A DNA stretch of 64,000 nucleotides, from assembly GCA_964527775.1 (NCBI GenBank), contig CAZGQS010000005.1, forward strand, positions 2,745 through 66,744, in the 5' to 3' direction. Position 1 is the first letter of the stretch. The number at the start of each line of letters is the position of its first letter. Below, one piece after another: positions 1-64,000 of this stretch. The notes beneath the pieces were generated by a model. That model was not told the DNA's origin. It ran no database searches and was given only the letters and a program-made list of their open reading frames with translations. This stretch comes from an uncultured Rhizobium sp. Lineage in GTDB: Bacteria; Bacteroidota; Bacteroidia; NS11-12g; UBA955. The translations under genes were made by a program, and so were the position numbers.

Positions 1-860
1 ACTACAAAAAAGGGTTAACCTTGGGCGTTTTATTGGATTTTGCCGGGGGACTAAAATACAGTGCAGATGCGGCCGAAGTAGAAATATTGAGGAGTTCGAT
101 TCACAAAAGTGACTTTAAATTGGGAGATAGAAATAAGACCGAATCCCTGAAAATAGCCTTGAACGCTAGTGGATTTGAGAATATTCCTTTGATGGCTGAA
201 GACATTGTCATTGTAAGAAGGGTGTCGAATTTAAACGACCGAATAGGTGTACAAATCGAGGGTGAAGTAACGCATCCTGGGGTATTTGTGATGGCCAAGA
301 ACGAGAATCGGGTGCGTGATTTAATTGAAAAGGGCGGAGGATTGACGGAGTTTGCCTACCCGGAAGCGGCGCAGATTTATCGTAAAAACGGACAGCAGTT
401 GGTGTTCAATTTGAAAGATGTATTGAAGTCCAAAAACAGCGAATACAACTATCGTTTGGAAGAGGGAGATAGACTTTTTGTGCCCTTGAAGCAAGATCTG
501 GTTTTACTGCCCAACACAGATACTTTATTGAGTCAAGACAAGATTTTGGCACCCCATATTTCGGGTAAGCGTGCCAGTTTTTATATGAAGAATTATTCTT
601 TGGGATTCAACAAGGAATTCAAGAAAAAGCGCTTGTACGTGGTTGAGCCGGGTGGGAAAATTGACCGGTCTAAGAATTTTGGATTGTTTGTCGTTACCCC
701 AAAGGTTGCCGCAGGATCAGAAATTCATTTTCAGCCAGCACCTATGAAAGCACCTAAGAAAGAGGTTGATAGCAAAACAGATTGGAATCGAGTGATTGAA
801 AACTTCACGGTAAAACTGACTGGATTCGCCACTTTGTGGGTATTGTTAAGTAGAATTTAA
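1..860 (+). CDS. Polysaccharide export protein, Wza/BexD-like C-terminal part (5' end lies outside the window)
   Basis: The reading frame is open from the window edge, and the track ORF 21..860 has no upstream stop. It has repeated beta-grasp-like segments ending in GDxxxV/P patterns (EDIVIVRR, EGDRLFVP) typical of SLBB domains. It sits directly upstream of a Wzz-like gene. Confidence 0.55.
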   Translation, partial: YKKGLTLGVLLDFAGGLKYSADAAEVEILRSSIHKSDFKLGDRNKTESLKIALNASGFENIPLMAEDIVIVRRVSNLNDRIGVQIEGEVTHPGVFVMAKNENRVRDLIEKGGGLTEFAYPEAAQIYRKNGQQLVFNLKDVLKSKNSEYNYRLEEGDRLFVPLKQDLVLLPNTDTLLSQDKILAPHISGKRASFYMKNYSLGFNKEFKKKRLYVVEPGGKIDRSKNFGLFVVTPKVAAGSEIHFQPAPMKAPKKEVDSKTDWNRVIENFTVKLTGFATLWVLLSRI

Positions 861-864
861 AGAA

Positions 865-1914
865 ATGTCACAAGAACTGAGACCACAAATGAGGTTCCGC
901 GACGATGAGATATCGTTGAGGGAAATTCTGTTTAAACTTTATAAATGGGTTAAAGTATTAAGATCTAATTGGTTGAAATTGTTGATTTCAGGGTTAGTTG
1001 GAGGTGTTTTGGGATTTATTTATCAAGCGAATAAAAAAATAATCTACAAAGCGGATTTGGTTTTTGTGACAGTTGAACCAGATAAAGGAAGCTTAGGTAA
1101 ATTAAGTTCTTTAGGATCGCAATTTGGTTTTGATTTTGGAGGTGGAAATTCAGGAGCTTTTGGAGGTGATAACCTGTTGGAGCTTATGAAAAGTAGACAA
1201 TTAGTGGAGCAGACATTGTTTGATAGTTTAATTTATAATGGTGTCAGTTACCGGCTACTTGAATTTTATCTCCGTCGTGATTCAATGGATACATCCAAAA
1301 CGCCTAAAGTAGATTTGAATAATATTGTTCGACGTGAAGATTGCGGATTTCGTCAAGATTCATTGCTCAAGGTGGTATACAAAAGGATTTGCGAGAAGAA
1401 TTTAAATATTGTCTCGCAGGATAAGGATTTGGCGTTCAAAAGAGTAACCTTTACGGATCTAGATCCAGTTTTTGCAAAAAATTTCGTAGAGCGACTGACA
1501 GATAATGTGACAAACTATTATTTGGAGACTAAAACTAGGCAGTCTAGAGCCAATATTAGAATGTTAGAACTTAAGGCCGATAGTGTAGGAAGAGTTTTGC
1601 AAAGCAAAATGTTGTCAGCAGCGTTACAACGTGATCAAAATCAGTTTTTAACAAATTCCACCGGTGCTGTATCCATGGTTAAACAACAAATAGAAGTTCA
1701 ATTATTGACCACAATGTACGGTGAAGTTGTAAAGAACTTAGAATTATCAAAAACAATGGCTGCCATGAGTGAGCCGTTAATTCAAATTATTGATAGGCCA
1801 AGATTTCCATTGGAAGATGATAGTGATAGAAAATTATTGTATTTGTTTTTTGGATGTTTATTTGGGTGGTTTTTTATGGGCGTAATAATTATTATTAAAG
1901 AGATAATTAAATAG
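865..1914 (+). CDS. Polysaccharide co-polymerase / chain-length determinant (Wzz-like)
   Basis: One N-terminal TM segment (LLISGLVGGVLGFIY) and one C-terminal TM segment (LLYLFFGCLFGWFFMGVIIII) flank a long, probably helical, periplasmic region. It lies 4 nt after the exporter gene. Confidence 0.6.
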   Translation: MSQELRPQMRFRDDEISLREILFKLYKWVKVLRSNWLKLLISGLVGGVLGFIYQANKKIIYKADLVFVTVEPDKGSLGKLSSLGSQFGFDFGGGNSGAFGGDNLLELMKSRQLVEQTLFDSLIYNGVSYRLLEFYLRRDSMDTSKTPKVDLNNIVRREDCGFRQDSLLKVVYKRICEKNLNIVSQDKDLAFKRVTFTDLDPVFAKNFVERLTDNVTNYYLETKTRQSRANIRMLELKADSVGRVLQSKMLSAALQRDQNQFLTNSTGAVSMVKQQIEVQLLTTMYGEVVKNLELSKTMAAMSEPLIQIIDRPRFPLEDDSDRKLLYLFFGCLFGWFFMGVIIIIKEIIK

Positions 1915-2049
1915 AATTGTTGTTAACTTTAGTTGTACTAATTCTAATTTTTTGATTAAGATAAATACTTGTAAAAACTGAATAACAAGATAGCTGTATT
2001 ATTTATTTTAATTTTTGGGATACCTCTTTTTATAAGTGGCTTCAACTTT

Positions 2050-3039
2050 TTGTATTTTCTATATTTTGTAACTGTGCCAATAATTTTATTCAAAAAAAAA
2101 TCAATTAAAGATAATTATAATATTAATTTGAATATTATTAAATTCTCAAGTAGGTATCTTTTTGTTTTCTTTTCTATCGCTTTAGTTTTGTTTTTAATGG
2201 GGGATCTTAAGATATTAAATCGTGCAACAAATAGAGAAGGTGTTTTAAATTATAATACGAGTTTTTTTGATTTTATAGGTTCATTTTTATCTTATTTTAT
2301 TATTTTTTTTAATTCTTTTAATTTTTCTAAGTACTTATTTAGTCAAAATCGTTTTAATTTGTTGGCTGCAGCGATAGGCTCTAGTTTGTTATTTTTTCTA
2401 ACAGGTACACGATGGCTGTTTATATTGAGCCTTTCGCCCATAATTATCTATGTATTAATGATAACAAAAATTAGAAATGTGATAATTTTTGTTCCGATTC
2501 TATTTGTTTTTTCACTATTTATTGCCATTATACGTTCCGGAAGTGCCGAATTAACATTATTTTCTGCGTTTTATTGGGATGTTCCTTCATTTCAGAGTTA
2601 TTACATAGTTGAAAAATATCCTAGTGAAATCATTAAGGGATTTCAGTCTTTTGTCAACGGGAATATATTAATACTCATCCCTAGGTTCCTATGGCATCAT
2701 AAACCAGAAGATTTTGCGATTGTTGATTATATGCGTAAAGAGTTGGGAACTAGGTATGATGAAGGTGCAACTGTTCTACCAGGGCTGATTGGTTCTTTTC
2801 ATTTGTATGGAGGAATTCTATTTACACTACTGATTTTACTTCCTATTAGAATGTTGTTAAGTTGGTTAAATAAGGCCTTAATGGAAACGGGGTCATATAG
2901 ATTGTTCTCTTTTGCGAGTGTTATAGTAATTGGGATCATTCTGCAATTTCGAGGAATTAGTATTGCATATTTTCTTCCAGGTTTATTACAAATCATTTGG
3001 ATTTTAATTCTTAATAATGAAGAAAATAGGGTTTTTTAA
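2050..3039 (+). CDS. Polytopic membrane protein, probable O-antigen/oligosaccharide repeat-unit polymerase (Wzy-like)
   Basis: It has about 9-10 hydrophobic segments, is extremely AT-rich, and sits within a polysaccharide locus. The start is uncertain: TTG at 2050, but the frame is open back to 1975. Confidence 0.45.
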   Translation: MYFLYFVTVPIILFKKKSIKDNYNINLNIIKFSSRYLFVFFSIALVLFLMGDLKILNRATNREGVLNYNTSFFDFIGSFLSYFIIFFNSFNFSKYLFSQNRFNLLAAAIGSSLLFFLTGTRWLFILSLSPIIIYVLMITKIRNVIIFVPILFVFSLFIAIIRSGSAELTLFSAFYWDVPSFQSYYIVEKYPSEIIKGFQSFVNGNILILIPRFLWHHKPEDFAIVDYMRKELGTRYDEGATVLPGLIGSFHLYGGILFTLLILLPIRMLLSWLNKALMETGSYRLFSFASVIVIGIILQFRGISIAYFLPGLLQIIWILILNNEENRVF

Positions 3040-4075
3040 AATTCCAACGGAGATTATAACATCATTTGATGTGGATTATACATTAGTTTATCCTGCAAAT
3101 CTCTATCAATATTTTCGTAGTTTCCGTCATTTTTCGAAGCTTAGAATTAACAACGTTTTTAATTTTGAATATTTACTTAAAAAAGCTGAAGAACAATATG
3201 TTTCATTTAGAAAGTTCTTTTTTATTGCCCATAAATGGAATCGAACTAAGGAATTAAATCAATTAAATCGTTGTTACAATTGGGGTTTGGAGATGCGAGA
3301 ATCTGGCATTTTGGTGATTGCATGGAATAAAAATGATCCTCAGACAATGGCCATGGCTGAAAGTGGCGCAGAGATTGTTTACTTGGAGAATGGTTTTTTT
3401 AGAGGCACACATTTATTCTGTTCAAAGCCGGAATTATTCCCCGTGATCAAGATTAATTCTAAGTATAGTTTTTTATTTCAAACTACTTTGAACTTTTTTG
3501 ATTGTGTTTTTGATTTTTTTGAAGCAAATAGAACTTTATTTTATTACAGTCAAACTATATATAACAAAATCAATAAATTGAAGTATTTGGTAAGGAGTAT
3601 TGGTAAAAGAAGTAAAACAGGAAATATATCTCAATCATATCTTTTGTTTATTGGGCAATTAGACTTTGATGCAAATACAATCATCCAAGGTAATAATCAC
3701 AATTCCAAATCTGTAATAGAGTATTTAAGTAATGCAAAAAGTGATTTTTTTTACCGCCCTCATCCTAATACCTTTACAAGTAAAAGTGAAAAAAGATATA
3801 TTCGAAAATTTCAGGATATAACCTTGGAACAGGAGATACTAAACTCCGAAATCATTATTACCATTAATTCTAGTGCGGCAGTTTCAGCCTTATTAAAGAA
3901 TAAATTGACACTTTTTTTAGGCGAAGGTGATCTGCCTGCCATTTTTCCAGAGTATTCTGTAAGTATAGGCGAGATTTTAACTAATAATCTACCGCAAAAG
4001 TTATGCGCCGTGGAAGTTAGATGCCGGTTGGAGTTATTTCGTCAAAATTCCCATTTAATAATTCAAAAGTCTTAG
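3017..4075 (+). CDS. Capsule polysaccharide biosynthesis protein (KpsS/Capsule_synth-like), tentative
   Basis: The motifs VYLENGFFR and LFIGQLDFDANTI...FFYRPHPN resemble the E-x-G-F-x-R and LQVxxDSQI...HP signatures I recall for the KpsS/KpsC-type family. It overlaps the previous gene by 23 nt. Confidence 0.4.
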   Translation: MKKIGFFKIPTEIITSFDVDYTLVYPANLYQYFRSFRHFSKLRINNVFNFEYLLKKAEEQYVSFRKFFFIAHKWNRTKELNQLNRCYNWGLEMRESGILVIAWNKNDPQTMAMAESGAEIVYLENGFFRGTHLFCSKPELFPVIKINSKYSFLFQTTLNFFDCVFDFFEANRTLFYYSQTIYNKINKLKYLVRSIGKRSKTGNISQSYLLFIGQLDFDANTIIQGNNHNSKSVIEYLSNAKSDFFYRPHPNTFTSKSEKRYIRKFQDITLEQEILNSEIIITINSSAAVSALLKNKLTLFLGEGDLPAIFPEYSVSIGEILTNNLPQKLCAVEVRCRLELFRQNSHLIIQKS

Positions 4076-4076
4076 A

Positions 4077-5141
4077 ATGCTTAGATTTACATCGCAAGTC
4101 TTTAATTCAGGATTTAATTTGATTTTTGGATTGCTAATAATGTATCTTCCTTCTTTAGAGTATTTTTTTGTCTTTTTTTTAACAATCAGTTCTTTATCAA
4201 CTAGTTTGTTTTTAATGCATTGGGAACGGTCTAAGCAAAAATTCTTGGTGCCTTCGCTTAGAACAGGATTGTTGGCTTTGTCTTTTTTAGTGATATGTGT
4301 TTATTGGCTTGTGCCTGTGAATCTTGGGTTTAATGCCCAGTTAATTCTGAGTGCGGTACTAGTGTCGTTATTGTTGTCTTATTATACTTTGCTTAGCTCA
4401 TATTTTGCCTTATTGAATAACCGTCTGAATGTGTTCTTAAGTTTTTTTATCAGAATAATTATTGGTGTTGTTTTCGTATTGTTTCATTTAAATATGATTT
4501 CAATTATCTTTTATTGTGTAACATATTTTATTATAATATTATTTTCATTTTATTGGACAAGGGGATTTTATTTAGCCAATACTCAAGATGATATAGATTT
4601 GATTTATTTACATTCTGTTGAATATCCAAAAAATCAACTTTGGTTATATTTGTCGCCTAGGTTATTGGATTTTAATATTTTAGGGCAGGTTTATGTTTCC
4701 CGACAAGTTTTGAGTTTACTGGCTTTTTTGTTTGCTTTTAGAAGAACTATTTGGTTTGATGATTTATATAGAAGAGATGAAGTTTTTGAGATCAACAAAC
4801 TAAAGAAATTGCTTTTGCCTTATCTCGGGTCGTTTATTTTGGTATTTTTATTCTCCTCTGTATTTCTTAAAACTGAATTATTTATAATTACATTAAGTTG
4901 GTTTTTTCTGATAATAGTTCAAGATTTGAAGGGCTATACAAATAGGGTGATTAACTTTAATTGGTTTCAACGGTCCTGGATAGTTCTACTTATTTTGTCT
5001 TTATCAGTTATTACTGTTGTATCAGTAAATGTGGGCTTTTTTACAAAAACGTATCATGTTTTGCAGATGATGATCTTGATTGACTTGGTTCTGCTTTTTT
5101 TATCTGCATGGATATTTAAGAATGAAAAAGTTTATTTATAA
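4077..5141 (+). CDS. Polytopic inner-membrane protein (possible Wzx-like flippase or ligase-like protein)
   Basis: About 10 predicted TM segments and no recognisable catalytic motif. The only other evidence is its position inside the polysaccharide operon, 1 nt after the preceding stop. Confidence 0.45.
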   Translation: MLRFTSQVFNSGFNLIFGLLIMYLPSLEYFFVFFLTISSLSTSLFLMHWERSKQKFLVPSLRTGLLALSFLVICVYWLVPVNLGFNAQLILSAVLVSLLLSYYTLLSSYFALLNNRLNVFLSFFIRIIIGVVFVLFHLNMISIIFYCVTYFIIILFSFYWTRGFYLANTQDDIDLIYLHSVEYPKNQLWLYLSPRLLDFNILGQVYVSRQVLSLLAFLFAFRRTIWFDDLYRRDEVFEINKLKKLLLPYLGSFILVFLFSSVFLKTELFIITLSWFFLIIVQDLKGYTNRVINFNWFQRSWIVLLILSLSVITVVSVNVGFFTKTYHVLQMMILIDLVLLFLSAWIFKNEKVYL

Positions 5142-6219
5142 TTTTAACATTGGAATTCGATTTAATCCAAAAGCATCTAAAAAAATAGTTTTTTTATCAT
5201 ATTTAGGTCCTACTTCATTAATTTTAGATGATCTGAATTTAAAAAAACATCCAAATGTTGAGCAACTTCGTTGTTTTATAAAAATTCTTTCATCGCATTA
5301 TCGTTTTGTGATATTTGTCGATTATCGTAATTCTTTTTTAAAAATAAAATCTGATTTTTTGATTGGTTTTGGTTTAGCATATAGAAATAATTTTTATTAT
5401 TCAAAACACAGGTTCTATTTTGCCACGGGTTCTAGTTCTGAATTTGTTTCAAAAGAAATCTTACGGGCAAAATCTCATTTGGATTTTGTGAATCCAAGTG
5501 AAGTACTTTGGCGAAATTCTGATCCTGCTGATGTTTGGGACGAAATTAATTCTGAGAGAATCTTATTGATTGGAAATAATTTTACAAAAAGTACTTTTCA
5601 GTTATGTAAAAAGCAGAATATTAGTTTGTTGCCTGGTAATTTTCTAAATGGAGATCTAAAACATCCTGTATCTCCTCAATCTATAAAATTAGATACTCTT
5701 TTGTGGTTTGGGAGTAATGGTTTGCTTCATAAGGGGTTGGATATTGCTGCTAATGTGGCCAGTATTTTGAATTGCAAGCTGATTGTAGTTGGAGTTTCAC
5801 CCCGTGAAGTTCAGCTTGCAAATGATATTTGTAAAAATTACTCTTTAGAGTTTGAATTACATGGTTTCCTAAGTTTAAAATCTTCGACATGGTATGATGT
5901 TCTAAATAGAGCGACCTTTGCTTTGTTTCCCTCCATTTCTGAAGGTATGAGTACGGGTGTTTTAACGTCAATTTTTTTTGGTTTATATCCAATCGTTACA
6001 GATCGATGTGGATGTGATGTTGGACACTTAGTTGAATTTAAAGAACGGTCTAAATTAGTGAATCAGTTTGTGGATGAATTAGCGAGTCTTAGGATTATGG
6101 ATGAATTATTCATTCATCAAAAAATAATATTATGGCAGAATCAAATTCAAAAGAATAATAGTTTAAATGCATTTTTTGAAATTTTAAAAGAAGCTTTAGA
6201 AGGTGAAGATATTAATTGA
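5122..6219 (+). CDS. Glycosyltransferase, GT-B fold (GT4/GT1-like)
   Basis: The C-terminal motif LFPSISEGMSTGVLTSIFFGLYPIV matches the E-x7-E region of GT4 enzymes. I place the start at ATG 5122 (MKKFIYNF) rather than at the track start 5080. Confidence 0.7.
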   Translation: MKKFIYNFNIGIRFNPKASKKIVFLSYLGPTSLILDDLNLKKHPNVEQLRCFIKILSSHYRFVIFVDYRNSFLKIKSDFLIGFGLAYRNNFYYSKHRFYFATGSSSEFVSKEILRAKSHLDFVNPSEVLWRNSDPADVWDEINSERILLIGNNFTKSTFQLCKKQNISLLPGNFLNGDLKHPVSPQSIKLDTLLWFGSNGLLHKGLDIAANVASILNCKLIVVGVSPREVQLANDICKNYSLEFELHGFLSLKSSTWYDVLNRATFALFPSISEGMSTGVLTSIFFGLYPIVTDRCGCDVGHLVEFKERSKLVNQFVDELASLRIMDELFIHQKIILWQNQIQKNNSLNAFFEILKEALEGEDIN

Positions 6220-7234
6220 TTGTATTATTTTTGAATATCAGAAATTTGGTGGGATTTCTGAGTATTTTAGACAATATATTCTGTTTTTATCCTCTAAAAA
6301 AGAAATTCAACTCAGTTTGATTATTTATTCCGATTTAGACTTTGGTAATAACATTGTTTATATAAAACGCAATAGGAGATTTCTTGAGAAATATAGATTC
6401 TTGGCAGTAAATGGAAATTATGACTTAGTCATACCGAGTTATTACCGATTTTGGCAATCTGGTGATTCAAAGAAACTCTTAGTTGTGCATGACTTTATCT
6501 ACGAACAATTCCGTGGGTTATTGCCAAGGAGTATACATGGTTTTTTGAAGAGGAGTTCATTGAAGCATGCGGATTTTATCGTTTGCATAAGTAATTCAAC
6601 AAGAGATGATTTATTTCGCTTTTATCCAAACATCACTTTAGACCGAAAGAATAATGTATTTACTGTGTATAATGGAGTAAGTGAAATTTTCACTAGAGAT
6701 TGGTCTAATTTGGCGTTGAAATTAACAGGACCACTTGTCTTCATAGGTACTAGAATTGAATATAAGAACTTTAGAGACGCGGTTCGAATAGCAAACTTTT
6801 TTCAAGATCATGAATTTGTGATAGTTGGTGGCGGTTCTTTGTCAAAGACTGAAATTGCTTCAATTGTAAATCCTCATAGGGTGCAGTATTTTGAAAATAT
6901 TGAAACAATTAAGTTGAATGAAATTTTAAACCGAGCTTCTTTTTTATTGTACACTTCTTTGTATGAAGGATTCGGAATCCCCATTTTAGAAGCATATAGA
7001 ACAGGCACTTTGGTACTAGCCTACAAAACAAGTGGAGTTTCTGAGGTATTACTACCTGAACATTGCAGAGTTGGAGTGAATAATGTATTAGAATTAATAG
7101 ATTTAGCTAACGAGTACTTATTAAATAGTGATAGTTATATGCGTGATTCAAAAAAAGTTGAAGAATGGTCCAGGAATTTCAGCTGGAGTAAGTGCTTTGA
7201 GAGACAGTTTGAACATATAAATAATTTGAAGTAA
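6203..7234 (+). CDS. Glycosyltransferase family 4 (GT-B)
   Basis: The motif YTSLYEGFGIPILEAYRTGTLVLA is the classic GT4 nucleotide-sugar binding motif. It overlaps the upstream gene by 17 nt. Confidence 0.85.
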   Translation: MKILIDCIIFEYQKFGGISEYFRQYILFLSSKKEIQLSLIIYSDLDFGNNIVYIKRNRRFLEKYRFLAVNGNYDLVIPSYYRFWQSGDSKKLLVVHDFIYEQFRGLLPRSIHGFLKRSSLKHADFIVCISNSTRDDLFRFYPNITLDRKNNVFTVYNGVSEIFTRDWSNLALKLTGPLVFIGTRIEYKNFRDAVRIANFFQDHEFVIVGGGSLSKTEIASIVNPHRVQYFENIETIKLNEILNRASFLLYTSLYEGFGIPILEAYRTGTLVLAYKTSGVSEVLLPEHCRVGVNNVLELIDLANEYLLNSDSYMRDSKKVEEWSRNFSWSKCFERQFEHINNLK

Positions 7235-7237
7235 GCG

Positions 7238-7987
7238 TTGAATTTGAAATTCTCCATCATCACAGCCACCTATAATAGCCAAAGTTCAATCTTTCAATGT
7301 TTGATTTCAATACTGAATCAGACATATACAAACTTTGAAATAGTTTTGGTTGATGGGGTTTCTACCGATGACACGCTACAAATAATTCAGGAATTTCATG
7401 ATTCGAGAATCAAGGTGGTTTCTGAGCCTGATAATGGACTTTACGATGCCTTAAATAAAGGAATTACTAGGGCCACTGGTGATATCATCGGATTTCTGCA
7501 TTCCGATGACTTTTTTGCAAATCCAAACGTACTTGAAAATCTGATCGCAGCGTTTCATGATGAAAAAGTACATGGCGTTTACTCTAATCTTAAATACGTA
7601 TCCCAAGAAAATCCAGAGAAAGTTCTGCGCAATTGGAAGTCCAAAGAATTTCAATTCGCAAATTTAAAATACGGTTGGATGCCCCCACACCCTACGCTGT
7701 TTCTAAGAAAAGAGGTATATCAGCAAATAGGATCCTTCAGTACAAGGTTGAAAATCGCGGCCGATTACGACTTTATTCTCCGGTTGTTTACTTCAAGGAA
7801 GTTCAATATTCAATTCCGGAATATTTATATCACCCACATGCGAATGGGGGGTGTCAGCAATGGGTCTGTCCATTCAATTTTACGAAAATCAAGTGAAGAC
7901 TATCAAGTAATATCCCAATTTAAATTATGGGGTATTTTCACATTGATTTTTAAAAATCTGCGCAAGTTGCCGCAGGTTTTTCTGTGA
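7238..7987 (+). CDS. Glycosyltransferase family 2 (GT-A)
   Basis: N-terminal FSIITATYNSQ...LNQTYTNFEIVLVDGVSTDDT, followed by a DxD-like HSDD. Confidence 0.9.
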   Translation: MNLKFSIITATYNSQSSIFQCLISILNQTYTNFEIVLVDGVSTDDTLQIIQEFHDSRIKVVSEPDNGLYDALNKGITRATGDIIGFLHSDDFFANPNVLENLIAAFHDEKVHGVYSNLKYVSQENPEKVLRNWKSKEFQFANLKYGWMPPHPTLFLRKEVYQQIGSFSTRLKIAADYDFILRLFTSRKFNIQFRNIYITHMRMGGVSNGSVHSILRKSSEDYQVISQFKLWGIFTLIFKNLRKLPQVFL

Positions 7988-7992
7988 TCATC

Positions 7993-8328
7993 TCAATTCA
8001 CAGAAATATTAGCTTTAATTTTATTAGTTAATTCTAACATCGATGGTCTGCTTATTGTTGCAAATCGTTTTATGATTATATTTCTGCTGACAGTAAATAT
8101 TTCATTGATTCGAACTTCACTGTCATATTTTAGCTCTCGGTCAATTTCTGATGTTAATAAGCGAAATGAAAATTGGTCAGAGCGAATCACTGAGGTGACT
8201 TTTGCCACTATATACGAACTTTGATTTTCTGTGGTCCTTGAAATAATCACGGCAGGTCTCTGTTTTATCCGAGATAAATCAGTAAATGGGTAAGGAATTA
8301 ATACAATATCTCCTTGCTTGTAATACAT
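7993..8328 (-). CDS. Type II toxin, PemK/MazF family endoribonuclease
   Basis: The N-terminal sequence GDIVLIPYPFTDLSRIKQRPAVIIS is the hallmark PemK/MazF SH3-like motif. The protein is 111 aa long. Confidence 0.85.
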   Translation of the reverse strand: MYYKQGDIVLIPYPFTDLSRIKQRPAVIISRTTENQSSYIVAKVTSVIRSDQFSFRLLTSEIDRELKYDSEVRINEIFTVSRNIIIKRFATISRPSMLELTNKIKANISVN

Positions 8329-8331
8329 ATT

Positions 8332-8763
8332 TCAATAAGTATTCCAATGGTCATCTAAGTTGTTATTCCAATCTGCAGATAACACAGCTTCCGATAATTG
8401 GTAGTTTTTATTTAAGTCTTCCACTGCATTCAACTGGTTATTTAATTGGATGATGGAATTGATTAATTCAAGAGAAGCAGTTTTGAATGGTCTTGCACTT
8501 TCCGCAGTGATTTGTTCTATATTGCTTTTGAGGTATTGTATGATTGGAATTAAAACTCTTAATGATTGTGCTTGGATTTTTGCTTTTTCAGCGCTGAGGT
8601 ATTTAACTTTTGAAATGGAATCTTTAATTCTTGATGATGATGCATTTATTCGTGGAATTGAATTGTCATTGAAGCTATTCCATGCATTTTGAGAATGATT
8701 GCTGCTGGTGATTGTTCCGATGGATTCAATAATCTTTTGAATATCGCTGTTCAAAGAAATCAT
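8332..8763 (-). CDS. Putative cognate antitoxin of the MazF-like toxin (atypical, 143 aa)
   Basis: It ends 3 nt upstream of the toxin gene. The C-terminal tail LSEAVLSADWNNNLDDHWNTY resembles the acidic Trp-containing tails I recall on short Bacteroidota antitoxins. The N-terminal ~115 aa are helical and unassigned. Confidence 0.45.
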   Translation of the reverse strand: MISLNSDIQKIIESIGTITSSNHSQNAWNSFNDNSIPRINASSSRIKDSISKVKYLSAEKAKIQAQSLRVLIPIIQYLKSNIEQITAESARPFKTASLELINSIIQLNNQLNAVEDLNKNYQLSEAVLSADWNNNLDDHWNTY

Positions 8764-8824
8764 GTTGTAAAATTAACTATTATTCGTATTTATCGAGGAA
8801 CCACTCCTTCATTTTTACCTTCAA

Positions 8825-10600
8825 TTATTTGCGATTTTTGCAATATAAATTTACCGTTTGCCGCAATTCCTCAAAATTCCCGGGTTTCACAATTTGAACA
8901 AACTCTGAGGATTCAATTCCGCACGATTCCGTTGTGATCACCGGTATGCCCATCGATAGGGCTTTTAATATGAGTCGAGGCTGGTGTTCCACATACGTTG
9001 GATAAATGACCAGCCCAATCTTCGACCAATCTCCACTAAATTTTTCTGTATTCAGGCCATCCCAAAAATTGGGGCCTTCGAACATTTTACCTAAAACCAT
9101 GAGATTTAGGTTCAGTTCTTTTGCCAATTTTTTGATTTCGTAGGCGCCTTTTCGTCCAACGGCAGAAGCCGGGAATAATACCGTCAAAGGCCTATCCATG
9201 TGACTTGAAACATTTTCTTCTTCCTTTTGAAATGGTGGAATGTGCCAGTTGAGTTTAATCGATTTTCTATTGAAAATTTGCGCGATTTCTGTGTGAGGAG
9301 TGATGATTTTTCGGGACAGATTTAATCCGTGATTTTCCCATTTTATAATTTCATTTGGTGCTCTATAATCATTGAGAGTGTTACTGCTTCGATGGATGTT
9401 AAATGCAAAATCGAGTCGCTCGTGCAGTTTTTCTAGGGGAAGTCTATTCATTAAAACATCGAAAGTGCGTCCACCCAAAGCGCCAGAATGGACCAAATAG
9501 GGAAGGAGATTTTGGGATATTACCAAGTGGGTGGTCTCAATGGGAATCATCTTTGCCGCGGCTAAAGCAATTTTTGCGTCTAACTCAAGGCTCAAGCCGA
9601 AAGTATTATTTTGCTTCGGCGCAAATCGTAATTTTAATGCTCTGTAAATCCCTTGAAAAGTAGTTGATTTATGGTTGCCCTTTCTCAACGATGACCATGA
9701 ATATCTATGGGTTTTAATCAATGCATTTCGATTTAAAGGGACTATGAAAAAGTCGTTTTCGGAATGATTATTTTCAATAAAATCATCAAATTCCGGCCAC
9801 TTTTCATCTAAAATGAAGGTGGTTTTTGGGCTGATTGGAGCAATTGTTTTTTCCGACGGATGTTTAGAACACGATGTGTTTCCGCAAGAGTAACAGTCGT
9901 TTAATGATGAAGCTTGCTGCGTTGATAGATGTAATTCATTCGCAACTATATGGTTTGTTGTTGATCTGAATTTCACCATTAAATGTGTAGAATTCAGTTC
10001 AACATCTATTTTGAAGTCATGTGGGGCACTGAAACGCAGGTCTAAATAATTCCATTTAACGGTAGCGTCGCGGTCTTTTTCGGCGAGAGAGCCTTTGATG
10101 ATTTTGGTGTGTTTGTGTCGCTCAATGATTTCAAAGTTGGCTTTCAGGGCTGCATCATATAAGGCATTCGACAACTGGCAAAGTCCGCCGGCAACGGTGG
10201 GAACAATGCAACCTTCCCTGATTTCACGTCCCACGACAAAACCCTGCCCGAAGTTAGGATACCCAATGTGTTTCCAAAAACTGAAGGGTTGATTGGCTTG
10301 GACATGAAGGCCGTTGATTTTTCGAGCGGTGATGCGCAAATTTTCTATTTTTCCGGCAGTCAAAATCCAATTATTGGCGTTATCATGGGGATTCCATAGT
10401 TCGGTTTCGGAGGATGCAATGACTGTGGAAGAGCCATTGTTGTGGTGATCAACCGCAAATTTTGGGCAGGGAGATAGCGTATTTTGAATGAACCGCCTTA
10501 AAATTAGAGCTATTATTTTTAGTCTGAAGATGGAATCATTCCAGAAATTGTGTTTTTCACGGAGGATATTGGTTCGATTCAAGGTGAAAATAGAACGCAA
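8825..10600 (-). CDS. VanW-domain protein fused to a GT-B glycosyltransferase-like C-terminal region
   Basis: The VanW signature is QPFSFWKHIG...TVAGGLCQLSNALYDAALKA. A Cys cluster (CYSCGNTSC) follows. The C-terminal half carries GT1-like features (VLFPASAVGRKGAYE...LSMGIPVITTESCG). The start codon is TTG. Confidence 0.7.
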   Translation of the reverse strand: MRSIFTLNRTNILREKHNFWNDSIFRLKIIALILRRFIQNTLSPCPKFAVDHHNNGSSTVIASSETELWNPHDNANNWILTAGKIENLRITARKINGLHVQANQPFSFWKHIGYPNFGQGFVVGREIREGCIVPTVAGGLCQLSNALYDAALKANFEIIERHKHTKIIKGSLAEKDRDATVKWNYLDLRFSAPHDFKIDVELNSTHLMVKFRSTTNHIVANELHLSTQQASSLNDCYSCGNTSCSKHPSEKTIAPISPKTTFILDEKWPEFDDFIENNHSENDFFIVPLNRNALIKTHRYSWSSLRKGNHKSTTFQGIYRALKLRFAPKQNNTFGLSLELDAKIALAAAKMIPIETTHLVISQNLLPYLVHSGALGGRTFDVLMNRLPLEKLHERLDFAFNIHRSSNTLNDYRAPNEIIKWENHGLNLSRKIITPHTEIAQIFNRKSIKLNWHIPPFQKEEENVSSHMDRPLTVLFPASAVGRKGAYEIKKLAKELNLNLMVLGKMFEGPNFWDGLNTEKFSGDWSKIGLVIYPTYVEHQPRLILKALSMGIPVITTESCGIESSEFVQIVKPGNFEELRQTVNLYCKNRK

Positions 10601-10632
10601 GAATAGGGTGAAATTGTATGTCTATTAAAAAT

Positions 10633-11013
10633 TTATAAGATGGTTAACCCATAACTTTTGAATGACTTGTCTCGAGTTATTAATTTGAAATCATGATTTA
10701 AACACTGACTTATTATTATTCTATCAAATAGATCGGTATGGTGGTAAGGGAGATTTTGAAGCTTCAGGAAGTCTGAATTTTGAATAGGTAAAATTGCCCA
10801 GCCGCTTCGTTCGACGTAGAAGAATAAATCTGAAAGAGGTATGGGTAATGTTAATTTACCAATACTGATTTTGATGGTTAATTCCCAAATAGATGCTTGG
10901 CTGATAAAAATGTGATTTTGCGTGTCTTCGATGGTAGTTCTAATCTCATTGGTGATTTTGGGGTTCCCCTCAAGTATCCAAATTAATATATGAGTATCTA
11001 ATATTAGATTCAT
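10633..11013 (-). CDS. vapC: Type II toxin VapC (PIN-domain ribonuclease)
   Basis: The N-terminal LILDTHILIWIL motif is followed by later acidic PIN residues. It is 126 aa long and has a 4-nt ATGA overlap with the upstream gene. Confidence 0.9.
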   Translation of the reverse strand: MNLILDTHILIWILEGNPKITNEIRTTIEDTQNHIFISQASIWELTIKISIGKLTLPIPLSDLFFYVERSGWAILPIQNSDFLKLQNLPYHHTDLFDRIIISQCLNHDFKLITRDKSFKSYGLTIL

Positions 11014-11381
11014 GGGGTGTATTCTTTGAATTCATCTAAAGGAGCATCAAAATCTTCAGACATGAATATTTGCCCTTTTAATAATCCCCACAAACTTGGT
11101 CTTGTCTGACTAGAATTTTTATGAATCAGAAACTGAGTGAATTCAAGTACTTGAATTTGTTTTTGCAGAGGTAATTTTTCGAGTCCAGTGGTGACTTCTG
11201 TTGCAATACTGCTGACAGAGTTATAACTAGGTAAGGGCTCCGAAGCAATTTTTGTTTTATTGTAATTAATGAGTAAATCCTCAATTTTCTCGCTGAGACT
11301 TTTGCCTTCCTTTTTTGACCAGAATTTTGACTTTTGGTGTACGATTTCGTCAAGGGTAATGTTGATACGTTTTTTATTCAT
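11010..11381 (-). CDS. Antitoxin partner of VapC (RHH-like N-terminus plus DUF2281-like C-terminal tail)
   Basis: It is translationally coupled to vapC. The N-terminal INITLDEIVHQK region is ribbon-helix-helix-like. The C-terminal MSEDFDAPLDEFKEY matches the DUF2281-type tail as I recall it. Confidence 0.7.
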   Translation of the reverse strand: MNKKRINITLDEIVHQKSKFWSKKEGKSLSEKIEDLLINYNKTKIASEPLPSYNSVSSIATEVTTGLEKLPLQKQIQVLEFTQFLIHKNSSQTRPSLWGLLKGQIFMSEDFDAPLDEFKEYTP

Positions 11382-11423
11382 ACATCAAAAATAAATGATG
11401 TGTATCAATCTAAAAAATACACA

Positions 11424-13001
11424 CTATTGCTTTTGCGTTTTTTGCAAAACTAGGTAGTCGATTTTGCTGAAATGACGGGGGTCACGGGGTATTTTGAGCA
11501 ATTTAACATCGCCGTCAGGCAGTCTCAAGGAACGCAAATCTTCTTCTACAGGAGAGAAGCAACCGAGTTTTGGGTATGCCAAATGCTTGAATGAATCGCA
11601 GCGATTTAACTCTAAAAAGTAAACTAATTTGTTATTGATTTTCAATACAGTGCCCATAATTACTCCTGGAATATGTCGCAATTGATATTCCATCAAGAAG
11701 GGATATAAAGATTGACCTTGCCAATCAATGATTTGTTGACAACGACCCAGAAGTCGGAGGTTTCCATTGGCGTCAATGTAACCCGAGTCGCCGGTTCGGT
11801 GGAATAGTTTTTGGTCAATTAGGATTTTGGAACTTGCCATTTGTTCTGCTGCTTGGGGACCAAAATATTCTTTAACTACATGGTTTCCGGCAACGGCAAT
11901 TTCGCCAATCTGACCCGTTTCAAGTACCTTTTGTGATTGGATATCTAAAATTTTAACGACAGTACAAGATTCTATTTTTCCTACACAAAGTCCATCTTCA
12001 AAAGTGGAATCGGCGGTCTGAATGAGCGTGCGTGCATTAATGCTGGAAATAGGTTCTGCCTCGGTACTACCGTAAACAATTTCAACCCTGGAATTTGGAA
12101 ATGCGGTGAGCCATAATTTGGCCTCAGAAGGAAACACGGGCGCCCCACCGCTGAAGACTTCACGCACCGAACCTAGATTGGGTGAAATGTTTTGAGATAG
12201 GCTCTTAATGCACAGTTGATCAATGAAATAGGGTGATGCGATGATGCGATTGACGCGAAACTTCTCTATGGTCTTAATGATCTTTTGAGCCTTTAATTTA
12301 TAGGGCTTTTTGCTGCTCCAATTCACAATGACGCTGCTCACTCCTAGGCCCAAATTAATCATTAAAACAATGGGCAAAACAGGCATATCTACCGTGTCAT
12401 CACGGGTTTGTAAGGTATTTTGGAGTGCTAAAAATTGTTGATGTAGAATTTCGTGGCTGCGTTTGACCGCTTTGGGAATACCCGTGCTGCCGGTGGTGAA
12501 CGTGATTAGTGCGGTGTCATTTGAGGCATCAATAGAAACCGCATCGTGGTAGAGGCTTTTCTTGGCGTTCTTTATTTCTCGCGTGGTAATGCGGATGGGT
12601 ATTTGTCTGATATCCCTGATTAAATGTCCCAAGAAAGAAGCCAACGAAATACCAATAAATCCTTTGCAGTCAGCTATTTGGCAGGAAGTTTTTAAGCGGT
12701 TAAGTTTGGCCCATTCATCGATAAAAACGGCCGTGCAACCCATTTGAAACAAGGCCAATACGCTGACATATAAATCAATGCTCATGGGAACGAAGACCAA
12801 AACGCGGTCACCTGACTTTAGGCCTCGTTCTACAAATAATGAATGCGCGGCATCAATTTTATGTCGAAGTTCACCGAAGGTAATCTTTGAATGTTCATCG
12901 GCGATGGCCAGGCGATTGGAATTCATGATCGCGGCAGCATGGAAATGTTCCATGATATTGCCTTTAGTTAAAGTCTGTGCGATATGAATGATGTTAGACA
13001 T
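11424..13001 (-). CDS. AMP-dependent synthetase/ligase (ANL superfamily)
   Basis: Core motifs are ITFTTGSTGIPKAV, YGSTEAEP and HRTGDSGYIDANGNLRLLGR. The start lies 2 nt after the stop of the upstream gene. Confidence 0.9.
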   Translation of the reverse strand: MSNIIHIAQTLTKGNIMEHFHAAAIMNSNRLAIADEHSKITFGELRHKIDAAHSLFVERGLKSGDRVLVFVPMSIDLYVSVLALFQMGCTAVFIDEWAKLNRLKTSCQIADCKGFIGISLASFLGHLIRDIRQIPIRITTREIKNAKKSLYHDAVSIDASNDTALITFTTGSTGIPKAVKRSHEILHQQFLALQNTLQTRDDTVDMPVLPIVLMINLGLGVSSVIVNWSSKKPYKLKAQKIIKTIEKFRVNRIIASPYFIDQLCIKSLSQNISPNLGSVREVFSGGAPVFPSEAKLWLTAFPNSRVEIVYGSTEAEPISSINARTLIQTADSTFEDGLCVGKIESCTVVKILDIQSQKVLETGQIGEIAVAGNHVVKEYFGPQAAEQMASSKILIDQKLFHRTGDSGYIDANGNLRLLGRCQQIIDWQGQSLYPFLMEYQLRHIPGVIMGTVLKINNKLVYFLELNRCDSFKHLAYPKLGCFSPVEEDLRSLRLPDGDVKLLKIPRDPRHFSKIDYLVLQKTQKQ

Positions 13002-13003
13002 TG

Positions 13004-15220
13004 TTATAGATCTATTCCATACAGTTGGTATTCAGAAATGATTTCGGCTTCCAAAGATTCAGAGCACCTCAATGATGCTGCGTCTATATGCATGAATGAA
13101 TGGACTACTTGAAAAATGCCCAGTTTTTTGGCTTTTTGTTGCAAAATATCTGTCATCACCAATCCCAATCCACCAAGTCTAAAATCGGGTTTTCGAGCTA
13201 CTGTTTTCATGATGATGGAATTATTTTCAATGTCTAAGTAGGCAAAGACAAATCCCTGCAAATTCCGTTCCAATTCTGCTAGAAGTACCCATTCGGGATC
13301 AATTAAATGTTTGATTTCGTTGTATTTCAGTAAAAAGTCTTTCCAATGTATGGGTGTATAGTAGGGATTGTGTTGGAAGGCCACGAGGCTGAGCTCGTGG
13401 ATTTTGTGAAGTTCTTCTTCCCAATGATTCGGGTTTAAATGCCTGAATCTGATGCCTTGGATTTCCAATTGACTTTTTCGGTCATCCAATCTGGAAATGC
13501 TACCAGGAATTTCGTGCATGAGGGTACTTACATATCGTTCAATGGGTTTGAATCCCGCATTTTCAAAGAACTCAATCTGTTCAGGTTGGTAGGGGATATC
13601 CCCCAAAAAATTGCGATGAGAAGTGGTTTTTAAACGATAATCGTTCCAAGTACTTCCTCCGTTCATGGGGCCAATGATGCGTTTGTAGCCGTTTTGTTGG
13701 GACCAAATTATCAGTTTTCGGAGGTCGGTGATCGGTGATCGGAGGTCGGTGATCGGTGATCGGAGGTCGGAGGTCGGTGATCGGAGGTCGGAGGTCGGTG
13801 ATCGGAGGTCGGTGGTCAGTACACGGCTATCAGAGTTCGGCTGACGGCTTTCGGCTGGTGGCTGTAGGTTGAAAGCTGAGGGCTGATTGCAGTTGACTGA
13901 TAGGGCTAATGTTTCTAAATTTAGGGGCCAGATATGGATGGTGATCGGTGATCGGAGATCGGTGGTCGGTGATTGGTGATCGGTGATCGGTGATCGGTGA
14001 TCGGTGGACAGTACACGGCTATCAGTGTTCGGCTGACGGCTGTCGGCTGATGGCTGATGGTTGCCCGCTGAAAGCTGATCGCTTTCGGCTGATGGCTGAA
14101 GGCTGAAAGCTGACGACTGATCGTTATAATCAATGACAATGGTATTGTAGAAGTAACCGTCGTCTTGAGCGCGGAGTTCCGACATGAGGTCTGATTGTTC
14201 TGTTAGTGTGGGAACTACCTGTGAACATCTTCGGGTGACCATCAAATTCCAGTAAGCCAAACGTCCCCCGGGAAAAAGACCGGAAGATAGTTTGGTGGCG
14301 GCCTCGCTGAATTCAGATTCATTCATATATTCGAAGATGTTGCTCAGGTTCATGGCGTGGAAATGTCCGTAATGAGAAATAGCGTCCTCGGCGAAACCGT
14401 GAAATAATGAAATTCTATGGATTCTGGCTTTGATGAATTCGTAGTTATTTGGTTGAAGGTAGTGGGGCAAAAGTTCGCCGAAACTGCCCGTTAGATTGTA
14501 GCGAAGAAAGGGGTTCTGCTGCGCGCTGACAGAACTTAAGTGAGTTTCAGCTTGATTCAATATGAAATCTGAAACGGGTATCTTCACTTGTTTTAAGAAT
14601 TCGGGGTCGCGGCCCAATCTTCCCATGACGGTGCGACTGAAAAACAATTTGAACAATCCGCGCCAACGCCAAGTGTTCCATTTGTTTAGAAAGAATTGGC
14701 GCTGTTCATGGGCCGATTTGGGAGCGAATAATTCAGCGATTCTATTTTTGTTGTGAATCAGCGGGAGGACTTTTTGGGAAAAAATTTGGAAGTACTTTTC
14801 GAATTTTCCATGATGAATGATGCCTGTTGAATTCCATTTAGACAGCGTTTTTGAGAAGTAATTGGCTGCATCTTTAGAAAGATGGGGAACTAATATGTTG
14901 AATAGATCCGCACGATTTGAGGCGGGTGAATATCCCAAGAAAGCAAGAACCTCGGAGTAAGTAAGGTGCTCAATGGCCCTAATTTTCAGCTCGGTTAAAT
15001 AGAGTTGAACAGGGTTGATGTCGGCGGCAACAATCAGTTTTGGGTCGGCCATCAACAGACTGAAACAGTTGTCACCTGCGGAGGCAATGCTTAACACCTG
15101 ATCGTGTTTCTGAATGTTGAGCGCTTTGAGCAAGACTTTGGGGTCTTCCCAAACCGTGGCATAACGAATGAAGTCAAACGATGCTGATTGTGAAATGCTC
15201 AATCTTCTAGTTCCCTCCAT
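13004..15220 (-). CDS. BtaA-like (DUF3419, SAM-dependent 3-amino-3-carboxypropyl transferase-like) N-domain joined to a GNAT-like C-domain through heptamer-repeat-encoded linkers
   Basis: The N-terminal ~365 aa carry FIRYATVWEDPKV and SIASAGDNCFS (BtaA-like). Residues ~366-500 are 7-aa repeats (DLRSPIT, DHRSPIT, SRQPSA). The C-terminal part has IIGPMNGGSTWNDYRL and an acyltransferase-like fold pattern. Confidence 0.7.
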   Translation of the reverse strand: MEGTRRLSISQSASFDFIRYATVWEDPKVLLKALNIQKHDQVLSIASAGDNCFSLLMADPKLIVAADINPVQLYLTELKIRAIEHLTYSEVLAFLGYSPASNRADLFNILVPHLSKDAANYFSKTLSKWNSTGIIHHGKFEKYFQIFSQKVLPLIHNKNRIAELFAPKSAHEQRQFFLNKWNTWRWRGLFKLFFSRTVMGRLGRDPEFLKQVKIPVSDFILNQAETHLSSVSAQQNPFLRYNLTGSFGELLPHYLQPNNYEFIKARIHRISLFHGFAEDAISHYGHFHAMNLSNIFEYMNESEFSEAATKLSSGLFPGGRLAYWNLMVTRRCSQVVPTLTEQSDLMSELRAQDDGYFYNTIVIDYNDQSSAFSLQPSAESDQLSAGNHQPSADSRQPNTDSRVLSTDHRSPITDHQSPTTDLRSPITIHIWPLNLETLALSVNCNQPSAFNLQPPAESRQPNSDSRVLTTDLRSPTSDLRSPTSDLRSPITDLRSPITDLRKLIIWSQQNGYKRIIGPMNGGSTWNDYRLKTTSHRNFLGDIPYQPEQIEFFENAGFKPIERYVSTLMHEIPGSISRLDDRKSQLEIQGIRFRHLNPNHWEEELHKIHELSLVAFQHNPYYTPIHWKDFLLKYNEIKHLIDPEWVLLAELERNLQGFVFAYLDIENNSIIMKTVARKPDFRLGGLGLVMTDILQQKAKKLGIFQVVHSFMHIDAASLRCSESLEAEIISEYQLYGIDL
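13719..13887. repeat. Heptanucleotide-phased tandem repeat block A1 (GGTGATC/GGAGGTC units, then GGCTGAC-type units)
   Basis: The period-7 repeats can be read directly. The block shares a near-identical ~47-nt core (13811-13857) with block A2 (14003-14049). Confidence 0.9.
13939..14122. repeat. Heptanucleotide-phased tandem repeat block A2 (GGTGATC x ~9, then GGCTGAT/GGCTGAA/AGCTGAx units)
   Basis: The period-7 repeats can be read directly. It is separated from A1 by ~50 nt of unique sequence that encodes IHIWPLNLETLALSVN on the minus strand. Confidence 0.9.
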
Positions 15221-17730
15221 GAATTCTCTAACACAATTTTGATTTTACCGGTGGCACCGTCCATTTCAACGATGTCGCCAGTTTCAAGTTGATTCAATAA
15301 ATTGGTGATACCCACAATGCAAGGTTTTCCTAATTCTCGTGAAACAATGGCGCTGTGAGATAGGAGGGAGCCTCTTTCTACCAAGATTCCAGATGCCGTT
15401 GGAAACAACATCACCCAACCTGGGTCGGTGGATGAGGTTACTAAAATGTCTCCATTTAAATCGCTCACTTCTCGAGGATCTATTACAATTCTCACCTTTG
15501 CTTTGACGATGCCAGGACAACACCCAATGCCTTTGAGATCAGCACCTTCCAACGAACTTTTGGTTTCTTGAATGAAAGAGTTTGCATGGTAGACGTTCCC
15601 ATAAGTTCTGATTCTTTCGGAGGTGTTTTGGGACTCGTAACCTTGGTATTTCACCTTTCTGAATTCTATGAGATCGGCAATTTCTGGCGTAACCGATGTT
15701 CCCTTGATGAAGTCAAAAATTTCTTCTTGGGTTAGGTAAAAAATGTCACGCGGGTGTTTGATGATGCCTTCGCCGTAAAATTGATTTCCGATGGCCAAAA
15801 ACAGTTCTCTTATTTTTCCAAATCCGCGGGTTCGTTCAAACCTGAGGTTTTCGCGCGCGCTCACCATTTCACGGGTTTTGCCCAAAACATAGTTGAAAAT
15901 CCGTCTTTTAATGGGTTTATCCCTGAAGGTTTCTTTAATAATGTCTTCGCCTTGTTTTCTGAGGTCTTTATGCGAAGGTTGGCCGTAAGATGGGTCGTTG
16001 GTTGAACTGTAATTCGCTTGATATCTCACGTGTGACTGAATCAAAGCTGCGAACATTGCAGGATCTTGTCTGTAGGTTATGGTTTCAAGTTTGAGTTCTC
16101 CCACGGTGCGGTCGCCAAATTTATCAATGTAGTATTTGAATTCTTTTAAAACGTTTTCAAAGTTTCTGTCTGTTTCAAAGGCTTTTAAAATCTCCTCGGG
16201 AGTGGCCTTAACTATAAATTCAATCCAATTCCAGTGCTTGCTAAGTTTGTCAACAATTTTTTCAATTTGATGGATGGGCTCTACTGAAATGATATCTCCA
16301 GCACTACTCAATAATTGATTGTGAATGCCGTCGGGGAGTTGATATTTTTCGGCCAACTTTTGAGTAAACCCAAAGTAAATCATGGCATAAAAATCATTCA
16401 CCAATGGAGCTTTCCATTTTTTCAAAAGGGTTTGTTCGAACCTTAAAATCAATTCCATCAACTCATGTGAATCTTTTTCGTGGAGCGGAATTTGGTTGAA
16501 TTCATCCATGACTTTTTGGAAGTCGGCTTGAAAAGTCACCCTCATTTTAGGAAGTGCCCTCAAGTTGCTGATCATCGATTTAATCATGATCAACACACGC
16601 GTTCTTTCGGTCCATTTGCTTCTTTTGGGAAGGTCTTTCAGCTCAAATCGCTCTTTCACGCCCATCATTTTCTCCATGAATTCGGCGTTGAGATGATATC
16701 CGGGCAATAAGGCTAGAGCTTTGTACCACGATAGAAGATTGTAATAAACTCGGCCGTTGATAAGACCCAGCATATTGGCAAAAATTCCCGCATTTTTGGT
16801 TAAATCTGCTTCGCTCACACCCAACAATCTGCAAAGTTGGATGTACACTGATTCATACATCTTAATGATAAAACTAAAGGTAAGGGGAGTGGTGACTCCC
16901 GGATACGATTCGATGATGTTGGAATTGTCCCACAGTATCATCTCCGATGATTGATCAGACGTCAGATTCAGCGTGGTTACGGGTCTGCTTTGAAGTAAGT
17001 AAAATTGCTCATCCTCCCAGCAAAATTCGATGTCTTGCGGTTTTTTGTAAAGAGCCTTCAGGTCGCTTAGAACCTTGCAAATATGTTTAAGCTGATTGGG
17101 TGTGAGTTTTGTTTCGGGGGATGCTTGGAAGTCAGAATCTATCAAATTTCTGGTTGTTGAATCCAAAATGTAGGTATCAGAATTCAACTCTCCGCTAACC
17201 AGTCCCTCACCCAAACCGCACACAGCCGATATCACGATTTCTTTGCGTTTGCCGTTGACGGGATTCATTCCAAAGGCAACACCTGAAACCGCAGGGTTGA
17301 GCATGCGCTGAATCACAATTCCCATTTTTTGTGGGGGTTCAATACCGTGTTCGTGGCAATAAGCAACCACTTCAGGTCGTTTGAGCGAGTTCCATACATT
17401 GGTGATGGCCTGATTCACTTGGTCCCATTCAACATTTAGTTGAGTCAGAAATTGACCGGCAAAACTCTGACTTCCGCTGTCTTCGCCCAACGCCGATGAT
17501 CTTACCGAAACGAATTTGGGACTGCCCAAATAGTCTTTGATTTCTTGAAGTTCAACCTCAGACAGTGGTTTTGAAATATCAATCTGTTGAGCATTGTACA
17601 CAACAAATTCAGGAACTTTGAATCCATAGTCTGAAAGATGCAACAGGTTGAATCCCTTCCCCCCACTGAATATGGGATTGGATTTTACATCGAATGGACT
17701 TTTATATAAAATGAACTTTACGAAATCCAT
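15199..17730 (-). CDS. PEP-utilizing-family dikinase-like enzyme (ATP-grasp N-domain, large central domain, C-terminal swivel phosphohistidine domain; no PEP/pyruvate TIM-barrel domain)
   Basis: The N-terminal GGKGFNLLHL...VPEFVV is a PPDK_N-type ATP-grasp motif. The C-terminal TSSTDPGWVMLFPTASGILVERGSLLSHSAIVSRELGKPCIVG is the mobile His domain. I chose the start at ATG 17730 (MDFVKF); the track start is 17781. Confidence 0.85.
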   Translation of the reverse strand: MDFVKFILYKSPFDVKSNPIFSGGKGFNLLHLSDYGFKVPEFVVYNAQQIDISKPLSEVELQEIKDYLGSPKFVSVRSSALGEDSGSQSFAGQFLTQLNVEWDQVNQAITNVWNSLKRPEVVAYCHEHGIEPPQKMGIVIQRMLNPAVSGVAFGMNPVNGKRKEIVISAVCGLGEGLVSGELNSDTYILDSTTRNLIDSDFQASPETKLTPNQLKHICKVLSDLKALYKKPQDIEFCWEDEQFYLLQSRPVTTLNLTSDQSSEMILWDNSNIIESYPGVTTPLTFSFIIKMYESVYIQLCRLLGVSEADLTKNAGIFANMLGLINGRVYYNLLSWYKALALLPGYHLNAEFMEKMMGVKERFELKDLPKRSKWTERTRVLIMIKSMISNLRALPKMRVTFQADFQKVMDEFNQIPLHEKDSHELMELILRFEQTLLKKWKAPLVNDFYAMIYFGFTQKLAEKYQLPDGIHNQLLSSAGDIISVEPIHQIEKIVDKLSKHWNWIEFIVKATPEEILKAFETDRNFENVLKEFKYYIDKFGDRTVGELKLETITYRQDPAMFAALIQSHVRYQANYSSTNDPSYGQPSHKDLRKQGEDIIKETFRDKPIKRRIFNYVLGKTREMVSARENLRFERTRGFGKIRELFLAIGNQFYGEGIIKHPRDIFYLTQEEIFDFIKGTSVTPEIADLIEFRKVKYQGYESQNTSERIRTYGNVYHANSFIQETKSSLEGADLKGIGCCPGIVKAKVRIVIDPREVSDLNGDILVTSSTDPGWVMLFPTASGILVERGSLLSHSAIVSRELGKPCIVGITNLLNQLETGDIVEMDGATGKIKIVLENSWRELED

Positions 17731-18644
17731 TGCCAGGCGGTGAGTATTCCTCCGAGGGTTAGGTACATGAGAATGGTCCATAGTCCGCTGGCAATTTCAA
17801 CGCCTTTGGCGGTTTTAGAACTCTTGTATTTAAAATGTAGCGCTGCTGATATTAGGGTCAAGACAAAATAGATAAGCAATGCGGCAAACACACTACTGGG
17901 TAATTTTGCATAATCTGCTGCGAGGATGGCCAGTATCAATGTCCCCAGAAGAACAAACATCCAAAGCCAAAGGGCTTTGCTGAGACCCAACATGGCTGAG
18001 TAAGTTTGAACACCGGGTTTTTCATCGTGGGGAGCACGGATTTTACGTCCCAATTCCAACACAATGCCGTTCATGAAAGACACCCCGAAGAAGTATAACA
18101 GTCCGAAAGGAGCTGGATTATCAGATAGTTTCCAATCATATCCTGATGCATAAACATCAATCAAAGGAATGATGAGCATGTGGGATGTGACGTACCAAAA
18201 CTGGTGGTTTTTGAGCCAATCTTTGATAAAGAATTCTTTGCCCATGAGCAGTAAATAACCAATTGCAAGGGCATAGAGGGGAAGCATATTAGGAAATGTC
18301 AACGCGCTGATGATGATTTGAGCGGCAAAGACAAACCAAGCAATGTTTCGGAGTTCTTTTAGAGAAATGAGTCCTCGAGGAACGGGCAGTTCTGAGCGGT
18401 AGAGGGCATCGTCTTCGGCGTCTTTGTGTTCATCAAAAACACGAAGCAAAAAGAAGAGGGTTACCGTGTTGAAAATGCAGACCAAAAACTTTTCCCAGCC
18501 AATGAATCCGGGGAGTTGTTGCGACAATCTAGAATAGCCTATGGCGCTGAAACTGAAGGCAGAGATGAGGATTCCGTGGGAGTGTAGAGGGAATCTTTCA
18601 TTGAGGTATTGCCAAAATCTTTGGTAGAGTGGGGTTTGGGACAT
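17718..18644 (-). CDS. UbiA-superfamily prenyltransferase (integral membrane)
   Basis: About 8-9 TM segments. The first Asp-rich motif is LLRVFDEHKDAEDD. A second motif-like region is APHDEKPGVQTYS. Confidence 0.85.
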   Translation of the reverse strand: MSQTPLYQRFWQYLNERFPLHSHGILISAFSFSAIGYSRLSQQLPGFIGWEKFLVCIFNTVTLFFLLRVFDEHKDAEDDALYRSELPVPRGLISLKELRNIAWFVFAAQIIISALTFPNMLPLYALAIGYLLLMGKEFFIKDWLKNHQFWYVTSHMLIIPLIDVYASGYDWKLSDNPAPFGLLYFFGVSFMNGIVLELGRKIRAPHDEKPGVQTYSAMLGLSKALWLWMFVLLGTLILAILAADYAKLPSSVFAALLIYFVLTLISAALHFKYKSSKTAKGVEIASGLWTILMYLTLGGILTAWQWIS

Positions 18645-18762
18645 GGGATAGGTTCTGAAAGGTTCGAATGTACGCGGATTTTGAAGAGGTTCAAAAAGGA
18701 AAAATGCAAAAAGTGAAGTTGTAAATTACGGATTATCCTTAAAAATTAAAGATTTAGGTGGA

Positions 18763-18770
18763 TATATTTG
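18763..18770 (+). promoter_or_regulatory. Candidate Bacteroidota -7 promoter box (TATATTTG)
   Basis: It matches the TAnnTTTG consensus and lies 10 nt upstream of ATG 18781. Confidence 0.35.
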
Positions 18771-18780
18771 CCTTCCATTG

Positions 18781-21060
18781 ATGAAAGTTAGTGAATTGAA
18801 TGTGCCATTTGTTCCCGGTAGAGGTTTTAATACCTCTTCGGCGGTTCAAATGCGTTTGGATTATCTTAGAAAAAGAGAGATTTCTCTTCCGTCTCTAGAA
18901 ACACATCAGTTGCCCTTAGACGAAGTAAGAAATAATATAGAATCATTTATAGGAAGCGTAGAGATTCCTGTGGGCTTAGTTGGCCCACTGTTATACCATG
19001 GTGAAGATGGTCAGGATGAATGGGTTCATGCTCCCGCCGCCACCTTGGAAGGTGCTTTGGTTTACAGCATGAACAGAGGTGCAAAGTTGATCTCAAAAAG
19101 CGGCGGTTTTACCGCTCATTTTCATTATCAGAAAATGCTGCGGGCGCCCATGTTTATATTGGGAAACCCAGATGTAGTCCAGAAGTTATCTGAATTTATT
19201 TCATCGAATTTTGATGCCATTAAAGAGGTTGCCGAGTCTTATTCCAATCACGGAAAGCTTATTGAAGTTCAGTGCGAACCCATTGATAATCATTTAAATG
19301 CTTATTTTTATTATGTGACAGGAGATGCCGCAGGACAGAATTTAACCACTACTTGTACATGGCACGCGCTTCAATTTATTGCTGAAAATTTTGACGGGGA
19401 GATTTTAGATTATGTCATAGAGGGCAATGGCGCATCCGATAAAAAAATATCCCTCAGAAACATAGAAAAGGGAAGAGGCAGTAAAGTGTCAGCTGAAGTT
19501 GTAGTTGATGATGCGATGATAGAAGAAGTTTTGAGAACTACTTCTGATCAAATCATGAGGTATTTTGAGCCGTCTAAGCGCATTGCATTGCAACACGGTA
19601 TGGTTGGATATAGCATCAATGCGGCCAATGCCATTGCCGCTATTTTTGCTGCTACGGGACAAGACCTCGCGTGCATTCATGAGTCGGCGACGGCATTTTT
19701 AGACATCGAAAGGCTTGAAAATGGGCTTAAATTCTCTTTGCTTTTGCCTAATTTGGTCATTGGAACTGTGGGTGGCGGCACTCATTTGGCTAAGCAATCG
19801 GATGCTTTGAATTTGATGGGTTGCAAGGGCTCAGGTAAGGTCAAGCGCTTCGCTGAACTCATTGCTGGGTTCACTCTAGCCCTTGAAATATCTACTTTTG
19901 GAGCCATAGTGAGCGGCGAGTTTGCTAAGTCACACGAGAAGTTGGGAAGAAATAAGCCTCAAAGTTGGTTGCTAAAATCTGAAGTTAATCTTGATTTCGT
20001 AAAGTCAATTTTGGTTGCTAAAGATGCTCCTTCGGTTGAATTTCTTGAATGGCAAAGTCATTTGTACTTTGACAATGGCATCATCACCCAACTTTCTCAA
20101 AAAGTGAGTAAAAAGCTTCAAGGTTATTACTTGTTGAAGGTCAAAGAGTCTAGTAACGGATTGGTGCTTTTGAAGTCGCGTCCCACCAGCGACGAAGTCA
20201 TCAAAGGGCTGCACTTGATTGCGGTTTCGGTTGACGGTCAACTCGCTGATTTATTGTTGTTTTGTCGAGAGTATTTGGAGTTTCACCAATGCCATTTGAA
20301 GGAATTGGCAATCAATAGGTTTTTGTTTTCCGGGGGATATGCTTACGCTCCCAAATATTATGGTGATAAAATTGACAGTCAGCGCGAGATTTTTTTGCTC
20401 GCTCAAGAATATATTTACCCTCAGAATACCCGTTTACTGAACTCGGAAGATCAGCCCAATTTATGGCAATCAGTTGATGTCATAAAATGCATCGACGCCA
20501 TAAACGAGTTTCACATCAAAACGTTTGGGTTAGATGGTATTGAAGATGTTCAGATTCCATTGCAACAACCCTGGCTCGCAAGCTCTTTCTACCAGCGTTT
20601 ACAAGAGATCTTGGTTCAAACTTGGGATGGTGACCATTTGGAAGTCTTGAAAAGTCTCAACATTGCTTCGTTGGATGAAGAATTTTCAACCCTAAAAATG
20701 CCTACCTGTTTTATTCACAACGACTTTAATCCACGAAACATCATGATTCTTAAAAATGGTAATCCCGTAATTTACGATTGGGAATTAACCGTGAGAGACA
20801 TACCGCAGCGTGATATTATGGAGTTGTTGTGTTTTGTTTTAAAAGATGATGAATCACCCGAACCATATATGCGTTATCACTGTAAACTAATAAACGCAGA
20901 TTGGGCAGAATATCAACGCGCTGCAAAATATGCCTTAAAGAGTTTGATTCTAACTAGATTTGCGTTGTACGAAGTATCGGGAATTGTAGCGAAGTATGAG
21001 TTCTCGAAGCGCGTGATGGGGAAGGCGTTGAATTTGACGGCTTCGCCGGAGACTTTTTGA
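18781..21060 (+). CDS. HMG-CoA-reductase-like (class I type) catalytic domain fused to an APH/choline-kinase-like phosphotransferase domain
   Basis: HMGR-like motifs are ESFIGSVEIPVGLVGPL, TLEGALVYS, GDAAGQN, ASDKK, ATGQDLA, GTVGGGT and KSHEKLGRN. Kinase motifs are FIHNDFNPRNIMI and IYDWELT. The track start is 18778 (TTG), followed immediately by ATG. Confidence 0.8.
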   Translation: MKVSELNVPFVPGRGFNTSSAVQMRLDYLRKREISLPSLETHQLPLDEVRNNIESFIGSVEIPVGLVGPLLYHGEDGQDEWVHAPAATLEGALVYSMNRGAKLISKSGGFTAHFHYQKMLRAPMFILGNPDVVQKLSEFISSNFDAIKEVAESYSNHGKLIEVQCEPIDNHLNAYFYYVTGDAAGQNLTTTCTWHALQFIAENFDGEILDYVIEGNGASDKKISLRNIEKGRGSKVSAEVVVDDAMIEEVLRTTSDQIMRYFEPSKRIALQHGMVGYSINAANAIAAIFAATGQDLACIHESATAFLDIERLENGLKFSLLLPNLVIGTVGGGTHLAKQSDALNLMGCKGSGKVKRFAELIAGFTLALEISTFGAIVSGEFAKSHEKLGRNKPQSWLLKSEVNLDFVKSILVAKDAPSVEFLEWQSHLYFDNGIITQLSQKVSKKLQGYYLLKVKESSNGLVLLKSRPTSDEVIKGLHLIAVSVDGQLADLLLFCREYLEFHQCHLKELAINRFLFSGGYAYAPKYYGDKIDSQREIFLLAQEYIYPQNTRLLNSEDQPNLWQSVDVIKCIDAINEFHIKTFGLDGIEDVQIPLQQPWLASSFYQRLQEILVQTWDGDHLEVLKSLNIASLDEEFSTLKMPTCFIHNDFNPRNIMILKNGNPVIYDWELTVRDIPQRDIMELLCFVLKDDESPEPYMRYHCKLINADWAEYQRAAKYALKSLILTRFALYEVSGIVAKYEFSKRVMGKALNLTASPETF

Positions 21061-21087
21061 CTTAGGACGGGCGCATCGCGCTGCTTT

Positions 21088-21166
21088 GCGGCTCAGCCGC
21101 TGCTGATGGCTGATAGCCGGATCTTGGCTGACGGCTGACGGCTGATCACCGATCACCGATCACCGC
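21088..21166. repeat. Heptanucleotide repeat block B (GGCTGAT/GGCTGAC units, then inverted GATCACC units)
   Basis: It reads ...GCTGATGGCTGATAGCC...GGCTGACGGCTGACGGCTGATCACCGATCACCGATCACCG. It fills the convergent gap between the stops at 21060 and 21167. Confidence 0.85.
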
Positions 21167-21934
21167 TCACGGTAACTTAGCAATCATCCTATTATACCGT
21201 TCCTGGTATTTGTTGCCGGTTTTTCCGCCGAGCTTTTTGTGAAGTTCGTGGATGTGTTGAACGCGTTTGCCTGGGTCTGGGTGAGTGCTTAAGAATGCGG
21301 GGATGTTTTGTCCGCCGGAGGCGGACATCCGCTCAAAGAATCCGGCTGCACCAGTGGCTTGATAGGATGTGTTGTAGAGCCATTTAACTGAATATTCATC
21401 TGATTCGAGTTCGTCTTTACGTCCGTATTTCAGAAATGCGAGACCGGCTGCAATGTTTGTTAGATCATGATATTGAGTATCTATGAATAGGTGGGTAATG
21501 AGGGTGATTCCGTATTGACGGGTTAAGGCATCGGTGCTGTGTCTTTTTGCAGCGTGGGCGATTTCATGTCCCATAACACCAGCAAGCTCGTCTTCGGATT
21601 GAAGGTATTTAAGTATGCCTGTGTAGAAATAAATGTAACCACCGGGAGTACAAAAGGCGTTGAGGGTGGGGTCATTGATGATCCTAATACGCCATGGAAA
21701 GCGAGCTTCGTGATCAATTTCGTTGTTCTTGAAGATGCTGTCCCTGATGGAATACAAATAGCGGTATATGACGCCATTTGTGGTACTATCGAGAATGTTA
21801 TTTTTATTGTCTTTGTCAATTTGGGCAGCGGCTTGCGCACCAAAGTTGAGGTCAGATGAAACGGGAAAAACGTTTAGGCTCTTAGAAAATGTGGAGCAAC
21901 CCACGAGAATGAAGGCGGCTAATAATGGACGCAT
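21167..21934 (-). CDS. M48-family zinc metallopeptidase, lipoprotein
   Basis: HExxH occurs in GVMGHEIAHAAKRH, with a downstream ELESDEYS. The signal peptide has a lipobox (ILVGCS). Confidence 0.9.
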   Translation of the reverse strand: MRPLLAAFILVGCSTFSKSLNVFPVSSDLNFGAQAAAQIDKDNKNNILDSTTNGVIYRYLYSIRDSIFKNNEIDHEARFPWRIRIINDPTLNAFCTPGGYIYFYTGILKYLQSEDELAGVMGHEIAHAAKRHSTDALTRQYGITLITHLFIDTQYHDLTNIAAGLAFLKYGRKDELESDEYSVKWLYNTSYQATGAAGFFERMSASGGQNIPAFLSTHPDPGKRVQHIHELHKKLGGKTGNKYQERYNRMIAKLP

Positions 21935-22004
21935 GGTTCAAAATTAAACTAAAATTCATTATTTATCAGACCAACTCTTGACAAAAACATCCCCCGCAAG
22001 GGGT

Positions 22005-22012
22005 TAAATTTG
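22005..22012 (+). promoter_or_regulatory. Candidate -7 promoter box (TAAATTTG)
   Basis: It matches TAnnTTTG and lies 8 nt upstream of ATG 22021. A TTG at 21978-21980 could serve as the -33 element. Confidence 0.4.
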
Positions 22013-22020
22013 CAGCACAA

Positions 22021-22779
22021 ATGAACACGTTTATTTCAAAACTTCAAGGTGATATTCAGGCGCAGCGTGCCCAACTTCTTCAGCATCCCGTTTATCAAAG
22101 CATCAATGACCTAAATGGGTTGATTGAGTTTTCGCAAAAACATGTTTTTGCGGTGTGGGATTTTATGAGTTTATTGAAGGCCTTGCAGCGCGATTTGACT
22201 TGCGTAGATCTTCCTTGGGTTCCGGTGGGAACGGCAGATACTCGCTATTTGATCAACGAAATTGTTTTGGGAGAAGAATCAGATGTAGATGAAAATGGGG
22301 TTCGTATTTCTCATTTTGAATTGTACATCAAAGCCATGAATCAAATGGGAGCCAATTTTCAGCCCATATTTGAATTGATTGATTCTTTAAAATCAGAACA
22401 TATTTTCTCTGCTATAGACAAGGCTAACTTACACCCTAAGGTAAAATCATTCTTACATTTCACTTTTGATGTTGCCTTAAATGCACCCACTCACGTGAAA
22501 GCGGCTGTTTTTACTTTCGGACGTGAAGATTTGATTCCAGATATGTTCGTAGAAATTCTACAACAGATTTATAAAGATCACCCAGAGAAGGTCTCTACTT
22601 TTAAATATTACATCGAAAGACACATCGAAGTTGACGGAGATCACCACTCTCACCTAGCTCTGGAAATGGTATCTCAACTTTGTGGAGATGACGAATCAAA
22701 ATGGGAAGAAGCTTCTCGTTATTCTGTTGAATCTTTGAAGCAGCGCTCGTTGCTTTGGGATGCGATTATTGATAGATAA
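22021..22779 (+). CDS. DUF3050-family (heme-oxygenase-like fold, MgoB-like) protein
   Basis: The sequence HPVYQSI...KHVFAVWDFMSLLKALQ matches what I recall of the DUF3050 family. The protein appears all-helical. Confidence 0.55.
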   Translation: MNTFISKLQGDIQAQRAQLLQHPVYQSINDLNGLIEFSQKHVFAVWDFMSLLKALQRDLTCVDLPWVPVGTADTRYLINEIVLGEESDVDENGVRISHFELYIKAMNQMGANFQPIFELIDSLKSEHIFSAIDKANLHPKVKSFLHFTFDVALNAPTHVKAAVFTFGREDLIPDMFVEILQQIYKDHPEKVSTFKYYIERHIEVDGDHHSHLALEMVSQLCGDDESKWEEASRYSVESLKQRSLLWDAIIDR

Positions 22780-23488
22780 TCTTGGTGCGTTCGTCGCCCT
22801 TGTTAATGTAAATCACATTCTCCTTTTCTGCAGCGGGTTCTAAATTCAATTCCCATTTTACACCAACCATAATAGGGTGTGATATGGTGTATATGTTTTT
22901 TCCTGGATCTTGCCCATTGTCAGCAAAGTAATAACCCATTCTTTCGTATTTGGGCAACGATAAAAACTGTTGATATGAAGCTTCAATCAGTAAATTAGGC
23001 ATCAAATTATATTTCAATTGGATACTAAAAAAACTGCTCGTTGAATATGTTTCAGTATTATAATATCCCCATTGAGTAGTTCCAAAATGCCTTCTATTAC
23101 TCTCATTTTCATAACTGGCCTCATTTAACCATCCATGTCCGTAATTCCAGATTCCCGCACCTAGCGAAAGTTTCAAATCTTTGGCAAGTTTAATGTTTCC
23201 CGAAACTCGCAGCAGAGCCTCTTTAAGGTTTAAATTGAGGTCGGCAGTGAACGCTTTCTTGGTGAAACTCGCCCCAATCATCATCCCATTCAAGTCCATC
23301 CAACCTTCTTCCGCTCTAAGAGTATTATTATCATCGGCCCTAAATTTCATCGTGTGAACATTATTCACTAAGCTCAGTCCCAATCCGATTTTTGTTTCGG
23401 GGGATGTTTGGCCGTTGAGACGTCCCCAAGAACCCAAAAAAACAAGCGCAAGGCCTAAGAAGGTCTTAGTTTTTAACTTTAACCACAT
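22766..23488 (-). CDS. Secreted hypothetical protein, probable outer-membrane beta-barrel
   Basis: It has an N-terminal signal peptide and alternating-hydrophobicity strands with aromatic residues. It overlaps the upstream lipoprotein gene by 23 nt. Confidence 0.4.
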   Translation of the reverse strand: MWLKLKTKTFLGLALVFLGSWGRLNGQTSPETKIGLGLSLVNNVHTMKFRADDNNTLRAEEGWMDLNGMMIGASFTKKAFTADLNLNLKEALLRVSGNIKLAKDLKLSLGAGIWNYGHGWLNEASYENESNRRHFGTTQWGYYNTETYSTSSFFSIQLKYNLMPNLLIEASYQQFLSLPKYERMGYYFADNGQDPGKNIYTISHPIMVGVKWELNLEPAAEKENVIYINKGDERTKIIYQ

Positions 23489-23777
23489 CGTAAATTAGAT
23501 AATAAGTAGTTTTACCCTTGTATTTCTTTTGTTGCTCACGAATATTGGTGATGGTCACATTTCCAAATTTCTCTTTGGCTTCCAACAATACGTCAGCAAT
23601 GATAATGGGTGAACCCACTTGTCTTGCAGTTCGCGTTTCAATATATTCCAACTGCAACGTATCATAAGCATGCCTATTTTGCGCTTTATCGTCAATGGGC
23701 TTCAAGTCAGAAACCAGTGCTCTGCACGAAGTAGCTCCAAGGATCAAAGCCAATGAAGCGACATAAAGAAATTTCAT
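23466..23777 (-). CDS. Small lipoprotein, unknown function
   Basis: Signal peptide with a lipobox (LILGATSC). 103 aa. Confidence 0.5.
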   Translation of the reverse strand: MKFLYVASLALILGATSCRALVSDLKPIDDKAQNRHAYDTLQLEYIETRTARQVGSPIIIADVLLEAKEKFGNVTITNIREQQKKYKGKTTYYLIYDVVKVKN

Positions 23778-23801
23778 GCTGCGAAGATAGTTAATTCAGT
23801 T

Positions 23802-23910
23802 GACAGCGGTCAGCGGTCAGCTATCAGCTATCAGCTATCGGTGATCGGTGATCGGTGATCGGTGATCGGCTGTCGGCAGAAAACTGAGAATTGATCACCG
23901 ATTACCGATT
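23802..23910. repeat. Heptanucleotide repeat block C: (CAGCGGT)2 (CAGCTAT)3 (CGGTGAT)4, plus an inverted GATCACCGATTACCGAT arm
   Basis: The repeats can be read directly. The inverted arm can pair with the CGGTGAT run to form a long hairpin immediately downstream of the peroxiredoxin stop. Confidence 0.9.
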
Positions 23911-23911
23911 T

Positions 23912-24559
23912 TTAAATTGATTTTTTAGCAAGATAGAAATCCATCATTTCGTAGTCTGACTTTTCGCGTTCAAGCATGTCAGCTACAGTTCTTGGTGGAG
24001 GAACAATCACTTGGTCTCCAATTTTCCAATTGAGTGGCATTGCAACGCTGTGCTTGTCAGAGGTTTGAAGAGCTACTAATGCACGTTTGATTTCATCCAT
24101 GTTGCGCCCCACGTTTAATGGATAGTACATGATTAAACGGATTTTCTTACTAGGGTCAATGAAAAAAACTGCGCGAACCGCTGCCGTTTCGCTTTCGCCT
24201 GGCTGAAGCATTCCGTATAATTTTGAAACGCTCATGTCAATGTCAGCAATGATAGGAAACTCAAACAAGATTCCGCTGTTCTTGTATACATTGTTCACCC
24301 ATGCAACGTGTGCGTGTATAGAATCGATACTTAGTCCTACCAATTTGGTGTTATGCTCATTGAAAAAAGGAGTTTCAACTGCAAAGCCAGACATCTCTGT
24401 AGTGCAAACAGGCGTAAAATCAGCAGGATGAGAAAATAAAATAGTCCAACTACCTTCAATGTGTTCGTGGAAGTTCATTTTTCCAGTAGTGGTAGTTGCG
24501 TCAAAATTGGGAGCAATGTCACCAATTCTTGGCATAGGGTAGATTGTTGTGTTTTCCAT
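23912..24559 (-). CDS. 1-Cys peroxiredoxin (Prx6-type)
   Basis: The motif FSHPADFTPVCTTE contains the peroxidatic Cys. The 215-aa length fits the 1-Cys Prx type. Confidence 0.9.
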   Translation of the reverse strand: MENTTIYPMPRIGDIAPNFDATTTTGKMNFHEHIEGSWTILFSHPADFTPVCTTEMSGFAVETPFFNEHNTKLVGLSIDSIHAHVAWVNNVYKNSGILFEFPIIADIDMSVSKLYGMLQPGESETAAVRAVFFIDPSKKIRLIMYYPLNVGRNMDEIKRALVALQTSDKHSVAMPLNWKIGDQVIVPPPRTVADMLEREKSDYEMMDFYLAKKSI

Positions 24560-24563
24560 GATT

Positions 24564-24571
24564 CAAAGTTA
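24564..24571 (-). promoter_or_regulatory. Candidate -7 promoter box for the peroxiredoxin gene (TAACTTTG on the minus strand)
   Basis: The reverse complement of CAAAGTTA matches TAnnTTTG. It lies only 4 nt upstream of the ATG, which would imply a very short leader or none. Confidence 0.3.
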
Positions 24572-24614
24572 GAGAGATGAATTTTTAGATAAGGTGACAT
24601 AGGTCACGTTTTAT

Positions 24615-24712
24615 GGCTTTCAGCGGCCAGCGGTCAGTTGAAGGTCTAGAGATTAGAGTTGAGCCCGCTACCCTCTAAACGCTACACCCTGAACTCAAAA
24701 GCGGTCAGCCGA
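24615..24712. repeat. Degenerate heptamer-phased block D (CAGCGGC, CAGCGGT; xxTAGxG units on the minus strand)
   Basis: GGCTTTCAGCGGCCAGCGGTCAG sits at the left end and AGCGGTCAGCC at the right end. The interior is phased with period 7 when read on the minus strand. Confidence 0.55.
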
Positions 24713-25810
24713 TTATTGAACCGTATAAATCGCCATTCTGTTCAAATGGCCGAAGTGCGATTTTAGAGCATCGTAAAAAGTGCGGTGAGATTTGTATGGG
24801 AGATTGAATTCTTGGGCAGTCTGTTTTACAATTTTAGAGATGTTTTTATAGTGCACATGACAAACGGTAGGAAACAAATGATGTTCTATTTGATAATTGA
24901 GTCCCCCGAAAAACCAAGTTAAAAAAGCGCTATTCTCAGCGAAATTGGCCGTGGTTTTCATTTGATGAACGGCCCAGTTGTTTTCCATACTTCCATTATT
25001 GTCATCTGATGAAAAGAATTCCATGTCATCGCCAACATGAGCAGGCTGAGTGGCATAAGCCAAAATGATTCCGCTAATAAAATGGTGTATAAAATATCCG
25101 GCTATAGTATATCCAACAGAAAAAGGAGAGAAATAGATGGGCAAAAAAAGAGTTACAGGCCAGTAAAGAGTTTTTAATACAATGATTTCAGTGAGGGCTC
25201 GGCGATCGGTTCGGCCGTATTTGGAATAGAGATTTTGACCTTTATACCGATTGTATTGCTCAAAATCTTTGCTCAGAATCCAAATAAACGGATAAATCAT
25301 ATATAAAACTGTAGAATAGAAAGCCTGAAATTTATGAAGGAAAAAATAGGGGTGCTTGGGTGAAAATCTGATAATGGTTTTTCTGATATCTTCATCGTGT
25401 CCTACTATATTGGTATAGGTGTGGTGGAATACATTGTGCTGAATTTTCCAATTTACGTGGTATGCACCAACTAAATTAAGGAGCCCTCCCATGAATTCAT
25501 TTACTTTGGGATTTCGAGAGTACGCTCCGTGGTTTGCATCGTGCATGATGGTTAATCCAATTCCTACCATCCCCAATCCCATGATTGCCCATAAAATAAA
25601 ATGCGTGTAGAGAGTGGAAATCGGACCAACAATGAGCCAGGTTAAAGGAATGATATACAGTAAAACAATGATGACAGTTTTTAAGTACATTGCACCGTTG
25701 GCAAATTTGCTTATTTGATTTTCACTGAAGTATTCATTAACTCGGCGAGTGAGCGTGGTAAAGAATTCTGGGTTATCTGTTTTATTGAACGATATCTTTG
25801 AATAATCCAT
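24713..25810 (-). CDS. Membrane fatty-acid desaturase (no cytochrome b5 fusion)
   Basis: Three histidine boxes are present (HDANHG, HNVFHH, QIEHHLFP), together with TM segments. Confidence 0.9.
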   Translation of the reverse strand: MDYSKISFNKTDNPEFFTTLTRRVNEYFSENQISKFANGAMYLKTVIIVLLYIIPLTWLIVGPISTLYTHFILWAIMGLGMVGIGLTIMHDANHGAYSRNPKVNEFMGGLLNLVGAYHVNWKIQHNVFHHTYTNIVGHDEDIRKTIIRFSPKHPYFFLHKFQAFYSTVLYMIYPFIWILSKDFEQYNRYKGQNLYSKYGRTDRRALTEIIVLKTLYWPVTLFLPIYFSPFSVGYTIAGYFIHHFISGIILAYATQPAHVGDDMEFFSSDDNNGSMENNWAVHQMKTTANFAENSAFLTWFFGGLNYQIEHHLFPTVCHVHYKNISKIVKQTAQEFNLPYKSHRTFYDALKSHFGHLNRMAIYTVQ

Positions 25811-25902
25811 GTTTTAATTTGTTCAATTTTACATGAAATATTTCATCAAAAAATTCGTTAAGTCCTAGAATGTCTTAGTTTTGCATTGAATTTATAACGG
25901 AA

Positions 25903-26034
25903 ATGAAAAAGTTGTTAAGTATTATTTTGGTAGTCGTTGGTGTGTTTATGTTTGTAAGCGCTTGTAAATCAACACACAGAGCAGACTTTAATCCAATAAA
26001 AAGAAAGTCAATCAAAGCTTGTCCTTCTTTTTAA
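25903..26034 (+). CDS. Possible small lipoprotein (43 aa), absent from the ORF track
   Basis: The ORF MKKLLSIILVVVGVFMFVSACKST... has a clean signal peptide plus lipobox and lies in an otherwise empty intergenic region. Confidence 0.35.
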   Translation: MKKLLSIILVVVGVFMFVSACKSTHRADFNPIKRKSIKACPSF

Positions 26035-26078
26035 GGACTAAAATATTGTGTAGTAGATTGTGTAGTTTTTAGGGTTGA

Positions 26079-26966
26079 TTAAAACCTCAAAAACGTTCCC
26101 AACGGAAGTTTCTTCTTGAACTTATCGGTTAAATAAAGTTCTCCGAGTTCAATTTTGGAGGTTTTCAGGTGTGACTTGAAATGTTGGTAGACCAAATTTT
26201 CGGTGATCAACGCTGAAAATCCTAGAGAATATAAGTTTATAACGAAGAATCCTTGTGGGGCTAGAATTTCTGAGCACATATGGAGCAGTTCGTTTATTTG
26301 CTTTTCAAGCACCCATTTTTCTCCTTGCGGTCCGCGGCCGTAGGCGGGAGGATCTAAAATAATGCCGTCGTATTTTTTGCCTCGTTTCACTTCTCGTTGA
26401 ACAAATTTAAAGGCATCTTCAATGACCCAACGAATGCCGTCTAGGTTAGAGGATTCCATATTTTCTCGACTCCAAGTTACTACTTGCTTTACGCTATCTA
26501 CATGGGTAATATCTGCGCCGGCTTGACAAGCGGCGAGCGATGCACCACCGGTGTAAGCAAAAAGATTCAGTACTTTAGGTTGATGTTTGAAGCTTTTGCA
26601 TTTGGCGGCAATAAAGTCCCAATTGCTGGCCTGTTCTGGAAAAATTCCTACATGTTTGAAGGATGTAAGGGCCAGTCGCATGTTGAAGTTGAGCGGTCCT
26701 TTTTTGTAGTTTACCAACCAACGATCGGGCATGCCTTTTTTGATGGTCCAGTTTCCGGCATCGGCATCAATTTTTTCTCCTGCTTTTCTGAAGAATTCGG
26801 CGTGAGATTGGCTCTTCCATTGTTCTTCGGGAAGGCTTTTACTCCAAACGGCTTGAGGTTCTGGTCTTCTGAGCACCCACTTGCCGAAGCGTTCTAATTT
26901 TTCGAAATTTCCGCTGTCAATGAGTTCGTATTCGGGCAGCGTATCTGGAGTAACGGTTAAAAGCAC
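26079..26966 (-). CDS. Class I SAM-dependent methyltransferase (RlmI/RlmK-like rRNA methyltransferase type)
   Basis: The SAM-binding motif is NLFAYTGGASLA and the catalytic-region motif is IILDPPAYG. The start codon is GTG. Confidence 0.8.
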   Translation of the reverse strand: MLLTVTPDTLPEYELIDSGNFEKLERFGKWVLRRPEPQAVWSKSLPEEQWKSQSHAEFFRKAGEKIDADAGNWTIKKGMPDRWLVNYKKGPLNFNMRLALTSFKHVGIFPEQASNWDFIAAKCKSFKHQPKVLNLFAYTGGASLAACQAGADITHVDSVKQVVTWSRENMESSNLDGIRWVIEDAFKFVQREVKRGKKYDGIILDPPAYGRGPQGEKWVLEKQINELLHMCSEILAPQGFFVINLYSLGFSALITENLVYQHFKSHLKTSKIELGELYLTDKFKKKLPLGTFLRF

Positions 26967-27019
26967 ATGGCAAAGATAATTTTAAAATGTAAGTAAACCT
27001 TTGTAGGTTTACTGCGTCT

Positions 27020-28564
27020 ATGAAACGTATGCAATTAAAAATATTTTTTTTGCCCTTTATTCTATTTTTGGCAGCAAAGATAGGCGCTCAATCTGCACCC
27101 AATTGGAGCGAACATGTAGCTCCCATCATTTATAAAAGTTGTACTCCTTGTCATTCCAGTGGCGGTATTGCTCCGTTTGCCTTGAGCAATTACCAAGAGG
27201 TTAAATACCTAGGCAATGCGGTGGTTTCGGCAACACAGGCACGTAGAATGCCCCCTTATCCTGCAAGTTTAGAAAAAAATAGATACGCTCATGAAAATGT
27301 TCTGTCTGCCTATGAAATTGACGTAATCAAGCGGTGGAATGAGAATAAACATCCCCAGGGAGACACCACCAAAGAACCCAAAAAACCCGTTTTGAATTCA
27401 AACAGTGACTTGCCTCGCGTGGATGTTACCTATAAAATGACGCCTTACCTGGTGAAGACCAATAGCGATGTTTACAGATGTTTCGCGATTCCTAGCAACT
27501 TGTTTTCTGATAAAATGATCAAAGGGATGGAAGTGATTCCTGGAAACAGAAAAGTGGTGCATCACGTTTTGGTATTTCAAGATACCTCACAAAAGCCCTT
27601 ACAATTAGACAATGCTGATCCAGAACCCGGCTATAAGGCCTTCGGAAGCACCGGCAGTGCGAGTTCTACTTTGTTGGGGATGTACGTTCCAGGTCAGTCA
27701 CCGTTTTTGTATCCATCAAATTTTGCTGCTCGACTGAAAAAGAACAGTGTAATTGTGCTTCAAATTCACTATCCCCCAGGTATCAACGAAATTTGGGATT
27801 CTACCAAGCTCAATTTGATGCTCGAAGACCCCTCAAATCAAAGAGAAGTTTTTGTGCAATCACCATTGAATTTTCAAAGTCCCTCTCTCGTAAACGGTCC
27901 ATTATACATCGAAGCCAATGCCATAAAAACATTTTACAATCGATTTGTTATGCCTGCGAAAATCAGTCTTTTGGCGGTGGCTCCCCACATGCATTTGTTG
28001 GGTGATACTATAAAATCATCTTTGATAAATGGAACCGATACTACTCCCATTATTGATATTCCCAAGTGGGATTTCCATTGGCAAATGGCCTATCAATTTC
28101 GCAAGCCTATCGTTGCTGATAAAGGGTCAGTTCTCTGGGGTAAGGCAACCTATGATAATACCTATGCCAATCCGCACAACCCGAATGTTCCTCCACGTGA
28201 TGTGAGAGCAGGAGAGGGTACTGCCGATGAAATGTTCTTGATTTATTTCTGGTATACTCTCTACAAGTCGGGCGATGAGAATTTGGAATTGGATACCACG
28301 CCGCTAAAGATGTTGAGTGTTTCTAAGGTAAATCCAAATAACATGCTGGTATATCCTAATCCCGCAAACAATCAAATCAACGTAATCAATGCACTTCATG
28401 GGTCAAAGATTCGTGTCTATAATTCTGTGGGAAAACTGATCTTTGAAACCTCGGTGAACAGCGCCACAACATTTATCAATGTCCATAATTGGCCCGACGG
28501 AATGTATATTATTCAAAATTCAAGTTTGAATGGAGATTCGATTGTTCGATTTTTGAAGAATTAG
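27020..28564 (+). CDS. Secreted cytochrome c-like domain fused to a PHM/DBH-like copper type II monooxygenase, with a T9SS type A C-terminal domain
   Basis: It has a signal peptide, a CTPCH heme-binding motif with a downstream RRMPPYP, and Cu-site-like motifs VHHVLVF, LQIHYPPG, APHMHLLG and GTADEMFLIYFWY. The C-terminal LVYPNPANNQINVI... is a Por_Secre_tail-type domain. Confidence 0.7.
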   Translation: MKRMQLKIFFLPFILFLAAKIGAQSAPNWSEHVAPIIYKSCTPCHSSGGIAPFALSNYQEVKYLGNAVVSATQARRMPPYPASLEKNRYAHENVLSAYEIDVIKRWNENKHPQGDTTKEPKKPVLNSNSDLPRVDVTYKMTPYLVKTNSDVYRCFAIPSNLFSDKMIKGMEVIPGNRKVVHHVLVFQDTSQKPLQLDNADPEPGYKAFGSTGSASSTLLGMYVPGQSPFLYPSNFAARLKKNSVIVLQIHYPPGINEIWDSTKLNLMLEDPSNQREVFVQSPLNFQSPSLVNGPLYIEANAIKTFYNRFVMPAKISLLAVAPHMHLLGDTIKSSLINGTDTTPIIDIPKWDFHWQMAYQFRKPIVADKGSVLWGKATYDNTYANPHNPNVPPRDVRAGEGTADEMFLIYFWYTLYKSGDENLELDTTPLKMLSVSKVNPNNMLVYPNPANNQINVINALHGSKIRVYNSVGKLIFETSVNSATTFINVHNWPDGMYIIQNSSLNGDSIVRFLKN

Positions 28565-28648
28565 TTTTTAAGGATTTTCCGTAATTCTTTTTTTGAGATT
28601 TGCGAAAAATGCAAAAGTTGTTTGATTAAGACTTCTTAGTTTCGTTCC

Positions 28649-30010
28649 ATGCAAAAAAGTGCTTTGGTATTACGGATTTTCACTTTGGTTTTTTCTTTTG
28701 TTTCTGGGGGACATTTATTCGGTCAAGGAATCATGGGAGAGGGTAGCTCTTCATCGGTTCTCAGTCAACCCAATCGGCCATTGCCACCGCTTGATAAAAC
28801 AAATCTGGGTGAAATCTCCTATTACGACATCACTCAAGAATTGCTTGACTCTCTCCGTAGCAGATACAGACTTCAAAAAACACCTTATTACAAGGTGAAA
28901 ATGTCAATTGGGAATTTTTCAGAATCAGGGGTATTAAGACAGCAGGTTTATTTGGGATTTGGTTCAGCGAAAGCAAATGACAAGGTCTTTCGTATGAAAC
29001 GGAATTTAGTCAAAGGGAAGCTCATTGCAGTAGATTCACATGGAGTCTACCTCTATCAGAAGTCAGCAAAAAAAATGGGATTTGTACCATATACTGATAT
29101 TTGGTATATCAGAAGAGGAAATACAAGTTCAGATAAAATAATTCGAGATGCAAGCGCAATCATTGGTACTACAACTCTTATTGGAATGGGAGCTGGAATT
29201 GCAGAAGGGGAGTTAGATTATGTACCACTCGGGGCTATAATTGGTGGGTTCGTAGGTGCTTTCCTTTCACCGTTTGTCATAGTTCCAGATTTGATTTATC
29301 ATGAACTTCAAAATACTTCAAAGCGCATAAAATTCCGTATAAATTACCGCAGTGATAAGATGACTGATTACATTGCGATGGTAGAAAAAGACCGTTACCG
29401 CTATGGTAAGCGCATTATGTATCATGAGTTTCCGGGTTCTAACAATTCCACTATTGATCAGGATCAACCAGTAATCAGCGATCAGCCTTCTTCCACGAGC
29501 CACGAGCCAATTGCTAAAGACCAAGAGCCAGTAATCAGCGTTCAGCCTTCAGCTAACAGCCAACAGCCAATTGCTAAAGACCAAGATCCAATATCCAAAG
29601 ACCAACAACCAATATCCAAAGACCAAAATCCAATAGTTTTACCACCCTTCAAATCGGGTAAATACATTTCTGCTGCTTGGATGATTCAAGGGTTTGAATC
29701 GAAGTTTGTAAATGTGCAACGTATGCTCAAGACGTTTCCAGATTTGAGGAACAGTCAATTGACAGATGCCGATAAAGCACTTTTTAAGAATTCTGATGAA
29801 GTAAAATATGCAGCAATGCTTATTTGTACCCCTTTGGGATTTGATTTCAGTAAAGCGGTAGCATTGAATGAAAGCCAAGCAAATGACCTCACACAATTGT
29901 TGCCTTATTACAACGTTCAAGTTGTTAATGGTCAAACGGTAATTAAGTCAAGTGGATTGACTAGAATTGACGAAGTGAATTTGGAATTCCTTTACAAGTT
30001 GATGAAATAA
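28649..30010 (+). CDS. Membrane protein of unknown function with a heptamer-repeat-encoded low-complexity linker
   Basis: It has a signal peptide and glycine-zipper TM segments (GTTTLIGMGAGIA, GAIIGGFVGAFLSPFVIV). A PISKDQx repeat linker is followed by a ~120-aa C-terminal globular region. Confidence 0.55.
   Translation: MQKSALVLRIFTLVFSFVSGGHLFGQGIMGEGSSSSVLSQPNRPLPPLDKTNLGEISYYDITQELLDSLRSRYRLQKTPYYKVKMSIGNFSESGVLRQQVYLGFGSAKANDKVFRMKRNLVKGKLIAVDSHGVYLYQKSAKKMGFVPYTDIWYIRRGNTSSDKIIRDASAIIGTTTLIGMGAGIAEGELDYVPLGAIIGGFVGAFLSPFVIVPDLIYHELQNTSKRIKFRINYRSDKMTDYIAMVEKDRYRYGKRIMYHEFPGSNNSTIDQDQPVISDQPSSTSHEPIAKDQEPVISVQPSANSQQPIAKDQDPISKDQQPISKDQNPIVLPPFKSGKYISAAWMIQGFESKFVNVQRMLKTFPDLRNSQLTDADKALFKNSDEVKYAAMLICTPLGFDFSKAVALNESQANDLTQLLPYYNVQVVNGQTVIKSSGLTRIDEVNLEFLYKLMK
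29455..29640. repeat. Heptanucleotide-phased block E inside a CDS (CAGCGAT, CAGCCTT, GAGCCAC..., then CCAATAT/CCAAAGA/CCAACAA units)
   Basis: The period-7 phasing can be read directly over ~185 nt. It is translated in frame as 7-residue repeats (PISKDQQ, PIAKDQE). Confidence 0.7.
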
Positions 30011-30014
30011 ATCA

Positions 30015-32321
30015 TCAACGAGTGAATACATGTGTCTGAGCAGCCTCTAAATGATGTGGCTGATCATACAAACTGAATTCAATGGAAGATTCACCGAGAT
30101 TGCTGATGACAATTTGTTTCTCAGAAACCTCAATGTTTACAGGTTGATTGTTGTATAGGATTTTGAAAGCGTATTTCTTCCATTCCTTTGGTAGGTTGGG
30201 AGAAAGTTGAAGGTGTTGATTCTTGATTCTCAATCCCCCGAAACCCTGAACAATGCTCAAATAACTACCAGCCATGGAGGTGATGTGTAGACCGTCTTCG
30301 GTGTCGTTGTTATAATTATCTAGGTCTAGTCTGGCAGTACGCAGGTACATCTCATACGCTTTGTCGTATTGTCCAATTTTGGCAGCCAAGATACTATGAA
30401 CACAAGGACTTAACGAACTTTCATGAACGGTGAAGGGTTCGTAGAAGAGGAAATTTCGTTTGTGAGTTTCTATGTCAAAGTCGTCTTCGAAGAAATATAG
30501 GCCTTGAAGAACGTCTGCTTGTTTGATGTAGACGCTTCTCAAAATGCGATCCCAGCTCCATTTTTGGTTTAGGGGTCTATCAACAGCGGGAAGGTCATTT
30601 ACGGGAATGAGCTCTTTGTCTAAAAAGCCATCGTGTTGAACGTAAACTTTTTCTTGCTCATCGAAGGGAAGGTACATGTTTTGGATGATGTGTTCCCATT
30701 TTTGAAGTTCAGATGCTGCATCAAAGGAGGTCTTTCGTCCAATTTCTGCGAAGATTTGAGGGAATTTGGATTGCAAGAATTCAGTAGCTTCTTTGGTGTA
30801 TTTTAGGCACCACATGGCTATGTAACTCGTGTACCAGTTGTTATTTACGTTGTTTTCGTATTCGTTGGGGCCGGTAACGCCGTGCATTTCGTAACGTTGT
30901 TTACGGGTGTTCCAATGAACGCGTTGAGCCCAGAAACGGCTGATTCCCAAGAGGACTTCAAATCCGCCTTCGGCGAGATAGGTGCGATCTCCAGTGTGCT
31001 CAATGTAGTTGTAAATGGCGTATGCAATGGCACCGTTTCGGTGAATTTCTTCGAAGGTAATTTCCCATTCGTTGTGACACTCTTCACCGTTCATGGTAAC
31101 CATGGGGTACAAAGCTGCACCGTTGTTGAAGCCCAGTTTTGAGGCATTTTCAATGGCCTTATCTAGTTGTTTATATCGGTAAACCAGAAGTTGTTTTGAT
31201 ATGCTAGAATGGCTTGAAACGAGGTAGAAGGGGAGGCAGTATGCTTCGGTGTCCCAATAGGTACTTCCGCCGTATTTTTCTCCGGTGAAACCTTTCGGGC
31301 CAATATTCAATCTTGGGTCATCACCGCAATATGTTTGGTTTAGGTGATAGATGTTGAATCGAACAGCTTGTTGTGCAGCGTCATCACCTTCCACGACTAC
31401 ATCGTGGTTGTTCCACTTTTCGTTCCAAGCTTTTGAGCTCATTTCGAGGTGAGATTCAAAAGTGGAGGAAGCCATTTTCTTCACGGCATTTTTTGCATGA
31501 ATTAAGACGGCATCGTTTGGATGGTTGAAGTTGCTCGCTGAGATGACGTGTTTTACGAAAACGAATTCATGTCCCCCGGAAAGAGAAAAAGAATAAGTGC
31601 TTTCAGCATATTTCGATTTTACTGCGTGCTGTGGTTCGGGCGAAAAAGCTTCGCCGTCAAGGAAAAACTGAGCCACACAAGAAGTTGCCAAGAGCCAATC
31701 GAGTTTTTTCGTGCGCACCAACAAGTGGAGCTCGTTGGAAGTACTTTCTTGGTTCTCTTCGAGCCAGAACTTCTCGTCGTAATTGCTGTCTTTGTTGGAT
31801 ATATCGCCGTCAAGATAGTTTGTTAATGAAACCTCGCAATTTTGGTTGGTCTTAACGCGGTATCGGAGCGCGGAATATTCTTTGTTGATGAGGCTGTAAA
31901 AACGGGTTGATTCAATGGTGACTTCAATGCCGTTGTTTAAAGTGATGGTACTTCGGCGGTTCAATACGCCGTTGTACATATCTAGTTCGCGATAGAACTG
32001 ATGGATGGTTGCATTATTTAAATCAACCACTTCATTATTGATTTTTAATACAATGCCACTCCAGTAGGTACTGTTGATGACCTTAGCGAAGTACTCGGGG
32101 TAACCGTTTTTCCACCAGCCAACACGGGTTTTATCTGGGTAGTAAACTCCACCTACGTAGGTGCCTTGAAGCGTATGCCCGGTGTAGGTTTCTTCTAAAT
32201 TGGCTCGCTGTCCCATCATGCCATTTCCTATGGCAAAAACGCTTTCAGCGACTTCGTTGTATTGAGGGTCAAAACCTTCTTCAATGACCTTCCAAGGGTG
32301 AACTTTGAAATAGGATTTCAT
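30015..32321 (-). CDS. Glycoside hydrolase family 65 disaccharide phosphorylase (maltose/trehalose/kojibiose phosphorylase type)
   Basis: The N-terminal HPWKVIEEGFDP...ESVFAIGNGMMGQR matches, as does the 768-aa length. A beta-phosphoglucomutase gene lies immediately downstream. Confidence 0.9.
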   Translation of the reverse strand: MKSYFKVHPWKVIEEGFDPQYNEVAESVFAIGNGMMGQRANLEETYTGHTLQGTYVGGVYYPDKTRVGWWKNGYPEYFAKVINSTYWSGIVLKINNEVVDLNNATIHQFYRELDMYNGVLNRRSTITLNNGIEVTIESTRFYSLINKEYSALRYRVKTNQNCEVSLTNYLDGDISNKDSNYDEKFWLEENQESTSNELHLLVRTKKLDWLLATSCVAQFFLDGEAFSPEPQHAVKSKYAESTYSFSLSGGHEFVFVKHVISASNFNHPNDAVLIHAKNAVKKMASSTFESHLEMSSKAWNEKWNNHDVVVEGDDAAQQAVRFNIYHLNQTYCGDDPRLNIGPKGFTGEKYGGSTYWDTEAYCLPFYLVSSHSSISKQLLVYRYKQLDKAIENASKLGFNNGAALYPMVTMNGEECHNEWEITFEEIHRNGAIAYAIYNYIEHTGDRTYLAEGGFEVLLGISRFWAQRVHWNTRKQRYEMHGVTGPNEYENNVNNNWYTSYIAMWCLKYTKEATEFLQSKFPQIFAEIGRKTSFDAASELQKWEHIIQNMYLPFDEQEKVYVQHDGFLDKELIPVNDLPAVDRPLNQKWSWDRILRSVYIKQADVLQGLYFFEDDFDIETHKRNFLFYEPFTVHESSLSPCVHSILAAKIGQYDKAYEMYLRTARLDLDNYNNDTEDGLHITSMAGSYLSIVQGFGGLRIKNQHLQLSPNLPKEWKKYAFKILYNNQPVNIEVSEKQIVISNLGESSIEFSLYDQPHHLEAAQTHVFTR

Positions 32322-32339
32322 GGAAATAAATGAGTGTGT

Positions 32340-32981
32340 TTAATTCAAATAGGTTTGAAAATCGTAATTGCCGAGATTGGAAACGTATTCATCGGCAAGG
32401 GGTAGGTCTTGGGGGATACCAACCCCAACAGTATACATGTTGGCCGCTTTTGCAGCTTGAATTCCAGATAGACTGTCTTCAAAAACGATGCAATTTTCTG
32501 GTGCAATATTCAACAGTTCAGCAGCTTTCAAAAAGGTTTCGGGATGAGGTTTTCCGTTGGTGACGGTTGAAGCATCTACAATTCCCTTAAAAGCGTCTAT
32601 TAATCCAACTTTTGAGAGCACCAAACGCGCATTCTTACTGGCAGAACCAAGGGCAAGAGGAATGTTGTATCTCACGGCGCGTTCAAAAAACTCACGCACT
32701 CCAGGAAGTAGATCTTTGGAGTTCATGGTTTCAACGAGTTCAAGATACCAACCGTTTTTACGGTCTAGGTCTCTATTGAATTGATCTGGATTGAGAACAC
32801 GACCGGCCCATTCCAAAATCAATTTAAGGGAGTCAGCGCGTGAAACACCTTTGAGTTGTTCGTTATGTTCATGAGTGAGAAGAAGGTCATATTCTGCTGC
32901 AAGCCTTTTCCACGCTTTGTAATGGAATTCAGCGGTATCGCAAATTACGCCGTCTAGGTCAAGGATGATTCCTTGTTTCAT
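32340..32981 (-). CDS. pgmB: Beta-phosphoglucomutase (HAD superfamily)
   Basis: The HAD motif I is ILDLDGVICDT. The size and the pairing with a GH65 gene are typical. Confidence 0.85.
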   Translation of the reverse strand: MKQGIILDLDGVICDTAEFHYKAWKRLAAEYDLLLTHEHNEQLKGVSRADSLKLILEWAGRVLNPDQFNRDLDRKNGWYLELVETMNSKDLLPGVREFFERAVRYNIPLALGSASKNARLVLSKVGLIDAFKGIVDASTVTNGKPHPETFLKAAELLNIAPENCIVFEDSLSGIQAAKAANMYTVGVGIPQDLPLADEYVSNLGNYDFQTYLN

Positions 32982-33835
32982 GCGTGAACGCCCAATTTTT
33001 TCAAATGGTAATCCACAAGATTAACTACGGGTTCGCTGGTGATTACACCAATGTTTAAACGGTGAATCTTGCAAGCTTCACGGAGTAAATCTTGGAAGTG
33101 GAACGCTACAGATCCCACAAAATGCACGGGCACGTCTTTGTGGTTCTCGTATTTCCAAATATGTATGTTGATGAATTTGCTGAACCCGTTATAAATGAAA
33201 TCACGCACCCATTTACTGTCGCGGTTATCGCTTAAAAAGCGCATAAAAGACGCCAAGTAAACATTGGGATTGGGTTTGTTATAAACAGCTTCAAAAATAG
33301 ATTCTTTGGTTAATTGATAACGATCAATAAGTCCTTGGTGGATTTTCTCGGGAAGTTCATGGTACAAGAACATTCTGAGAAGTTCTTTGCCGTAAAATGT
33401 TCCTCCGGCTTCGTCGCCCAATACATAACCTAATGCAGGAACTTCTTCGTAGATGTCTTGTCCGTCGAAATAGCAAGAGTTAGAACCAGTACCCATGATG
33501 CAGGCAATACCGGGTTCATCTCCGCAAGTAGCGTAAACGGCACCCGTTAAATCATGGTCAACGGTTATTTCTGCATGAGTGAATACGCGTTTTAGGGCTT
33601 CTTCTACAACTGCATTTCTGGTGGGATGGCTAGCGCCGGCACCGTAGAAATATACGTGCTGCACTTGTGGTGCTAAAGCAGAGAGCTCGGTATTTTTTCT
33701 TATCTCACTTTCTATAAGGTCAGTGGGGTGAAAAAATGGGTTAAATCCCATGGTATGGTAGGTTGATCTTTTCTCCGAACCATCGGTGAAAACCCAGTCA
33801 CATTTGGTGCTTCCGCTATCTGCTACGAGTAACAT
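32978..33835 (-). CDS. BadF/BadG/BcrA/BcrD-type ATPase (N-acetylglucosamine-kinase-like sugar kinase)
   Basis: The N-terminal motif is LLVADSGSTKCDW, followed by GTGSNS and GDEAGG motifs. It has a 4-nt overlap with pgmB. Confidence 0.8.
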   Translation of the reverse strand: MLLVADSGSTKCDWVFTDGSEKRSTYHTMGFNPFFHPTDLIESEIRKNTELSALAPQVQHVYFYGAGASHPTRNAVVEEALKRVFTHAEITVDHDLTGAVYATCGDEPGIACIMGTGSNSCYFDGQDIYEEVPALGYVLGDEAGGTFYGKELLRMFLYHELPEKIHQGLIDRYQLTKESIFEAVYNKPNPNVYLASFMRFLSDNRDSKWVRDFIYNGFSKFINIHIWKYENHKDVPVHFVGSVAFHFQDLLREACKIHRLNIGVITSEPVVNLVDYHLKKLGVHA

Positions 33836-33991
33836 AATTATTGTGTTAAGTACAATTATAGGTAAATTTTGTCACGCAATTTAGTAATTTATTAATTAGT
33901 GTCAAAAAAACACTTATTAAAATAGGGCATGTTTTTTTCGAATACCCAATACACATTTGTGAACGGAAAGTTTCATCCGTAAAAAATTAAA

Positions 33992-33999
33992 TATCTTTG
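33992..33999 (+). promoter_or_regulatory. Candidate -7 promoter box (TATCTTTG)
   Basis: It matches TAnnTTTG and lies 10 nt upstream of ATG 34010. Confidence 0.4.
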
Positions 34000-34009
34000 C
34001 TCTGAATTT

Positions 34010-34780
34010 ATGAGCTTGAACCCGTCAATCAACCCCCACGTTTCTACTGACTGTGTCATCTTTGGTTTTAGTCAAGATACGCTCAGGTTGCTATTAATTC
34101 GCAGAAGTATTCCCAATAGGCTTACCGATGTTAACGACATACATTATGCATTGCCGGGAGATTTGGTTCGTGATGATGAAGATTTAGACAAAGCGGCAAA
34201 CAGAGTCTTATCTGAACTTACAGGGTTAAAGGGAATTTATCTTGAGCAATTCCATTCATTTGGAGATCCTTTGCGTGTTACAAAACCAAAGGATAGATCT
34301 TGGTTGGAAAGTGTAAGACAAGATCCAGATGCTCGAGTAATAACTGTTGCCTATATGGCCTTAATTGATGCAAATAAGGCAGTTTTACAACCCGGTTCAT
34401 TTTCAAAAGAGGCCGTTTGGTTGCCCATTTCGGAAGTGCCAGAATTGGCTTTTGACCATAATGAAATTTTCGAGAATGCCCTTAAAGCATTGAAGGAAAA
34501 GGTTCAAATTCAACCCATTGGGTTTGAATTGTTGCCAGAAAAGTTCACCATGAGTCAATTGCAATCTCTTTATGAAACCATCTTAGAGAGAGATCTTGAC
34601 AAACGTAATTTTAGACGAAAAATGTTGAATAGTGGGGTATTGATACCACTATCAGAGAAACAATTGGGCGTGAGCAATAAACCAGCCCGTTTCTATTCAT
34701 TCAACCGCGATTTATTTGAAAATTCGGAGAATAGATATTTAAATCTTCGAATGGATGGTAGTTTTTCACTCTTCGGTTGA
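34010..34780 (+). CDS. Nudix-domain transcriptional regulator (NrtR-like: Nudix fold plus C-terminal winged helix)
   Basis: The Nudix-like region is ALPGDLVRDDEDLDKAANRVLSELTG. The C-terminal FTMSQLQSLYETILERDLDKRNFRRKML is typical of the NrtR wHTH. Confidence 0.7.
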   Translation: MSLNPSINPHVSTDCVIFGFSQDTLRLLLIRRSIPNRLTDVNDIHYALPGDLVRDDEDLDKAANRVLSELTGLKGIYLEQFHSFGDPLRVTKPKDRSWLESVRQDPDARVITVAYMALIDANKAVLQPGSFSKEAVWLPISEVPELAFDHNEIFENALKALKEKVQIQPIGFELLPEKFTMSQLQSLYETILERDLDKRNFRRKMLNSGVLIPLSEKQLGVSNKPARFYSFNRDLFENSENRYLNLRMDGSFSLFG

Positions 34781-34786
34781 TTTTCG

Positions 34787-34794
34787 TACCTTTG
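34787..34794 (+). promoter_or_regulatory. Candidate -7 promoter box (TACCTTTG)
   Basis: It matches TAnnTTTG and lies 20 nt upstream of ATG 34815. Confidence 0.4.
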
Positions 34795-34808
34795 CAACTC
34801 ATTTTTGA

Positions 34809-36431
<1,623 letters not shown>

Positions 36432-36444
36432 AATTGAAAATAAA

Positions 36445-37197
36445 ATGAAACCTAATTATACATTTTTTGCTTTGTCAGCGGTGTTGGCATTAGCAAGTTG
36501 CGGAGGTGATATTGACGCAAGCAAAAACCCTTCTACTTCATTAGATTCTTTCAGTTACTCGGTGGGAGTTGATTTGGCCAAGAATTTTAAAAATCAAGCC
36601 ATCACTGAAATCGATTTTGGATCTTTGGTTAGAGGTATTCAAGACGGATTAGCAAAAGATAGCGGATTTGCTATTTCTGAAGAAAAACTTCAAGATGTAC
36701 AACGCAGCTACGTTACCTCTATTCAGGCGAAAAGAATGAAAGAGATTCAACAAGAAACCAAAGAAATTTTAACTGCATTTGGTAAAGAATCTGGGGTAAC
36801 ACAATTGCCAAGCAAAGGATATTACAAACAAATCAAAGCGGGTAACGGTCCATCTCCACAATCATACGATACCATTGAGTGTAGATTCATTGCCAAAGAC
36901 GGCAAGGGAAAAGTATTGTTTGAAAATACCAAAGAGCCTGCTCCATTTAGAGGTGTGGTTACATCATTGAATTTGTTACCCTTGGAAGAGGCATTGATGA
37001 AAACAGCCGCTGGCGGAAAATTCCAAGTGAAATTATCGAATGAATTGAATCCTGTAATGGCTCGTTCTTCTCGTTCTTTTGATGCCATGTATGGAATCAC
37101 TGATTTTGAAGTTGAATTGATCAGTGTTAAAGCCGGATTGCCTCCTGCGCCAGGTGCAACAGCACAAGGCCCTGCTCAAGCAAACGGCCCGCAATAA
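36445..37197 (+). CDS. FKBP-type peptidyl-prolyl isomerase lipoprotein (FkpA/Mip-like)
   Basis: Lipobox ALASCGG, an FKBP_N-like region (DSFSYSVGVDLAKNF) and a divergent FKBP domain. I place the start at ATG 36445 rather than the track start 36391, which overlaps the ABC-F gene. Confidence 0.6.
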   Translation: MKPNYTFFALSAVLALASCGGDIDASKNPSTSLDSFSYSVGVDLAKNFKNQAITEIDFGSLVRGIQDGLAKDSGFAISEEKLQDVQRSYVTSIQAKRMKEIQQETKEILTAFGKESGVTQLPSKGYYKQIKAGNGPSPQSYDTIECRFIAKDGKGKVLFENTKEPAPFRGVVTSLNLLPLEEALMKTAAGGKFQVKLSNELNPVMARSSRSFDAMYGITDFEVELISVKAGLPPAPGATAQGPAQANGPQ

Positions 37198-37264
37198 TTT
37201 GCCATTGAATTCAATGCGTTGAAATGCATTGAAATTGGCACGATTTTTTCTTGTTAATTAACAC

Positions 37265-37272
37265 TAACTTTG
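37265..37272 (+). promoter_or_regulatory. Candidate -7 promoter box (TAACTTTG)
   Basis: It matches TAnnTTTG. It overlaps the track TTG start at 37270, which suggests the real start is ATG 37282 (MKKLQK). Confidence 0.4.
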
Positions 37273-40200
37273 TTAATGTCAATGAAAAAATTGCAAAAAA
37301 TAGCCTCTTCAATTGCAGTTTTTTGCACTTTTTGCCAATTATTTTTAACTATAAATACTTTGAAAGCCCAGTGTAATGCTGGGTTTTCTTATGATACGCT
37401 CCTTTGCACGGTAAAAAATATCTCGTTTTCAGCCAATTCATCTGCTAGCGGACTCAAGTATCAATGGGAGTTTGGCGATCCAGCCTCAGGCGCACTGAAC
37501 ACCGATACTTTAAAAAACACGAAGCATTCTTTCAATAAACGAGGAACCTATCTGGTTACTCTCATTGTGACCAATTCTTCGGGTTGCCGCGATTCTGTTT
37601 CCAAATCAATCACGGTTTATAAAAATCCAGGTGCTCAGTTCAGTTATTCGAATGCATGTGCGGGATTAAAAACATCCTTCGAAAATAAAAGTACGGGCGA
37701 TTCCATTGATAAAATCAAGTCGTATTTTTGGAATTTCGAATCAGGCAGTACGAGCAGTGATTCCTCTCCAAGTCATTCTTTCAGCTCCACAGGGTCTAAA
37801 ACGGTAAAATTAAGGGTTGAATCTAAGTCGGGCTGCAAAGATTCGTCATCGGTGGTCATTCAAGTTTTTGATAAGCCATCTGCTACACTCGCAGGTAAGA
37901 AAGTATGTCAAAATAGTACATTTACATTTTCTGCCGATTCTAAAACTGGAGCAAGCGCTTACACATGGAACTTTGGTGATAGCTCCAATTATACCCAGCA
38001 AAATGTGAATCACGTGTATCAGAAATTGGGATGGATGAAACCTTCGCTTACGGTAACATATACATCTACAAAATGCGTAATTCTTCTCGATTCAATCAAA
38101 GTCAATCCGTTACCCAATGCCAATTTTGACATCGTAAATGATACCCAATGTTTTAATGGGAATGAAGTTTGTGTAAAGCTCAAACACGACCAGAGCATCA
38201 CAAAACGTAACGTCATTTTCGATGATGGTTTTAACGATGATTTTTCATCCATCAAAGATTCCATCATTTGCCATAAATACATTGATAAAGATGGTGGGAC
38301 CTATAGCATTACCGTAGAGTTGACCGATTCTAATTCGTGTTCCAGGACGGTGAAAAAAGATTCAGTGGTGATCATTTATCCGCAGTTAAAAGCTTCTTTT
38401 TCTCATCCATCTTCTGTTGGATGTTTTGGATTAGGAGTTAAATTTCAAAATACGTCTAACAGAGATTCAGCTGCAGTAAAAACCACCACTTGGATTTGGG
38501 GAGACTCTTCGAGCAGCAATAAACCGTATTACAGACCGAGCCACGGATTTAACAAGGACGGAATTTTCTATGTAAAGTTGGCCTTGACGGATACATTTGG
38601 GTGTTCCGATACGTTTACTTCTCCCAATAAAATTCAAAACACTTCGTACGTTGTTGATGCTAAATTAGACTCTATTTCTAGTCAATGCGCTCGAAATAAT
38701 GCTACTTTTTTTCATCAGACGCCCATTACAGGAGCTTCTATTGTTTGGCAAATTCCTTATCAGTCTTATAGTTTCCAATTTTCTTATAATTACCGTACAC
38801 CGGGTATTTACAAGCCGCGGGTGACCATCAGTAAAAATGGGTGTGATAGCACGGTGATACTTGATTCAGTATTGATTAGAGGACCTGTTGCACGAATGAA
38901 TGTGGTGAATCAATTTCAGTGTCAGGTTAAAGACACCGTCTATTTTACCAATTCATCTAGTTCTTTTTATAATGGTTATTTGCAGTCTTATTGGGATGCG
39001 GGCGATCAATGGGCACCTAATTGTGTGATCAATCGAAAGGCCGGTCAAAACATTGGGAAGAACTGCAATTTTTCAAAAGATTCTCTCAATTTTAAGCACA
39101 GATATAAAGATGGAAAAGAAGGTTGCTATAACGCAAGGTTGATAGTTAAAGATACTGTGCATGGATGTGCTGATACCGCTTATGAGCCTTTGCCATTAAT
39201 GGCTCCCAAAGCCGCGGGTACCTTCACACCCAGCGATACCAATGCTTGTCCAGGTCCAGAGTTTTATAAAACCATTACCTTCGATTTGAACAAATCGGAA
39301 CCTGTATGCAAGAAGCTCAATTGGTGGGTGATGTGGGATTCATTGCAGGCCAGAAATACTTCAAATTTTGACAGCAATTGGATGCAAAACAGCATCAGTT
39401 ACAACTATAAGGTAGGCGTGCCTGTAGGAGACTCAAACGGTTATGTGAGTATTGGGTTGGTCATTGAGAATGGATCTGATACCGCTGGAAATGTTTGTAG
39501 AGATACAGCCTGGTATCACAAAGCTATAAAAGTAACCAAGTTGGATGCGAAATTCAATACTCAATTTGCAGATTCATTGCATTTTTGTCCTGGTGATTCC
39601 ATCTGGTTCAGGGTTAAAGACACTGCACAAGCTGCAGGAATAAAGTTTACTTGGGATTTTGGGGATTATAGAACACTGACTACTACCAGAGTGGATACAG
39701 TGAGACATGCCTACCAGAAGTCAGGTTCGTATTGGGTTCGATTGACAGCGGTACATCCCAACGGTTGCACCATTTACGAGGAACGGTATATTTCTATTGG
39801 GTTTAAACCCGAACTCTTCGTTAATAAAACTTTGATCTGCGCCAAATTAGATAGTTTTAGGTTGACAGAGAACACCAAATATTACCATTTGGAACAAAAT
39901 TCTGCGGGGATTTTCAGCAATCCACAGCGTTATCAAGCAAGTAAAGAACAAATTAAGTACGATTTAGGCGATGGTTCTGGCTATCAATATTTAGGCAAGA
40001 ATCCTGTGATTTCATACAACAAACCCGGTGTATATGCTATTTCTATGGCAGTAAAAGACAGTATGGGTTGCAGAGATACACTAAAAAATCACCTAATTCT
40101 TAATGTTTCAGGGGTTTATGCGGGGTTCAATTTGCCGTCTGATACGGTTTTATGTCCCCAAACCTTAAAAATAAACTCTACGGCCAAAGTGGCTGATACT

Positions 40201-43200
40201 TCGGGGGCTTCACTTTCGGGGGATGTAATCACGGGCTGGGAATACACGTTTGGAGGCACTTATCCCAAGAGTTTGTTCGAAAATCCGAATCGGTATTTTG
40301 CCACCGGCGATTATCCTATCGTTCAAATAGTGAGGAACAATAGAGGGTGTGTAGATACGGCTAGAAAACTCATGGTGGTTGTGGGTCCGGAGCCCAAGTT
40401 TAATTTTCTGTCGGATTCAGTAGGTTGCGAACCATTGAAGGTCAAATTTGACAATCTAAGTAAGAATGCAGATGAGTATATTTGGCGTTTTAATGACAAG
40501 AATAACAATGTATTAACCACCAAGAGCGACAGTAATGTAACGCTGAGTTTTCAAGGCTATGGGTTGTATTATCCGCAATTGGTTGCCCGAGGAACCTTTG
40601 TGATTAATGGAAATAGCAAGGTTTGTGAAGCCATTTATCCAGATACTTCTAAAACGCTAAAACGAACTGTAGAAGTATGGGAAAAGCCTAGGGCTAACAT
40701 GTTTTGGGTCACCAATTGCAGAAATTATACCACACAATTTTACGACATCACCAGTTTGAACACGGGTTATGTGGCTGAGAGTATGTGGACCTTCGGCGAT
40801 TCTTCCATGGGCAGCGATATACTTCACCCATTCAAGGCTTGGGGCGACACTGGTACGTATTCTGTGAGACATATTGTGATTTCAAATAAGGGCTGTGTTG
40901 ATACGGTAGACCGAACGGTGAAGGTGTCTCCACCACCAGTTGCTTATTTTAGTTTTACTTCTAGTTGCATTGGAGAGTCTACTCAGTTTTACGATTCTAC
41001 CGAAGCGTTCAATGATTATATAGATTACCGAAATTGGACCTTTGGAGATGGAAGTCAAAGCGGTGCATTGAATCCCTTGAAAACCTATGCAAATGATCAA
41101 AATTATTCGGTGAATTTGGTGGTTCGAAATTCGGCGGGGTGTTTTGATACAGCCACACGTGATGTGTTGATTTATTCCAGACCAGTTCCAAATTTTAGCG
41201 CTAGCAGTGTGTGTTTTGGGGACTCCACAAGGTTTTTAAATAGCAGTACATCCAAACAGGCCATAGACAGTATTTTATGGAGTTATGATGACTCTTCTTA
41301 TTTCGGGGGATGGCAGCAAAAACACAAGTATAAATATCCAGATAACTTCAGAGTCAAGCTCAAGTTAAGAACCATTCATGGTTGTAAAGACAGTGTATCG
41401 CGATGGGCTTTTGTTTACCATATACCTCAGGCAAAAATTCAATTCACGGCAGATTCTGTTCAGTGTTTTACTCAGCATGTTTTGAAAGCTCAAGATGTAT
41501 CTACTGTAAAAGTAGGTTCCACAACCTCGAGATGGCAATTGGGTAATGTGAATCCTTTTGCCAACTATACCACTACCAACATTTCGCACCGGTTTAATGA
41601 CACAGGAACTTATGCAATGCGGTTAATTTCGGTTTCGAATTATGGGTGTAGAGATACGGTATTTAGTAAATTTAAGATTTTACCGTCGGTCGTGCCCAAT
41701 TTTAGCATTAACCAAGATTGGCAATGTTTTAGAGGTAATGAGTTTATATTCAGTGATTTATCGTCCATCAAAAAAGGAAGTTTCACCGCTCAATGGACCT
41801 ACAGCGATGGCACTCAAAGCAATGTAATTAATTCTAGTGGGAGCGTTAAGCATTCCTATAAGGATACAGGTTATCAGTGGGCTATGCTGCGAACTCTAAC
41901 TGATCAGGGATGCTCCGATACGCTGTTTAAATCGGTGCGATTGCTTCCAATGCCTAAAGCGAATTTTAACATTAATGATTCAATTCAATGCATTAAAAAT
42001 CAATACTTTGAATTTGCAAATGCATCGTCGATTTTCTGGGGCAATCTGTCGTATTTATGGAGTCTAGGTAACAATGTTCAATCTACTTTGACTTCGCCAA
42101 CGGCCAATTATCCCGATACTGGATACTGGAATGTTCGGTTGATTACTACTTCTGCGTTTCAATGTAGAGATACCGTTCACAAGCGCGTGAACGTGGTGGA
42201 TATGCCCGTTCCGAAGTTCAGCATCAACGACAGTAGCCAATGCTGGAAACAGAATCAGTTTAAATTCACCAACAACAGCACCGATTCTAGAGGCGGAATA
42301 AAAGCGTATTGGAGTTTTGGCGATGGAACTGGAGATTCAGGTACTTCCGTAAGTCATATCTATGCTAATTATGGAAATCGTTCGGTTCGACTGATTGCCC
42401 AAACCGTACACGGCTGTCGAGATTCATTGCGAAAAAATGTTTTTGTTAGGGCCATGCCATTGCCTGCATTTAGCATCAATGACAGTGATCAATGCATAAA
42501 TAACCAGCAATTTGTTTTTACAAATCAGTCTACTATTCCTGTTGGTTTAAGCTCAGTGAGTTGGAAATTCAAAGGCGATTCCCTTTTGAAAGGAAATTCA
42601 ATAGGCGTTCATTTTTCTAGAGATACAACATTTACTATGAGGCTGATTGCTGAAAGTGATTTTGGATGTATAGATTCTGTTGATCGCAAGATTGTGGTTT
42701 TTCCAAAGCCTACGCCACTTTTTGAAATTGTCAATGATTCGCAGTGTTTAAGCGGTAATCGTTTTGAATTTAAGTCCCTCAGCAAAATAAAATACGGATC
42801 CATGACCTATGATTGGGAATTTGGGGATGGAAATGGGATCACTAATTCTAATGCTCCGGTGCATAGTTTTGCGGCCGATGCACATTACCGAGTGAGGATG
42901 CTGGCTACAAGCAATAACGGCTGCAAGGATACCGTTTCAGCAGGGTTAAATGTTTGGCCCATGCCAATGGCTGATTTTACTTATAATGATTCAGCACAGT
43001 GTTTGGAGCAGAATTACTATAAATTCACCAATACTTCAAAGGTTAAGTTTGGAAGCATGACATATTGGTGGGATTTGGGCGAGGGCAGCATTGGCGATAC
43101 CTTTAACCTGACCTCCCCCGGTTATTTTTATTCGTATTCTGGATTTAAACGCGCATTTTTAAGAGCCAAGTCCAATCACGGTTGCATTGATACGGTCTCA

Positions 43201-45204
43201 CGTGTGGTGAGGGTAAATCCTATGCCCGTCCCCCGAATAGCAGTGAATGATTCTGAGCAATGTTTGTTCGGGAATAAATTTGATTTTCGAGCTCTGAGTT
43301 TTATTGACGAAGGAAGTATGACTTCGAAGTGGCTAATGATGGACGGTTTTGCAACGGCACAGAAGCAGTTTTCACATTCATTCAATAAAGATTCATTCTA
43401 TTGGGTGAAATTGATAGAAACTTCCGATCAAGGTTGTATTGATTCGGTTTCAAAGTGGGTGGTTACACATCCGCATCCCATCATAGAGTTTACCATCAAC
43501 GACACCTTGCAGTGTTTGAGGCAGAATCAATTCGATATTACCAATTATACCAGGGTGAAATACGGTCTTTCTTGGGGACAGTGGGATTTTGGGGACGGTA
43601 AATTGGATACGAATTATGAAGTGTCACACAAATACACCAAGCACGGAAGATATGCTATAACCATGCGTGCCATCACCAATCATGGATGTGCAGATACTGC
43701 GACTCAATGGGTGAGGGTAGGTGCTATGCCATCTGCTGATTTCTATACGAATGATCAGGGCCAGTGTTTCAGAGATCAAGATTTTATTTTTTTAAATCAA
43801 ACGAGTATTCTTGAAGGTACCTATGATTTAACTTGGAATTTCGGCGGGATTAAATTTGTGAATTCCAATCTTGACCAGAAATATACCTTTGCAGATACCG
43901 GTGGGCATTTTGTTAGGTTAGTGGCGGTTTCCGACTTGGATTGTATTGATTCTGTCGCACAATTTCTATTTGTCAATCCCAACCCCAAAAGTGTATTGCA
44001 AGTGAATGACAGCGATCAATGCATCAATAGTCAGAGTTTTGTTTTTACGGCTTCGAGCAACATCAGTCGAGGTAAAATCATTGCCCATCAATGGAACTTA
44101 GATGAGGGAGATGTGAGAATGAACGGTGGTTCAATAGAATCAAAAATGTATGTAAATTCTGGATTTAAAACCATTCGATTGGTGAATGTTTCAGATAGCG
44201 GTTGTATGGACAGTGCGAAGCAAGTGATTCGCGTCTATCCTCGTCCTACAGCCATTCTTGGTATTAATGACAGCGCACAATGTTTGTTTCAAAATCAATA
44301 CGTCTTCAATAATTTGAGCACTGATTCATTCAGTTTAATCAGGCAATGGTGGGATATCCATGGCGAAAAGTCTGAGATATTGCCTTTGGTTAATTACAAA
44401 TTTGATTCTCCTGGCTACAAGCGGATTTATTTGAATGTGGAGAGTTCTGTTGGATGTTTTGACTCTGTAAGTCGAGCTATTTTCGTGAAACCCATGCCAG
44501 ATCCTGTATTTGCACCTTTGAGGGAATATTATTGTGAGGGATCTGGGAATTATCCAATGCTTGCAATTGTTGCGGGAGGTGATTTCTACGGAAAGAATAT
44601 GGTTGGTAGTGATTTAATTCCAACGGTTTTATGGAAGGATACTATAAAATATGTAGTTTCTGTAAATGGTTGCACAGATAGTTCCAGTCAAACTACGTGG
44701 ATTTATCCGTATCCAAGGGTGAATTTGGGGGCGGATAGTATTTTGTGTAAAGATGAACTGTTAGAGTTGAGCATTGACAATTGGAATACCCAATACACTT
44801 GGGATGACGGAAGTAGACTGCCATCTCGAAGAATAGTTAAGCCGGGACTGTATTGGGTAACTGCTACCAATATTTGTGGTGTGGCTACAGATAGTATTAA
44901 TATTGTTTTTAGAGACCACAATTGCCGGGTATATTGTCCAACGGCGTTTACACCAAATGCAGATGGTAGGAATGAATATTTTAGGCCCATTGTGTATGAT
45001 GTTGAGGAATTGACTTATACCATTTACAGCAGATGGGGCGAGAAGTTGTTTGAAGGCACGAAAGACGATGAAGGTTGGGACGGTAGTTTCGGTGGTTTAC
45101 TTGTTCAGTCAGGCAGTTATATCATCATGTACAGTTATAAATATAAGAGTGGAACAAGGTCATTGCGGGGTTCAGAGCAGGTGGTATTTCACCTTTTGCG
45201 TTAA
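37270..45204 (+). CDS. Giant surface protein: signal peptide, ~27 PKD-like repeats, T9SS type B (gliding-motility-associated, CHU_C-like) C-terminal domain
   Basis: The repeat unit F..ND..QC...F.F.N.S...W.FGDG...H.Y...G...V.L......GC.D recurs about 27 times. The C-terminal CPTAFTPNADGRNEYFRP...GWDGSFGG is the type B sorting domain. The probable true start is 37282. Confidence 0.9.
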   Translation: MLMSMKKLQKIASSIAVFCTFCQLFLTINTLKAQCNAGFSYDTLLCTVKNISFSANSSASGLKYQWEFGDPASGALNTDTLKNTKHSFNKRGTYLVTLIVTNSSGCRDSVSKSITVYKNPGAQFSYSNACAGLKTSFENKSTGDSIDKIKSYFWNFESGSTSSDSSPSHSFSSTGSKTVKLRVESKSGCKDSSSVVIQVFDKPSATLAGKKVCQNSTFTFSADSKTGASAYTWNFGDSSNYTQQNVNHVYQKLGWMKPSLTVTYTSTKCVILLDSIKVNPLPNANFDIVNDTQCFNGNEVCVKLKHDQSITKRNVIFDDGFNDDFSSIKDSIICHKYIDKDGGTYSITVELTDSNSCSRTVKKDSVVIIYPQLKASFSHPSSVGCFGLGVKFQNTSNRDSAAVKTTTWIWGDSSSSNKPYYRPSHGFNKDGIFYVKLALTDTFGCSDTFTSPNKIQNTSYVVDAKLDSISSQCARNNATFFHQTPITGASIVWQIPYQSYSFQFSYNYRTPGIYKPRVTISKNGCDSTVILDSVLIRGPVARMNVVNQFQCQVKDTVYFTNSSSSFYNGYLQSYWDAGDQWAPNCVINRKAGQNIGKNCNFSKDSLNFKHRYKDGKEGCYNARLIVKDTVHGCADTAYEPLPLMAPKAAGTFTPSDTNACPGPEFYKTITFDLNKSEPVCKKLNWWVMWDSLQARNTSNFDSNWMQNSISYNYKVGVPVGDSNGYVSIGLVIENGSDTAGNVCRDTAWYHKAIKVTKLDAKFNTQFADSLHFCPGDSIWFRVKDTAQAAGIKFTWDFGDYRTLTTTRVDTVRHAYQKSGSYWVRLTAVHPNGCTIYEERYISIGFKPELFVNKTLICAKLDSFRLTENTKYYHLEQNSAGIFSNPQRYQASKEQIKYDLGDGSGYQYLGKNPVISYNKPGVYAISMAVKDSMGCRDTLKNHLILNVSGVYAGFNLPSDTVLCPQTLKINSTAKVADTSGASLSGDVITGWEYTFGGTYPKSLFENPNRYFATGDYPIVQIVRNNRGCVDTARKLMVVVGPEPKFNFLSDSVGCEPLKVKFDNLSKNADEYIWRFNDKNNNVLTTKSDSNVTLSFQGYGLYYPQLVARGTFVINGNSKVCEAIYPDTSKTLKRTVEVWEKPRANMFWVTNCRNYTTQFYDITSLNTGYVAESMWTFGDSSMGSDILHPFKAWGDTGTYSVRHIVISNKGCVDTVDRTVKVSPPPVAYFSFTSSCIGESTQFYDSTEAFNDYIDYRNWTFGDGSQSGALNPLKTYANDQNYSVNLVVRNSAGCFDTATRDVLIYSRPVPNFSASSVCFGDSTRFLNSSTSKQAIDSILWSYDDSSYFGGWQQKHKYKYPDNFRVKLKLRTIHGCKDSVSRWAFVYHIPQAKIQFTADSVQCFTQHVLKAQDVSTVKVGSTTSRWQLGNVNPFANYTTTNISHRFNDTGTYAMRLISVSNYGCRDTVFSKFKILPSVVPNFSINQDWQCFRGNEFIFSDLSSIKKGSFTAQWTYSDGTQSNVINSSGSVKHSYKDTGYQWAMLRTLTDQGCSDTLFKSVRLLPMPKANFNINDSIQCIKNQYFEFANASSIFWGNLSYLWSLGNNVQSTLTSPTANYPDTGYWNVRLITTSAFQCRDTVHKRVNVVDMPVPKFSINDSSQCWKQNQFKFTNNSTDSRGGIKAYWSFGDGTGDSGTSVSHIYANYGNRSVRLIAQTVHGCRDSLRKNVFVRAMPLPAFSINDSDQCINNQQFVFTNQSTIPVGLSSVSWKFKGDSLLKGNSIGVHFSRDTTFTMRLIAESDFGCIDSVDRKIVVFPKPTPLFEIVNDSQCLSGNRFEFKSLSKIKYGSMTYDWEFGDGNGITNSNAPVHSFAADAHYRVRMLATSNNGCKDTVSAGLNVWPMPMADFTYNDSAQCLEQNYYKFTNTSKVKFGSMTYWWDLGEGSIGDTFNLTSPGYFYSYSGFKRAFLRAKSNHGCIDTVSRVVRVNPMPVPRIAVNDSEQCLFGNKFDFRALSFIDEGSMTSKWLMMDGFATAQKQFSHSFNKDSFYWVKLIETSDQGCIDSVSKWVVTHPHPIIEFTINDTLQCLRQNQFDITNYTRVKYGLSWGQWDFGDGKLDTNYEVSHKYTKHGRYAITMRAITNHGCADTATQWVRVGAMPSADFYTNDQGQCFRDQDFIFLNQTSILEGTYDLTWNFGGIKFVNSNLDQKYTFADTGGHFVRLVAVSDLDCIDSVAQFLFVNPNPKSVLQVNDSDQCINSQSFVFTASSNISRGKIIAHQWNLDEGDVRMNGGSIESKMYVNSGFKTIRLVNVSDSGCMDSAKQVIRVYPRPTAILGINDSAQCLFQNQYVFNNLSTDSFSLIRQWWDIHGEKSEILPLVNYKFDSPGYKRIYLNVESSVGCFDSVSRAIFVKPMPDPVFAPLREYYCEGSGNYPMLAIVAGGDFYGKNMVGSDLIPTVLWKDTIKYVVSVNGCTDSSSQTTWIYPYPRVNLGADSILCKDELLELSIDNWNTQYTWDDGSRLPSRRIVKPGLYWVTATNICGVATDSINIVFRDHNCRVYCPTAFTPNADGRNEYFRPIVYDVEELTYTIYSRWGEKLFEGTKDDEGWDGSFGGLLVQSGSYIIMYSYKYKSGTRSLRGSEQVVFHLLR

Positions 45205-45333
45205 GTTATGGTAGCATAACATTCGTCATTTTAGGTATAATTTCATAAGATAGAATAAGATTTAGTAGCACCTTCTGATGAGGAGTGTGTATGTGTTGGG
45301 GCTTATTTTAACTTTGATCTCAGGTGAATGAAA

Positions 45334-45384
45334 AAGGAGGGGCAACGGTTCTAGATTTGGTTAACCAGCCCCTTTCTTTTTTTT
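45334..45384 (+). terminator. Possible rho-independent terminator downstream of the giant gene
   Basis: AAGGAGGGGC...GCCCCTTTCTT forms a stem with an internal GGTT/AACC pairing and is followed by a T8 run. The loop is long, so confidence is moderate. Confidence 0.4.
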
Positions 45385-45409
45385 AGGAGTATCACTACGA
45401 GTTACACTG

Positions 45410-45724
45410 ATGATGAAAAGCAATAACAATCTAGAACAAGAAAATAGGGGTTCGAAAAATACCAGTCGAAAACTGAAACGCAATTCAGCGCTAGGAGTTT
45501 ATATATTTTCTTTTGTAGCGATGATAGCAGGGGTAATGAGTTCATTTTGGGTTACTTTATTAATTCAACCCGTTGCAATAGTCTCTCTCTATTATATCTA
45601 TGTTTTTAGGGGCCGTAAGATGTATCAAATTAACTCATTTCCTGTTGCCTATGCAATAGGAATTAGTTTACATATCTTACTGAGTTTACTGCTGTTTGTT
45701 TGGTTGGTAACATCTTCTGTTTGA
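45410..45724 (+). CDS. Possible small two-TM membrane protein
   Basis: It has two clear hydrophobic segments. However, it overlaps the 3' end of the convergent AraC-type gene by 76 nt, so it may not be real. Confidence 0.3.
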   Translation: MMKSNNNLEQENRGSKNTSRKLKRNSALGVYIFSFVAMIAGVMSSFWVTLLIQPVAIVSLYYIYVFRGRKMYQINSFPVAYAIGISLHILLSLLLFVWLVTSSV

Positions 45725-46911
45725 AGTTGTTGAATGATTTCATTTGGAGATAATGCCATGTGCTTTTTAAATGTACGTAACATGGTACTATTTGATCCAA
45801 AGCCAGCGGTTTCACCCAATGATTCAATGGTGTGTGAATGATGTTTATTTTGAGAGAGTAAGTTAATAACTTTAACCATTCGGATAAAATTTTTATATCC
45901 ATGAAAACCAAATTCCTGGTAATACCTAAATAAAAACTTCAAATGGTGTATAGGTATTCTCGTGTTTTTGCTTAATTGTTCCATGGTGAAATCATCACGG
46001 TTAAAATCTGCTTTCGAACACGCATATTCTTGTATGGTTTCCATGATCAATGTGAGATCAGTATTCTCAGTAAATTGATTTTGTTGGTTGATTGGGTTTT
46101 TCCAACCTGCAATTTCTAATTGGTAAGGGAAAATACTCGGAGCCATTTTTTTTGTTGATTTCCAATTAGGTAACCCAATTAGGATTTGTGGTTTGGACCA
46201 TACATATACCACCATCATCAACAAATACATATTTTTAACAATGAGGTGTTGAGTATTGGTGACGATAGCTTTATCTAGCCAAAACGCAGTTATTACCTCC
46301 TTGCAAAGTAAAAAATAAAACAATGTGTATGGTATTATTTGAAGCAGCACCCAAATTCCTGTTTCTCTTCCATGATTACCCAAAAAACTTCCTTGTGAAA
46401 TACCCCTAATAAAAATGCGGTAAATCATAAATAGATAAGGAAAAGCCATGATGACCCACAATGCATATAAATATTTTGCATGAACCAGCATCTTTAATTC
46501 TTGAACCGATTGATCATAAATAAATGCAGTTTGTGCAGTTGTTGGTTGTTGTTTGTAAATAGCGAAACTAATGAGCGCGATTAAAAACGCAATTATCCCA
46601 GGTGCGAAGTGCCAATAATGATTATTCTTCCATTGAAGTTCATCTGTGATTAGGGCTCTGTGATAAAGGAAAACACTTGCCGGGACCACAAATTGGAAAC
46701 CTACAAACAAGTAAAACGGGAAAACCGTAAAATCTAATACTTCTAAATTAATGATTCCCTGAGAAAAGTTTCTAACGCTAAGGGCAAAAATGATGATTGA
46801 AAGTAGTTTGGAAAGATAGGGGTTATCTCTTCCCGCAAAGAAGAGATAAACTGAGGCACTTAAACCAAGGGTAGCAATAAATAAGTTAATCCAATTTAGG
46901 CTTTCATGCAT
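45649..46911 (-). CDS. Membrane-anchored AraC-family transcriptional regulator (multi-TM N-domain plus C-terminal HTH)
   Basis: The N-terminal region has ~7 TM segments. The C-terminal AraC-type double HTH includes FTMEQLSKNTRIPIHHLKFLFR...ESLGETAGFGSNSTMLRTFKKH. Confidence 0.8.
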   Translation of the reverse strand: MHESLNWINLFIATLGLSASVYLFFAGRDNPYLSKLLSIIIFALSVRNFSQGIINLEVLDFTVFPFYLFVGFQFVVPASVFLYHRALITDELQWKNNHYWHFAPGIIAFLIALISFAIYKQQPTTAQTAFIYDQSVQELKMLVHAKYLYALWVIMAFPYLFMIYRIFIRGISQGSFLGNHGRETGIWVLLQIIPYTLFYFLLCKEVITAFWLDKAIVTNTQHLIVKNMYLLMMVVYVWSKPQILIGLPNWKSTKKMAPSIFPYQLEIAGWKNPINQQNQFTENTDLTLIMETIQEYACSKADFNRDDFTMEQLSKNTRIPIHHLKFLFRYYQEFGFHGYKNFIRMVKVINLLSQNKHHSHTIESLGETAGFGSNSTMLRTFKKHMALSPNEIIQQLQTEDVTNQTNSSKLSKICKLIPIA

Positions 46912-46931
46912 ATTTCGAATAAAACGTAAAG

Positions 46932-47651
46932 TTACGCAATGGAGAACCTAGAAATGAGAGTTTTTTTGCCTGATTTTGAGGCTTTCACAGTTTCCCCGTT
47001 GTGAAGTAGAACCTGATTCCCTGAAAGACTGTTTATATGTTTGATATGCACAGCAAACGAACGGTGGGTTCGAATAAAACACTTTGGAAGTTGCTCCAAT
47101 AGTTTTTTGAGATTCTTGGAAACAATATACTGTTTGTTGATCGAATGAACTTTTGTATATGCTCCCAAGCCTTCTAAGACAGTAATGTTATTGAGATTAA
47201 TAAATGTGCTCTCTCCGCGGTCTTTAACAACAAAATACTCACCTACAACCATGTCGGTTTGGTCAATTTCAAGCGCTTTTTTGCATCTGTCAATGCAAGA
47301 TTCTAGATCTACATGGCTTTCTATTTTTTGCACATAATCATTTACTTGAAATTCGCTTTGATTTCTAATAATTAATGATGCCCAGTTAAATTGAGGATCA
47401 ATGATCACTAAGTAAGAAGAATTAAATTTTTTAAGATATACAAATATCAATTCTTCAGACATGTTTTCTGTATCGATCAAAACCAGAGATTTTTTATTCT
47501 GTGAAATTGCTGTCTCACAATCTATAACATGACTATCGTTCAATATAGAAATGGAATGACTACTTTCTTTTGAAAAATGTTTCCATTTGGTGGTGTTATT
47601 TTGATGAGTAATGAGATAAATTTTGATCATAATTGCACAGTTTGTTTTCAT
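46932..47651 (-). CDS. LytTR-family DNA-binding protein with a degenerate receiver-like N-domain
   Basis: The C-terminal LytTR pattern is ...ITVLEGLGAYTKVHS...FIRTHRSFAVHIKHI. The N-terminal part keeps LVLIDT but lacks the usual acidic pair after beta-1 (ITHQNN). An alternative start is MIKIYL at 47630. Confidence 0.8.
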   Translation of the reverse strand: MKTNCAIMIKIYLITHQNNTTKWKHFSKESSHSISILNDSHVIDCETAISQNKKSLVLIDTENMSEELIFVYLKKFNSSYLVIIDPQFNWASLIIRNQSEFQVNDYVQKIESHVDLESCIDRCKKALEIDQTDMVVGEYFVVKDRGESTFINLNNITVLEGLGAYTKVHSINKQYIVSKNLKKLLEQLPKCFIRTHRSFAVHIKHINSLSGNQVLLHNGETVKASKSGKKTLISRFSIA

Positions 47652-47805
47652 TCAACATTGCAAACTTCGGCATTGTATATTATCTTAATAATAGCCTATC
47701 AAAATTCTTATGTAGGATTATGCTGTCGGTGGTTAATCGACCATAATTTATGGTAAAAGTTATGGAAAGTTATGATTGTAGAATATTCTCTATTACCTTA
47801 GCCGT

Positions 47806-49734
47806 ATGAATTTGCTTATCTTGACACAGCGATTGAGGAATCATAGGCACAATTTCCTTGTTTTCTTATTGTTATCTTTTTTACTGGTAGACTGCGGTAA
47901 GAACTCCGGAGTATCTTTTGAGTCATACATGAAAAAAAAATGCACCAATGTAGACAGTATATGGGTGCATTTTGAAAGTCAATCTGACATTATTAAACGT
48001 ACTGAATTTGTAATCAATAAATATAATCAGTTGTCACAGAATTCCGGGTTAAATGATTCGGCAGATAAACTATTGAAAAAACTGACCAAGTTTGCTAAGA
48101 CCAATCCTGATCCTACATTCCTTTGTTATTATTTTTCACTTCAAAAAAATATTGCGTTTCATTCTGGAGATATGAAACACGCTTGGTATTGGCACCACAA
48201 AAGAGTTCCTTTTGAGCCGTTTGCGCCTGTCAACAATAAATTATCAGATGATATTGTGTACGGCAATATGCTTTATATGGAGTCAAGAATTGATAGTGCA
48301 ATTTATGTTTTGCAGAATACATTAAACTTTTCAATAAAAGAGAAAGATACTTTTTACCGACAAACAATTTTGATTAATCTAGGCTCTGCATATTATGATG
48401 TTGGTTTTTTTGGTGCAGCTTCCAATTGCTTTTCACAGGCCTCGTTATTTAATTTTCCTACCCTAGAATACAAACAAGTTCTCTATACCAATTTATTGGC
48501 TTCCTTAAACTCTGAACGGAAATTCAAAGATGTTATTCAGATTGTAAAACAAAATCCAGAACTCTTATCAATGTCAAGTGGTAGAATTGACATGACGCAG
48601 TTATTTCGGCTTAATTATGTATCAGCATTAATATCATCAAAACAAGATATTGCGGAAGTGAAAAAGCAATTAGATTCTGTCGAAAATCATGAAATTAATG
48701 ATCAATTGAAGAGCTTTTATTTGTTTATGAAGGGTAGGTATTTAAGAACTATTAATGACTTGACAAGTTTCAAGAAGCTCTACCTGGATAATTTAACATT
48801 TCTATACAACAGTCAACCAAAAAGCGTCTTAGATCATGCAGAGGGTATACAGTTTGGACTTTCGAGAGGCTTATTTACGGTTGATTTTAATGAGTTTTAC
48901 AAGGAGTATGCCCAGATAACACCCTCAGAAACAAATTATTTACTGTTAGCAAATTACGCAGATATTTTCAATGCAATTAAGAAGCAGCAAGGCAAATTGG
49001 CAGAGGCTAGATCTTGGGAACAGGAAAGTGATAAATTTTTGCTGAAAATGAGCAAAGTCAGTGATGAACTTAGGAATTCAAATATCCAACAGGAAATGGA
49101 AAAAGCTAAAATTCGCCGGCTTTTAGATGAACAAAAATATCAAATTGAAAAAGCCGAAATAAAAGGTAATTGGTTGTTAGCTCTTTCAGTGGTTTTTGGC
49201 GCTCTGCTCATTTCTACGGCCTTGTTTTTATACCAGTTTAATATCAATAGAAAGAAACAGTTAAGTATTTTAGAACTTGAATCAGAGTTGAAAGAAAAAG
49301 AACTTGAACTGCTCAAACAAAATCAAGAAAAACAGCAAAATACGGTCTTTACCTCTAAACTAATTCTTAGTAAAATAGATGAGCTTATTGTCAAAATTAA
49401 AAACTCTAATCTATCAAGCAATCCAACCATGGTTGATATTAAAGTTGAATTGGAACGACTTAAAGATGTAGAATTGCCCTTTGAAACGGAAGATGTTCAG
49501 GAGTCGGATATCTTTGAAAAATACCACTACCTATCAGAGAAATTCCCTTCCTTGGCCGATATCAATTCAACCACTTACAAGATTTTGGTCCTATCAATTT
49601 TGGATAATGCACCCAAAGACATTGCCAATTTGCTGAATTTGAATATGCAATACGTTAGAAATGTTCGTTCAAAACTCAAGAAAGAACTTTCCGAGGAGTT
49701 GGGAGAAGATTGGGACTGGCCAGATTTGGCCTAA
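47806..49734 (+). CDS. Lipoprotein-anchored TPR-like sensor with one TM, a cytoplasmic coiled coil and a C-terminal LuxR/GerE-like HTH (tentative)
   Basis: Lipobox LLVDCG and a long helical-repeat region. The TM segment is WLLALSVVFGALLISTALFLYQF and the coiled coil is ELESELKEKELELLKQNQEKQQ. The tail YKILVLSILDNAPKDIANLLNLNMQYVRNVRSKLKKEL is HTH-like. Confidence 0.55.
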   Translation: MNLLILTQRLRNHRHNFLVFLLLSFLLVDCGKNSGVSFESYMKKKCTNVDSIWVHFESQSDIIKRTEFVINKYNQLSQNSGLNDSADKLLKKLTKFAKTNPDPTFLCYYFSLQKNIAFHSGDMKHAWYWHHKRVPFEPFAPVNNKLSDDIVYGNMLYMESRIDSAIYVLQNTLNFSIKEKDTFYRQTILINLGSAYYDVGFFGAASNCFSQASLFNFPTLEYKQVLYTNLLASLNSERKFKDVIQIVKQNPELLSMSSGRIDMTQLFRLNYVSALISSKQDIAEVKKQLDSVENHEINDQLKSFYLFMKGRYLRTINDLTSFKKLYLDNLTFLYNSQPKSVLDHAEGIQFGLSRGLFTVDFNEFYKEYAQITPSETNYLLLANYADIFNAIKKQQGKLAEARSWEQESDKFLLKMSKVSDELRNSNIQQEMEKAKIRRLLDEQKYQIEKAEIKGNWLLALSVVFGALLISTALFLYQFNINRKKQLSILELESELKEKELELLKQNQEKQQNTVFTSKLILSKIDELIVKIKNSNLSSNPTMVDIKVELERLKDVELPFETEDVQESDIFEKYHYLSEKFPSLADINSTTYKILVLSILDNAPKDIANLLNLNMQYVRNVRSKLKKELSEELGEDWDWPDLA

Positions 49735-49735
49735 T

Positions 49736-49767
49736 AAAAAGGCGACCATTTGTAGGGTCGCCTTTTT
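49736..49767. terminator. Bidirectional rho-independent terminator
   Basis: The sequence is AAAAA GGCGACC atttgta GGGTCGCC TTTTT. It lies between convergent genes ending at 49734 and 49786. Confidence 0.7.
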
Positions 49768-49785
49768 ATGAAAATTATAGAATGA

Positions 49786-50919
49786 TTATGGACTAACTAA
49801 ATTCACGCTCACGTTGAAGTAAAACGGATTAGTCAATGTGTTGGTCATCACATAGGGCTCATCAGACAACAATCCGAAGGCACGGTATATTTCTTTCCCA
49901 TTGGTCAATCTATCAACATCGTAACGGTAGTTAATTCGGTATCCTGCTTGAATAGACATCCAAATGAAATCTTTCAAAGAGAATTCATAAACGGCTCTCA
50001 AACGAATCTCGGCGCGTCTGATTTCTAAGTCTTGATTTCTGATGCTTTCCATGCGGTACAAACGGTAAGATTGTCCTTCCAATTCGTAACCTGCAAAAAG
50101 CATATTACGAGAGTTGATGGTTCTTCTCACGTGCGCTCTAGCTGGGAAAAGCACTTCCGAACCCCATTTGTTCGCGGCATCGGTATGATTGAAGAAGATG
50201 ATGGGAATGTAGTTCAATTCGCCCGCGCGGTAGGTGCGTGCAAGTCCAACTCCCCATTGTTTTCTTTCTGAGGGACGTTTACCGTAAATCAATGCCGCTG
50301 AGTACTTCATGTACTTTGCGGGCATTAAATTCCAGTTATAATCACCACTCATATCTGCCGATCCTTGGAATAACAAGAAATTCTTGTCGCTCAATGGTTT
50401 GAAAATAGTGGTGTTTATTCCCAGGGTTCTCAATCCGTTTGCATACAATGATTTTAACATAGGATTTTCTACGTATCCCACAGCCAATGGGCCTTTATCC
50501 ATGACATTGTATCCGCTTTCCCAATAATTGGCTCCCATTTGCCACACCAACGATGTTTTTGAAACTACCGGAATGTTGCAGGCGAATCGGGCGCCGCTAG
50601 TGGTTGTGGTTTTGCCATTTTCGGGGAAACCTTGGTTGATGTTGTTATTAAAGGTATCCAAATTCATTTGGTAAGGCCCTTGAAAATCAAAGCCGATGCT
50701 GATCAATTTAGCCGGACTTAGACCTTCAATTTTAGGGGAGCAATATCTTTTAGCGCCTTTATCTGCAAATCCAACTTCATCATACATCGAAAAGTCTTCG
50801 TCTTCGGTGGTTGTTTCGGGGGACTTTGTGGTATCTGTCTGTGCCTTTACAGATGCGGTAAGTGCAAAGGCAAAGCAAGCCGCTAATGCGGCTTGCTTGT
50901 GAAGATTCAATAATTTCAT
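49786..50919 (-). CDS. Outer-membrane beta-barrel protein, unknown family
   Basis: It has a signal peptide ending in KAQ and abundant alternating aromatic strands. Confidence 0.5.
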   Translation of the reverse strand: MKLLNLHKQAALAACFAFALTASVKAQTDTTKSPETTTEDEDFSMYDEVGFADKGAKRYCSPKIEGLSPAKLISIGFDFQGPYQMNLDTFNNNINQGFPENGKTTTTSGARFACNIPVVSKTSLVWQMGANYWESGYNVMDKGPLAVGYVENPMLKSLYANGLRTLGINTTIFKPLSDKNFLLFQGSADMSGDYNWNLMPAKYMKYSAALIYGKRPSERKQWGVGLARTYRAGELNYIPIIFFNHTDAANKWGSEVLFPARAHVRRTINSRNMLFAGYELEGQSYRLYRMESIRNQDLEIRRAEIRLRAVYEFSLKDFIWMSIQAGYRINYRYDVDRLTNGKEIYRAFGLLSDEPYVMTNTLTNPFYFNVSVNLVSP

Positions 50920-50922
50920 GGA

Positions 50923-51387
50923 TTACTTTTTCTTGACTTCCAAACGTTTCCAAATATCGGTACGACCTAATGCCGAAACCCCTATATATCCACGGATTTC
51001 CAAAGAGTTTTTGTCGGTCATTTTGATGGTGCAGCTGTAAGTACTGCCGTTCAATGGGTCATAGATGGTACCTTCGGTCCATTCGTCTTTACCTGCATAA
51101 ACGAAGTCTTTCAGCATTCTATATCCCTTAAGAGGAACGTTTTGAAGGTTTGGATCTGGGTTGTTTTTGTCGGTTTTGGGTTGCTTAGTTACTGGATCTA
51201 CAGCTTCTTTAAGCCAAACAATTTTACCGTAATACTTAGCGCCAATTTTCTCCACTTTGACACGTGCACGTCCGTTTGAAGGTTCCCAAACGCCAATAAG
51301 TCTGTCGCCAGCGGCATCTTGGTTAACAAAAGAGCTAAGGATGGTGCCGAAGAAAGCGGCAAATGCGATGAATAATATTTTTTTCAT
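50923..51387 (-). CDS. DUF2147-domain secreted protein
   Basis: The sequence GVWEPSNGRARVKVEKIGAKYYGKIVWLKE...YSCTIKMTDKNSLEIRGYIG matches the DUF2147 pattern as I recall it. Confidence 0.7.
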   Translation of the reverse strand: MKKILFIAFAAFFGTILSSFVNQDAAGDRLIGVWEPSNGRARVKVEKIGAKYYGKIVWLKEAVDPVTKQPKTDKNNPDPNLQNVPLKGYRMLKDFVYAGKDEWTEGTIYDPLNGSTYSCTIKMTDKNSLEIRGYIGVSALGRTDIWKRLEVKKK

Positions 51388-51395
51388 GGGTTTAA

Positions 51396-51908
51396 TTAGT
51401 TGTGTTTTAGTTTGAATTTAATTTCTCCTTTGAAAGAAAGATTGTCTTCGATGTCGGCGTTTAATCCTACGTCAAGAATGATATAGTATTGTTTTTCTTG
51501 GAAGTATTTGCCTGCGTTAGCTTCCCCCGAAGGGTTCAAAACGGCAGTTAGGCTTCCTTCTTTGATTGGATTGATTACACCGAGTTCGAGCATTTTTAGT
51601 TCAGGATTATCTGAAGCTACGCTCAAGACCATAGAGTTGATTCCAGATAAACTTCCTGAATCAATGGGGGAGATGGTTGCTGATGCTAAAGTTGCATCTG
51701 TAATTTTAACGCCTTCATGGTATTTATCTCCAAGCAGGGTTTTAAGGTTAACTGGGTACACCAGCTGAGCAGGGTTGGATCCTTCATAAAGGGGGCCTTC
51801 AAGGGTAAAGGTATCTGTTACGGTAATTTCTGTGGCTTGGTCAGAACTACTACAAGCTGAGAAAAAAGTGATTGCAGCGAGTGCCACACTTAAAAACTTT
51901 AATTTCAT
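51396..51908 (-). CDS. Lipoprotein, unknown function
   Basis: Signal peptide with a lipobox (FFSACSS). I prefer ATG 51908 over the TTG at 51917. Confidence 0.5.
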   Translation of the reverse strand: MKLKFLSVALAAITFFSACSSSDQATEITVTDTFTLEGPLYEGSNPAQLVYPVNLKTLLGDKYHEGVKITDATLASATISPIDSGSLSGINSMVLSVASDNPELKMLELGVINPIKEGSLTAVLNPSGEANAGKYFQEKQYYIILDVGLNADIEDNLSFKGEIKFKLKHN

Positions 51909-51993
51909 AGGGGGCAAGATAGTTCATAGTTTATGAAAAAAGCAAATATGCAGATACACACGATGATGAAACAACTTGATATTATATTTGAAC

Positions 51994-53592
51994 ATGTCAA
52001 ATCTTGAACAAAAATCTTCTGCAGTATTGCTGCCTGCTATTGGTGACTTAGGGAATAAATTTAGGAGTTATTCTTTTTTTAATAATAGTCCGGCGTTTGT
52101 TCCTGTCATTAGTAGGTCAAGTATTTCTTTGGTTCTTGATTTTTACATTGGTAAAAGAATAAAAGTTTATGTCGCTATCGAGTCAGGAATGGAAAACCTG
52201 TTCAGGCAAGAGTTATCCTTCTATGAAGAGAACATTGAGTTTCTAGTATTAGAGAGAACTCTTGGAATTAATGATACGATTGAAAAGTCTTGTCCATTGA
52301 TTTCTGAAAACGATTTAATCATTAATTTGGTAACTAGTATTCCTCGGAAATTAGTTGACTCTAATTCTGCATTAATTGGATATGAAACATTTTCACATAA
52401 TTCTTATTCAGGTGTGAAGATTTTGGAGGATGAAATTTTATTCAAAAGCAAGTTTGATCCGAATATGCTGATAGCAAATCCGTTTCAGGGAATTATGCGA
52501 ACAAGTAAAAATGATATAGAAACGGGCTGTTCTTTAATAAACAATAAACAAGATTTATTGAAATTAGCAGAATGGTTACATTTAAATCGGGAATTGACTT
52601 TTAAATATTCAGAATGGTTAGATACTGGACATGAAGAAAACTATCCAGGTATACGTAAAAAGATTTTATCTTCAAGAAGTTTCAATAGACTTATGTTCAA
52701 TCCAGAAAGTGGACTACTGACAAAAGAAAGTGATAATAAGTTAAAGTTTTTGAATGAAATAGATTATGTGAAAAACTTACCGATAGAATTGCAGGTGTTT
52801 TTCCCTAGAATTATCAAGTTTGATAGGGAGAAACCATCGGTATCAATGGAGTATTATGGATATCCAAATTTAAGTGAGTATCAGTTGTACAGGAGTATAG
52901 ATGGATTTCAGTGGAAGAGGATTTTTGAATTTATAAAACTCTACATTATTCGAAATAGATCATATAAATCTGAAATTTCCAAAGATCAGTTCTTGAGTTT
53001 TACTTACGAAAAGACTAATCAGCGACTTTCAGATTTTTTAGAAAAATCTGAGTTTAAGAATTACGAAAATTTCATAATAAACGGGGTAGGATGTCAGAGT
53101 TTTAGTTTACTTGATGCTTTAGTTAGAGAAAAATTAGAAATAATGTATAATTCAGATTTTCATGTTATTATGCATGGTGATCTTTGTTTTAATAATGTAC
53201 TTTATGATGTTTTTAGTGAAACAATTAGATTTATAGATCCACGAGGTTCCACAAATGAAAATGTGCCATCCATTTTTGGGGATTTGAGATATGATTTAGC
53301 TAAAGTTTTACATTCTGCTGTTGGAAACTATGATTACATGGTTAATAATTTATTTGAACTCAGAATAGATCAGAATGAGATAAATTTCCAATTTCCATTA
53401 AGGCAAAATTCTGATGTCTTAAAGTCAGAGTGTGAACAGATAATTCAAGATTTAAATGTAAATTTGAAGGATGTGTATTTGCTGATGAGTTTATTGTTTT
53501 TGTCAATGACTCCATTGCATTCGGATAATGTTAAACGACAAAAGATAATGTTTGCACAGGGTATTTACTATTTAAATTATTCATTAAAATAA
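51994..53592 (+). CDS. Bifunctional-looking protein: degenerate nucleotidyltransferase-like N-domain plus an APH/choline-kinase-like phosphotransferase C-domain
   Basis: The N-terminal AVLLPAIGDLGNKFRS resembles a degraded (L/I)P.AG.G.R motif. The C-terminal IMHGDLCFNNVLY...IRFIDPRG is the kinase HxDxxxxN...D signature. Confidence 0.6.
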   Translation: MSNLEQKSSAVLLPAIGDLGNKFRSYSFFNNSPAFVPVISRSSISLVLDFYIGKRIKVYVAIESGMENLFRQELSFYEENIEFLVLERTLGINDTIEKSCPLISENDLIINLVTSIPRKLVDSNSALIGYETFSHNSYSGVKILEDEILFKSKFDPNMLIANPFQGIMRTSKNDIETGCSLINNKQDLLKLAEWLHLNRELTFKYSEWLDTGHEENYPGIRKKILSSRSFNRLMFNPESGLLTKESDNKLKFLNEIDYVKNLPIELQVFFPRIIKFDREKPSVSMEYYGYPNLSEYQLYRSIDGFQWKRIFEFIKLYIIRNRSYKSEISKDQFLSFTYEKTNQRLSDFLEKSEFKNYENFIINGVGCQSFSLLDALVREKLEIMYNSDFHVIMHGDLCFNNVLYDVFSETIRFIDPRGSTNENVPSIFGDLRYDLAKVLHSAVGNYDYMVNNLFELRIDQNEINFQFPLRQNSDVLKSECEQIIQDLNVNLKDVYLLMSLLFLSMTPLHSDNVKRQKIMFAQGIYYLNYSLK

Positions 53593-53594
53593 TC

Positions 53595-53969
53595 ATGTAT
53601 AGAATTTGTTTGGATTTGGATGGCGTTATTTGCGAGTTAAAGAAGGAGGGTGAGTCTTACGAAGACTTACTTCCAAGAAAAGGTGCGATTGAGAAAATTA
53701 AGAAGTTAAAGTTGGAAGGTTGTTATATCATAATTCAAACAGCAAGACACATGAAAACTTGTGAAGGCAATTTAGGTAAGGTTGTAGCAAGAATTAGTTC
53801 AATTACTTTAGATTGGCTAAATAAATATGATGTGCCCTTTGATGAGATATATTTTGGTAAGCCATGGGCTGATATATACATAGATGATAATGGTTTTAGG
53901 TTTTCTGAATGGTCAGAATTCCCTGAATCCTATCAAGATTTACCTAGTTCAAAAGAAAATTCAAAATAA
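53595..53969 (+). CDS. Small HAD-superfamily phosphatase (capsule-biosynthesis-phosphatase-like)
   Basis: HAD motif I is CLDLDGVICE, with a later IIQTAR and YIDDN. The 124-aa size is like the EcbF/BcbF-type phosphatases I recall from Pasteurella capsule loci. Confidence 0.65.
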   Translation: MYRICLDLDGVICELKKEGESYEDLLPRKGAIEKIKKLKLEGCYIIIQTARHMKTCEGNLGKVVARISSITLDWLNKYDVPFDEIYFGKPWADIYIDDNGFRFSEWSEFPESYQDLPSSKENSK

Positions 53970-53973
53970 AGTA

Positions 53974-54693
53974 ATGAATTTTGTTATTCCGATGGCTGGA
54001 AGGGGTCAACGTTTTCTGGATCAAGGTTTCAAAGTCCCTAAACCGTTGGTTGAAAGTAATGGCAAAACTTTGTTGGAGTGGAGTATTGACTCTTTGCCGT
54101 TGGAATTGTGTTCTCGATTAATATGTATTGTGCTAGAAGAGCATTGTGATAAGTTTAATCTTGATGATTTCCTCGTTAGCAAATATGGAAACAAGAAGTT
54201 TGAGTTACATATTTTGAAAATTCCAACCGTAACTAAAGGACAAGCAGAAACTGTATACTATTCAAGAGATCTTTGGGATATGAATGAAGGTTTAGCCATA
54301 TTCAATGCGGATACTGCTTTTAAGTCGTCAAATTTATCAAACGTTTTGAATTATATGTCGCATGATGGAATGTTGTGCAGTTTCAACTCGACCGAAGATA
54401 GATTTAGCTATGCTAAAATAGATGAGTATTCTGGATTTGTATCTGAAACAAAAGAAAAGGAAGTTATTTCAAATTACGCACTTAATGGATTTTATCACTT
54501 TTCCAAGCCTTCAGATTTTAATGAAGCTTTTGAGTTTTACAAGGCTAATGGGTTGAAGGTGAATAATGAATTTTATGTCGCACCGTTATATAATTTTTTA
54601 ATTGATAGAGGAAGGCGGTTCACTATAGTTGAGGTAGATGAGAATTACATATTAGGGACGCCCGAGGAATTGCAATTATTCGATCCAAAATGA
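53974..54693 (+). CDS. Sugar-phosphate nucleotidyltransferase (GT-A-like NTP transferase)
   Basis: The N-terminal MNFVIPMAGRGQRF signature motif is present. I place the start at ATG 53974 rather than the track start 53884. Confidence 0.75.
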   Translation: MNFVIPMAGRGQRFLDQGFKVPKPLVESNGKTLLEWSIDSLPLELCSRLICIVLEEHCDKFNLDDFLVSKYGNKKFELHILKIPTVTKGQAETVYYSRDLWDMNEGLAIFNADTAFKSSNLSNVLNYMSHDGMLCSFNSTEDRFSYAKIDEYSGFVSETKEKEVISNYALNGFYHFSKPSDFNEAFEFYKANGLKVNNEFYVAPLYNFLIDRGRRFTIVEVDENYILGTPEELQLFDPK

Positions 54694-55646
54694 GTGTAAA
54701 GCTTTTATTTAGTATTCCTGTTCACGAGAAACCAGAGGTCATAAGAAATCAAATCGATAATTTCTTATTTTTCAACCCTAGTTCTGTCATCATACTTCAT
54801 TTATCGAAACAAATGAGTGAGAGTGATGTTGAAAACTTGAAATACTTCATCAAAGATTTAAATTCAGTATTTGTTAATTCTGAGAGATTTTTCAGTGGGT
54901 GGGGAGATGGATCATTAATAAAAATTCATCTGAGTAATTTTGAGTTTGCCATAAATTCAAATATTGAATTTACGCATTGTTGTTTACACGCGTCAAATGA
55001 TATGTTTGTGAGAAGAGGGCTTGATTTGTGGGTTGATGGATTTGACGCTGGATTTGATATGATTAACCAAGGTAGAAAAAATCCAGTATATCAACAGATT
55101 GATCATTTTTCGCGTGATTTATCCAGCAGAATATTGTCAAAAAAATATAAAATTCAAAAAGTTCTTGGTAGTCAGATAGAAGGCTCATTTTACTCAAGAG
55201 AACTTATATTGAAATTGCTTGAAAGAGTAAATGCACATAGTTTGTGGGATATCCCTTATATCTTCTCCATGGGCCTACATCCTTTATCTTCTTGGAGATA
55301 TAAGATTTATTTGTGGACTGAAAGAATTTTAAGGTATGCTCGATCCCCCGTTAAAATTACTATTTTTTGCAGAGAGGAGGTTTATTTCCCTACGATGATT
55401 TATGAGTTTATTAGGAAGCCTAGGCCTTTCAATTATTGTTATATTAATTGGTCTAACGGATTAAAATTGTCAGATGAGGAGATAAATCACTGCGCAAATA
55501 GTAATGATGATTTATTGATAAAGTTGAAGGATTTTGATGTTTCACTTGAGTTGACTAAGGAGTTGAAATTTTTTGCTGTAAAGAGAATTGAGCGGGATAT
55601 CAACGATAATCAGAGAATTAAAATATCTGAAATGAAGAATCTATGA
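54690..55646 (+). CDS. Hypothetical protein (possibly a GT-A-like transferase)
   Basis: It has a 4-nt ATGA overlap with the nucleotidyltransferase gene. The N-terminal LFSIPVHEKPEVIRNQIDNFLFF vaguely resembles branching-type glycosyltransferases, but there is no firm motif. Confidence 0.35.
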   Translation: MSVKLLFSIPVHEKPEVIRNQIDNFLFFNPSSVIILHLSKQMSESDVENLKYFIKDLNSVFVNSERFFSGWGDGSLIKIHLSNFEFAINSNIEFTHCCLHASNDMFVRRGLDLWVDGFDAGFDMINQGRKNPVYQQIDHFSRDLSSRILSKKYKIQKVLGSQIEGSFYSRELILKLLERVNAHSLWDIPYIFSMGLHPLSSWRYKIYLWTERILRYARSPVKITIFCREEVYFPTMIYEFIRKPRPFNYCYINWSNGLKLSDEEINHCANSNDDLLIKLKDFDVSLELTKELKFFAVKRIERDINDNQRIKISEMKNL

Positions 55647-55905
55647 ATTTTCAATAAAAAGGTTTCTAGCATCAAATAAATTGGCAAATCTAGATTTCAT
55701 ATTGGCATAAGTAATTTCTTAAACGGCCTAATTTTTATTTGGATCAATGAAAATATTTAATCCAAGCGTTCATTTTGTCAATATACTCAGGGTAAAATTT
55801 TGAAAAAGCACTTTTTGCCAATATAGCTCTTACACGTACCAAGAAATCCCTTGTAAACACTGGGAAAGGCATAAAAAAAGCCACCTAAAAAGATGGCTTT
55901 GAGTG

Positions 55906-55979
55906 GTGCACGCGTAGGGATTAGCTCCGATGAACCCAACTGTTTAGTTCTGCAATAGCAAAAGTCCATCGCTACGCGC
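55906..55979 (-). pseudogene. Degenerate tRNA-Arg-like copy (tRNA pseudogene or remnant)
   Basis: It shares an exact 17-nt GTGCACGCGTAGGGATT with the 3' end of the adjacent tRNA-Arg. It keeps a 7-bp acceptor-like pairing (GCGCGTA/TACGCGT), but the D, anticodon and T loops do not fold canonically. Confidence 0.5.
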
Positions 55980-56035
55980 TGGCTTTTTTTATGGCACTAA
56001 GCTCACTTGATCAGTAGATCAGACTCGCTCAAAGC

Positions 56036-56069
56036 CATAAAAAAAGTCCTCAACTTCTGGTTGAGGACT
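56036..56069 (-). terminator. Hairpin terminator downstream of tRNA-Arg
   Basis: AGTCCTCAAC ttctg GTTGAGGACT forms the stem, flanked by an A-run on the plus strand (a T-run on the minus strand). Confidence 0.5.
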
Positions 56070-56083
56070 TTTGCTTTTGATCG

Positions 56084-56157
56084 TGCACGCGTAGGGATTC
56101 GAACCCCAAACCTTCTGATCCGTAGTCAGATGCTCTATCCAATTGAGCTACGCATGC
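56084..56157 (-). tRNA. tRNA-Arg (anticodon ACG)
   Basis: The manual cloverleaf has acceptor GCATGCG/CGCGTGC, D-loop AGCTCAATTGGATAGAGC, anticodon arm TCTGA-CTACGGA-TCAGA, T-arm with TTCGAAT and discriminator A. CCA is not encoded. Confidence 0.9.
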
Positions 56158-56303
56158 ATTTGTCTGAGATTGCAAGGGTTGGAAACAACCTCAAACGGGA
56201 GTGCAAAGATAGTAAAAATATGAATATGTACAACCCATGGCGGAGTTTTTTGCAATTTTCGCAAAACTCGTTGGTTCTGTTTGATTTGACCATGGATATT
56301 CCG

Positions 56304-56311
56304 TATTTTTG
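56304..56311 (+). promoter_or_regulatory. Candidate -7 promoter box (TATTTTTG)
   Basis: It matches TAnnTTTG and lies 29 nt upstream of ATG 56341. Confidence 0.35.
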
Positions 56312-56340
56312 TTCCTTTATTTCTATCTTATATCAAGAAA

Positions 56341-58263
56341 ATGAATGCTTTGAGACTTTTATTGACCACTTCAATTGCGGTTTTTTGTCAGACCATATTC
56401 GCTCAGGCTCTTTATGTTTCCTCGGGCGAAACCGTATTTATATCCTCAGGAACCACAGTAACATCCACCAGTGGAGTGACAACCATTGTTTCAGGTGGTA
56501 CATTAAATGTAGCGGGTGAATATCAAAGTGCGGGCAACTTTACCAATTCTGGAACGCTAACAGCTTCCTCTGGTACTTTGACTTTTACTGGCTCCGGACA
56601 AACTGTTTCAGCCAATAACGCAACAGTGAAAAATGTGAATATTGGTTCATCGGCATCTGTTACACTTAGCAGTTCACTTAATATTCAAGGGGGTACGAAT
56701 TATGGTACTTTGACGGTGGCCAACGGCGGTTCACTGAATTCTGCGGGATACTTGACATTGAAATCAGATGCGAATGGAAACGCGGTTGTTGCAGCTGGTT
56801 CTTCATCTGGATCATACATTACCAATAATGTGGTTGTAGAAAGGTACATCCCAGCTCGTAGAGCTTTTAGAATTGTTTCCCCTAGCGTTACAACTTCAAC
56901 TTCCATATACTCAAACTGGCAAGAAGGTGGTTCGAGTAGCTCTTCTTTAGGAACTCACATCACCGGAAACAGCGGCTCATCTAACGGATTTGATAATACC
57001 GCCACCAACAACGCCTCTCTTTTTAGTTTTAACAACGCATCCGGTTCAAATACCGATGGAAGTTGGTCGGCAGTTACAAATACCAACACCAATACATTGA
57101 CTGCCGGTTCGCCTCTGAGAGTTTTAATAAGAGGTGATCGTACCATTGATCTATCAACTGCGGCCCCTACACCTACAGCAACAACCTTAAGAGCAACAGG
57201 TACTCTTGGACAAGGAAATGTTACAGTAAGCAGTCTGAGTCAAATTTCAAACGGATTCAGTCTGGTTGGAAATCCATTTCCGACCCCTGTAAACATGAAG
57301 TCTGTTCTGGATAACGCTACCAACGTATCAAATGCTTACTTTTATGTTTGGGATCCACAAGTGAATACTCGCGGTGGATATGTGACGTTTGATTTGAGCA
57401 CTAACACAAGCAATGTGGGTACTTCTGACCAAAACGTCTTTCTTCAACCTGGACAATCTGCTTTTGTCAAAACGTCGTCTAATGGTTCCGCTTCTTTGAC
57501 TTTTGCTGAAAGTTACAAATCAACTTCTAGTATAAATCAAGGGGTGTTCTTGACCATTCCTCCTCAATCGGTTCTGAAAATGGAATTGTCTCAGCGCGAT
57601 AGTTTCAAAGTGGGTGGAAATATGTGCGATGCGTTGATTGTGAAGTTTGATCCTTCTATGTCGAATACACTAGAGATTCAAGATGCGATCAAACCTATTA
57701 ATCAAGATGAGAATTTATCTGTATTAGTAGGAGAAAAGTTTTGTTCCATCGAATCGAGAAGTATCCCTCAGAATGAAGAAATCATTGATCTAAGAATTTC
57801 TCAATTGAGGCATTTGAACTATACCTTGAAGGCTGAATTTACCGGTGATTTGGGAATGGATGCTTACTTGTTGGACAGATTTACTGGCAAAACGCATGCC
57901 TTGAAAAGAGAAGGAGAGACTGTCATTGAATTTGATGTTGATGCAACAACCGAAAGTAAAGCCAATCAGCGTTTTGCATTAATCTTTGATGCTGGAAACA
58001 ACAGTAGAGTAAAGAGCATTCAACAGTCATTTAAAGCATATCCAAATCCTTTGAATGGTTCGAAGATTACCTTAGATGTATTTGCGGCCCAAATTCAAAG
58101 CGTTGAAATCTATGATATTTCAGGTAGATACATGGGGAATTTGAAATCTGCCCCTAACGAAAATGAGTTTGAGCTCCATGAACAATTGCCTAATGGTGCG
58201 TATTTACTAAGAGCAAACACCAACGAAGGTCAGTTTTCTACCACTATTTCTGTTGCTCGATAG
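56341..58263 (+). CDS. Secreted Gly/Ser/Thr-rich beta-helix-like protein with a T9SS type A C-terminal domain
   Basis: The signal peptide ends in FAQ. N-terminal repeats such as GTLTASSGTLTFTGSGQT are present. The C-terminal KAYPNPLNGSKITLDV...GAYLLRANTNEGQFSTTISV is a Por_Secre_tail-type domain. Confidence 0.75.
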   Translation: MNALRLLLTTSIAVFCQTIFAQALYVSSGETVFISSGTTVTSTSGVTTIVSGGTLNVAGEYQSAGNFTNSGTLTASSGTLTFTGSGQTVSANNATVKNVNIGSSASVTLSSSLNIQGGTNYGTLTVANGGSLNSAGYLTLKSDANGNAVVAAGSSSGSYITNNVVVERYIPARRAFRIVSPSVTTSTSIYSNWQEGGSSSSSLGTHITGNSGSSNGFDNTATNNASLFSFNNASGSNTDGSWSAVTNTNTNTLTAGSPLRVLIRGDRTIDLSTAAPTPTATTLRATGTLGQGNVTVSSLSQISNGFSLVGNPFPTPVNMKSVLDNATNVSNAYFYVWDPQVNTRGGYVTFDLSTNTSNVGTSDQNVFLQPGQSAFVKTSSNGSASLTFAESYKSTSSINQGVFLTIPPQSVLKMELSQRDSFKVGGNMCDALIVKFDPSMSNTLEIQDAIKPINQDENLSVLVGEKFCSIESRSIPQNEEIIDLRISQLRHLNYTLKAEFTGDLGMDAYLLDRFTGKTHALKREGETVIEFDVDATTESKANQRFALIFDAGNNSRVKSIQQSFKAYPNPLNGSKITLDVFAAQIQSVEIYDISGRYMGNLKSAPNENEFELHEQLPNGAYLLRANTNEGQFSTTISVAR

Positions 58264-58308
58264 TCAAAATAAGGCCTTTCGGTCTAAAATTACTATCATT
58301 GCAGTTGC

Positions 58309-60888
58309 ATGAGAAAAGTAGTATTCTTAATGGTTGCCACTGCAGCCATGATTCCATCTACATGGGCTCAATTTAAGAGCAAGAAAAAAGAAAAAACAGC
58401 CACTCCCCAAGCACAAGATCAACCTGCAAAAGGGAAAAAAACTGAGACTATAGATAATAAAGTCAAGGGTTGTGATACCATATCAGGCTTATTTACCTTA
58501 TATCGTGATACTACTTCAGGAGAGTTATTTATGCAAATTTCTCCTCAGCAATTGAATAAGGAATTTATTCATTTTACATACACTGAAAATGGAGTGCTTG
58601 AAGCGGGACATCACCGCGGCGCTTACCGCGGAAGCCGTATTTTTAAGATTGTCAGAAAGTATGAGGCGATAGAGTTTATTCAACAAAATACATCATTCTA
58701 TTTTGATCCCAAGAACAATGTGTCAAAAAGTGCCAATGCCAATATTTCGGAGGCCATTTTGGCTCATGAAAAAATTGTTGCAAAAGATAAGAAAGGAAAT
58801 TTATTGATTGCGGCTGACGAGTTGTTTTTAACTGAACAACTTCATCAAGTTGTTGAAGGTGGCAGACCTGGAAGAGGATTTGAATTGGGTAGACTGGCAA
58901 AAGGGAAAACACAATACGAGAAAATCAAAAATTACCCCGCCAACTTAGATATTGTGGTAAAGTATGTTTACGACAATGCCTCTCCCAAGGGCGGCGCCAC
59001 AGAAGCAGTTACTGACCCAAGAAGCGTGTCTATTTTGCTTCAACATAGCTTCATGGAAGTTCCAAACAATGACTTTAAGCCTCGATTTGATGACTATAGA
59101 ATTGGTTATTTCTCTGAGAACGTAAATGATATGACAGCTCAGGGTTTTACCAATTACCGAGATTTGATTCACCGTTGGGACTTGAGAAAGAAAGATCCTA
59201 ATGCCATTAAAAGCGAACCCGTAAAACCCATAGTTTGGTGGATTGAAAATACCACTCCAAAAGAACTTCGTCCCATCATTAAACATGCAGCTTTGCAATG
59301 GAATAAAGCTTTTGAACCCCTTGGATTCATCAATGCCGTTCAAGTATTTGAACAACCTGATGATGCTGATTGGGATGCAGGCGATGTGAGATACAATGTT
59401 TTGCGTTGGACGTCTTCACCCAATCCTCCTTTTGGGGGTTATGGTCCATCTTTCGTAAACCCACGAACAGGAGAAATTTTGGGTGCAGACATTATGTTGG
59501 AATACATCTTCTTGACCAATAGAGTCCGCACTCAACAGATTTATGGTATTGAAGGTGCAGAGATGGAGAATGAGCATCATTCAGCCCATGCCGGATGCGA
59601 TGCTGGACTTTATTTGCATCATCAACTTCAATCATCCCAAGGAATCATGAATATCCAAGATGCTGACACCATTGAGATGACCCGACTGCTTGAGGAGTCA
59701 ATTCACTATTTGATTTTGCATGAAATGGGGCATACCATGGGATTGATGCACAACATGAAAGCTTCGCAAGTGAGAACGGTAGAAGAGTTGAACAATCCTG
59801 AGATCACGTATAAACAAGGATTGATTGGTTCGGTTATGGATTATCCAGCCATCAACATGCCGTCTTACGGGGTGAAGAATAAGGTTCAATATTGTCAAGT
59901 AGAGCCGGGGCCTTATGATTTGTGGGCGATTGATTTTGGATATAGCCTTCCGTTAGAAAATGTAGATGAGGAAGCTGTCAGACTTAAAAATATCTTGTCG
60001 AAAAGCATTCAGCCAGATCTAACGTTTGGAAACGATGCTGATGATATGCGTGCCCCAGGTAAAGGTCTTGATCCTCGGGTGATGATCAATGATTTGAGCG
60101 GTGAATCTGTGAAGTTTAGTGCGGAGAAAATGGATTTGATTCGTTCTTTGATGCCTAAATTATTGGTGAAGTACGGAAACGGACAGCATAGCTATCAACC
60201 CATGGTATCGGTGATGAATTCTCTGATGTCTGGTTATGGTACTCATGCGGGAATCATATCGAGATACATTGGAGGTGTTAAGGTGGAGCGCTATACTCCT
60301 GGCCAAGCTCAAGGGAAATCTCCATATACAGCATACTCTTTGGCTGAGCAAAAAGCGGCGATGGAGGCATTGAATAAGTACATTTTTGCTCCCAATGCTT
60401 TTGAAATATCGGGCGAAATTGCTCAGCATTTGCAGCAGCAAAGACGAGGTTTCAACTTCTTTGCATCCACAGAAGAGCCCAAAATTCACAGACAAATAGA
60501 AGGTATCCAAAACTCGGTAATGGCTCATTTGTTGAGTCCGTCGGTTTTGAATAGAATGACCGATGCCAAATATTTGGGAAATGCCTATACGGTTTCGGAT
60601 ATGCTCAAAGATTTGACCAATGCAGTTTTTGAAGCGGATATCAAATCATTACCTAACACGCATAGACGTCAACTTCAAACCAATTATGTTAAGGCATTGG
60701 TTCAGTTTATGGATAAGCCCAGTAACGGATTGGATGCAGTTGCTAGCGCCTCGATTTATAGAGAGCTCAAACGTATTGAATCGATGATGAAATCAGGTAG
60801 TCCGTTATCTAATCCCTGGGAAAATCAAGAGGTGAACAACCACAGAAATTACATCATGTTTCTGATTGAGCGCGGATTAGACGATTAA
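58309..60888 (+). CDS. Secreted zinc-dependent metalloprotease (DUF5117/DUF4953-type)
   Basis: It has a signal peptide and a zinc site in LILHEMGHTMGLMHN with a downstream GSVMDYP. The ~860-aa size is typical of this Bacteroidota family. Confidence 0.8.
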   Translation: MRKVVFLMVATAAMIPSTWAQFKSKKKEKTATPQAQDQPAKGKKTETIDNKVKGCDTISGLFTLYRDTTSGELFMQISPQQLNKEFIHFTYTENGVLEAGHHRGAYRGSRIFKIVRKYEAIEFIQQNTSFYFDPKNNVSKSANANISEAILAHEKIVAKDKKGNLLIAADELFLTEQLHQVVEGGRPGRGFELGRLAKGKTQYEKIKNYPANLDIVVKYVYDNASPKGGATEAVTDPRSVSILLQHSFMEVPNNDFKPRFDDYRIGYFSENVNDMTAQGFTNYRDLIHRWDLRKKDPNAIKSEPVKPIVWWIENTTPKELRPIIKHAALQWNKAFEPLGFINAVQVFEQPDDADWDAGDVRYNVLRWTSSPNPPFGGYGPSFVNPRTGEILGADIMLEYIFLTNRVRTQQIYGIEGAEMENEHHSAHAGCDAGLYLHHQLQSSQGIMNIQDADTIEMTRLLEESIHYLILHEMGHTMGLMHNMKASQVRTVEELNNPEITYKQGLIGSVMDYPAINMPSYGVKNKVQYCQVEPGPYDLWAIDFGYSLPLENVDEEAVRLKNILSKSIQPDLTFGNDADDMRAPGKGLDPRVMINDLSGESVKFSAEKMDLIRSLMPKLLVKYGNGQHSYQPMVSVMNSLMSGYGTHAGIISRYIGGVKVERYTPGQAQGKSPYTAYSLAEQKAAMEALNKYIFAPNAFEISGEIAQHLQQQRRGFNFFASTEEPKIHRQIEGIQNSVMAHLLSPSVLNRMTDAKYLGNAYTVSDMLKDLTNAVFEADIKSLPNTHRRQLQTNYVKALVQFMDKPSNGLDAVASASIYRELKRIESMMKSGSPLSNPWENQEVNNHRNYIMFLIERGLDD

Positions 60889-60894
60889 AAAACC

Positions 60895-62760
60895 ATGCGT
60901 AACTTATTCTTAGCGGTAATCTTTCTGGGTGCCGGATTAAAGGCACAAGCTCAGGTTGATTCTTTGATCTATGTTCAGTTGGGAGAAGTAAGTTTACATT
61001 CCAATAGATTGAGTCAGAATTTGACTCAAACGGGATTGAATGTGGAAGTGATTGAGATGGCCTCTTTTAGAAAGAAGTTTCCGGTTCAAAGTTTGAATGA
61101 AGTTTTGACATTTGTTAGCGGTGTTGATTTGAGGCAAAGGGGGCCAGTAGGGGTTCAGGCTGATTTAGGCATTCGCGGATCGGGTTCAGATCAGGTGTTG
61201 GTTCTGGTAAATGGAATCAGAATGAGTGACCCACAAACGGGACATCATCAGTTGAATCTTCCCATCCCTTTAGATTTAATTGAAAGAATTGAAGTCATTA
61301 AAGGGCCTATGGCTCGTAGATATGGATTGAATGCTTTGAGTGGGGTGATCAATGTGGTATTAAAAAGTGAAGGTGCTTCGCAGATACAAGAGGGAATCCA
61401 CGCCAGCGTTGAAACTTGGGCAGGTGCTCCAGCTCAAAGTGATTCAGTGCGGTATTCGGCGTGGGGATATAGAGCCGGAATTAGCATCCAAAAGAAGCAA
61501 CACAACCTATGGTATTCTACCGAAGGGATGATGGGCAATGGGTATAGACCCAACTCGGAGTTTGAGAATTTTCGAAATTTCTTGGGTTATTCATGGGTTT
61601 CAAAAAAGCACTATTTCAATGCCATGGCCTCATTGGTTAACAATGATTTTGGGGCCAGTTATTTTTATGCGGCTCCCAATGATCATTCTGCCAAGGAATT
61701 TGTGAGTACCCGACTGATCTCGGCAAAATACGGATATAAAATATCACAGAAGCTCAGCATGAATGCGGTTTTGAGCAATAGAAATAACTTTGATCACTAC
61801 ATTTATTTCAAACCGAAGCCAGAACTTTACCAGAATAAGCATACCAATGTGGTGAACATGATGGAGTTGAATTTGGTGGGTAAATCAAAATGGTTGGATT
61901 ACAGTTTTGGTGTGGAAAATCGTCAAGAGCAAATTGAAAGCAATAATTTAGGAAATCATACACGCGAGTTTACCGGCAGTTTCGCAGAGTTTTCGCCTAG
62001 ATTAGGATCTAAATTGCACACAACTGCTGGAATTTACGCTATGTGGGGCAGCGGTGTAACCACCAATAAATTTGACCTTTTTCCTGGGTTTGATGTTCGT
62101 TATTCGTTGAATAAAACGTTTGATTTCTGGGGATGTTGGGGCGTGGGACAGCGACTTCCATCGTTTACAGATTTGTATTATACAGATAAAGGCAATAGAG
62201 GCAATCCATTATTGAAATCGGAAAACGCACAATCAATAGAAGCAGGATTAAAAGCAAAAACGGCTCGTGGAACTCGTTTTCAAATGAGTTTTTTCAGAAA
62301 AGATATTTACAGAATGATTGATTGGTTTAGAGATAGCGTCAGTCAACCTTGGTTTCCTGAGAATCTCGGCAATCAAATGATCAACGGTTTAGAGGCCAAT
62401 GTAAACTGGCCCATCAATCAAAAGATTATTTGGAACACCAACGCCACTTACATGAATGGAAGCATGAATGCAGATTTGAATCAGTATTCTAAACTCGCGC
62501 TGAATTTTGTTCGATTGCAAGTAGTTTCAAGTTTGAATGTTCAGTGGACAAAAAACATCAATACAAGTTTGGTTTTCAGGCATATAGATAGAATGAACAA
62601 TACATCTTATCAACTGTTGGATTTTAGATTTAACTATCAGTTGAAGAAAATGAATTTTTATGTTAATGCCACAAACTTAGGCAATGCTCAATACCGAGAA
62701 ATACAGTCGGTTCCATTGATGCCACGTTGGATTTATTTAGGTTTTAAGTTTAATATTTAA
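60895..62760 (+). CDS. TonB-dependent outer-membrane receptor (small, BtuB/CirA-sized)
   Basis: Plug-domain motifs are present (IRGSGSDQVLVLVNGIRM, IERIEVIKGPMARRYGLNALSGVINVV). The C-terminal beta-barrel ends in an aromatic-rich strand. Confidence 0.85.
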   Translation: MRNLFLAVIFLGAGLKAQAQVDSLIYVQLGEVSLHSNRLSQNLTQTGLNVEVIEMASFRKKFPVQSLNEVLTFVSGVDLRQRGPVGVQADLGIRGSGSDQVLVLVNGIRMSDPQTGHHQLNLPIPLDLIERIEVIKGPMARRYGLNALSGVINVVLKSEGASQIQEGIHASVETWAGAPAQSDSVRYSAWGYRAGISIQKKQHNLWYSTEGMMGNGYRPNSEFENFRNFLGYSWVSKKHYFNAMASLVNNDFGASYFYAAPNDHSAKEFVSTRLISAKYGYKISQKLSMNAVLSNRNNFDHYIYFKPKPELYQNKHTNVVNMMELNLVGKSKWLDYSFGVENRQEQIESNNLGNHTREFTGSFAEFSPRLGSKLHTTAGIYAMWGSGVTTNKFDLFPGFDVRYSLNKTFDFWGCWGVGQRLPSFTDLYYTDKGNRGNPLLKSENAQSIEAGLKAKTARGTRFQMSFFRKDIYRMIDWFRDSVSQPWFPENLGNQMINGLEANVNWPINQKIIWNTNATYMNGSMNADLNQYSKLALNFVRLQVVSSLNVQWTKNINTSLVFRHIDRMNNTSYQLLDFRFNYQLKKMNFYVNATNLGNAQYREIQSVPLMPRWIYLGFKFNI

Positions 62761-62767
62761 ATTATAA

Positions 62768-63196
62768 ATGAGACGAAACTATGTGGCCATTGCATTATTC
62801 ATGATGGCGATTGCAGTGGCTTTGGGCGCATTTGGTGCTCACGGTTTGGAAAATAAGTTAAATGATCACGACATGCACACTTGGGAAAAAGCCACCGGTT
62901 ATTGGGTCTATGTGGCATTGTCAATTTTAGGGATTGTTGGATTTGTACAGAATAAGGCAGATGATAACGATAGTGCTCAAAAGATACTTGGGATGAAAGG
63001 CCGTGTTTTTAGTGGATCTTTGATTTGGCTATTCTTGGGAGCGGTCATTTTTTCGGTGACATTATGGTTGGTTGCCACTTCTAATTTAACATGGCCCATG
63101 TTGAGAAAGTTAGGAATGATCACCCCTATTGGAGGAGTATTGATGATTGTGGGTTATTGTTCTTTGGGATTCAGAATCTGGAAGATGAATCGTTAA
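62768..63196 (+). CDS. DUF423-family small membrane protein (YgdD-like)
   Basis: The motif LGAFGAHGLE and four TM segments are present. 142 aa. Confidence 0.75.
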   Translation: MRRNYVAIALFMMAIAVALGAFGAHGLENKLNDHDMHTWEKATGYWVYVALSILGIVGFVQNKADDNDSAQKILGMKGRVFSGSLIWLFLGAVIFSVTLWLVATSNLTWPMLRKLGMITPIGGVLMIVGYCSLGFRIWKMNR

Positions 63197-64000
63197 AAAT
63201 CAATGTAAGACGATAATTTTACGCCAAAATTATTCTGGCTATTTCTGTGTGTTAATCGCCAAACAGCATCCACTCTTAAGAATTTGAAGATATTTTCAAT
63301 ACCAAAACCAACTTCTACATAGGGAGCATAGTTGAATGATTTTATGGGTGTGATGTTGTTTTTAATTTGAATTTCTGTAGGTATCAATGAACGATTGGAT
63401 GCGCTCAATGAACCTTCGATGAGTTTGGCGTTGATGATTTCGCGCCAACCCCATTTATTCAAAACTGGAATTCTGTTGAAGAACAATCCGTTGAAGTGAT
63501 GTTCAAAAATAGCTTCAATATTTTGATCGGTTACAAATTCGAATAAGTTCATTTGGTTAAATGCCCTGGTATTATATACAATGGCTTGATTTCCCAAAGG
63601 GATGTTTAGCAATGGAAAAGGAACATCACCAATCAGTTTATTGGCCGTAATTTTCATTTGTGTCCGGCCTATGCCTGCCCAAATGTAGTTATAGTTATAA
63701 AGGAAGCTCAATTTGGTGTAATCATAAGAGCTACCTAAAATTTGTGGTAGCGCTTTTTGAAATGAAAGGGAATATTTAGGACCTGGTTGAGCCCAATTGG
63801 TTCTGCGATAATCATTTACTACGTAAAATACTTTTGGCTCGTAAGTCAATTTAACATTGATTGTGCTGTTATTTAAGTGCGTAGAAATGTTTTGGGAATT
63901 GGGGTTTTCAAACCAGCCGAGTTTGATTTTTTGGGATTCGGGGATATCATAAATTCGGTGATTCAACTTCACTTGGAAACTAAGTCCCCTAACAATGTCT
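63193..64000 (-). CDS. C-terminal part of a large outer-membrane protein (DUF5686/carboxypeptidase-regulatory-like family, tentative); the 5' end lies outside the window
   Basis: The frame remains open to the window edge beyond the track start 63972. The C-terminal VGFGIENIFKFLRVDAVWRLTHR resembles the DUF5686 terminus as I recall it. Confidence 0.45.
   Translation of the reverse strand, partial: DIVRGLSFQVKLNHRIYDIPESQKIKLGWFENPNSQNISTHLNNSTINVKLTYEPKVFYVVNDYRRTNWAQPGPKYSLSFQKALPQILGSSYDYTKLSFLYNYNYIWAGIGRTQMKITANKLIGDVPFPLLNIPLGNQAIVYNTRAFNQMNLFEFVTDQNIEAIFEHHFNGLFFNRIPVLNKWGWREIINAKLIEGSLSASNRSLIPTEIQIKNNITPIKSFNYAPYVEVGFGIENIFKFLRVDAVWRLTHRNSQNNFGVKLSSYIDF

Follow-up and report, generated by a model that had tools for sequence, protein, structure and literature searches.

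In plants and cyanobacteria, phytol is salvaged by the phytol kinase VTE5, the phytyl-phosphate kinase VTE6 and the homogentisate phytyltransferase VTE2. Enzymes of the UbiA family normally ionise allylic diphosphates. FcrA, a fatty acyl-CoA reductase homologous to class-I HMG-CoA reductases (HMGRs), provides haloarchaea and some bacteria with the fatty alcohols from which they make wax esters (PMC11948995). The substitutions that distinguish FcrA from HMGR were defined in the same work on Natronomonas pharaonis and ‘Candidatus Promineifilum breve’ (ISME J 2025), in which Pb-FcrA converted C8–C18 acyl-CoAs to alcohols and did not reduce HMG-CoA; the words ‘kinase’ and ‘phosphotransferase’ are absent from its main text. 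One of the substituted residues, Lys735, forms a salt bridge to the HMG carboxylate (PMC9500038). Among APH-fold kinases, the kinase domain of ACAD10 acts on a lipid alcohol, as a 1-O-alkylglycerol kinase (PMC13596139).

Here we analysed a divergent cluster of five genes (positions 11424–21060) in a 64-kb stretch of DNA, hereafter the window. We propose that it makes a membrane lipid, with the formation of a fatty alcohol at the core of the pathway, and give the six-step scheme as a whole an even chance of being right. The initial annotation had described the enzyme set as unassigned. This stands in so far as our literature searches found no paper that describes the cluster or assigns its genes to a pathway, but for one member, the HMGR-like domain, a characterised family (FcrA) can now be named.

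Re-examination recovered the five open reading frames first described, with their 2-nt gap, 22- and 13-nt overlaps and 136-nt divergent spacer. On the minus strand, a UbiA-superfamily intramembrane transferase (17718–18644; 308 amino acids) comes first, followed by a dikinase (longest version, 15199–17781; 860 amino acids), a BtaA-like/GNAT-like fusion protein (13004–15220; 738 amino acids) and, last, an ANL-superfamily acyl-CoA ligase (11424–13001; 525 amino acids). The FcrA–APH gene lies on the plus strand (18778–21060) and encodes 760 amino acids from a TTG or 759 from the ATG at 18781; the spacer (18645–18780) measures 136 nt only with this ATG as the start. Two nucleotides (13002–13003) separate the ligase and fusion genes, the fusion and dikinase genes overlap by 22 nt (15199–15220), and the dikinase and UbiA genes overlap by 13 nt with the in-frame ATG at 17730 or by 64 nt with the longest-frame start at 17781. 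The short form of this last junction also occurs in a 94% identical relative (L001). Judged by spacing alone, the minus-strand genes probably form an operon. A Bacteroidota-type TAnnTTTG box (TATATTTG) lies at 18763–18770, 11 nt before the ATG at 18781; because this motif is not enriched within the window and sigma-70-type matches occur at chance level, promoter assignment in the spacer is only suggestive. The flanking genes (a PIN/antitoxin pair, a VanW protein, an M48 peptidase and DUF3050) are unrelated to the cluster, which therefore ends where it was first delimited.

All of the domain calls of the initial annotation hold when Pfam scores are judged against gathering cut-offs or, for GNAT, when a structure model is used. 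The N-terminal part of the divergent gene product (18844–19950, plus strand) matches Pfam HMG-CoA_red with 321 bits (E = 1.6e-95) and keeps the catalytic Glu, Lys, Asp and His. The three residues that mark FcrA are all present (Ser684 to Glu214, Lys735 to Ser265 and Leu862 to Phe381), as they are in 79 of the 79 loci that reach this part of the alignment. On these residues, the ‘HMG-CoA reductase’-like domain is a member of the characterised FcrA family, fused to a kinase, and an ordinary fatty acyl-CoA is therefore its most probable substrate. The kinase is an APH-fold (aminoglycoside/choline-kinase-like) small-molecule kinase domain (20344–20904, plus strand; Pfam APH, 37 bits, E = 3e-9) with intact HNDFNPRN and DWE motifs. 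Both domains are found in all 120 of the 120 best homologues, and the fusion occurs in more than 1,000 protein clusters and about 45 genome loci. A CarS-like gene directly follows the FcrA–APH gene in Kordia, Flavobacterium gilvum and Saprospiraceae; the CarS family acts on lipid phosphate. A membrane protein (c6) that weakly resembles CTP_transf_1 occurs in eight loci whose FcrA lacks the APH domain and in none with the fusion. Choline and homoserine kinases share the APH fold, and the domain could alternatively phosphorylate a head-group alcohol.

The ligase matches Pfam AMP-binding (154 bits, E = 5e-45) and has intact TGSTGIPK, YGSTE and RTGD motifs; among NCBIfam models it matches PRK09274 best (‘fatty acid CoA ligase family’; 307 bits, which is under the equivalog cut-off). 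Orthologues with 33–42% identity close the same operon in Sphingobacterium, Dyadobacter, Saprospiraceae and Longimicrobiaceae. Among relatives, ANL–carrier–FcrA fusions occur in Riflebacteria, and proteins that join AMP-binding, PP-binding and FcrA domains are encoded at L047 and L060.

The rifampin-phosphotransferase (RPH)-like dikinase (15199–17730, minus strand) has ATP-grasp, central and C-terminal swivel-His domains. Pfam finds PPDK_N (161 bits) and PEP-utilizers (82 bits) and nothing else, the PEP/pyruvate-binding barrel is absent and the swivel-His motif is intact (LLSHSAIVSRELG). The best solved relatives, 5hv2 and 5fbs, which we take to be Listeria RPH, are matched over most of their length. 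NCBIfam matches to RIF_Ptrans_rph and PigC/RedH fall below the cut-offs, and orthologues at two loci (L081 and L083) carry Rph_4th. As judged from these matches, the architecture is that of a rifampin phosphotransferase, not a PEP synthase. Characterised relatives phosphorylate hydroxyl or carbonyl oxygens, and we know of no RPH-like dikinase that makes a diphosphate.

The UbiA enzyme scores 43.8 bits against the Pfam cut-off of 34.2. Its first Asp-rich motif (R68..D71..K74-D75..D79) is invariant, and the second is replaced by E197..R200-K201..E208, a substitution by basic residues that suggests an unusual donor or acceptor. A profile of the cluster UbiAs matched the archaeal DGGGP synthase 6m31 best (E = 1.8e-7), followed by chlorophyll synthase, and no other UbiA-family structure. 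A saturated alkyl diphosphate is non-allylic, unlike the usual donors of UbiA enzymes, so the enzyme could use it only by SN2 chemistry, unless the actual substrate were unsaturated (2-enoyl-derived).

The N-terminal part of the 738-amino-acid protein (14219–15181, minus strand) is a BtaA-like (DUF3419) domain, resembling SAM-dependent 3-amino-3-carboxypropyl transferases (Pfam, 229 bits, E = 1e-67, residues 14–334). It has 4,032 homologues, the closest of which are stand-alone Bacteroidota proteins of about 363 amino acids (52–57% identity). A low-complexity linker of about 160 amino acids (13706–14188, minus strand), encoded by 7/21-nt tandem repeats (TRF arrays at 13718–13817, 13940–14006 and 14030–14123) with a translation that includes TDLRSPITDLRSP, connects it to the C-terminal part; it is shorter in L001 and occupies the operon position of the c6 gene in APH-less operons. 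The C-terminal part (13004–13720, minus strand) is a tandem-GNAT-like acyltransferase domain. Pfam returns no GNAT match in the window protein; the AF2 model (pLDDT 81) has as its best Foldseek match the tandem GNAT MAB_4324 (E = 5e-11), with further GNAT-like matches to mycothiol synthase MshD and VipF and weaker ones to MprF and FemX. Two homologues, P0121 and a 340-amino-acid protein of L081 (Acetyltransf_6), do have GNAT Pfam matches. At E ≤ 1e-30 the family numbers 1,220 representatives, most of them stand-alone proteins of about 330 amino acids. A second, diverged BtaA-like/GNAT fusion (P0389) shows 57% and 47% identity in the respective domains, so that the pairing first noted is backed by two independent fusions and the predicted fold.

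The view that the five genes form a co-conserved unit is borne out by gene neighbourhoods. FcrA, an RPH-like dikinase and UbiA occur within 10 kb in 29 of 80 loci, from Bacteroidota, Gemmatimonadota, Pseudomonadota (gamma lineages and Rickettsiales), Bdellovibrionota, Desulfobacterota, Myxococcota, Bacillota and Riflebacteria; no other families accompany FcrA as often as the dikinase and UbiA do, and 11 loci, drawn from five phyla, have all five families together. Because the same families recur together in many phyla, the cluster is not a chance assembly. In related clusters, a CarS-like or CdsA-like enzyme and a CDP-alcohol phosphatidyltransferase (CDP-OH_P_transf) take the place of the head-group module, which would give phospholipid head groups. 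Proteobacterial versions include genes for MMPL and LolA-like exporters, in line with a membrane-lipid product.

In the scheme that we propose, the ANL ligase would convert a fatty acid to fatty acyl-CoA, the FcrA domain would reduce this to a fatty alcohol with NADPH, and the fused APH-fold kinase would phosphorylate the alcohol to an alkyl phosphate. This order is supported by the ANL–carrier–FcrA proteins, the FcrA–APH fusions, the ACAD10 precedent, the CarS-like neighbours and the c6 distribution. Activation of a carboxylate followed by four-electron reduction to an alcohol, as initially suggested, is supported by the experiment on the family, the FcrA signatures and the tri-domain relatives; phosphorylation of the alcohol by the fused kinase likewise fits the widespread fusion, the CarS-like neighbours and the confinement of c6 to APH-less operons. 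The predicted route from fatty acid through acyl-CoA and fatty alcohol to alkyl phosphate is well supported. The dikinase may then transfer the β-phosphate of ATP, via its swivel histidine, to the alkyl phosphate, giving an alkyl diphosphate, with which the DGGGP-synthase-like UbiA would alkylate a hydroxyl to form an ether bond, the acceptor being most plausibly glycerol-based. The ether step is modelled on archaeal lipid building and plant phytol salvage, and these two steps are favoured by the co-location of FcrA, dikinase and UbiA, the RPH architecture, the UbiA profile and the archaeal-type partner families. Last, the BtaA-like domain would take a 3-amino-3-carboxypropyl (homoserine) head group from SAM and attach it to a free hydroxyl of the lipid, and the GNAT-like domain would N-acylate the new amine, as the strong DUF3419 match, the GNAT fold and P0389 suggest. 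From the diphosphate onwards, we infer the ether and the N-acylated homoserine-type head group from these comparisons; as its end product, the scheme predicts a phosphorus-free, ether-linked lipid of the N-acyl-homoserine type.

A shorter route is a rather doubtful alternative. The BtaA-like domain could pass 3-amino-3-carboxypropyl from SAM directly to the fatty alcohol that FcrA makes, and N-acylation by the GNAT domain would yield a two-tailed N-acyl-O-alkyl-homoserine lipoamino acid, with the kinase, dikinase and UbiA serving a separate decoration or the making of a second product. A primary lipid hydroxyl is all that BtaA chemistry requires, the BtaA-like/GNAT fusion recurs, and DUF3419 directly adjoins FcrA or FcrA–APH in L022, L031 and L062 with UbiA undetected nearby (two of the contigs are short), an arrangement that fits action directly on the alcohol. 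However, three of the five conserved enzymes would be left without a role, DUF3419 is always accompanied by dikinase and UbiA in complete operons, and the kinase fused to FcrA argues for alcohol phosphorylation rather than use of the free alcohol. It is unlikely that the alkyl phosphate instead serves as an acceptor or CDP-activated intermediate and never becomes a diphosphate donor, the dikinase phosphorylating some other hydroxyl. Cytidylylation and head-group coupling would then give single-chain alkyl-phospho-X lipids, or the alkyl phosphate would accept a prenyl diphosphate or PRPP via UbiA, as in decaprenyl-phosphate phosphoribosyltransferase. The CarS-like and CDP-OH_P_transf pair follows FcrA–APH in many loci, and Kordia has a minimal module of FcrA–APH, CarS-like, CDP-OH_P_transf and GtrA-like genes; because loci of this type have no dikinase or UbiA within 8–10 kb, alkyl phosphate is apparently usable without the diphosphate and UbiA steps. 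Within the UbiA superfamily there is also an enzyme whose substrates are PRPP and a lipid phosphate, and the atypical second motif of the window UbiA is consistent with such a role. Against this, the window’s 64 kb holds no CarS-like, CdsA-like or CDP-OH_P_transf gene, and DGGGP and chlorophyll synthases are the only structures that the UbiA profile matched, the former being nearest.

Readings outside membrane lipids fare worse. It is improbable that the cluster makes a soluble, prenylated small molecule, with the dikinase as an ATP-dependent condensing enzyme of the PigC/RedH type and UbiA as a prenyltransferase for aromatic or terpenoid compounds: NCBIfam PigC and RedH matches reach 253–265 bits, far below the cut-offs of 1300–1350, and although FcrA–APH also occurs in Streptomyces and Entotheonella genomes, PKS, NRPS, terpene synthase and aromatic-precursor genes are absent from the cluster and the accompanying genes of relatives encode phospholipid enzymes as well as lipid exporters. 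There is very little chance of a genuine mevalonate module, in which a true HMGR, a non-orthologous mevalonate kinase and a UbiA consuming prenyl diphosphate would act together. Similarity to HMGR is strong in Pfam and TIGR00533 and the catalytic residues are intact, but the TIGR00533 score is 261 bits against a cut-off of 442, the HMG-carboxylate binders follow the FcrA pattern (Lys735 to Ser, Ser684 to Glu), Leu862 is Phe, and Pb-FcrA does not reduce HMG-CoA (PMC11948995). HMG-CoA synthase, diphosphomevalonate decarboxylase and prenyl-diphosphate synthase are absent from the cluster, and the ANL ligase and ANL–carrier–FcrA fusions would have no place in the mevalonate pathway. Supply of wax esters or storage lipids, the role in which FcrA was discovered (PMC11948995), is scarcely probable here: among the conserved neighbours of FcrA at these loci we noticed no WS/DGAT-like gene, the cluster partners are kinases and intramembrane transferases, and FcrA often occurs without WS/DGAT (PMC11948995).

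Compared with known systems, the window enzyme shares with FcrA the class-I HMGR fold, the catalytic Glu, Lys, Asp and His and the pocket changes (Ser684 to Glu, Lys735 to a small residue and Leu862 to a bulky aromatic), and is encoded with a ligase, much as characterised FcrA often lies beside a FadD-type ligase. Unlike those enzymes, it is C-terminally fused to an APH-fold kinase, lacks the N-terminal alkyl-carrier (Lad) domain and is partnered by dikinase, UbiA, BtaA-like and GNAT domains rather than WS/DGAT. The dikinase has the three-part plan of RPH and PigC/RedH (ATP-grasp, substrate-binding middle and C-terminal swivel-His), but scores far below the family cut-offs and lies in a lipid operon rather than a resistance or pigment context. 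With BtaA/BtaB betaine-lipid (DGTS) synthesis, the cluster shares a DUF3419/BtaA-family domain and, presumably, the transfer of 3-amino-3-carboxypropyl from SAM to a lipid hydroxyl; it lacks the BtaB N-methyltransferase, its GNAT-like domain predicts N-acylation rather than N-trimethylation, and the acceptor may be other than diacylglycerol.

The known bacterial routes to alkyl-ether lipids, myxobacterial ElbD/AGPS and anaerobe Ger/PlsA, also bring fatty-acid-derived alkyl chains into polar lipids, as predicted here, and in ElbD, too, an ANL domain and a carrier are joined to a reductase. These routes are built from entirely different enzyme families, however: ElbD relies on a FAR of the SDR type and on a PlsC-like domain, Ger acts by reducing an ester that already exists, and neither route uses a kinase, dikinase or UbiA. 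The logic of alcohol to monophosphate to diphosphate to UbiA-family transferase is common to phytol salvage, and c6 of the APH-less relatives is weakly similar to a family, CTP_transf_1, that includes VTE5 and dolichol kinase; here, by contrast, the kinases are an APH-fold domain and a swivel-His dikinase, and the alcohol is probably a non-allylic fatty alcohol. In the archaeal ether-lipid pathway, the hydrocarbon is an isoprenoid diphosphate from a prenyl synthase, whereas here it would be a fatty acid reduced by FcrA; we saw no GGGPS/PcrB homologue, the window cluster lacks CarS and the CDP-alcohol transferase, and its UbiA does not conserve the second Asp-rich motif. Yet the DGGGP synthase, CarS and CDP-alcohol phosphatidyltransferase families all occur around FcrA in this cluster family, and profile search puts the UbiA of the cluster nearest to DGGGP synthase; the cluster would be potentially important if such an archaeal-style ether route proves real.

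Four genes of the cluster lie on the minus strand, encoding a predicted ANL ligase (11424-13001, 525 aa), a BtaA-like (DUF3419)/GNAT protein (13004-15220, 738 aa), a swivel-His dikinase (15199-17781, 860 aa) and a UbiA-family protein (17718-18644, 308 aa); the fifth, FcrA-APH, diverges on the plus strand (18778-21060), with a TTG start and an ATG at 18781. The ORF table reproduces exactly the 2-nt gap and the 22-nt overlap described in the initial annotation. The 13-nt overlap holds with the in-frame ATG at 17730 as the dikinase start, which agrees with the junction in a 94%-identical relative (L001), and the 136-nt spacer is found at 18645-18780. Because the neighbouring genes (a PIN/antitoxin pair, a VanW protein, an M48 peptidase and DUF3050) are unrelated, the unit is the five genes named earlier. 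The enzyme set that had been read from motifs was recovered by Pfam (AMP-binding, DUF3419, PPDK_N and PEP-utilizers, UbiA, HMG-CoA_red and APH), each above its gathering score, and all catalytic motifs checked are intact. The NCBIfam matches are all sub-threshold, and thus no protein of the cluster qualifies as an equivalog of a named enzyme. We make no firm promoter assignment: sigma-70 promoter-like sites occur at chance level (26 found, 22.7 expected) and, with 75 copies of the Bacteroidota -7 motif against 77 expected, the window shows no enrichment. Scans for tRNAs and Rfam families returned none in or near the cluster.

The HMGR-like domain is, on its signature residues, a predicted FcrA, a member of the HMGR-related fatty acyl-CoA reductases. 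E54, K221, D295 and H385 are invariant across the fused FcrA-APH family and correspond to human HMGR Glu559, Lys691, Asp767 and His866; the catalytic residues of the window protein align with the catalytic positions of two solved class-I HMGRs (6hr7 and 8ecg). Alignment and column analysis place replacements at the HMG-carboxylate positions (Ser684 to Glu214, Lys735 to Ser265 and Leu862 to Phe381), and the TGDAMGMN of HMGR reads TGDAAGQN. FcrA has been described as a monophyletic group among class-I HMGR homologues (PMC11948995, 2025), defined by Ser684 to Glu, a small residue in place of the HMG-carboxylate Lys (Lys735, printed as 'Lys795' in that paper), which forms a salt bridge to the HMG carboxylate (PMC9500038), and a bulky residue in place of Leu862. 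One member, Pb-FcrA, makes fatty alcohols from C8-C18 acyl-CoA and leaves HMG-CoA unreduced (PMC11948995). Of the 80 retrieved loci, 78 have Glu or Asp at position 684 and 2 have Ser, none has Lys at position 735, and 63 carry Phe and 16 Trp at position 862; the locus search pattern included GQN, and the presence of this motif in these loci is by construction. A canonical class-I HMG-CoA reductase is contradicted by Glu214, Ser265 and TGDAAGQN, and by a TIGR00533 score of 261 bits, short of the 442-bit cut-off.

The 525-aa protein is, by sequence, a predicted member of the ANL acyl-CoA ligase family (AMP-binding, 154 bits; core motifs present). The dikinase matches only PF01326 (residues 79-277) and PF00391 (residues 777-845) in Pfam, and its layout is that of rifampin phosphotransferases (RPHs), with an ATP-grasp domain, a middle region and a C-terminal swivel-His domain that carries the catalytic His motif. 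Its orthologues carry the Rph_4th domain. The best PDB matches, 5hv2 and 5fbs, are presumably Listeria RPH, though deposited as 'phosphoenolpyruvate synthase'. The protein falls below equivalog level for both RIF_Ptrans_rph (238 against 999 bits) and PigC (253 against 1300). We rejected PEP synthase and pyruvate phosphate dikinase, as the protein has no PF02896 barrel and TIGR01418 reaches 184 bits against a cut-off of 740.

The UbiA-family protein scores 43.8 bits for PF01040 (gathering score, 34.2). Its first Asp-rich motif, R68xxD71xxK74D75xxxD79, is invariant in eight orthologues. The second, DxxxD-type motif is absent; in its place stands ExxRKxRxPxxE, in which only E197 and E208 are acidic and which aligns with KDxxDxxGD of DGGGP synthase, the archaeal ether-forming enzyme of the same family. 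A single-sequence PDB search gave no match for this protein. A profile of the eight orthologues, searched against structures, reached archaeal DGGGP synthase first (E 1.8e-7) and chlorophyll synthase second, and matched no further UbiA-family structure.

In the 738-aa protein, PF11899 covers residues 14-334 (profile positions 5-339 of 385) at 229.5 bits, against a cut-off of 28.2. Known BtaA/BtaB (DGTS) systems have the BtaB methyltransferase in the operon, whereas no methyltransferase is encoded within 11424-21060 and a GNAT-like domain is fused to the BtaA-like domain there. Pfam detects GNAT in homologues only and is blind to it in the window protein, but an AF2 model (pLDDT 81) predicts that the C-terminal third is a GNAT acyltransferase fold, a tandem-GNAT arrangement that matches solved structures at E 5e-11 and TM 0.6. 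The top matches are MAB_4324, MshD and VipF; the C-domains of FemX and MprF, proteins whose acyl donor is aminoacyl-tRNA, match more weakly (E 1e-6 to 1e-7). An exhaustive search returned 1,220 representatives of this uncharacterised family at E<=1e-30, whereas a word-indexed homologue search had recovered only 4 relatives. In one homologue (P0265, 787 aa), the GNAT-like domain is fused to a different N-terminal region of ~480 aa that is not DUF3419. The linker between the two domains contains repeats (13718-13817, 13940-14006 and 14030-14123) of imperfect 7-nt units (TCGGAGG, GGTGATC and CGGCTGA) in 21-nt periods, which keep the frame and encode …TDLRSPI… repeats; the fusion in L001 has a shorter linker. 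As gain or loss of one 7-nt unit would shift the frame and detach the GNAT domain, the linker could be a variable or switchable junction.

Both FcrA and APH Pfam domains occur in all of the best 120 homologues (120/120), mostly from Bacteroidota. Full-length FcrA-APH matches extend to Gammaproteobacteria, Rickettsiales, Bdellovibrionales, Desulfobacterota, Myxococcaceae, Paenibacillus, Streptomyces, Entotheonella and Planctomycetota. When the window domains were mapped onto the 80 loci, FcrA, dikinase and UbiA co-occurred within 10 kb in 29 and all five families in 11, from Bacteroidota (Sphingobacterium, Dyadobacter and Saprospiraceae), Gemmatimonadota, Riflebacteria, Desulfomonilia and Rickettsiales. 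With a further case on a Fluviicola taffensis-like contig, for which gene calls were independent, these loci support the five genes as a co-conserved unit. The window cluster itself is a mosaic. Four of its proteins (UbiA, dikinase, DUF3419 and ANL) are nearest to those of APH-less Bacteroidota operons (Sphingobacterium, Dyadobacter and related; ~40-60% identity), and its FcrA-APH is nearest to the fused type, the FcrA domain sharing only ~37% identity with the unfused FcrAs of Sphingobacterium- and Dyadobacter-type operons.

Gene fusions connect successive activities. The FcrA-APH fusion joins reduction to phosphorylation, and proteins combining AMP-binding, PP-binding and FcrA domains in Ozemobacter and Riflebacteria (L047:7808-11035 and L060:8126-11140) join activation to reduction. 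These tri-domain proteins have an adenylation-thiolation-reductase architecture, with an HMGR homologue as the reductase in place of the usual SDR-type domain; a Formyl_trans_N protein and UbiA adjoin both genes. The BtaA-like/GNAT fusion is found in the window, in L001 and in a diverged homologue (P0389). Two apparent 1,310-aa DUF3419/FcrA/APH 'triple fusions' are artefacts of ORF calling: the DUF3419 match of L022 lies in another frame, and no domain was matched in the additional N-terminal region of L026.

Related clusters carry CDP-alcohol phosphatidyltransferases and CdsA-type CTP_transf_1 proteins, MMPL and LolA-like exporters, ICMT/PEMT methyltransferases, AurF-like diiron enzymes, PlsC-like acyltransferases and desaturases, and a CarS-like gene lies immediately 3' of FcrA-APH in Kordia, F. 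gilvum and Saprospiraceae. These added genes are membrane-lipid, not secondary-metabolite, genes. CarS-like, CdsA-like, CDP-OH_P_transf, MMPL and LolA-like genes, and the c6 family described below, occur nowhere else in the 64-kb window. In Kordia jejudonensis (L082:8001-11839), FcrA-APH is followed by CarS-like, CDP-OH_P_transf and GtrA-like genes, with neither dikinase nor UbiA nearby; in Flavobacterium gilvum (L083:8001-16622), it is accompanied by CarS-like and dikinase genes and by genes encoding an unknown protein of 237 aa, a methyltransferase, a PlsC-like acyltransferase and a fatty acid desaturase. These two cluster types suggest that several lipids are made from one alkyl phosphate. 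In Bacteroidales-type loci (L005:13559-18860, also L009 and L011), NTP_transf_5 and two thymidylate-kinase-like P-loop kinases precede the dikinase, near FcrA-APH and without UbiA, a gene set that hints at nucleotide-activated intermediates.

Operons with APH-less FcrA contain an uncharacterised membrane protein of ~225 aa, c6 (L067:17194-17874, L072:15726-16505 and L081:11086-11757), with the motifs TRKxVH, DPxAA, KTxxGS and DNxxxP and with invariant TRK..H, DP.A..G, KT..G..FF and DN...P. No NCBIfam or PDB match was found for c6, and CTP_transf_1 was sub-threshold in 2 of 6 members, a sequence-level hint that it may be a CTP-dependent lipid kinase. The gene occurs in eight APH-less loci and in no APH-fused locus, between the DUF3419 and GNAT genes, a position taken in the window by the repeat linker. 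This distribution fits c6 and the APH domain as alternative lipid-alcohol kinases, given a weak family assignment for c6.

A fatty acid desaturase (24713-25810, minus strand; PF00487, E 1e-32) lies 3.6 kb downstream of the cluster and, because desaturases belong to the F. gilvum-type FcrA-APH cluster, may by analogy be functionally linked to it. DUF3050 directly follows the M48 peptidase at 21167-22779; the two are ~4 kb apart in L001 (12422-17895), evidence that the two genomes differ by an insertion or deletion immediately outside the cluster. On the other side, a polysaccharide export and biosynthesis locus (21-7987; GC 29-34%) encodes an SLBB/Wza-like protein, a weak Wzz match, two GT4-type glycosyltransferases, one GT2 and three consecutive ORFs of ~350 aa with no Pfam match (2050-5141); its composition suggests a horizontally exchanged island. 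Two toxin-antitoxin-like pairs (7993-8763 and 10633-11381) lie between this locus and the lipid cluster, one a PemK/MazF toxin with a 143-aa ORF upstream and the other a PIN-domain toxin with a DUF2281/DUF6364 antitoxin-like protein, the latter with a TAnnTTTG box just upstream (11386-11393, minus strand). A 591-aa protein (8825-10600, minus strand) has an unusual pairing of VanW (residues 84-209) with a weak C-terminal glycosyltransferase-group-1-like region.

The cluster is best read as an FcrA-based lipid pathway, and confidence differs between its parts. It is probable that the ANL ligase would activate a fatty acid to acyl-CoA, FcrA would reduce this to a fatty alcohol and the APH domain would phosphorylate the alcohol to an alkyl phosphate, although the APH domain could act instead on a head-group alcohol. 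The head-group reading, in which the BtaA-like domain would transfer a homoserine moiety from SAM and the GNAT domain would N-acylate it, is about as likely as not. More tentative is the step between them, in which the dikinase would convert alkyl phosphate to alkyl diphosphate and the DGGGP-synthase-like UbiA would attach the chain to a glycerol-type acceptor through an ether bond. A saturated alkyl diphosphate is not allylic, and to our knowledge no RPH-type dikinase forms a diphosphate. In Kordia-type loci, alkyl phosphate seems to be used with no dikinase or UbiA nearby. A direct O-alkyl-homoserine route is also allowed by the loci in which DUF3419 directly adjoins FcrA.

Extended across phyla, the diphosphate step would imply an archaeal-style bacterial route to non-isoprenoid ether lipids. 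FcrA would reduce fatty acids, an APH-fold or CTP_transf_1-like kinase would add the first phosphate and the swivel-His dikinase the second, and the resulting fatty alkyl diphosphates would serve a DGGGP-synthase-like UbiA as donors of the alkyl chain for a glycerol-based acceptor; head groups would be added by CarS-like and CDP-alcohol transferases or, in the window, by the BtaA-like/GNAT fusion. We regard this general route as rather unlikely. Non-isoprenoid alkyl glycerol ethers are widely used biomarkers, and we know of only two bacterial routes to them, ElbD/AGPS and Ger. The proposed route would add a third bacterial ether-lipid pathway, distinct in mechanism, with the first saturated alkyl diphosphate as a UbiA donor and the first RPH-type dikinase to form a diphosphate. 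Current reviews of bacterial alkylglycerol synthesis describe only ElbD and Ger and expect further enzymes.

No paper on the cluster emerged when the literature was searched for the gene combination, in line with the initial annotation, which knew of no characterised pathway that uses this set; the lipocone paper has the same words in unrelated contexts. The reductase family was known already (FcrA, 2025). The kinase fusion and the linkage to dikinase, UbiA, BtaA-like and GNAT genes appear in no paper that the searches returned. The words 'kinase' and 'phosphotransferase' are absent from the main text of PMC11948995, in which ether-lipid supply via PlsC-like or AGPS enzymes is the sole such speculation on FcrA.

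In the cluster family, FcrA is physically tied to kinases and a DGGGP-synthase-like transferase, and relatives extend this link to CarS-like and CDP-alcohol transferases. This linkage provides a testable hypothesis on the lipid divide, namely that archaeal enzyme families may act on fatty-acid-derived chains in bacteria, and bears on the role of FcrA outside wax-ester producers. The predicted activities are a kinase for fatty alcohols, a dikinase acting on lipid phosphates and, for the BtaA-like/GNAT pair, synthesis of N-acyl-homoserine-type lipids; cultured carriers include Sphingobacterium, Dyadobacter, Fluviicola, Kordia, Flavobacterium gilvum, Phaeodactylibacter and Zooshikella. The proposed route has two parallels among known systems: the archaeal pathway of DGGGPS, CarS and CDP-alcohol transferase, and the salvage of phytol in plants by VTE5, VTE6 and VTE2.

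Follow-up and report, generated by a model that had tools for sequence, protein, structure and literature searches.

The 738-aa open reading frame (ORF) on the reverse strand of the window (the whole 64,000-nt stretch of DNA analysed here) is, in all likelihood, one real gene for a bifunctional enzyme, predicted to join a BtaA-like SAM-dependent transferase to a tandem-GNAT acyltransferase. Within this already fused enzyme, the genome's own heptanucleotide repeats have very probably given rise to two tolerated, hypervariable linkers in which the reading frame is kept. From N- to C-terminus the protein comprises a DUF3419/BtaA domain, a block of 27 heptamers (block A), a unique peptide of 15 aa, a block of 25 heptamers (block B) and a C-terminal domain. 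The frame has no internal stops, and a preliminary description of one ORF joining BtaA-like and GNAT-like parts is thus upheld by the profile and fold matches given below. The features are as follows.

13004..15220, reverse strand: whole ORF, DUF3419/BtaA-like and tandem-GNAT fusion of 738 aa (ORF call, Pfam, homologue alignment)
14129..15220, reverse strand: DUF3419/BtaA-like domain, aa 1-364 (Pfam PF11899, alignment, stand-alone gene in locus L019)
13940..14128, reverse strand: block A, exactly 27 heptamers, 189 nt, 63 aa, at the inter-domain junction (Tandem Repeats Finder, heptamer register, pLDDT <50)
13895..13939, reverse strand: unique core IHIWPLNLETLALSV, 15 aa, between the blocks (alignment, AlphaFold2 strands)
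13718..13894, reverse strand: block B, 25 heptamers plus 2 nt, 177 nt, 59 aa, in a predicted N-lobe loop (Tandem Repeats Finder, heptamer register, alignment, pLDDT <50)
13007..13717, reverse strand: tandem-GNAT remainder, aa 502-738, with an R-x-x-G-x-G motif (RLGGLG) in the C-lobe (AlphaFold2, Foldseek, homologue clusters)

Domain architecture and gene context

BtaA is the SAM:diacylglycerol 3-amino-3-carboxypropyl transferase (DUF3419). The N-terminal domain is a strong match to this profile (PF11899), scoring 229.5 bits against a cut-off of 28.2, above the gathering score, and covering most of the model (aa 14-334 against model positions 5-339 of 385). Alignment of homologues shows conservation as far as ...GYFYNTIVID (aa 364, nt 14129), and stand-alone DUF3419 proteins terminate 2-3 residues past the equivalent point.

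The C-terminal domain gave no match to Pfam, NCBIfam or PDB sequences, and so was not placed in a curated GNAT family by sequence profile. Its AlphaFold2 model has the duplicated GNAT alpha/beta fold, with Foldseek matches to 3tt2, 7wx5, 7q3a, 1ozp, 5kga and 2wpw (E 1e-10 to 1e-8, probability 1.0, TM 0.4-0.5) and pLDDT >90 for residues 130-374 of the segment that was modelled. Three of these structures, the tandem-GNAT acyltransferases MshD (1ozp), VipF (7wx5) and MAB_4324 (7q3a), share with the domain both the fold and the R-x-x-G-x-G motif in the C-lobe, but the domain differs from such acyltransferases in its lack of a sequence-level Pfam or PDB match. The acyl-CoA pyrophosphate-binding motif Q/R-x-x-G-x-G/A is present as RLGGLG within ...ARKPDFRLGGLGLVMT..., and its GLG is kept in the consensus of 86 homologues. 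Homologues of the C-terminal domain fall into 968 clusters at E<1e-10, and most of the best 150 are stand-alone proteins of ~330 aa. The N-lobe of the GNAT domain is inactive-looking.

The peptide between the blocks is unique in sequence and aligns with FDFGIYRLNSETLAIGY of P0004, a repeat-free homologue. It is modelled by AlphaFold2 as two strands (E63-70 and E73-79) with pLDDT ~72, which would form the opening beta-hairpin of the N-lobe in the tandem-GNAT domain. Block B would therefore lie inside the N-terminal lobe of the domain, in a loop where the clade had earlier lost a strand. The earlier proposal that the GNAT-like domain resumes only after block B did not hold, given the predicted place of the hairpin.

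The fusion gene belongs to a conserved, operon-like cluster encoding a UbiA prenyltransferase, a PPDK/Rph-like enzyme, the BtaA-GNAT fusion and an acyl-AMP ligase, adjoined on the opposite strand by an HMG-CoA reductase-APH fusion gene. The 5' end of the fusion ORF shares 22 nt with the upstream PPDK-like gene, and its stop codon is 2 nt from the downstream ligase gene. A literature search for this UbiA/PPDK-like/BtaA-GNAT/ligase cluster returned no match, and scanning the window for Rfam families and tRNAs gave no relevant hit. The context of the btaA-btaB pair is presumably different from the UbiA, HMG-CoA reductase-APH, PPDK/Rph-like and acyl-AMP ligase setting seen here; thus, the acceptor of the BtaA-like domain may differ from diacylglycerol. 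The proposed chemistry would be aminocarboxypropyl transfer onto a lipid, followed by N-acylation. The host lineage is freshwater Bacteroidota, and the enzyme probably belongs to a lipid pathway.

The heptamer family within and beyond the gene

Tandem Repeats Finder reported 7-nt arrays at 13718-13817, 13940-14006 and 14030-14123. Followed in heptamer register, block B runs for 25 units from 13894 to 13720 and then straight into GAAAA. The block coordinates of the preliminary description (14122-13939 and 13887-13719) agree to within a few bases with the refined limits of 14128-13940 and 13894-13720, and its translations (DHRSPIT, DLRSPIT/DLRSPTS and SRQPSA-type repeats around the unique peptide IHIWPLNLETLALSV(N)) were confirmed. 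Block A opens with CAGC-type units, passes through the junction GAACACT GATAGCC GTGTACT and continues with GATCACC-type units; this order and junction recur in block B. The 3' part of block B has a higher-order period of 21 nt, with 96% matches at period 21 vs 81% at period 7 (Tandem Repeats Finder). The most recent duplications, by these period scores, are 21-nt units. Both blocks are rich in Ser, Pro, Thr, Asp and Arg and are predicted by AlphaFold2 to be disordered (pLDDT <50), between the better modelled core hairpin (~72) and GNAT domain (>90).

As 7 and 3 have no common factor, stops in a heptamer array are either absent from every one of the three frames of a given strand or present in each. 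For the CAGCNNN and GATCACC families, only the orientation found in the ORF is free of stops: on the coding strand all three frames of the heptamer arrays are stop-free, and the opposite strand of the linker has 7-18 stops per frame. Off-frame stops have built up within both blocks. The arrays are imperfect (70-90% matching), and no perfect 7-nt tract exceeds 32 nt, or 4.6 units.

The same two unit types, CAGCNNN and GATCACC, are dispersed through the window well above chance. With up to 2 mismatches, GATCACCGATCACC had 26 matches vs 0.28 expected, and CAGCN3CAGCN3CAGC with up to 1 mismatch had 29 vs 0.06 expected; no shuffle reached as high in either search. Array sites lie at 13.7-14.1, 21.1, 23.8, 24.6 and 29.5 kb, among them the following.

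21100..21171, no strand assigned: intergenic array of both heptamer families between convergent genes (repeat and pattern search)
23797..23906, no strand assigned: intergenic array of CAGCGGT/CAGCTAT units and then ATCGGTG units (repeat and pattern search)
29468..29635, forward strand: degenerate CAGC-type array, in frame, inside a second ORF (28649..30010) (repeat and pattern search, translation)

At 21100..21171 the two families run in opposite directions, so that stop codons fall on both strands, and the length of this array differs between the window and the related loci L001 and L003. In the second ORF the array encodes 7-aa repeats (PISKDQQ) within a hypervariable linker; in both CAGC-bearing ORFs of the window the units are in the stop-free orientation. 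Among 93 fetched loci, CAGCNNN/GATCACC units occur only in the clade of the window. The idea that the sister clade is without any heptamer arrays was rejected: none lies in the 35 kb around its orthologue, but locus L094 has other heptamer families elsewhere, both intergenic and coding. The blocks as copies of one fixed mobile element were also set aside, since the intergenic arrays pair the unit families in other relative orientations. A search of 5.8 billion proteins with the repeat peptide (TDHRSPIT)n matched only 'hypothetical proteins' of 46-76 aa. Most of these come from Burkholderia pseudomallei, and they probably represent intergenic arrays wrongly annotated as coding.

Age of the fusion and copy number among alleles

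The orthologue comparison called for in the preliminary description separates the fusion from the repeats. In most Bacteroidota the two parts are separate genes with a membrane-protein gene between them; Sphingobacterium, Dyadobacter and Fluviicola, for example, have a DUF3419 gene, a gene for a 223-aa membrane protein and one for a GNAT protein of ~330 aa. The homologues P0004-P0014 (47-76% identity, 636-716 aa) have the same DUF3419 and tandem-GNAT fusion with no heptamer repeats, and the orthologue at 76% identity has linkers of only 5 and ~13 residues. Repeats are confined to the clade of the window, always at the same two sites. Thus, judged from the homologous sequences, the fusion is older than the repeats, because P0004-P0014 have the two-domain protein without them. 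Of two histories suggested earlier, a pre-existing fusion that gained expandable linkers is favoured by the restriction of the repeats to one clade and two fixed sites, and by their allele-dependent copy number.

Copy number was compared among eight allelic forms from independent NCBI, Logan, ENA and JGI assemblies; a metagenome scan for further alleles added just one close relative, L086. The two-block structure is common to all eight. The variation in repeat number anticipated by the preliminary description is present between alleles: block A has 27, 12, 15, 24, 15 or 18 units and block B has 25, 16, 16 or 13, each then followed by 5 nt, counts in which short-read assembly can miscount tandem units. 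In one allele 17 units are followed by 4 nt, a compensated change; in all other cases the differences are of three units (21 nt, 7 aa). In one cluster (>=90% identity) the alleles are 689, 696, 689 and 682 aa long, and their indels, which lie in block A or B, measure exactly 7 aa. Identity within the blocks is 53-79%, vs 96-98% for the remaining protein. Both blocks are in frame in 8/8 alleles (16 blocks), as read from consensus assemblies, in which minority OFF variants would be hidden. Within an allele, the two blocks tend to have matching junction sequences, which hints at conversion between the blocks or at an origin more structured than simple slippage.

These observations can be ordered into a course of events. 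The two parts began as separate genes, as is still the case in most Bacteroidota, and had fused by the time the repeats arrived. In the clade of the window, dispersed CAGCNNN/GATCACC repeats then occupied two permissive sites, namely the inter-domain junction and an already eroded loop in the inactive-looking GNAT N-lobe. The arrays presumably keep shifting in length through slippage or recombination, and only alleles with each block in frame would persist, by three-unit steps (21 nt, 7 aa) or compensated changes. The outcome would be two disordered, hypervariable segments that serve as passive flexible linkers and are close to neutral, with slippage the probable mechanism of change.

Alternative readings and known repeat systems

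The alternative history, in which two genes were welded by repeat insertion, is refuted by the fusion in repeat-free P0004-P0014. Broader versions, with two genes and an internal start, or a long ORF produced by chance through stop-free repeats or by misassembly, are very improbable. The ancestral state of separate genes and the stop-free coding strand of the heptamer arrays, which could bridge ORFs, are compatible with them. However, the inter-block peptide is a conserved part of the second domain and always in frame, no start codon is available, the helix after block B is conserved, and the two-block structure recurs in all eight allelic forms from four sources of assemblies. A role for the repeats as adaptive, tunable linkers, in which disordered 7-aa repeats were co-opted for domain spacing, membrane proximity or regulation and length polymorphism is maintained under selection, is unlikely. 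Both blocks are kept in every clade allele, and this persistence at both sites could mean an acquired role. Furthermore, a comparable hypervariable 7-aa linker is present, in two clades, in another protein encoded in the window, and frame is kept block by block, so the core hairpin is always correctly translated. Against this, the repeat-free orthologue at 76% identity manages with its short linkers, the peptide is dictated by the heptamers and poorly conserved, and intergenic DNA is filled by the same units.

The preliminary description also proposed a contingency switch, and part of that proposal stands. With a 7-nt unit a single-unit slip shifts the frame, copy number is allele-dependent, and simulated changes of +/-7 or +/-14 nt brought premature stops, at aa 430-465 when made in block A and at aa 500-548 when made in block B, truncating the protein at aa 430-548 with the BtaA domain intact. 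Slips of one or two heptamers could then create sub-populations that make the BtaA domain alone, toggling GNAT-dependent lipid modification. Such a switch is improbable, as none of the 16 blocks is out of frame, no truncated high-identity allele was found among 55 hits in 5.8 billion proteins or in cluster membership lists, length varies in steps of 21 nt, and the youngest duplications are 21-mers. The units are also degenerate, the perfect tracts are short, and off-frame stops have accumulated. In addition, the hosts are presumably free-living freshwater or groundwater bacteria, and the gene product presumably a cytoplasmic enzyme and not a surface antigen. A low-frequency phase switch that uncouples GNAT from BtaA, giving sub-populations with a free-amine instead of an N-acylated lipid head group, is equally improbable; if true, membrane-lipid chemistry would be under the control of a contingency locus in an organism other than a host-adapted pathogen.

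Bacterial genomes can contain heptanucleotide long simple sequence repeats (LSSRs; Mrazek et al. 2007, as summarised in PMC4679880), including TAACTGA repeats in Beggiatoaceae, cyanobacteria and Bacteroidetes (PMC4679880) and GGGAATC/GGGGAYT repeats in Xanthomonas and Nostoc; the published heptamer families are described as scarcer than expected in coding DNA (PMC4692102). The arrays described here resemble them in being tandem 7-nt units at many sites, above chance, lineage-specific, mostly intergenic and of variable copy number between related genomes. They differ in the unit families (CAGCNNN and GATCACC) and in having long tracts (189 and 177 nt) that are also in-gene, in frame and changing in three-unit steps. 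A literature search found no precedent for in-frame heptamer arrays in Bacteroidota. A second comparison is with in-frame coding tandem repeats, in which the unit length is divisible by three. Like these, the blocks form a disordered linker that is hypervariable, differ in length between alleles while the protein is retained, and have an effective 21-nt (7-aa) period. The primary unit of the blocks is nevertheless 7 nt, with all three codon phases used in turn, and it seems to be selection on frame that imposes the 21-nt period. Contingency loci with intragenic simple sequence repeats include tetranucleotide tracts in Haemophilus influenzae (PMC2651432), and phase-variable heptanucleotide tracts occur at the hmw1A promoter (PMC8262952). 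As in such loci, the ORF contains a non-triplet repeat, and gain or loss of one unit would truncate the product, but here there are no OFF alleles in 8, the tracts are short and imperfect (32 nt at most), the position is mid-gene between metabolic-enzyme domains, and the host is presumably free-living.

The case therefore falls between in-frame coding tandem repeats and frameshifting contingency repeats, and offers a clean natural example of a non-triplet simple repeat turning protein-coding, through a stop-free orientation, 21-nt steps and a disordered hypervariable linker. The scientific surprise is modest, and a new mechanism is not required. The history of the gene is resolved: a BtaA-like transferase was fused long ago to a tandem-GNAT protein, the latter from a large family that is still uncharacterised. 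The conserved cluster around the fusion is linked to isoprenoid and lipid metabolism and has yet to be assigned a product. For annotation in this lineage, 7-aa low-complexity inserts are to be read as repeat-derived and not as domain boundaries.

Repeat anatomy and domain structure

The 738-codon ORF at 13004..15220 (-) contains no internal stop, as the preliminary description had reported, and the repeat coordinates and translations given there proved right to within a few bases. Tandem Repeats Finder identified 7-nt arrays at 13718-13817, 13940-14006 and 14030-14123. Reading the heptamer register on the coding strand splits the region into two blocks and a core:

14128-13940 (-), block A, exactly 27 heptamer units
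between blocks A and B (-), unique core of 45 nt, encoding IHIWPLNLETLALSV
13894-13720 (-), block B, 25 heptamer units, followed directly by GAAAA and then by the conserved helix KLIIWSQQNGYKR

Both blocks follow one unit order, from CAGC-type units (xxCAGCC) through a junction, GAAC(A/T)CT GATAGCC GTGTACT, to GATCACC/GACCTCC, and both unit families are far above chance within the window (29 CAGC-pattern matches vs 0.06 expected; 26 GATCACC-pattern matches vs 0.28 expected). The junction variant tends to be common to the two blocks of an allele (window 13840-13894 and 14009-14049; L001, L003, L086 and L093 among loci of relatives), being GATAGCC GTGTACT in the window and L086 and GAAAACC GATCACT in L093 and the homologues P0251 and P0252. 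These matching junctions suggest that the two blocks have undergone conversion with each other or descend from a common source.

Reading a perfect heptamer array as codons takes it through all three phases in turn, so that a strand is stop-free in every frame or in none. For both families the coding strand is the open one; across the linker, the opposite strand has 7-18 stops in each frame, and CAGC units take the open orientation in both ORFs that contain them.

The N-terminal part matches the DUF3419/BtaA profile at 229.5 bits (cut-off 28.2), with conservation extending to ...GYFYNTIVID (aa 364), 2-3 residues short of the point where stand-alone DUF3419 proteins terminate. The C-terminal domain returned no match in Pfam, NCBIfam and PDB sequence searches. 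Its family comprises 968 clusters at E<1e-10, and most of the best 150 of the 968 are stand-alone proteins of ~330 aa. An AlphaFold2 model of aa 365-738, built with 85 homologues, has pLDDT >90 over the last 245 residues, ~72 for the core peptide, modelled as a beta-hairpin, and <50 for each repeat block. Foldseek against the PDB matched the C-terminal model to tandem-GNAT proteins with E-values of 1e-10 to 1e-9, including 3tt2, VipF, MAB_4324, MshD and a glucosamine N-acetyltransferase, with lower scores for MprF C-domains and FemX; the R-x-x-G-x-G motif in the C-lobe is RLGGLG. The earlier label of GNAT-like is thus correct at fold level. The domain had been described as resuming after block B; in the model it starts at the unique peptide, and block B is predicted to sit within the N-lobe of the tandem-GNAT domain.

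History of the fusion

Homologues P0004-P0014 (636-716 aa; 47-76% identity) are the same two-domain protein without heptamer repeats; P0004 has a 5-residue junction linker (VCLRS) and an N-lobe loop of ~13 residues (PSKEGSNLNLT...). Separate genes occur in Sphingobacterium, Dyadobacter and Fluviicola, in the order PPDK-like, DUF3419 (361-378 aa), membrane protein (223 aa), GNAT (324-340 aa) and acyl-AMP ligase, and this order was also found, judged by match length, in most of 80 fetched loci. Since P0004-P0014 are fused without repeats and most Bacteroidota have separate genes, fusion preceded the repeats. This refutes the proposal that repeat insertion welded two genes together and supports the alternative, that a pre-existing fusion acquired linkers, arrays in the gene being found only in the window clade (relatives carrying both blocks). 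The BtaA-like and GNAT parts thus began as separate genes and fused with loss of the intervening gene; one N-lobe strand was then lost in the clade of P0004 and the window, and heptamer arrays arose last, at the junction and shortened N-lobe loop, only in the window's clade.

The 223-aa multi-pass membrane protein has no Pfam match. Its gene lies between the DUF3419 and GNAT genes in most Bacteroidota (L019 ~7080-7751; L031 7095-7766; L050 7155-7826), and is absent from this position in fused lineages.

Copy number and reading frame

Eight alleles were compared, from independent consensus assemblies (NCBI MAGs, Logan, ENA, JGI).

Heptamer units in eight alleles (allele; block A; block B)
window; 27; 25
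L001; 12; 16
L003 = P0001; 15; 16
P0250; 18; 16
P0251; 15; 16
P0252; 15; 13
L093; 24; 13
L086; 15; 17, then 4 nt

Copy number therefore varies among assembled alleles (block A 12-27, block B 13-25 units), as the preliminary description had envisaged, and both blocks are in frame in all eight. In all alleles but L086, 5 nt follow block B; L086 has one unit more and one base less; its frame is compensated because the missing base offsets the extra unit. All other changes in unit number are multiples of three. Within one cluster (at least 90% identity; proteins of 689, 696, 689 and 682 aa) indels are exactly 7 aa. Block sequences are 53-79% identical where identity over the remaining protein is 96-98%. 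Towards its 3' end, block B matches a 21-nt period at 96% vs 81% for the 7-nt period, and the longest perfect tract is 60 nt at the 21-nt period vs 32 nt at the 7-nt period; recent surviving length changes are therefore three-unit steps.

It had been suggested that frameshifting heptamer slips act as a contingency switch, uncoupling the GNAT from the BtaA domain. The premise that unit changes other than multiples of three shift the frame is borne out by simulation: +/-7 or +/-14 nt stops translation at aa 430-465 in block A and at aa 500-548 in block B, truncating the protein after one- or two-unit slips, and +/-21 nt keeps the frame. However, OFF alleles number 0/8 (in consensus assemblies, which rare variants could escape), no truncated high-identity homologue occurs among 55 protein matches or the cluster lists, repeat tracts are both short and degenerate, and stops in the other frames have built up at the CTGATAGCC junction inside the blocks. 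Two of three testable hallmarks of contingency loci, ON/OFF alleles and long perfect tracts, are thus lacking. The switch is not supported and appears very improbable, the slight chance left to it reflecting that rare variants could be hidden in consensus assemblies.

Dispersed arrays and the conserved gene cluster

Heptamer arrays also lie elsewhere in the window and in relatives:

21100-21171, window, intergenic array of both families
23797-23906, window, intergenic array of both families
24621-24638, window, small intergenic CAGC-type run
29468-29635, window, in-frame array within a second ORF, 28649..30010 (+), made of CAGC-type units alone
1-145, L003, intergenic heptamer array
3484-3573, L001, intergenic heptamer array

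In intergenic arrays the two families are oriented oppositely, giving stops on both strands. The orthologous array adjoining the HMG-CoA reductase gene has different lengths in the window, L001 and L003; intergenic arrays lie between or 3' of genes and differ in length at orthologous sites. Outside the window clade, neither pattern occurs among 93 fetched loci (~1 Mb of Bacteroidota DNA). No array lies near the fusion gene's orthologue in the sister clade; that clade's intergenic DNA carries other heptamer families (GATCCCC, TGTCGGG, TTGGTAG), and its orthologue of the second ORF contains CTACCAA and ACCCCCG heptamers. Because the sister clade carries these other families, heptamer arrays characterise the wider lineage, and their unit sequence turns over fast.

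The second-ORF protein (453 aa; no Pfam match) has a signal-like segment at its N terminus, and its conserved halves are joined by a hypervariable linker of 7-aa periodicity; protein lengths are 422-465 aa. The linker derives from CAGC-type heptamers in the window clade (PISKDQQ) and from CTACCAA/ACCCCCG in the sister clade (DPLPTTN; L094 3038-3221). In Burkholderia pseudomallei and a few other bacteria, GATCACC-type arrays have been annotated as 'hypothetical proteins' of 46-76 aa with DHRSPIT-like repeats (P0205-P0247), probably because intergenic arrays were miscalled as genes.

Heptanucleotides are described as the most frequent class of long simple repeat in the genomes of many bacteria, mostly non-coding, with genic repeats usually multiples of three (Mrazek et al. 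2007, as summarised in PMC4679880; PMC4692102). Here the units are likewise 7 nt long, but they lie inside genes and behave as 21-nt coding repeats, a variant of the known pattern. In the best-supported account, lineage-specific heptamer slippage or recombination would seed and resize arrays wherever tolerated; coding arrays would be limited to permissive linkers or loops, stop-free orientation and frame-keeping unit counts; purifying selection to preserve the complete bifunctional enzyme would remove other variants; and the BtaA-like transferase would stay tethered to the tandem-GNAT acyltransferase via disordered segments.

The fusion lies in a conserved cluster to which no product has been assigned (window 11424-21060; also L001, L003 and L004):

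18778..21060 (+), HMG-CoA reductase fused to an APH-type kinase
17718..18644 (-), UbiA prenyltransferase
15199..17781 (-), PPDK/Rph-like enzyme
13004..15220 (-), BtaA-GNAT fusion
11424..13001 (-), fatty-acyl-AMP-ligase-like enzyme

Directly downstream, 10633-11381 (-) encodes a PIN-domain toxin and DUF2281-type antitoxin pair, named from the orthologous genes in L001, which has further toxin-antitoxin-like genes beyond the pair. G+C is markedly lower at 2001-6000 and 52001-54000 (0.29-0.31 vs ~0.40-0.44 elsewhere in the window); these stretches may have come in by horizontal transfer or be regions for surface polysaccharides.

DUF3419 has further fusion partners in other organisms, namely PPDK-like, HMG-CoA reductase, CDP-alcohol phosphatidyltransferase or MFS domains (P0037, P0051, P0022, P0043, P0019). 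The first three of these partners and the conserved neighbourhood tie the fusion enzyme to lipid and isoprenoid metabolism, and we suggest that the GNAT domain may N-acylate the amino group put on by the BtaA domain.

Follow-up and report, generated by a model that had tools for sequence, protein, structure and literature searches.

Heptanucleotide repeat arrays between genes and within protein linkers of an uncultured Bacteroidia genome: probable slippage-driven simple-sequence repeats

Six sites within 16 kb of a 64-kb stretch of DNA from an uncultured member of the Bacteroidia (the window) carry tandemly repeated heptanucleotides, which raises the question of whether such arrays are selected cis-elements, copies of a dispersed element, or the product of local slippage. 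The original prediction of a multi-locus family of related heptamer arrays proved to be real by Tandem Repeats Finder, by a period scan and in the raw sequence, with which the repeat units that had been listed also agree. Period-7 arrays are found at 13718-13887, 13940-14123, 21088-21170, 23802-23911 and 29455-29640, and the summed array length of about 760 bp amounts to 1.2% of the window. Tandem Repeats Finder recovered period-7 arrays at five of the loci first noted, with calls at 13718-13817, 13940-14006, 14030-14123, 21126-21170, 23804-23869 and 29493-29635 and with 2.4 to 14.3 copies per array, and the head-to-tail heptamers can also be read directly. When periods 3-13 were scored in a self-match scan of the 64 kb, counting every scan interval with at least 30 self-matches out of 42, there were 208 such intervals at period 7 and none at periods 3-6 and 8-13 (period 14 is a harmonic). 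At a laxer threshold period 7 yielded seven regions totalling 567 bp and period 9 a single region, and periods 5, 6, 8, 10 and 11 yielded none in the 64-kb window. No Rfam family was found on the arrays.

It is scarcely credible that the arrays are artefacts of assembly. Short-read contigs do frequently break within them, and four (L119, L122, L124 and L142) each terminate in one, but the same arrays recur in independent assemblies, orthologous arrays are present in NCBI, ENA, JGI and Logan data, and open reading frames continue across arrays in every genome compared. Two Logan contigs are 99.98-100% identical to positions 25745-36892 (L123) and 24651-31089 (L124) of the window, the array at 29.5 kb included, and the sister metagenome-assembled genome (MAG) GCA_023653095.1 and a Logan contig are 100% identical across the arrays of the BtaA gene (L118 and L119).

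That gene (13004-15220, minus strand) encodes a 738-aa BtaA-GNAT fusion, and two arrays lie in the linker that joins its domains. At the N terminus is a BtaA-like domain (Pfam DUF3419, aa 14-334, E = 1e-67), the C-terminal domain adopts a GNAT fold in an AlphaFold model with GNAT matches in Foldseek, and alignment shows that this architecture is kept in relatives without arrays. On the coding strand block A2 (13940-14123, minus strand, linker residues about 367-427) is stop-free and passes from CAGCNNT-type units through a core into GATCACC units; block A1 (13718-13887, minus strand, residues about 445-502) has the same composite layout, with GACCTCC and GATCACC units, and carries the boundary motif CCGAAAACTGA at its array end (13711-13721). 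The blocks are separated by an ancestral, non-repetitive linker segment, ITIHIWPLNLETLALSV (13888-13939, minus strand), which is conserved as PLNxETLA in array-free relatives and in the region of which the model predicts a beta-hairpin at aa 427-443. The pLDDT falls below 50 at aa 370-427 (A2) and aa 442-498 (A1), that is, at exactly the array-encoded residues, between two confidently folded domains. Block A2 is shorter in two relatives (L118 and L122) and missing in an outgroup (L120), and the reading frame remains open through arrays of varying length in homologues of 738, 689 and 681 aa. The near-identical core of the two blocks (13811-13857 versus 14003-14049) was confirmed, with one mismatch in 19 nt, as part of a 154-nt stretch whose two copies, spaced 192 nt apart, are 84% identical. 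The proposal that this core is a mobile composite element was not borne out, the core being local to one linker and absent from the rest of the window and from 122 fetched loci.

The other coding array (29455-29640, plus strand) encodes residues about 270-330, in an internal linker, of a secreted protein of 453 aa (28649-30010, plus strand), which is identical to protein P0057 in public data and for which no Pfam family matched. It presents its stop-free strand to the reading frame and leads from CAGCNNT-type units into CCAAAGA and CCAATAT units. In alignment the linker is hypervariable among relatives: homologous linkers (L125-L130) are heptamer-phased too, with different lengths, and outgroup linkers of 186, 165 and 144 nt differ in steps of 21. 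The array-encoded linkers of both proteins are of low confidence in structure and are probably disordered.

The remaining arrays lie between genes. The spacer at 21061-21166 separates the convergent genes, identified by Pfam, of an HMG-CoA reductase/APH protein (HMGR, plus strand) and an M48 peptidase (minus strand); its [GGCTGAx]n units give way to [GATCACC]n, and small GC hairpins lie beside the HMGR stop codon. Directly 3' of the peroxiredoxin gene, the spacer at 23802-23911 (orthologous array, L126 5236-5322) reads [CAGCGGT]2 [CAGCTAT]3 [CGGTGAT]4, a loop, and then inverted TCACCGA TTACCGA. The inverted heptamers form a hairpin (23837-23909; arms 23837-23853 and 23893-23909) that starts 3 nt past the peroxiredoxin stop codon, folds as RNA at -43.3 kcal/mol (z = -5.1; -3.9 at the sister locus) and is followed on the plus strand by TTTTTAAATTGATTTTTT, the T-run being on that strand only. 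In L126 a convergent Pyr_redox_2 gene ends just upstream of it. On the basis of these sequence features the hairpin is probably a bidirectional terminator, albeit a putative one, that arose from inverted blocks. A further site (24621-24712), flanked by the start of the peroxiredoxin gene and the stop of the desaturase gene, holds CAGCGGC CAGCGGT CAG ... CGGTCAGCCGA. The original prediction of an array at 24615-24712 was right as to the heptamer units but not as to their being degenerate: this is a short remnant of 2.5 units (24621-24637) and 1.5 units (24702-24712), split by a 64-nt quasi-palindromic insertion (24638-24701) that is unrelated to its units. The sister genome has five contiguous units and no insertion there (L126 5960-6070).

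Comparison with relatives, advocated from the outset, confirmed that they differ in presence or absence, copy number and unit variants. The closest genome to the window is a Bacteroidia MAG. In the sister MAG GCA_023653095.1 all six window sites are occupied, in flanks that are 90-93% identical, but with other copy numbers and unit variants. The orthologous M48/HMGR spacers of L118 and L122 likewise vary in both, and units range from CAGCCGT and CAGCTAT in the former to CAGCTCT and CAGCTTT in the latter, with other mixes in the window. In more distant relatives the sites are empty; in the outgroups L120 and L121 the linker of the BtaA gene is short, overlap of the M48 and HMGR genes leaves no spacer, and no period-7 region occurs in 35 kb. 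The 3' site of the FTCD gene is likewise empty at 82-84% amino acid identity (L141 and L143), and L057 and L142, at 95% identity, both carry arrays there but with quite dissimilar units. All recovered homologues of the coding arrays are in frame, with no frame-breaking homologues or on-off alleles among them.

These observations are likely, in our judgement, to reflect slippage-driven, largely neutral and hypervariable heptanucleotide simple-sequence repeats that are filtered by selection. A short run of 7-nt units would serve as a seed, to be expanded, contracted and homogenised by slipped-strand mispairing and by unequal or ectopic recombination; units altered by point mutation would be amplified in their turn, so that arrays become composites of related units that all keep one 7-nt phase. 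Most arrays would be neutral passengers, and selection would set where they persist, namely in spacers beside gene 3' ends and in disordered interdomain linkers. A linker would accept an array only if the stop-free strand is the one translated and the overall change in length is a multiple of three nucleotides, as it is with every three units (21 nt, seven residues). This reading is supported by the enrichment of period 7 alone in the window, by sites that stay occupied while their units change, by the empty sites of more distant relatives, by open reading frames through arrays of unequal length, by the low pLDDT of array-encoded residues, by the absence of Rfam matches on the arrays and of mobile-element genes in the window, and by the arrays published for Xanthomonas and Nostoc (PMC4692102). 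Three GGTGATC units in tandem, moreover, occur in at least 117 stretches from many phyla, among them at least five further places on four contigs of the sister MAG, located on three other contigs and elsewhere on contig 2 (L047, L049, L057 and L081). Direct arrays folded as single-stranded DNA do no better than shuffles (z = +1 to +1.9), so a hairpin-assisted slippage mechanism finds no support, and neither slippage nor the literature gives a reason for the unit length of 7 nt.

The original prediction also held that the units carry stop codons asymmetrically and that the arrays are oriented to match, which would imply that TGA-rich strands are turned toward incoming genes as a translation back-stop and stop-free strands toward open reading frames. 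The TGA content is as stated for the TGA units that were named, but four of the 11 unit types of the window are stop-free on both strands, and GGAGGTC, CCAAAGA, CCAATAT and CAGCCAA all have this property. One-sided stop content, seen in 32 of 57 observed units, many of them related by descent, is expected in 34-40% of random heptamers. Both coding arrays do offer the stop-free strand to the reading frame; since arrays of at least three units are read in all three frames, only that strand can survive within an open reading frame, and the orientation of the coding blocks is an unavoidable survivorship that carries no information. At 21061-21166 both convergent genes encounter TGA-bearing units first. 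However, the same [GGCTGAx]n[GATCACC]n composite also lies between co-directional genes (L047 and L057), where its second half faces nothing, the gene at L081 enters 17 stop-free units, and every gene has its own stop codon ahead of the array. When the sense strand of the gene was scored at 27 gene-3'-end flanks, it was stop-richer in 13, stop-poorer in eight and tied in six, so the orientation rule for intergenic arrays did not hold. A back-stop role is thus largely refuted and very improbable. The asymmetry is real but ordinary, a filter effect combined with shared unit descent and not a design feature, because selection tolerates only the stop-free strand in linkers.

Two other explanations deserve more weight, though both are unlikely. 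The intergenic arrays could be selected cis-elements. A G-rich block and an inverted C-rich one after it could pair into a terminator or into a 3' hairpin that stabilises RNA, or the arrays could be bound by a protein that reads heptamers; of the two explanations, selected cis-elements are the slightly less improbable. The peroxiredoxin hairpin fits this in its position, in its fold at both loci and in the T-run on the plus strand where the convergent gene ends in L126, and several inverted-block arrays of relatives fold well (z = -4.0 in L142, -3.7 in L057, -3.7 in L047 and -4.2 on the minus strand of L049). Yet the fold of the M48/HMGR spacer is not distinguishable from that of shuffled sequences (z = -0.9 and -0.4), the plus strand of L049 (+0.6) and L103 (+2.0) also fold poorly, a U-tract is absent after most arrays, and a consensus terminator scan matched none of them. 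Of 205 baseline spacers 33 are divergent, compared with one of the 21 that hold intergenic arrays, the other 20 having a gene 3' end on at least one side; with n = 21 this trend is not significant. The persistence of all six sites in the sister genome, across about 8-10% nucleotide divergence, could reflect function instead of neutrality; against this, sequence and unit family have turned over completely at one fixed site, which makes a sequence-specific binding protein hard to reconcile with the data, and outgroups do without any spacer at these sites.

Slightly more doubtful still is a common origin by something other than local slippage, either as a dispersed non-autonomous composite element or through a trans-acting process that adds, in polar fashion at one end, whichever heptamer is currently templated. 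Unlinked arrays share a common order, with a T-rich head followed by [CGGTGAT]n, [CAGCNNT]n, a GC hairpin and [CCAAAGA]n, and three loci of the sister MAG that are not linked (L047, L049 and L057) show one succession of unit families in continuous 7-nt phase, as does the M48/HMGR spacer. The variant units CGGTTTT and CAGTTTT stand at array heads, the motif CCGAAAACYGA coincides precisely with array ends (L047, L057, L118, L122 and the window at 13711-13721), the hairpin CGGCGAAGCCG recurs within the arrays of both L049 and L057, and the duplication of the A1/A2 core is real. Independent local slippage leaves the common order and this motif at unlinked arrays unexplained; we assume ectopic conversion as their source, and gene conversion between arrays could indeed yield common motifs. 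That more than slippage alone is at work, as first proposed, is hinted at by the shared order and boundaries. Other evidence speaks against an element. Genes for a transposase, reverse transcriptase or integrase are absent from the 64-kb window, neither terminal inverted repeats nor target-site duplications are identifiable, and the relatives compared include no filled and empty sites similar enough for an insertion junction to be read. The layout also varies, the peroxiredoxin spacer having its unit families in reverse order and the BtaA linker having the GGTGATC block in the opposite orientation. A close relative has unrelated units at the FTCD site, the A1/A2 core is confined to one gene, and 2.9 million viral contigs lack the clade-specific junction.

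Simple-sequence repeats filtered by selection have counterparts elsewhere. The short tandemly repeated repetitive (STRR) sequences of cyanobacteria, reportedly described by Mazel and colleagues in 1990, were an apt analogy. Their consensus units in heterocystous cyanobacteria are CCCCAGT, TTGGTCA and CAACAGT. Like the window arrays they are built of heptamers and come in several families within one genome; they are scattered over many loci, for which the further arrays of the sister MAG are a possible parallel, and one cyanobacterial locus (L080) has a matching composite look. Membership of STRR1-3 was rejected, as the window holds no tandem pair of these three units and belongs to a different phylum. 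Phase-variable contingency repeats, such as the 7-bp repeats upstream of hmw1A in Haemophilus, share slippage-prone short units, and in a coding array a change of one unit would be a frameshift. They occupy promoters or 5' coding regions and switch genes on and off, whereas the window arrays are found in 3' spacers or in linkers in the middle of proteins, with relatives all in frame.

Parallels are also offered by prokaryotic long simple-sequence repeats (LSSRs) whose unit is 7 nt long (Mrazek et al. 2007, cited in both PMC4679880 and PMC4692102), which resemble the window arrays in that period 7 exceeds other unit lengths, in being mostly intergenic, in keeping the same gene neighbours in relatives with varied length and sequence and occasional inversion, and in having no known associated mobile-element genes. 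Heptamer repeats are over-represented in bacteria, an excess for which polymerase slippage is cited as the explanation, and the GGGAATC arrays of Xanthomonas and the GGGGA(T/C)T arrays of Nostoc occupy the same intergenic sites across related species, with extensive variation in length and sequence and some inverted arrangements (PMC4692102). The window differs from these in its units (GGTGATC, GGCTGAC, CAGCNNT and CCAAAGA), which are not G4-forming, in its uncultured Bacteroidia host, in having two arrays translated as protein linkers, and in joining several unit families in recurrent order. The original prediction was aware of no equivalent in Bacteroidota, but TAACTGA heptamer repeats occur in five Bacteroidetes as well as in Beggiatoaceae and Cyanobacteria, and the same stop-asymmetry argument has been made for them: one strand has stops in all three frames, the other is translatable, and within genes it is protein termini or the joints between modules that tolerate them (MacGregor 2015, PMC4679880). 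They too share spacers with other heptamer families, close relatives have shorter, repeat-free spacers, and contigs terminate within the arrays. In Beggiatoaceae they cluster just upstream of start codons (PMC4679880), whereas the window arrays lie at gene 3' ends and in linkers. Membership of the TAACTGA family was rejected, the window having nine single copies and no tandem pair.

The window arrays have features of the LSSR/STRR-like class, with tandem heptamers, an excess of period 7, and conserved sites at which copy number and units vary. They belong to an already described class of bacterial simple-sequence repeats, known in this phylum as well, and in this genome they are fast-evolving sequences between genes and within the flexible linkers of two proteins.

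The heptanucleotide arrays are real, and the observation is better supported than the original prediction, made from the sequence alone, could know. The heptamer units that it had named are seen in the raw sequence at the arrays it listed, and a tandem-repeat finder, which it had proposed as a check, recovers them: Tandem Repeats Finder places period-7 arrays at 13718-13817, 13940-14006, 14030-14123, 21126-21170, 23804-23869 and 29493-29635. A self-match scan of the whole window, with a threshold of at least 30 matches per 42-nt scanning window, scored 208 such windows at period 7 and none at every other period from 3 to 13, and a laxer scan gave seven regions at period 7 versus 0-1 for periods 5-11. 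In total the arrays amount to about 760 bp, or 1.2% of the window, the G+C content of which is 38.7%. The array at 29.5 kb is covered by independent Logan contigs that are 99.98-100% identical to the window across it, and for the sister genome's arrays in the linker of a BtaA-GNAT fusion protein the NCBI MAG and a Logan contig have the same sequence; this agreement among independent assemblies rules out an assembly artefact. A CRISPR reading was also rejected, as the period is 7 nt and there are no spacers. Short-read contigs tend to break off within arrays, and four of the contigs fetched for comparison (loci numbered with an L) end inside one. The degenerate array proposed at 24615-24712 does contain array units but is a remnant: about four units are left, and a 64-nt insertion of unrelated sequence (24638-24701) separates them.

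The closest genome is the MAG GCA_023653095.1, labelled Bacteroidia bacterium, which is syntenic with the window over about 43 kb (L118, L126) and has flanks that are 90-93% identical. All six sites are filled in this sister MAG; copy numbers and unit variants differ from those of the window. A third relative (L122) has CAGCTCT and CAGCTTT units, versus CAGCCGT and CAGCTAT in the other genomes. In an outgroup whose BtaA is 77% identical (L120, L121) there is no period-7 region within 35 kb, the BtaA linker is short, and the M48 peptidase and HMG-CoA reductase (HMGR) genes overlap, leaving no spacer. A further site, taken from the sister MAG, lies 3' of an FTCD gene; this spacer carries CCAAAGA, CAGCTCT and CGGTGAT units in that genome (L057 5625-5817), is empty where FTCD is 82-84% identical (L141, L143), and in a metagenome contig at 95% FTCD identity (L142 2507-2698) holds unrelated GGGTAGC, GGTGCCA and GGGGGTC units followed by ACCCGAA. 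It follows from these orthologous sites that the sites persist while array content turns over fast. A metagenome scan with the conserved HMGR 3' flank as the query returned no match.

Two conserved proteins have absorbed arrays as probably disordered linkers, the length of which changes in frame-preserving steps. The first is encoded by a 738-aa ORF on the minus strand (13004-15220), with a DUF3419/BtaA domain at aa 14-334 and a C-terminal GNAT fold; its C-terminal half is matched by no Pfam model. The two-domain architecture must be ancestral, as it is also present in relatives without any repeats. The two array blocks, A1 and A2, lie on either side of PLNxETLA, a conserved remainder of the old linker, and coincide exactly with two stretches of pLDDT below 50 (aa 370-427 and 442-498). 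A 47-nt core is indeed common to both blocks, but the mobility that had been read into it is not borne out, there being no copy beyond these two in the window or in 122 fetched loci. A simple tandem duplication is hard to square with the ancestral segment between A1 and A2, which is conserved in all relatives, including those that lack arrays; conversion between the blocks is the likelier event. The gene belongs to a conserved cluster (11424-21060) that resembles lipid or isoprenoid biosynthesis and includes genes for an AMP-binding enzyme, the BtaA (DUF3419)-GNAT-fold fusion, an 860-aa PEP-utilising Rph-like enzyme, a UbiA prenyltransferase, and an HMG-CoA reductase fused to an APH-type kinase. 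Exact-protein look-ups of the 738-aa protein and of the peroxiredoxin encoded elsewhere in the window gave no recorded sequence.

The second protein, of 453 aa (28649-30010), has a signal-peptide-like start and no Pfam family, and carries the array at 29455-29640 in an internal linker; among relatives this linker is hypervariable. In an outgroup clade of this protein the linker is a DPLPTTN repeat itself made of ACCNNNN heptamers (L125 10766-10924 and the linkers of L128, L129 and L130), and its lengths in three metagenomes, 186, 165 and 144 nt, are exact 21-nt steps. Contigs with the DPLPTTN linker also bear an intergenic GGGAGAC/GGGAGTC array (L128 60-134). Taken together, the heptamer linker and the intergenic array of the outgroup clade imply that heptamer arrays predate the window's immediate clade.

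The strand asymmetry in stop codons that had been attributed to the units holds for GGTGATC, GGCTGAx, AGCTGAA, CAGCGGT, CAGCTAT and CAGCCGT, but GGAGGTC, CCAAAGA, CCAATAT and CAGCCAA are stop-free on both strands. Of random heptamers, 34-40% are expected to have stops on one strand only. All fetched loci together yield 57 distinct units that occur in three or more exact tandem copies; 32 of these are one-sided, 21 stop-free and four have stops on both strands, a mild excess of one-sided units in a set that consists largely of variants of each other. Since arrays of three or more units are read in all three frames, only the stop-free strand can survive within an ORF, and the match between array orientation and ORF that had been pointed out is therefore uninformative. 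The corresponding rule for spacers, that arrays present stop-rich units to incoming genes, is not supported: at 27 flanks where the 3' end of a gene reads into an array, the sense strand of the gene is the stop-richer one in 13, the poorer in eight and tied in six. The [GGCTGAx]n[GATCACC]n arrangement that the two convergent genes run into at 21 kb recurs in the sister MAG where the neighbouring genes are co-directional (L047, L057), and at another locus (L081) a gene reads directly into 17 stop-free units. The same argument has been made for TAACTGA repeats: they close every frame in the forward orientation and can be translated from the reverse strand, and proteins tolerate them at their ends or between modules (PMC4679880). 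The stop-codon logic is a selection filter rather than a function.

Between genes, arrays are found at 21061-21166, separating the convergent HMG-CoA reductase/APH and M48 peptidase genes, at 23802-23911, directly 3' of the peroxiredoxin gene, and, as the remnant array, in the 24621-24712 region between the peroxiredoxin start and the stop of a fatty-acid desaturase. Inverted heptamers in the peroxiredoxin spacer form a 16-bp stem that begins 3 nt past the stop codon; this hairpin (-43.3 kcal/mol, z = -5.1 in the window) is conserved in the sister genome (z = -3.9), and on the plus strand a T-run follows it, at the place where the sister's convergent Pyr_redox_2 gene ends. The hairpin is a putative terminator for both directions. 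The 398-aa Pyr_redox_2 gene, which in the sister lies between a 103-aa gene and peroxiredoxin (L126 3918-5322), is missing from the window (23778-23911), and the junction is occupied by the heptamer array and hairpin, the array being longer in the window than in the sister. A terminator role at the M48/HMGR spacer is unsupported, as the fold there is not good. Several inverted-block arrays of relatives fold well (z = -3.7 to -4.2). An Rfam scan of the whole window returned a single tRNA and no match on the arrays, and a consensus terminator scan matched none of the arrays. Intergenic arrays in low-GC loci (n=21) lie between co-directional genes in 13 cases, convergent genes in seven and divergent genes in one, against a baseline of 137, 35 and 33, a trend away from promoter regions that is statistically not significant.

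The insertion in the remnant array is an imperfect palindrome (TTGAAGGTCTAGAG...CTGAACTCAAAAG) set in a small CAGCGGT array, with the heptamer CGGTCAG on both sides. The sister genome (L126 5960-6070) lacks it, and the window has one copy, with no other in the fetched loci except on the near-identical strain contig L124; it could represent a very small mobile hairpin element with heptamer arrays as its targets. Nearby, 35 nt upstream of the peroxiredoxin start codon, an inverted repeat, GTGACATAGGTCAC (GTGAC-N4-GTCAC; 24594-24607), is kept in the sister genome as GTGACATTGGTCAC (L126 about 5995-6010) and looks like a putative redox-regulator operator. In a Cyclobacteriaceae MAG (L068 4125-4270), the RNA of the G-rich strand of a CGGTAAT/CGGTCAT array is strongly self-complementary via G-U pairs (z = -9.4), AUCGGU pairing with itself, and the C-rich strands are not self-complementary; such strand asymmetry at the RNA level might be relevant for transcribed arrays.

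Three tandem copies of GGTGATC occur in at least 117 stretches of a species-representative genome collection; among the matches listed, these come from MAGs of at least 10 phyla, including Bacteroidota, Verrucomicrobiota, Planctomycetota, Chloroflexota, Acidobacteriota and Cyanobacteriota, and several genomes contribute multiple contigs; the window's own genome does not appear among the matches listed. Clusters within single genomes, again among the matches listed, were seen in Akkermansiaceae JALOTY01, Caldilineales JAJTXO01, Pirellulaceae CAYPGE01 and Acidobacteriota CAWAXG01. Viral contigs rarely carry this triple repeat (10 stretches), and none of 2.9 million of them has the clade-specific array junction; there is no sign of phage carriage. 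That bacteria have more heptamer SSRs than expected was reported in 2007 and explained by polymerase slippage, as cited in PMC4679880 and PMC4692102, and the arrays of Xanthomonas and Nostoc retain the same gene neighbours in related species while length and sequence vary extensively (PMC4692102). The original prediction was aware of no equivalent in Bacteroidota, but heptamer arrays have been described in five Bacteroidetes, some of them reaching 43 copies and interspersed with further heptamer families (PMC4679880). The arrays resemble the cyanobacterial STRR in being heptanucleotide repeats, but STRR units are not repeated in the window, and neither are TAACTGA, GGGAATC or GGGGAYT. The window arrays belong to the known class of STRR-like heptanucleotide SSRs, and the original interpretation was only partly right.

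Plain slippage does not predict that unit families recur in the same order across unlinked loci. In the window's clade, unlinked arrays share one order in one continuous 7-nt phase, namely a T-rich head (CGGTTTT or CAGTTTT), [CGGTGAT]n, [CAGCNNT]n, a small GC hairpin (CGGCGAAGCCG or GCGGCTGAGCCGC) and [CCAAAGA]n. A degenerate GATCACC-like unit, CCGAAAACYGA, lies exactly at the ends of arrays at unlinked loci (L047 1365-1375, L057 5642-5652, L118 3475-3485, L122 7931-7941 and window 13711-13721); it is also present at window 23877-23887, and in the BtaA gene it overlaps the conserved codons R-K-L-I. Exceptions to the order are the peroxiredoxin spacer, where it is reversed, and the BtaA linker, which is stop-free because its GGTGATC block is inverted. 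The GGTGATC arrays of other phyla have only point variants of the unit, without composite order, among the matches listed. Slippage assisted by hairpins was rejected as a general mechanism, as direct GGTGATC/GACCTCC arrays fold no better than shuffles as ssDNA (z = +1.1 to +1.9); the GGCTGAx block on the plus strand is the only array with some folding excess in that form (z = -3.1).

Gene conversion between arrays is the cheapest explanation of the shared order. We consider it improbable that the arrays, rather than being products of independent slippage, were left behind by a polar and sequence-templated process or an unrecognised non-autonomous element which seeds and extends heptamer arrays at gene 3' ends; a search of the window for a propagating enzyme detected neither a transposase, reverse transcriptase or integrase nor an Xis-like gene. 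Were such a process or element at work, it would explain the succession CGGTGAT, CAGCNNT, CCAAAGA in one phase at unlinked arrays, the common degenerate boundary unit CCGAAAACYGA, and the presence of different unit families at one site despite a 95% identical flanking protein, and it would be relevant to why bacterial repeats favour a unit of 7 nt, a question of long standing.

The arrays are a clear, well-documented case of a known and poorly understood class of bacterial repeats in an uncultured Bacteroidia lineage, and neither linker absorption nor the recurrent unit order changes that classification. What the finding contributes is useful comparative detail, and the shared composite order is its one loose end. 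In practice its value is modest: arrays break short-read assemblies and inflate gene predictions through spurious stop-free ORFs, and they could prove good markers for strain typing. For the proteins concerned, array-derived linkers that lengthen and shorten in frame-preserving steps offer a simple route to linker evolution.
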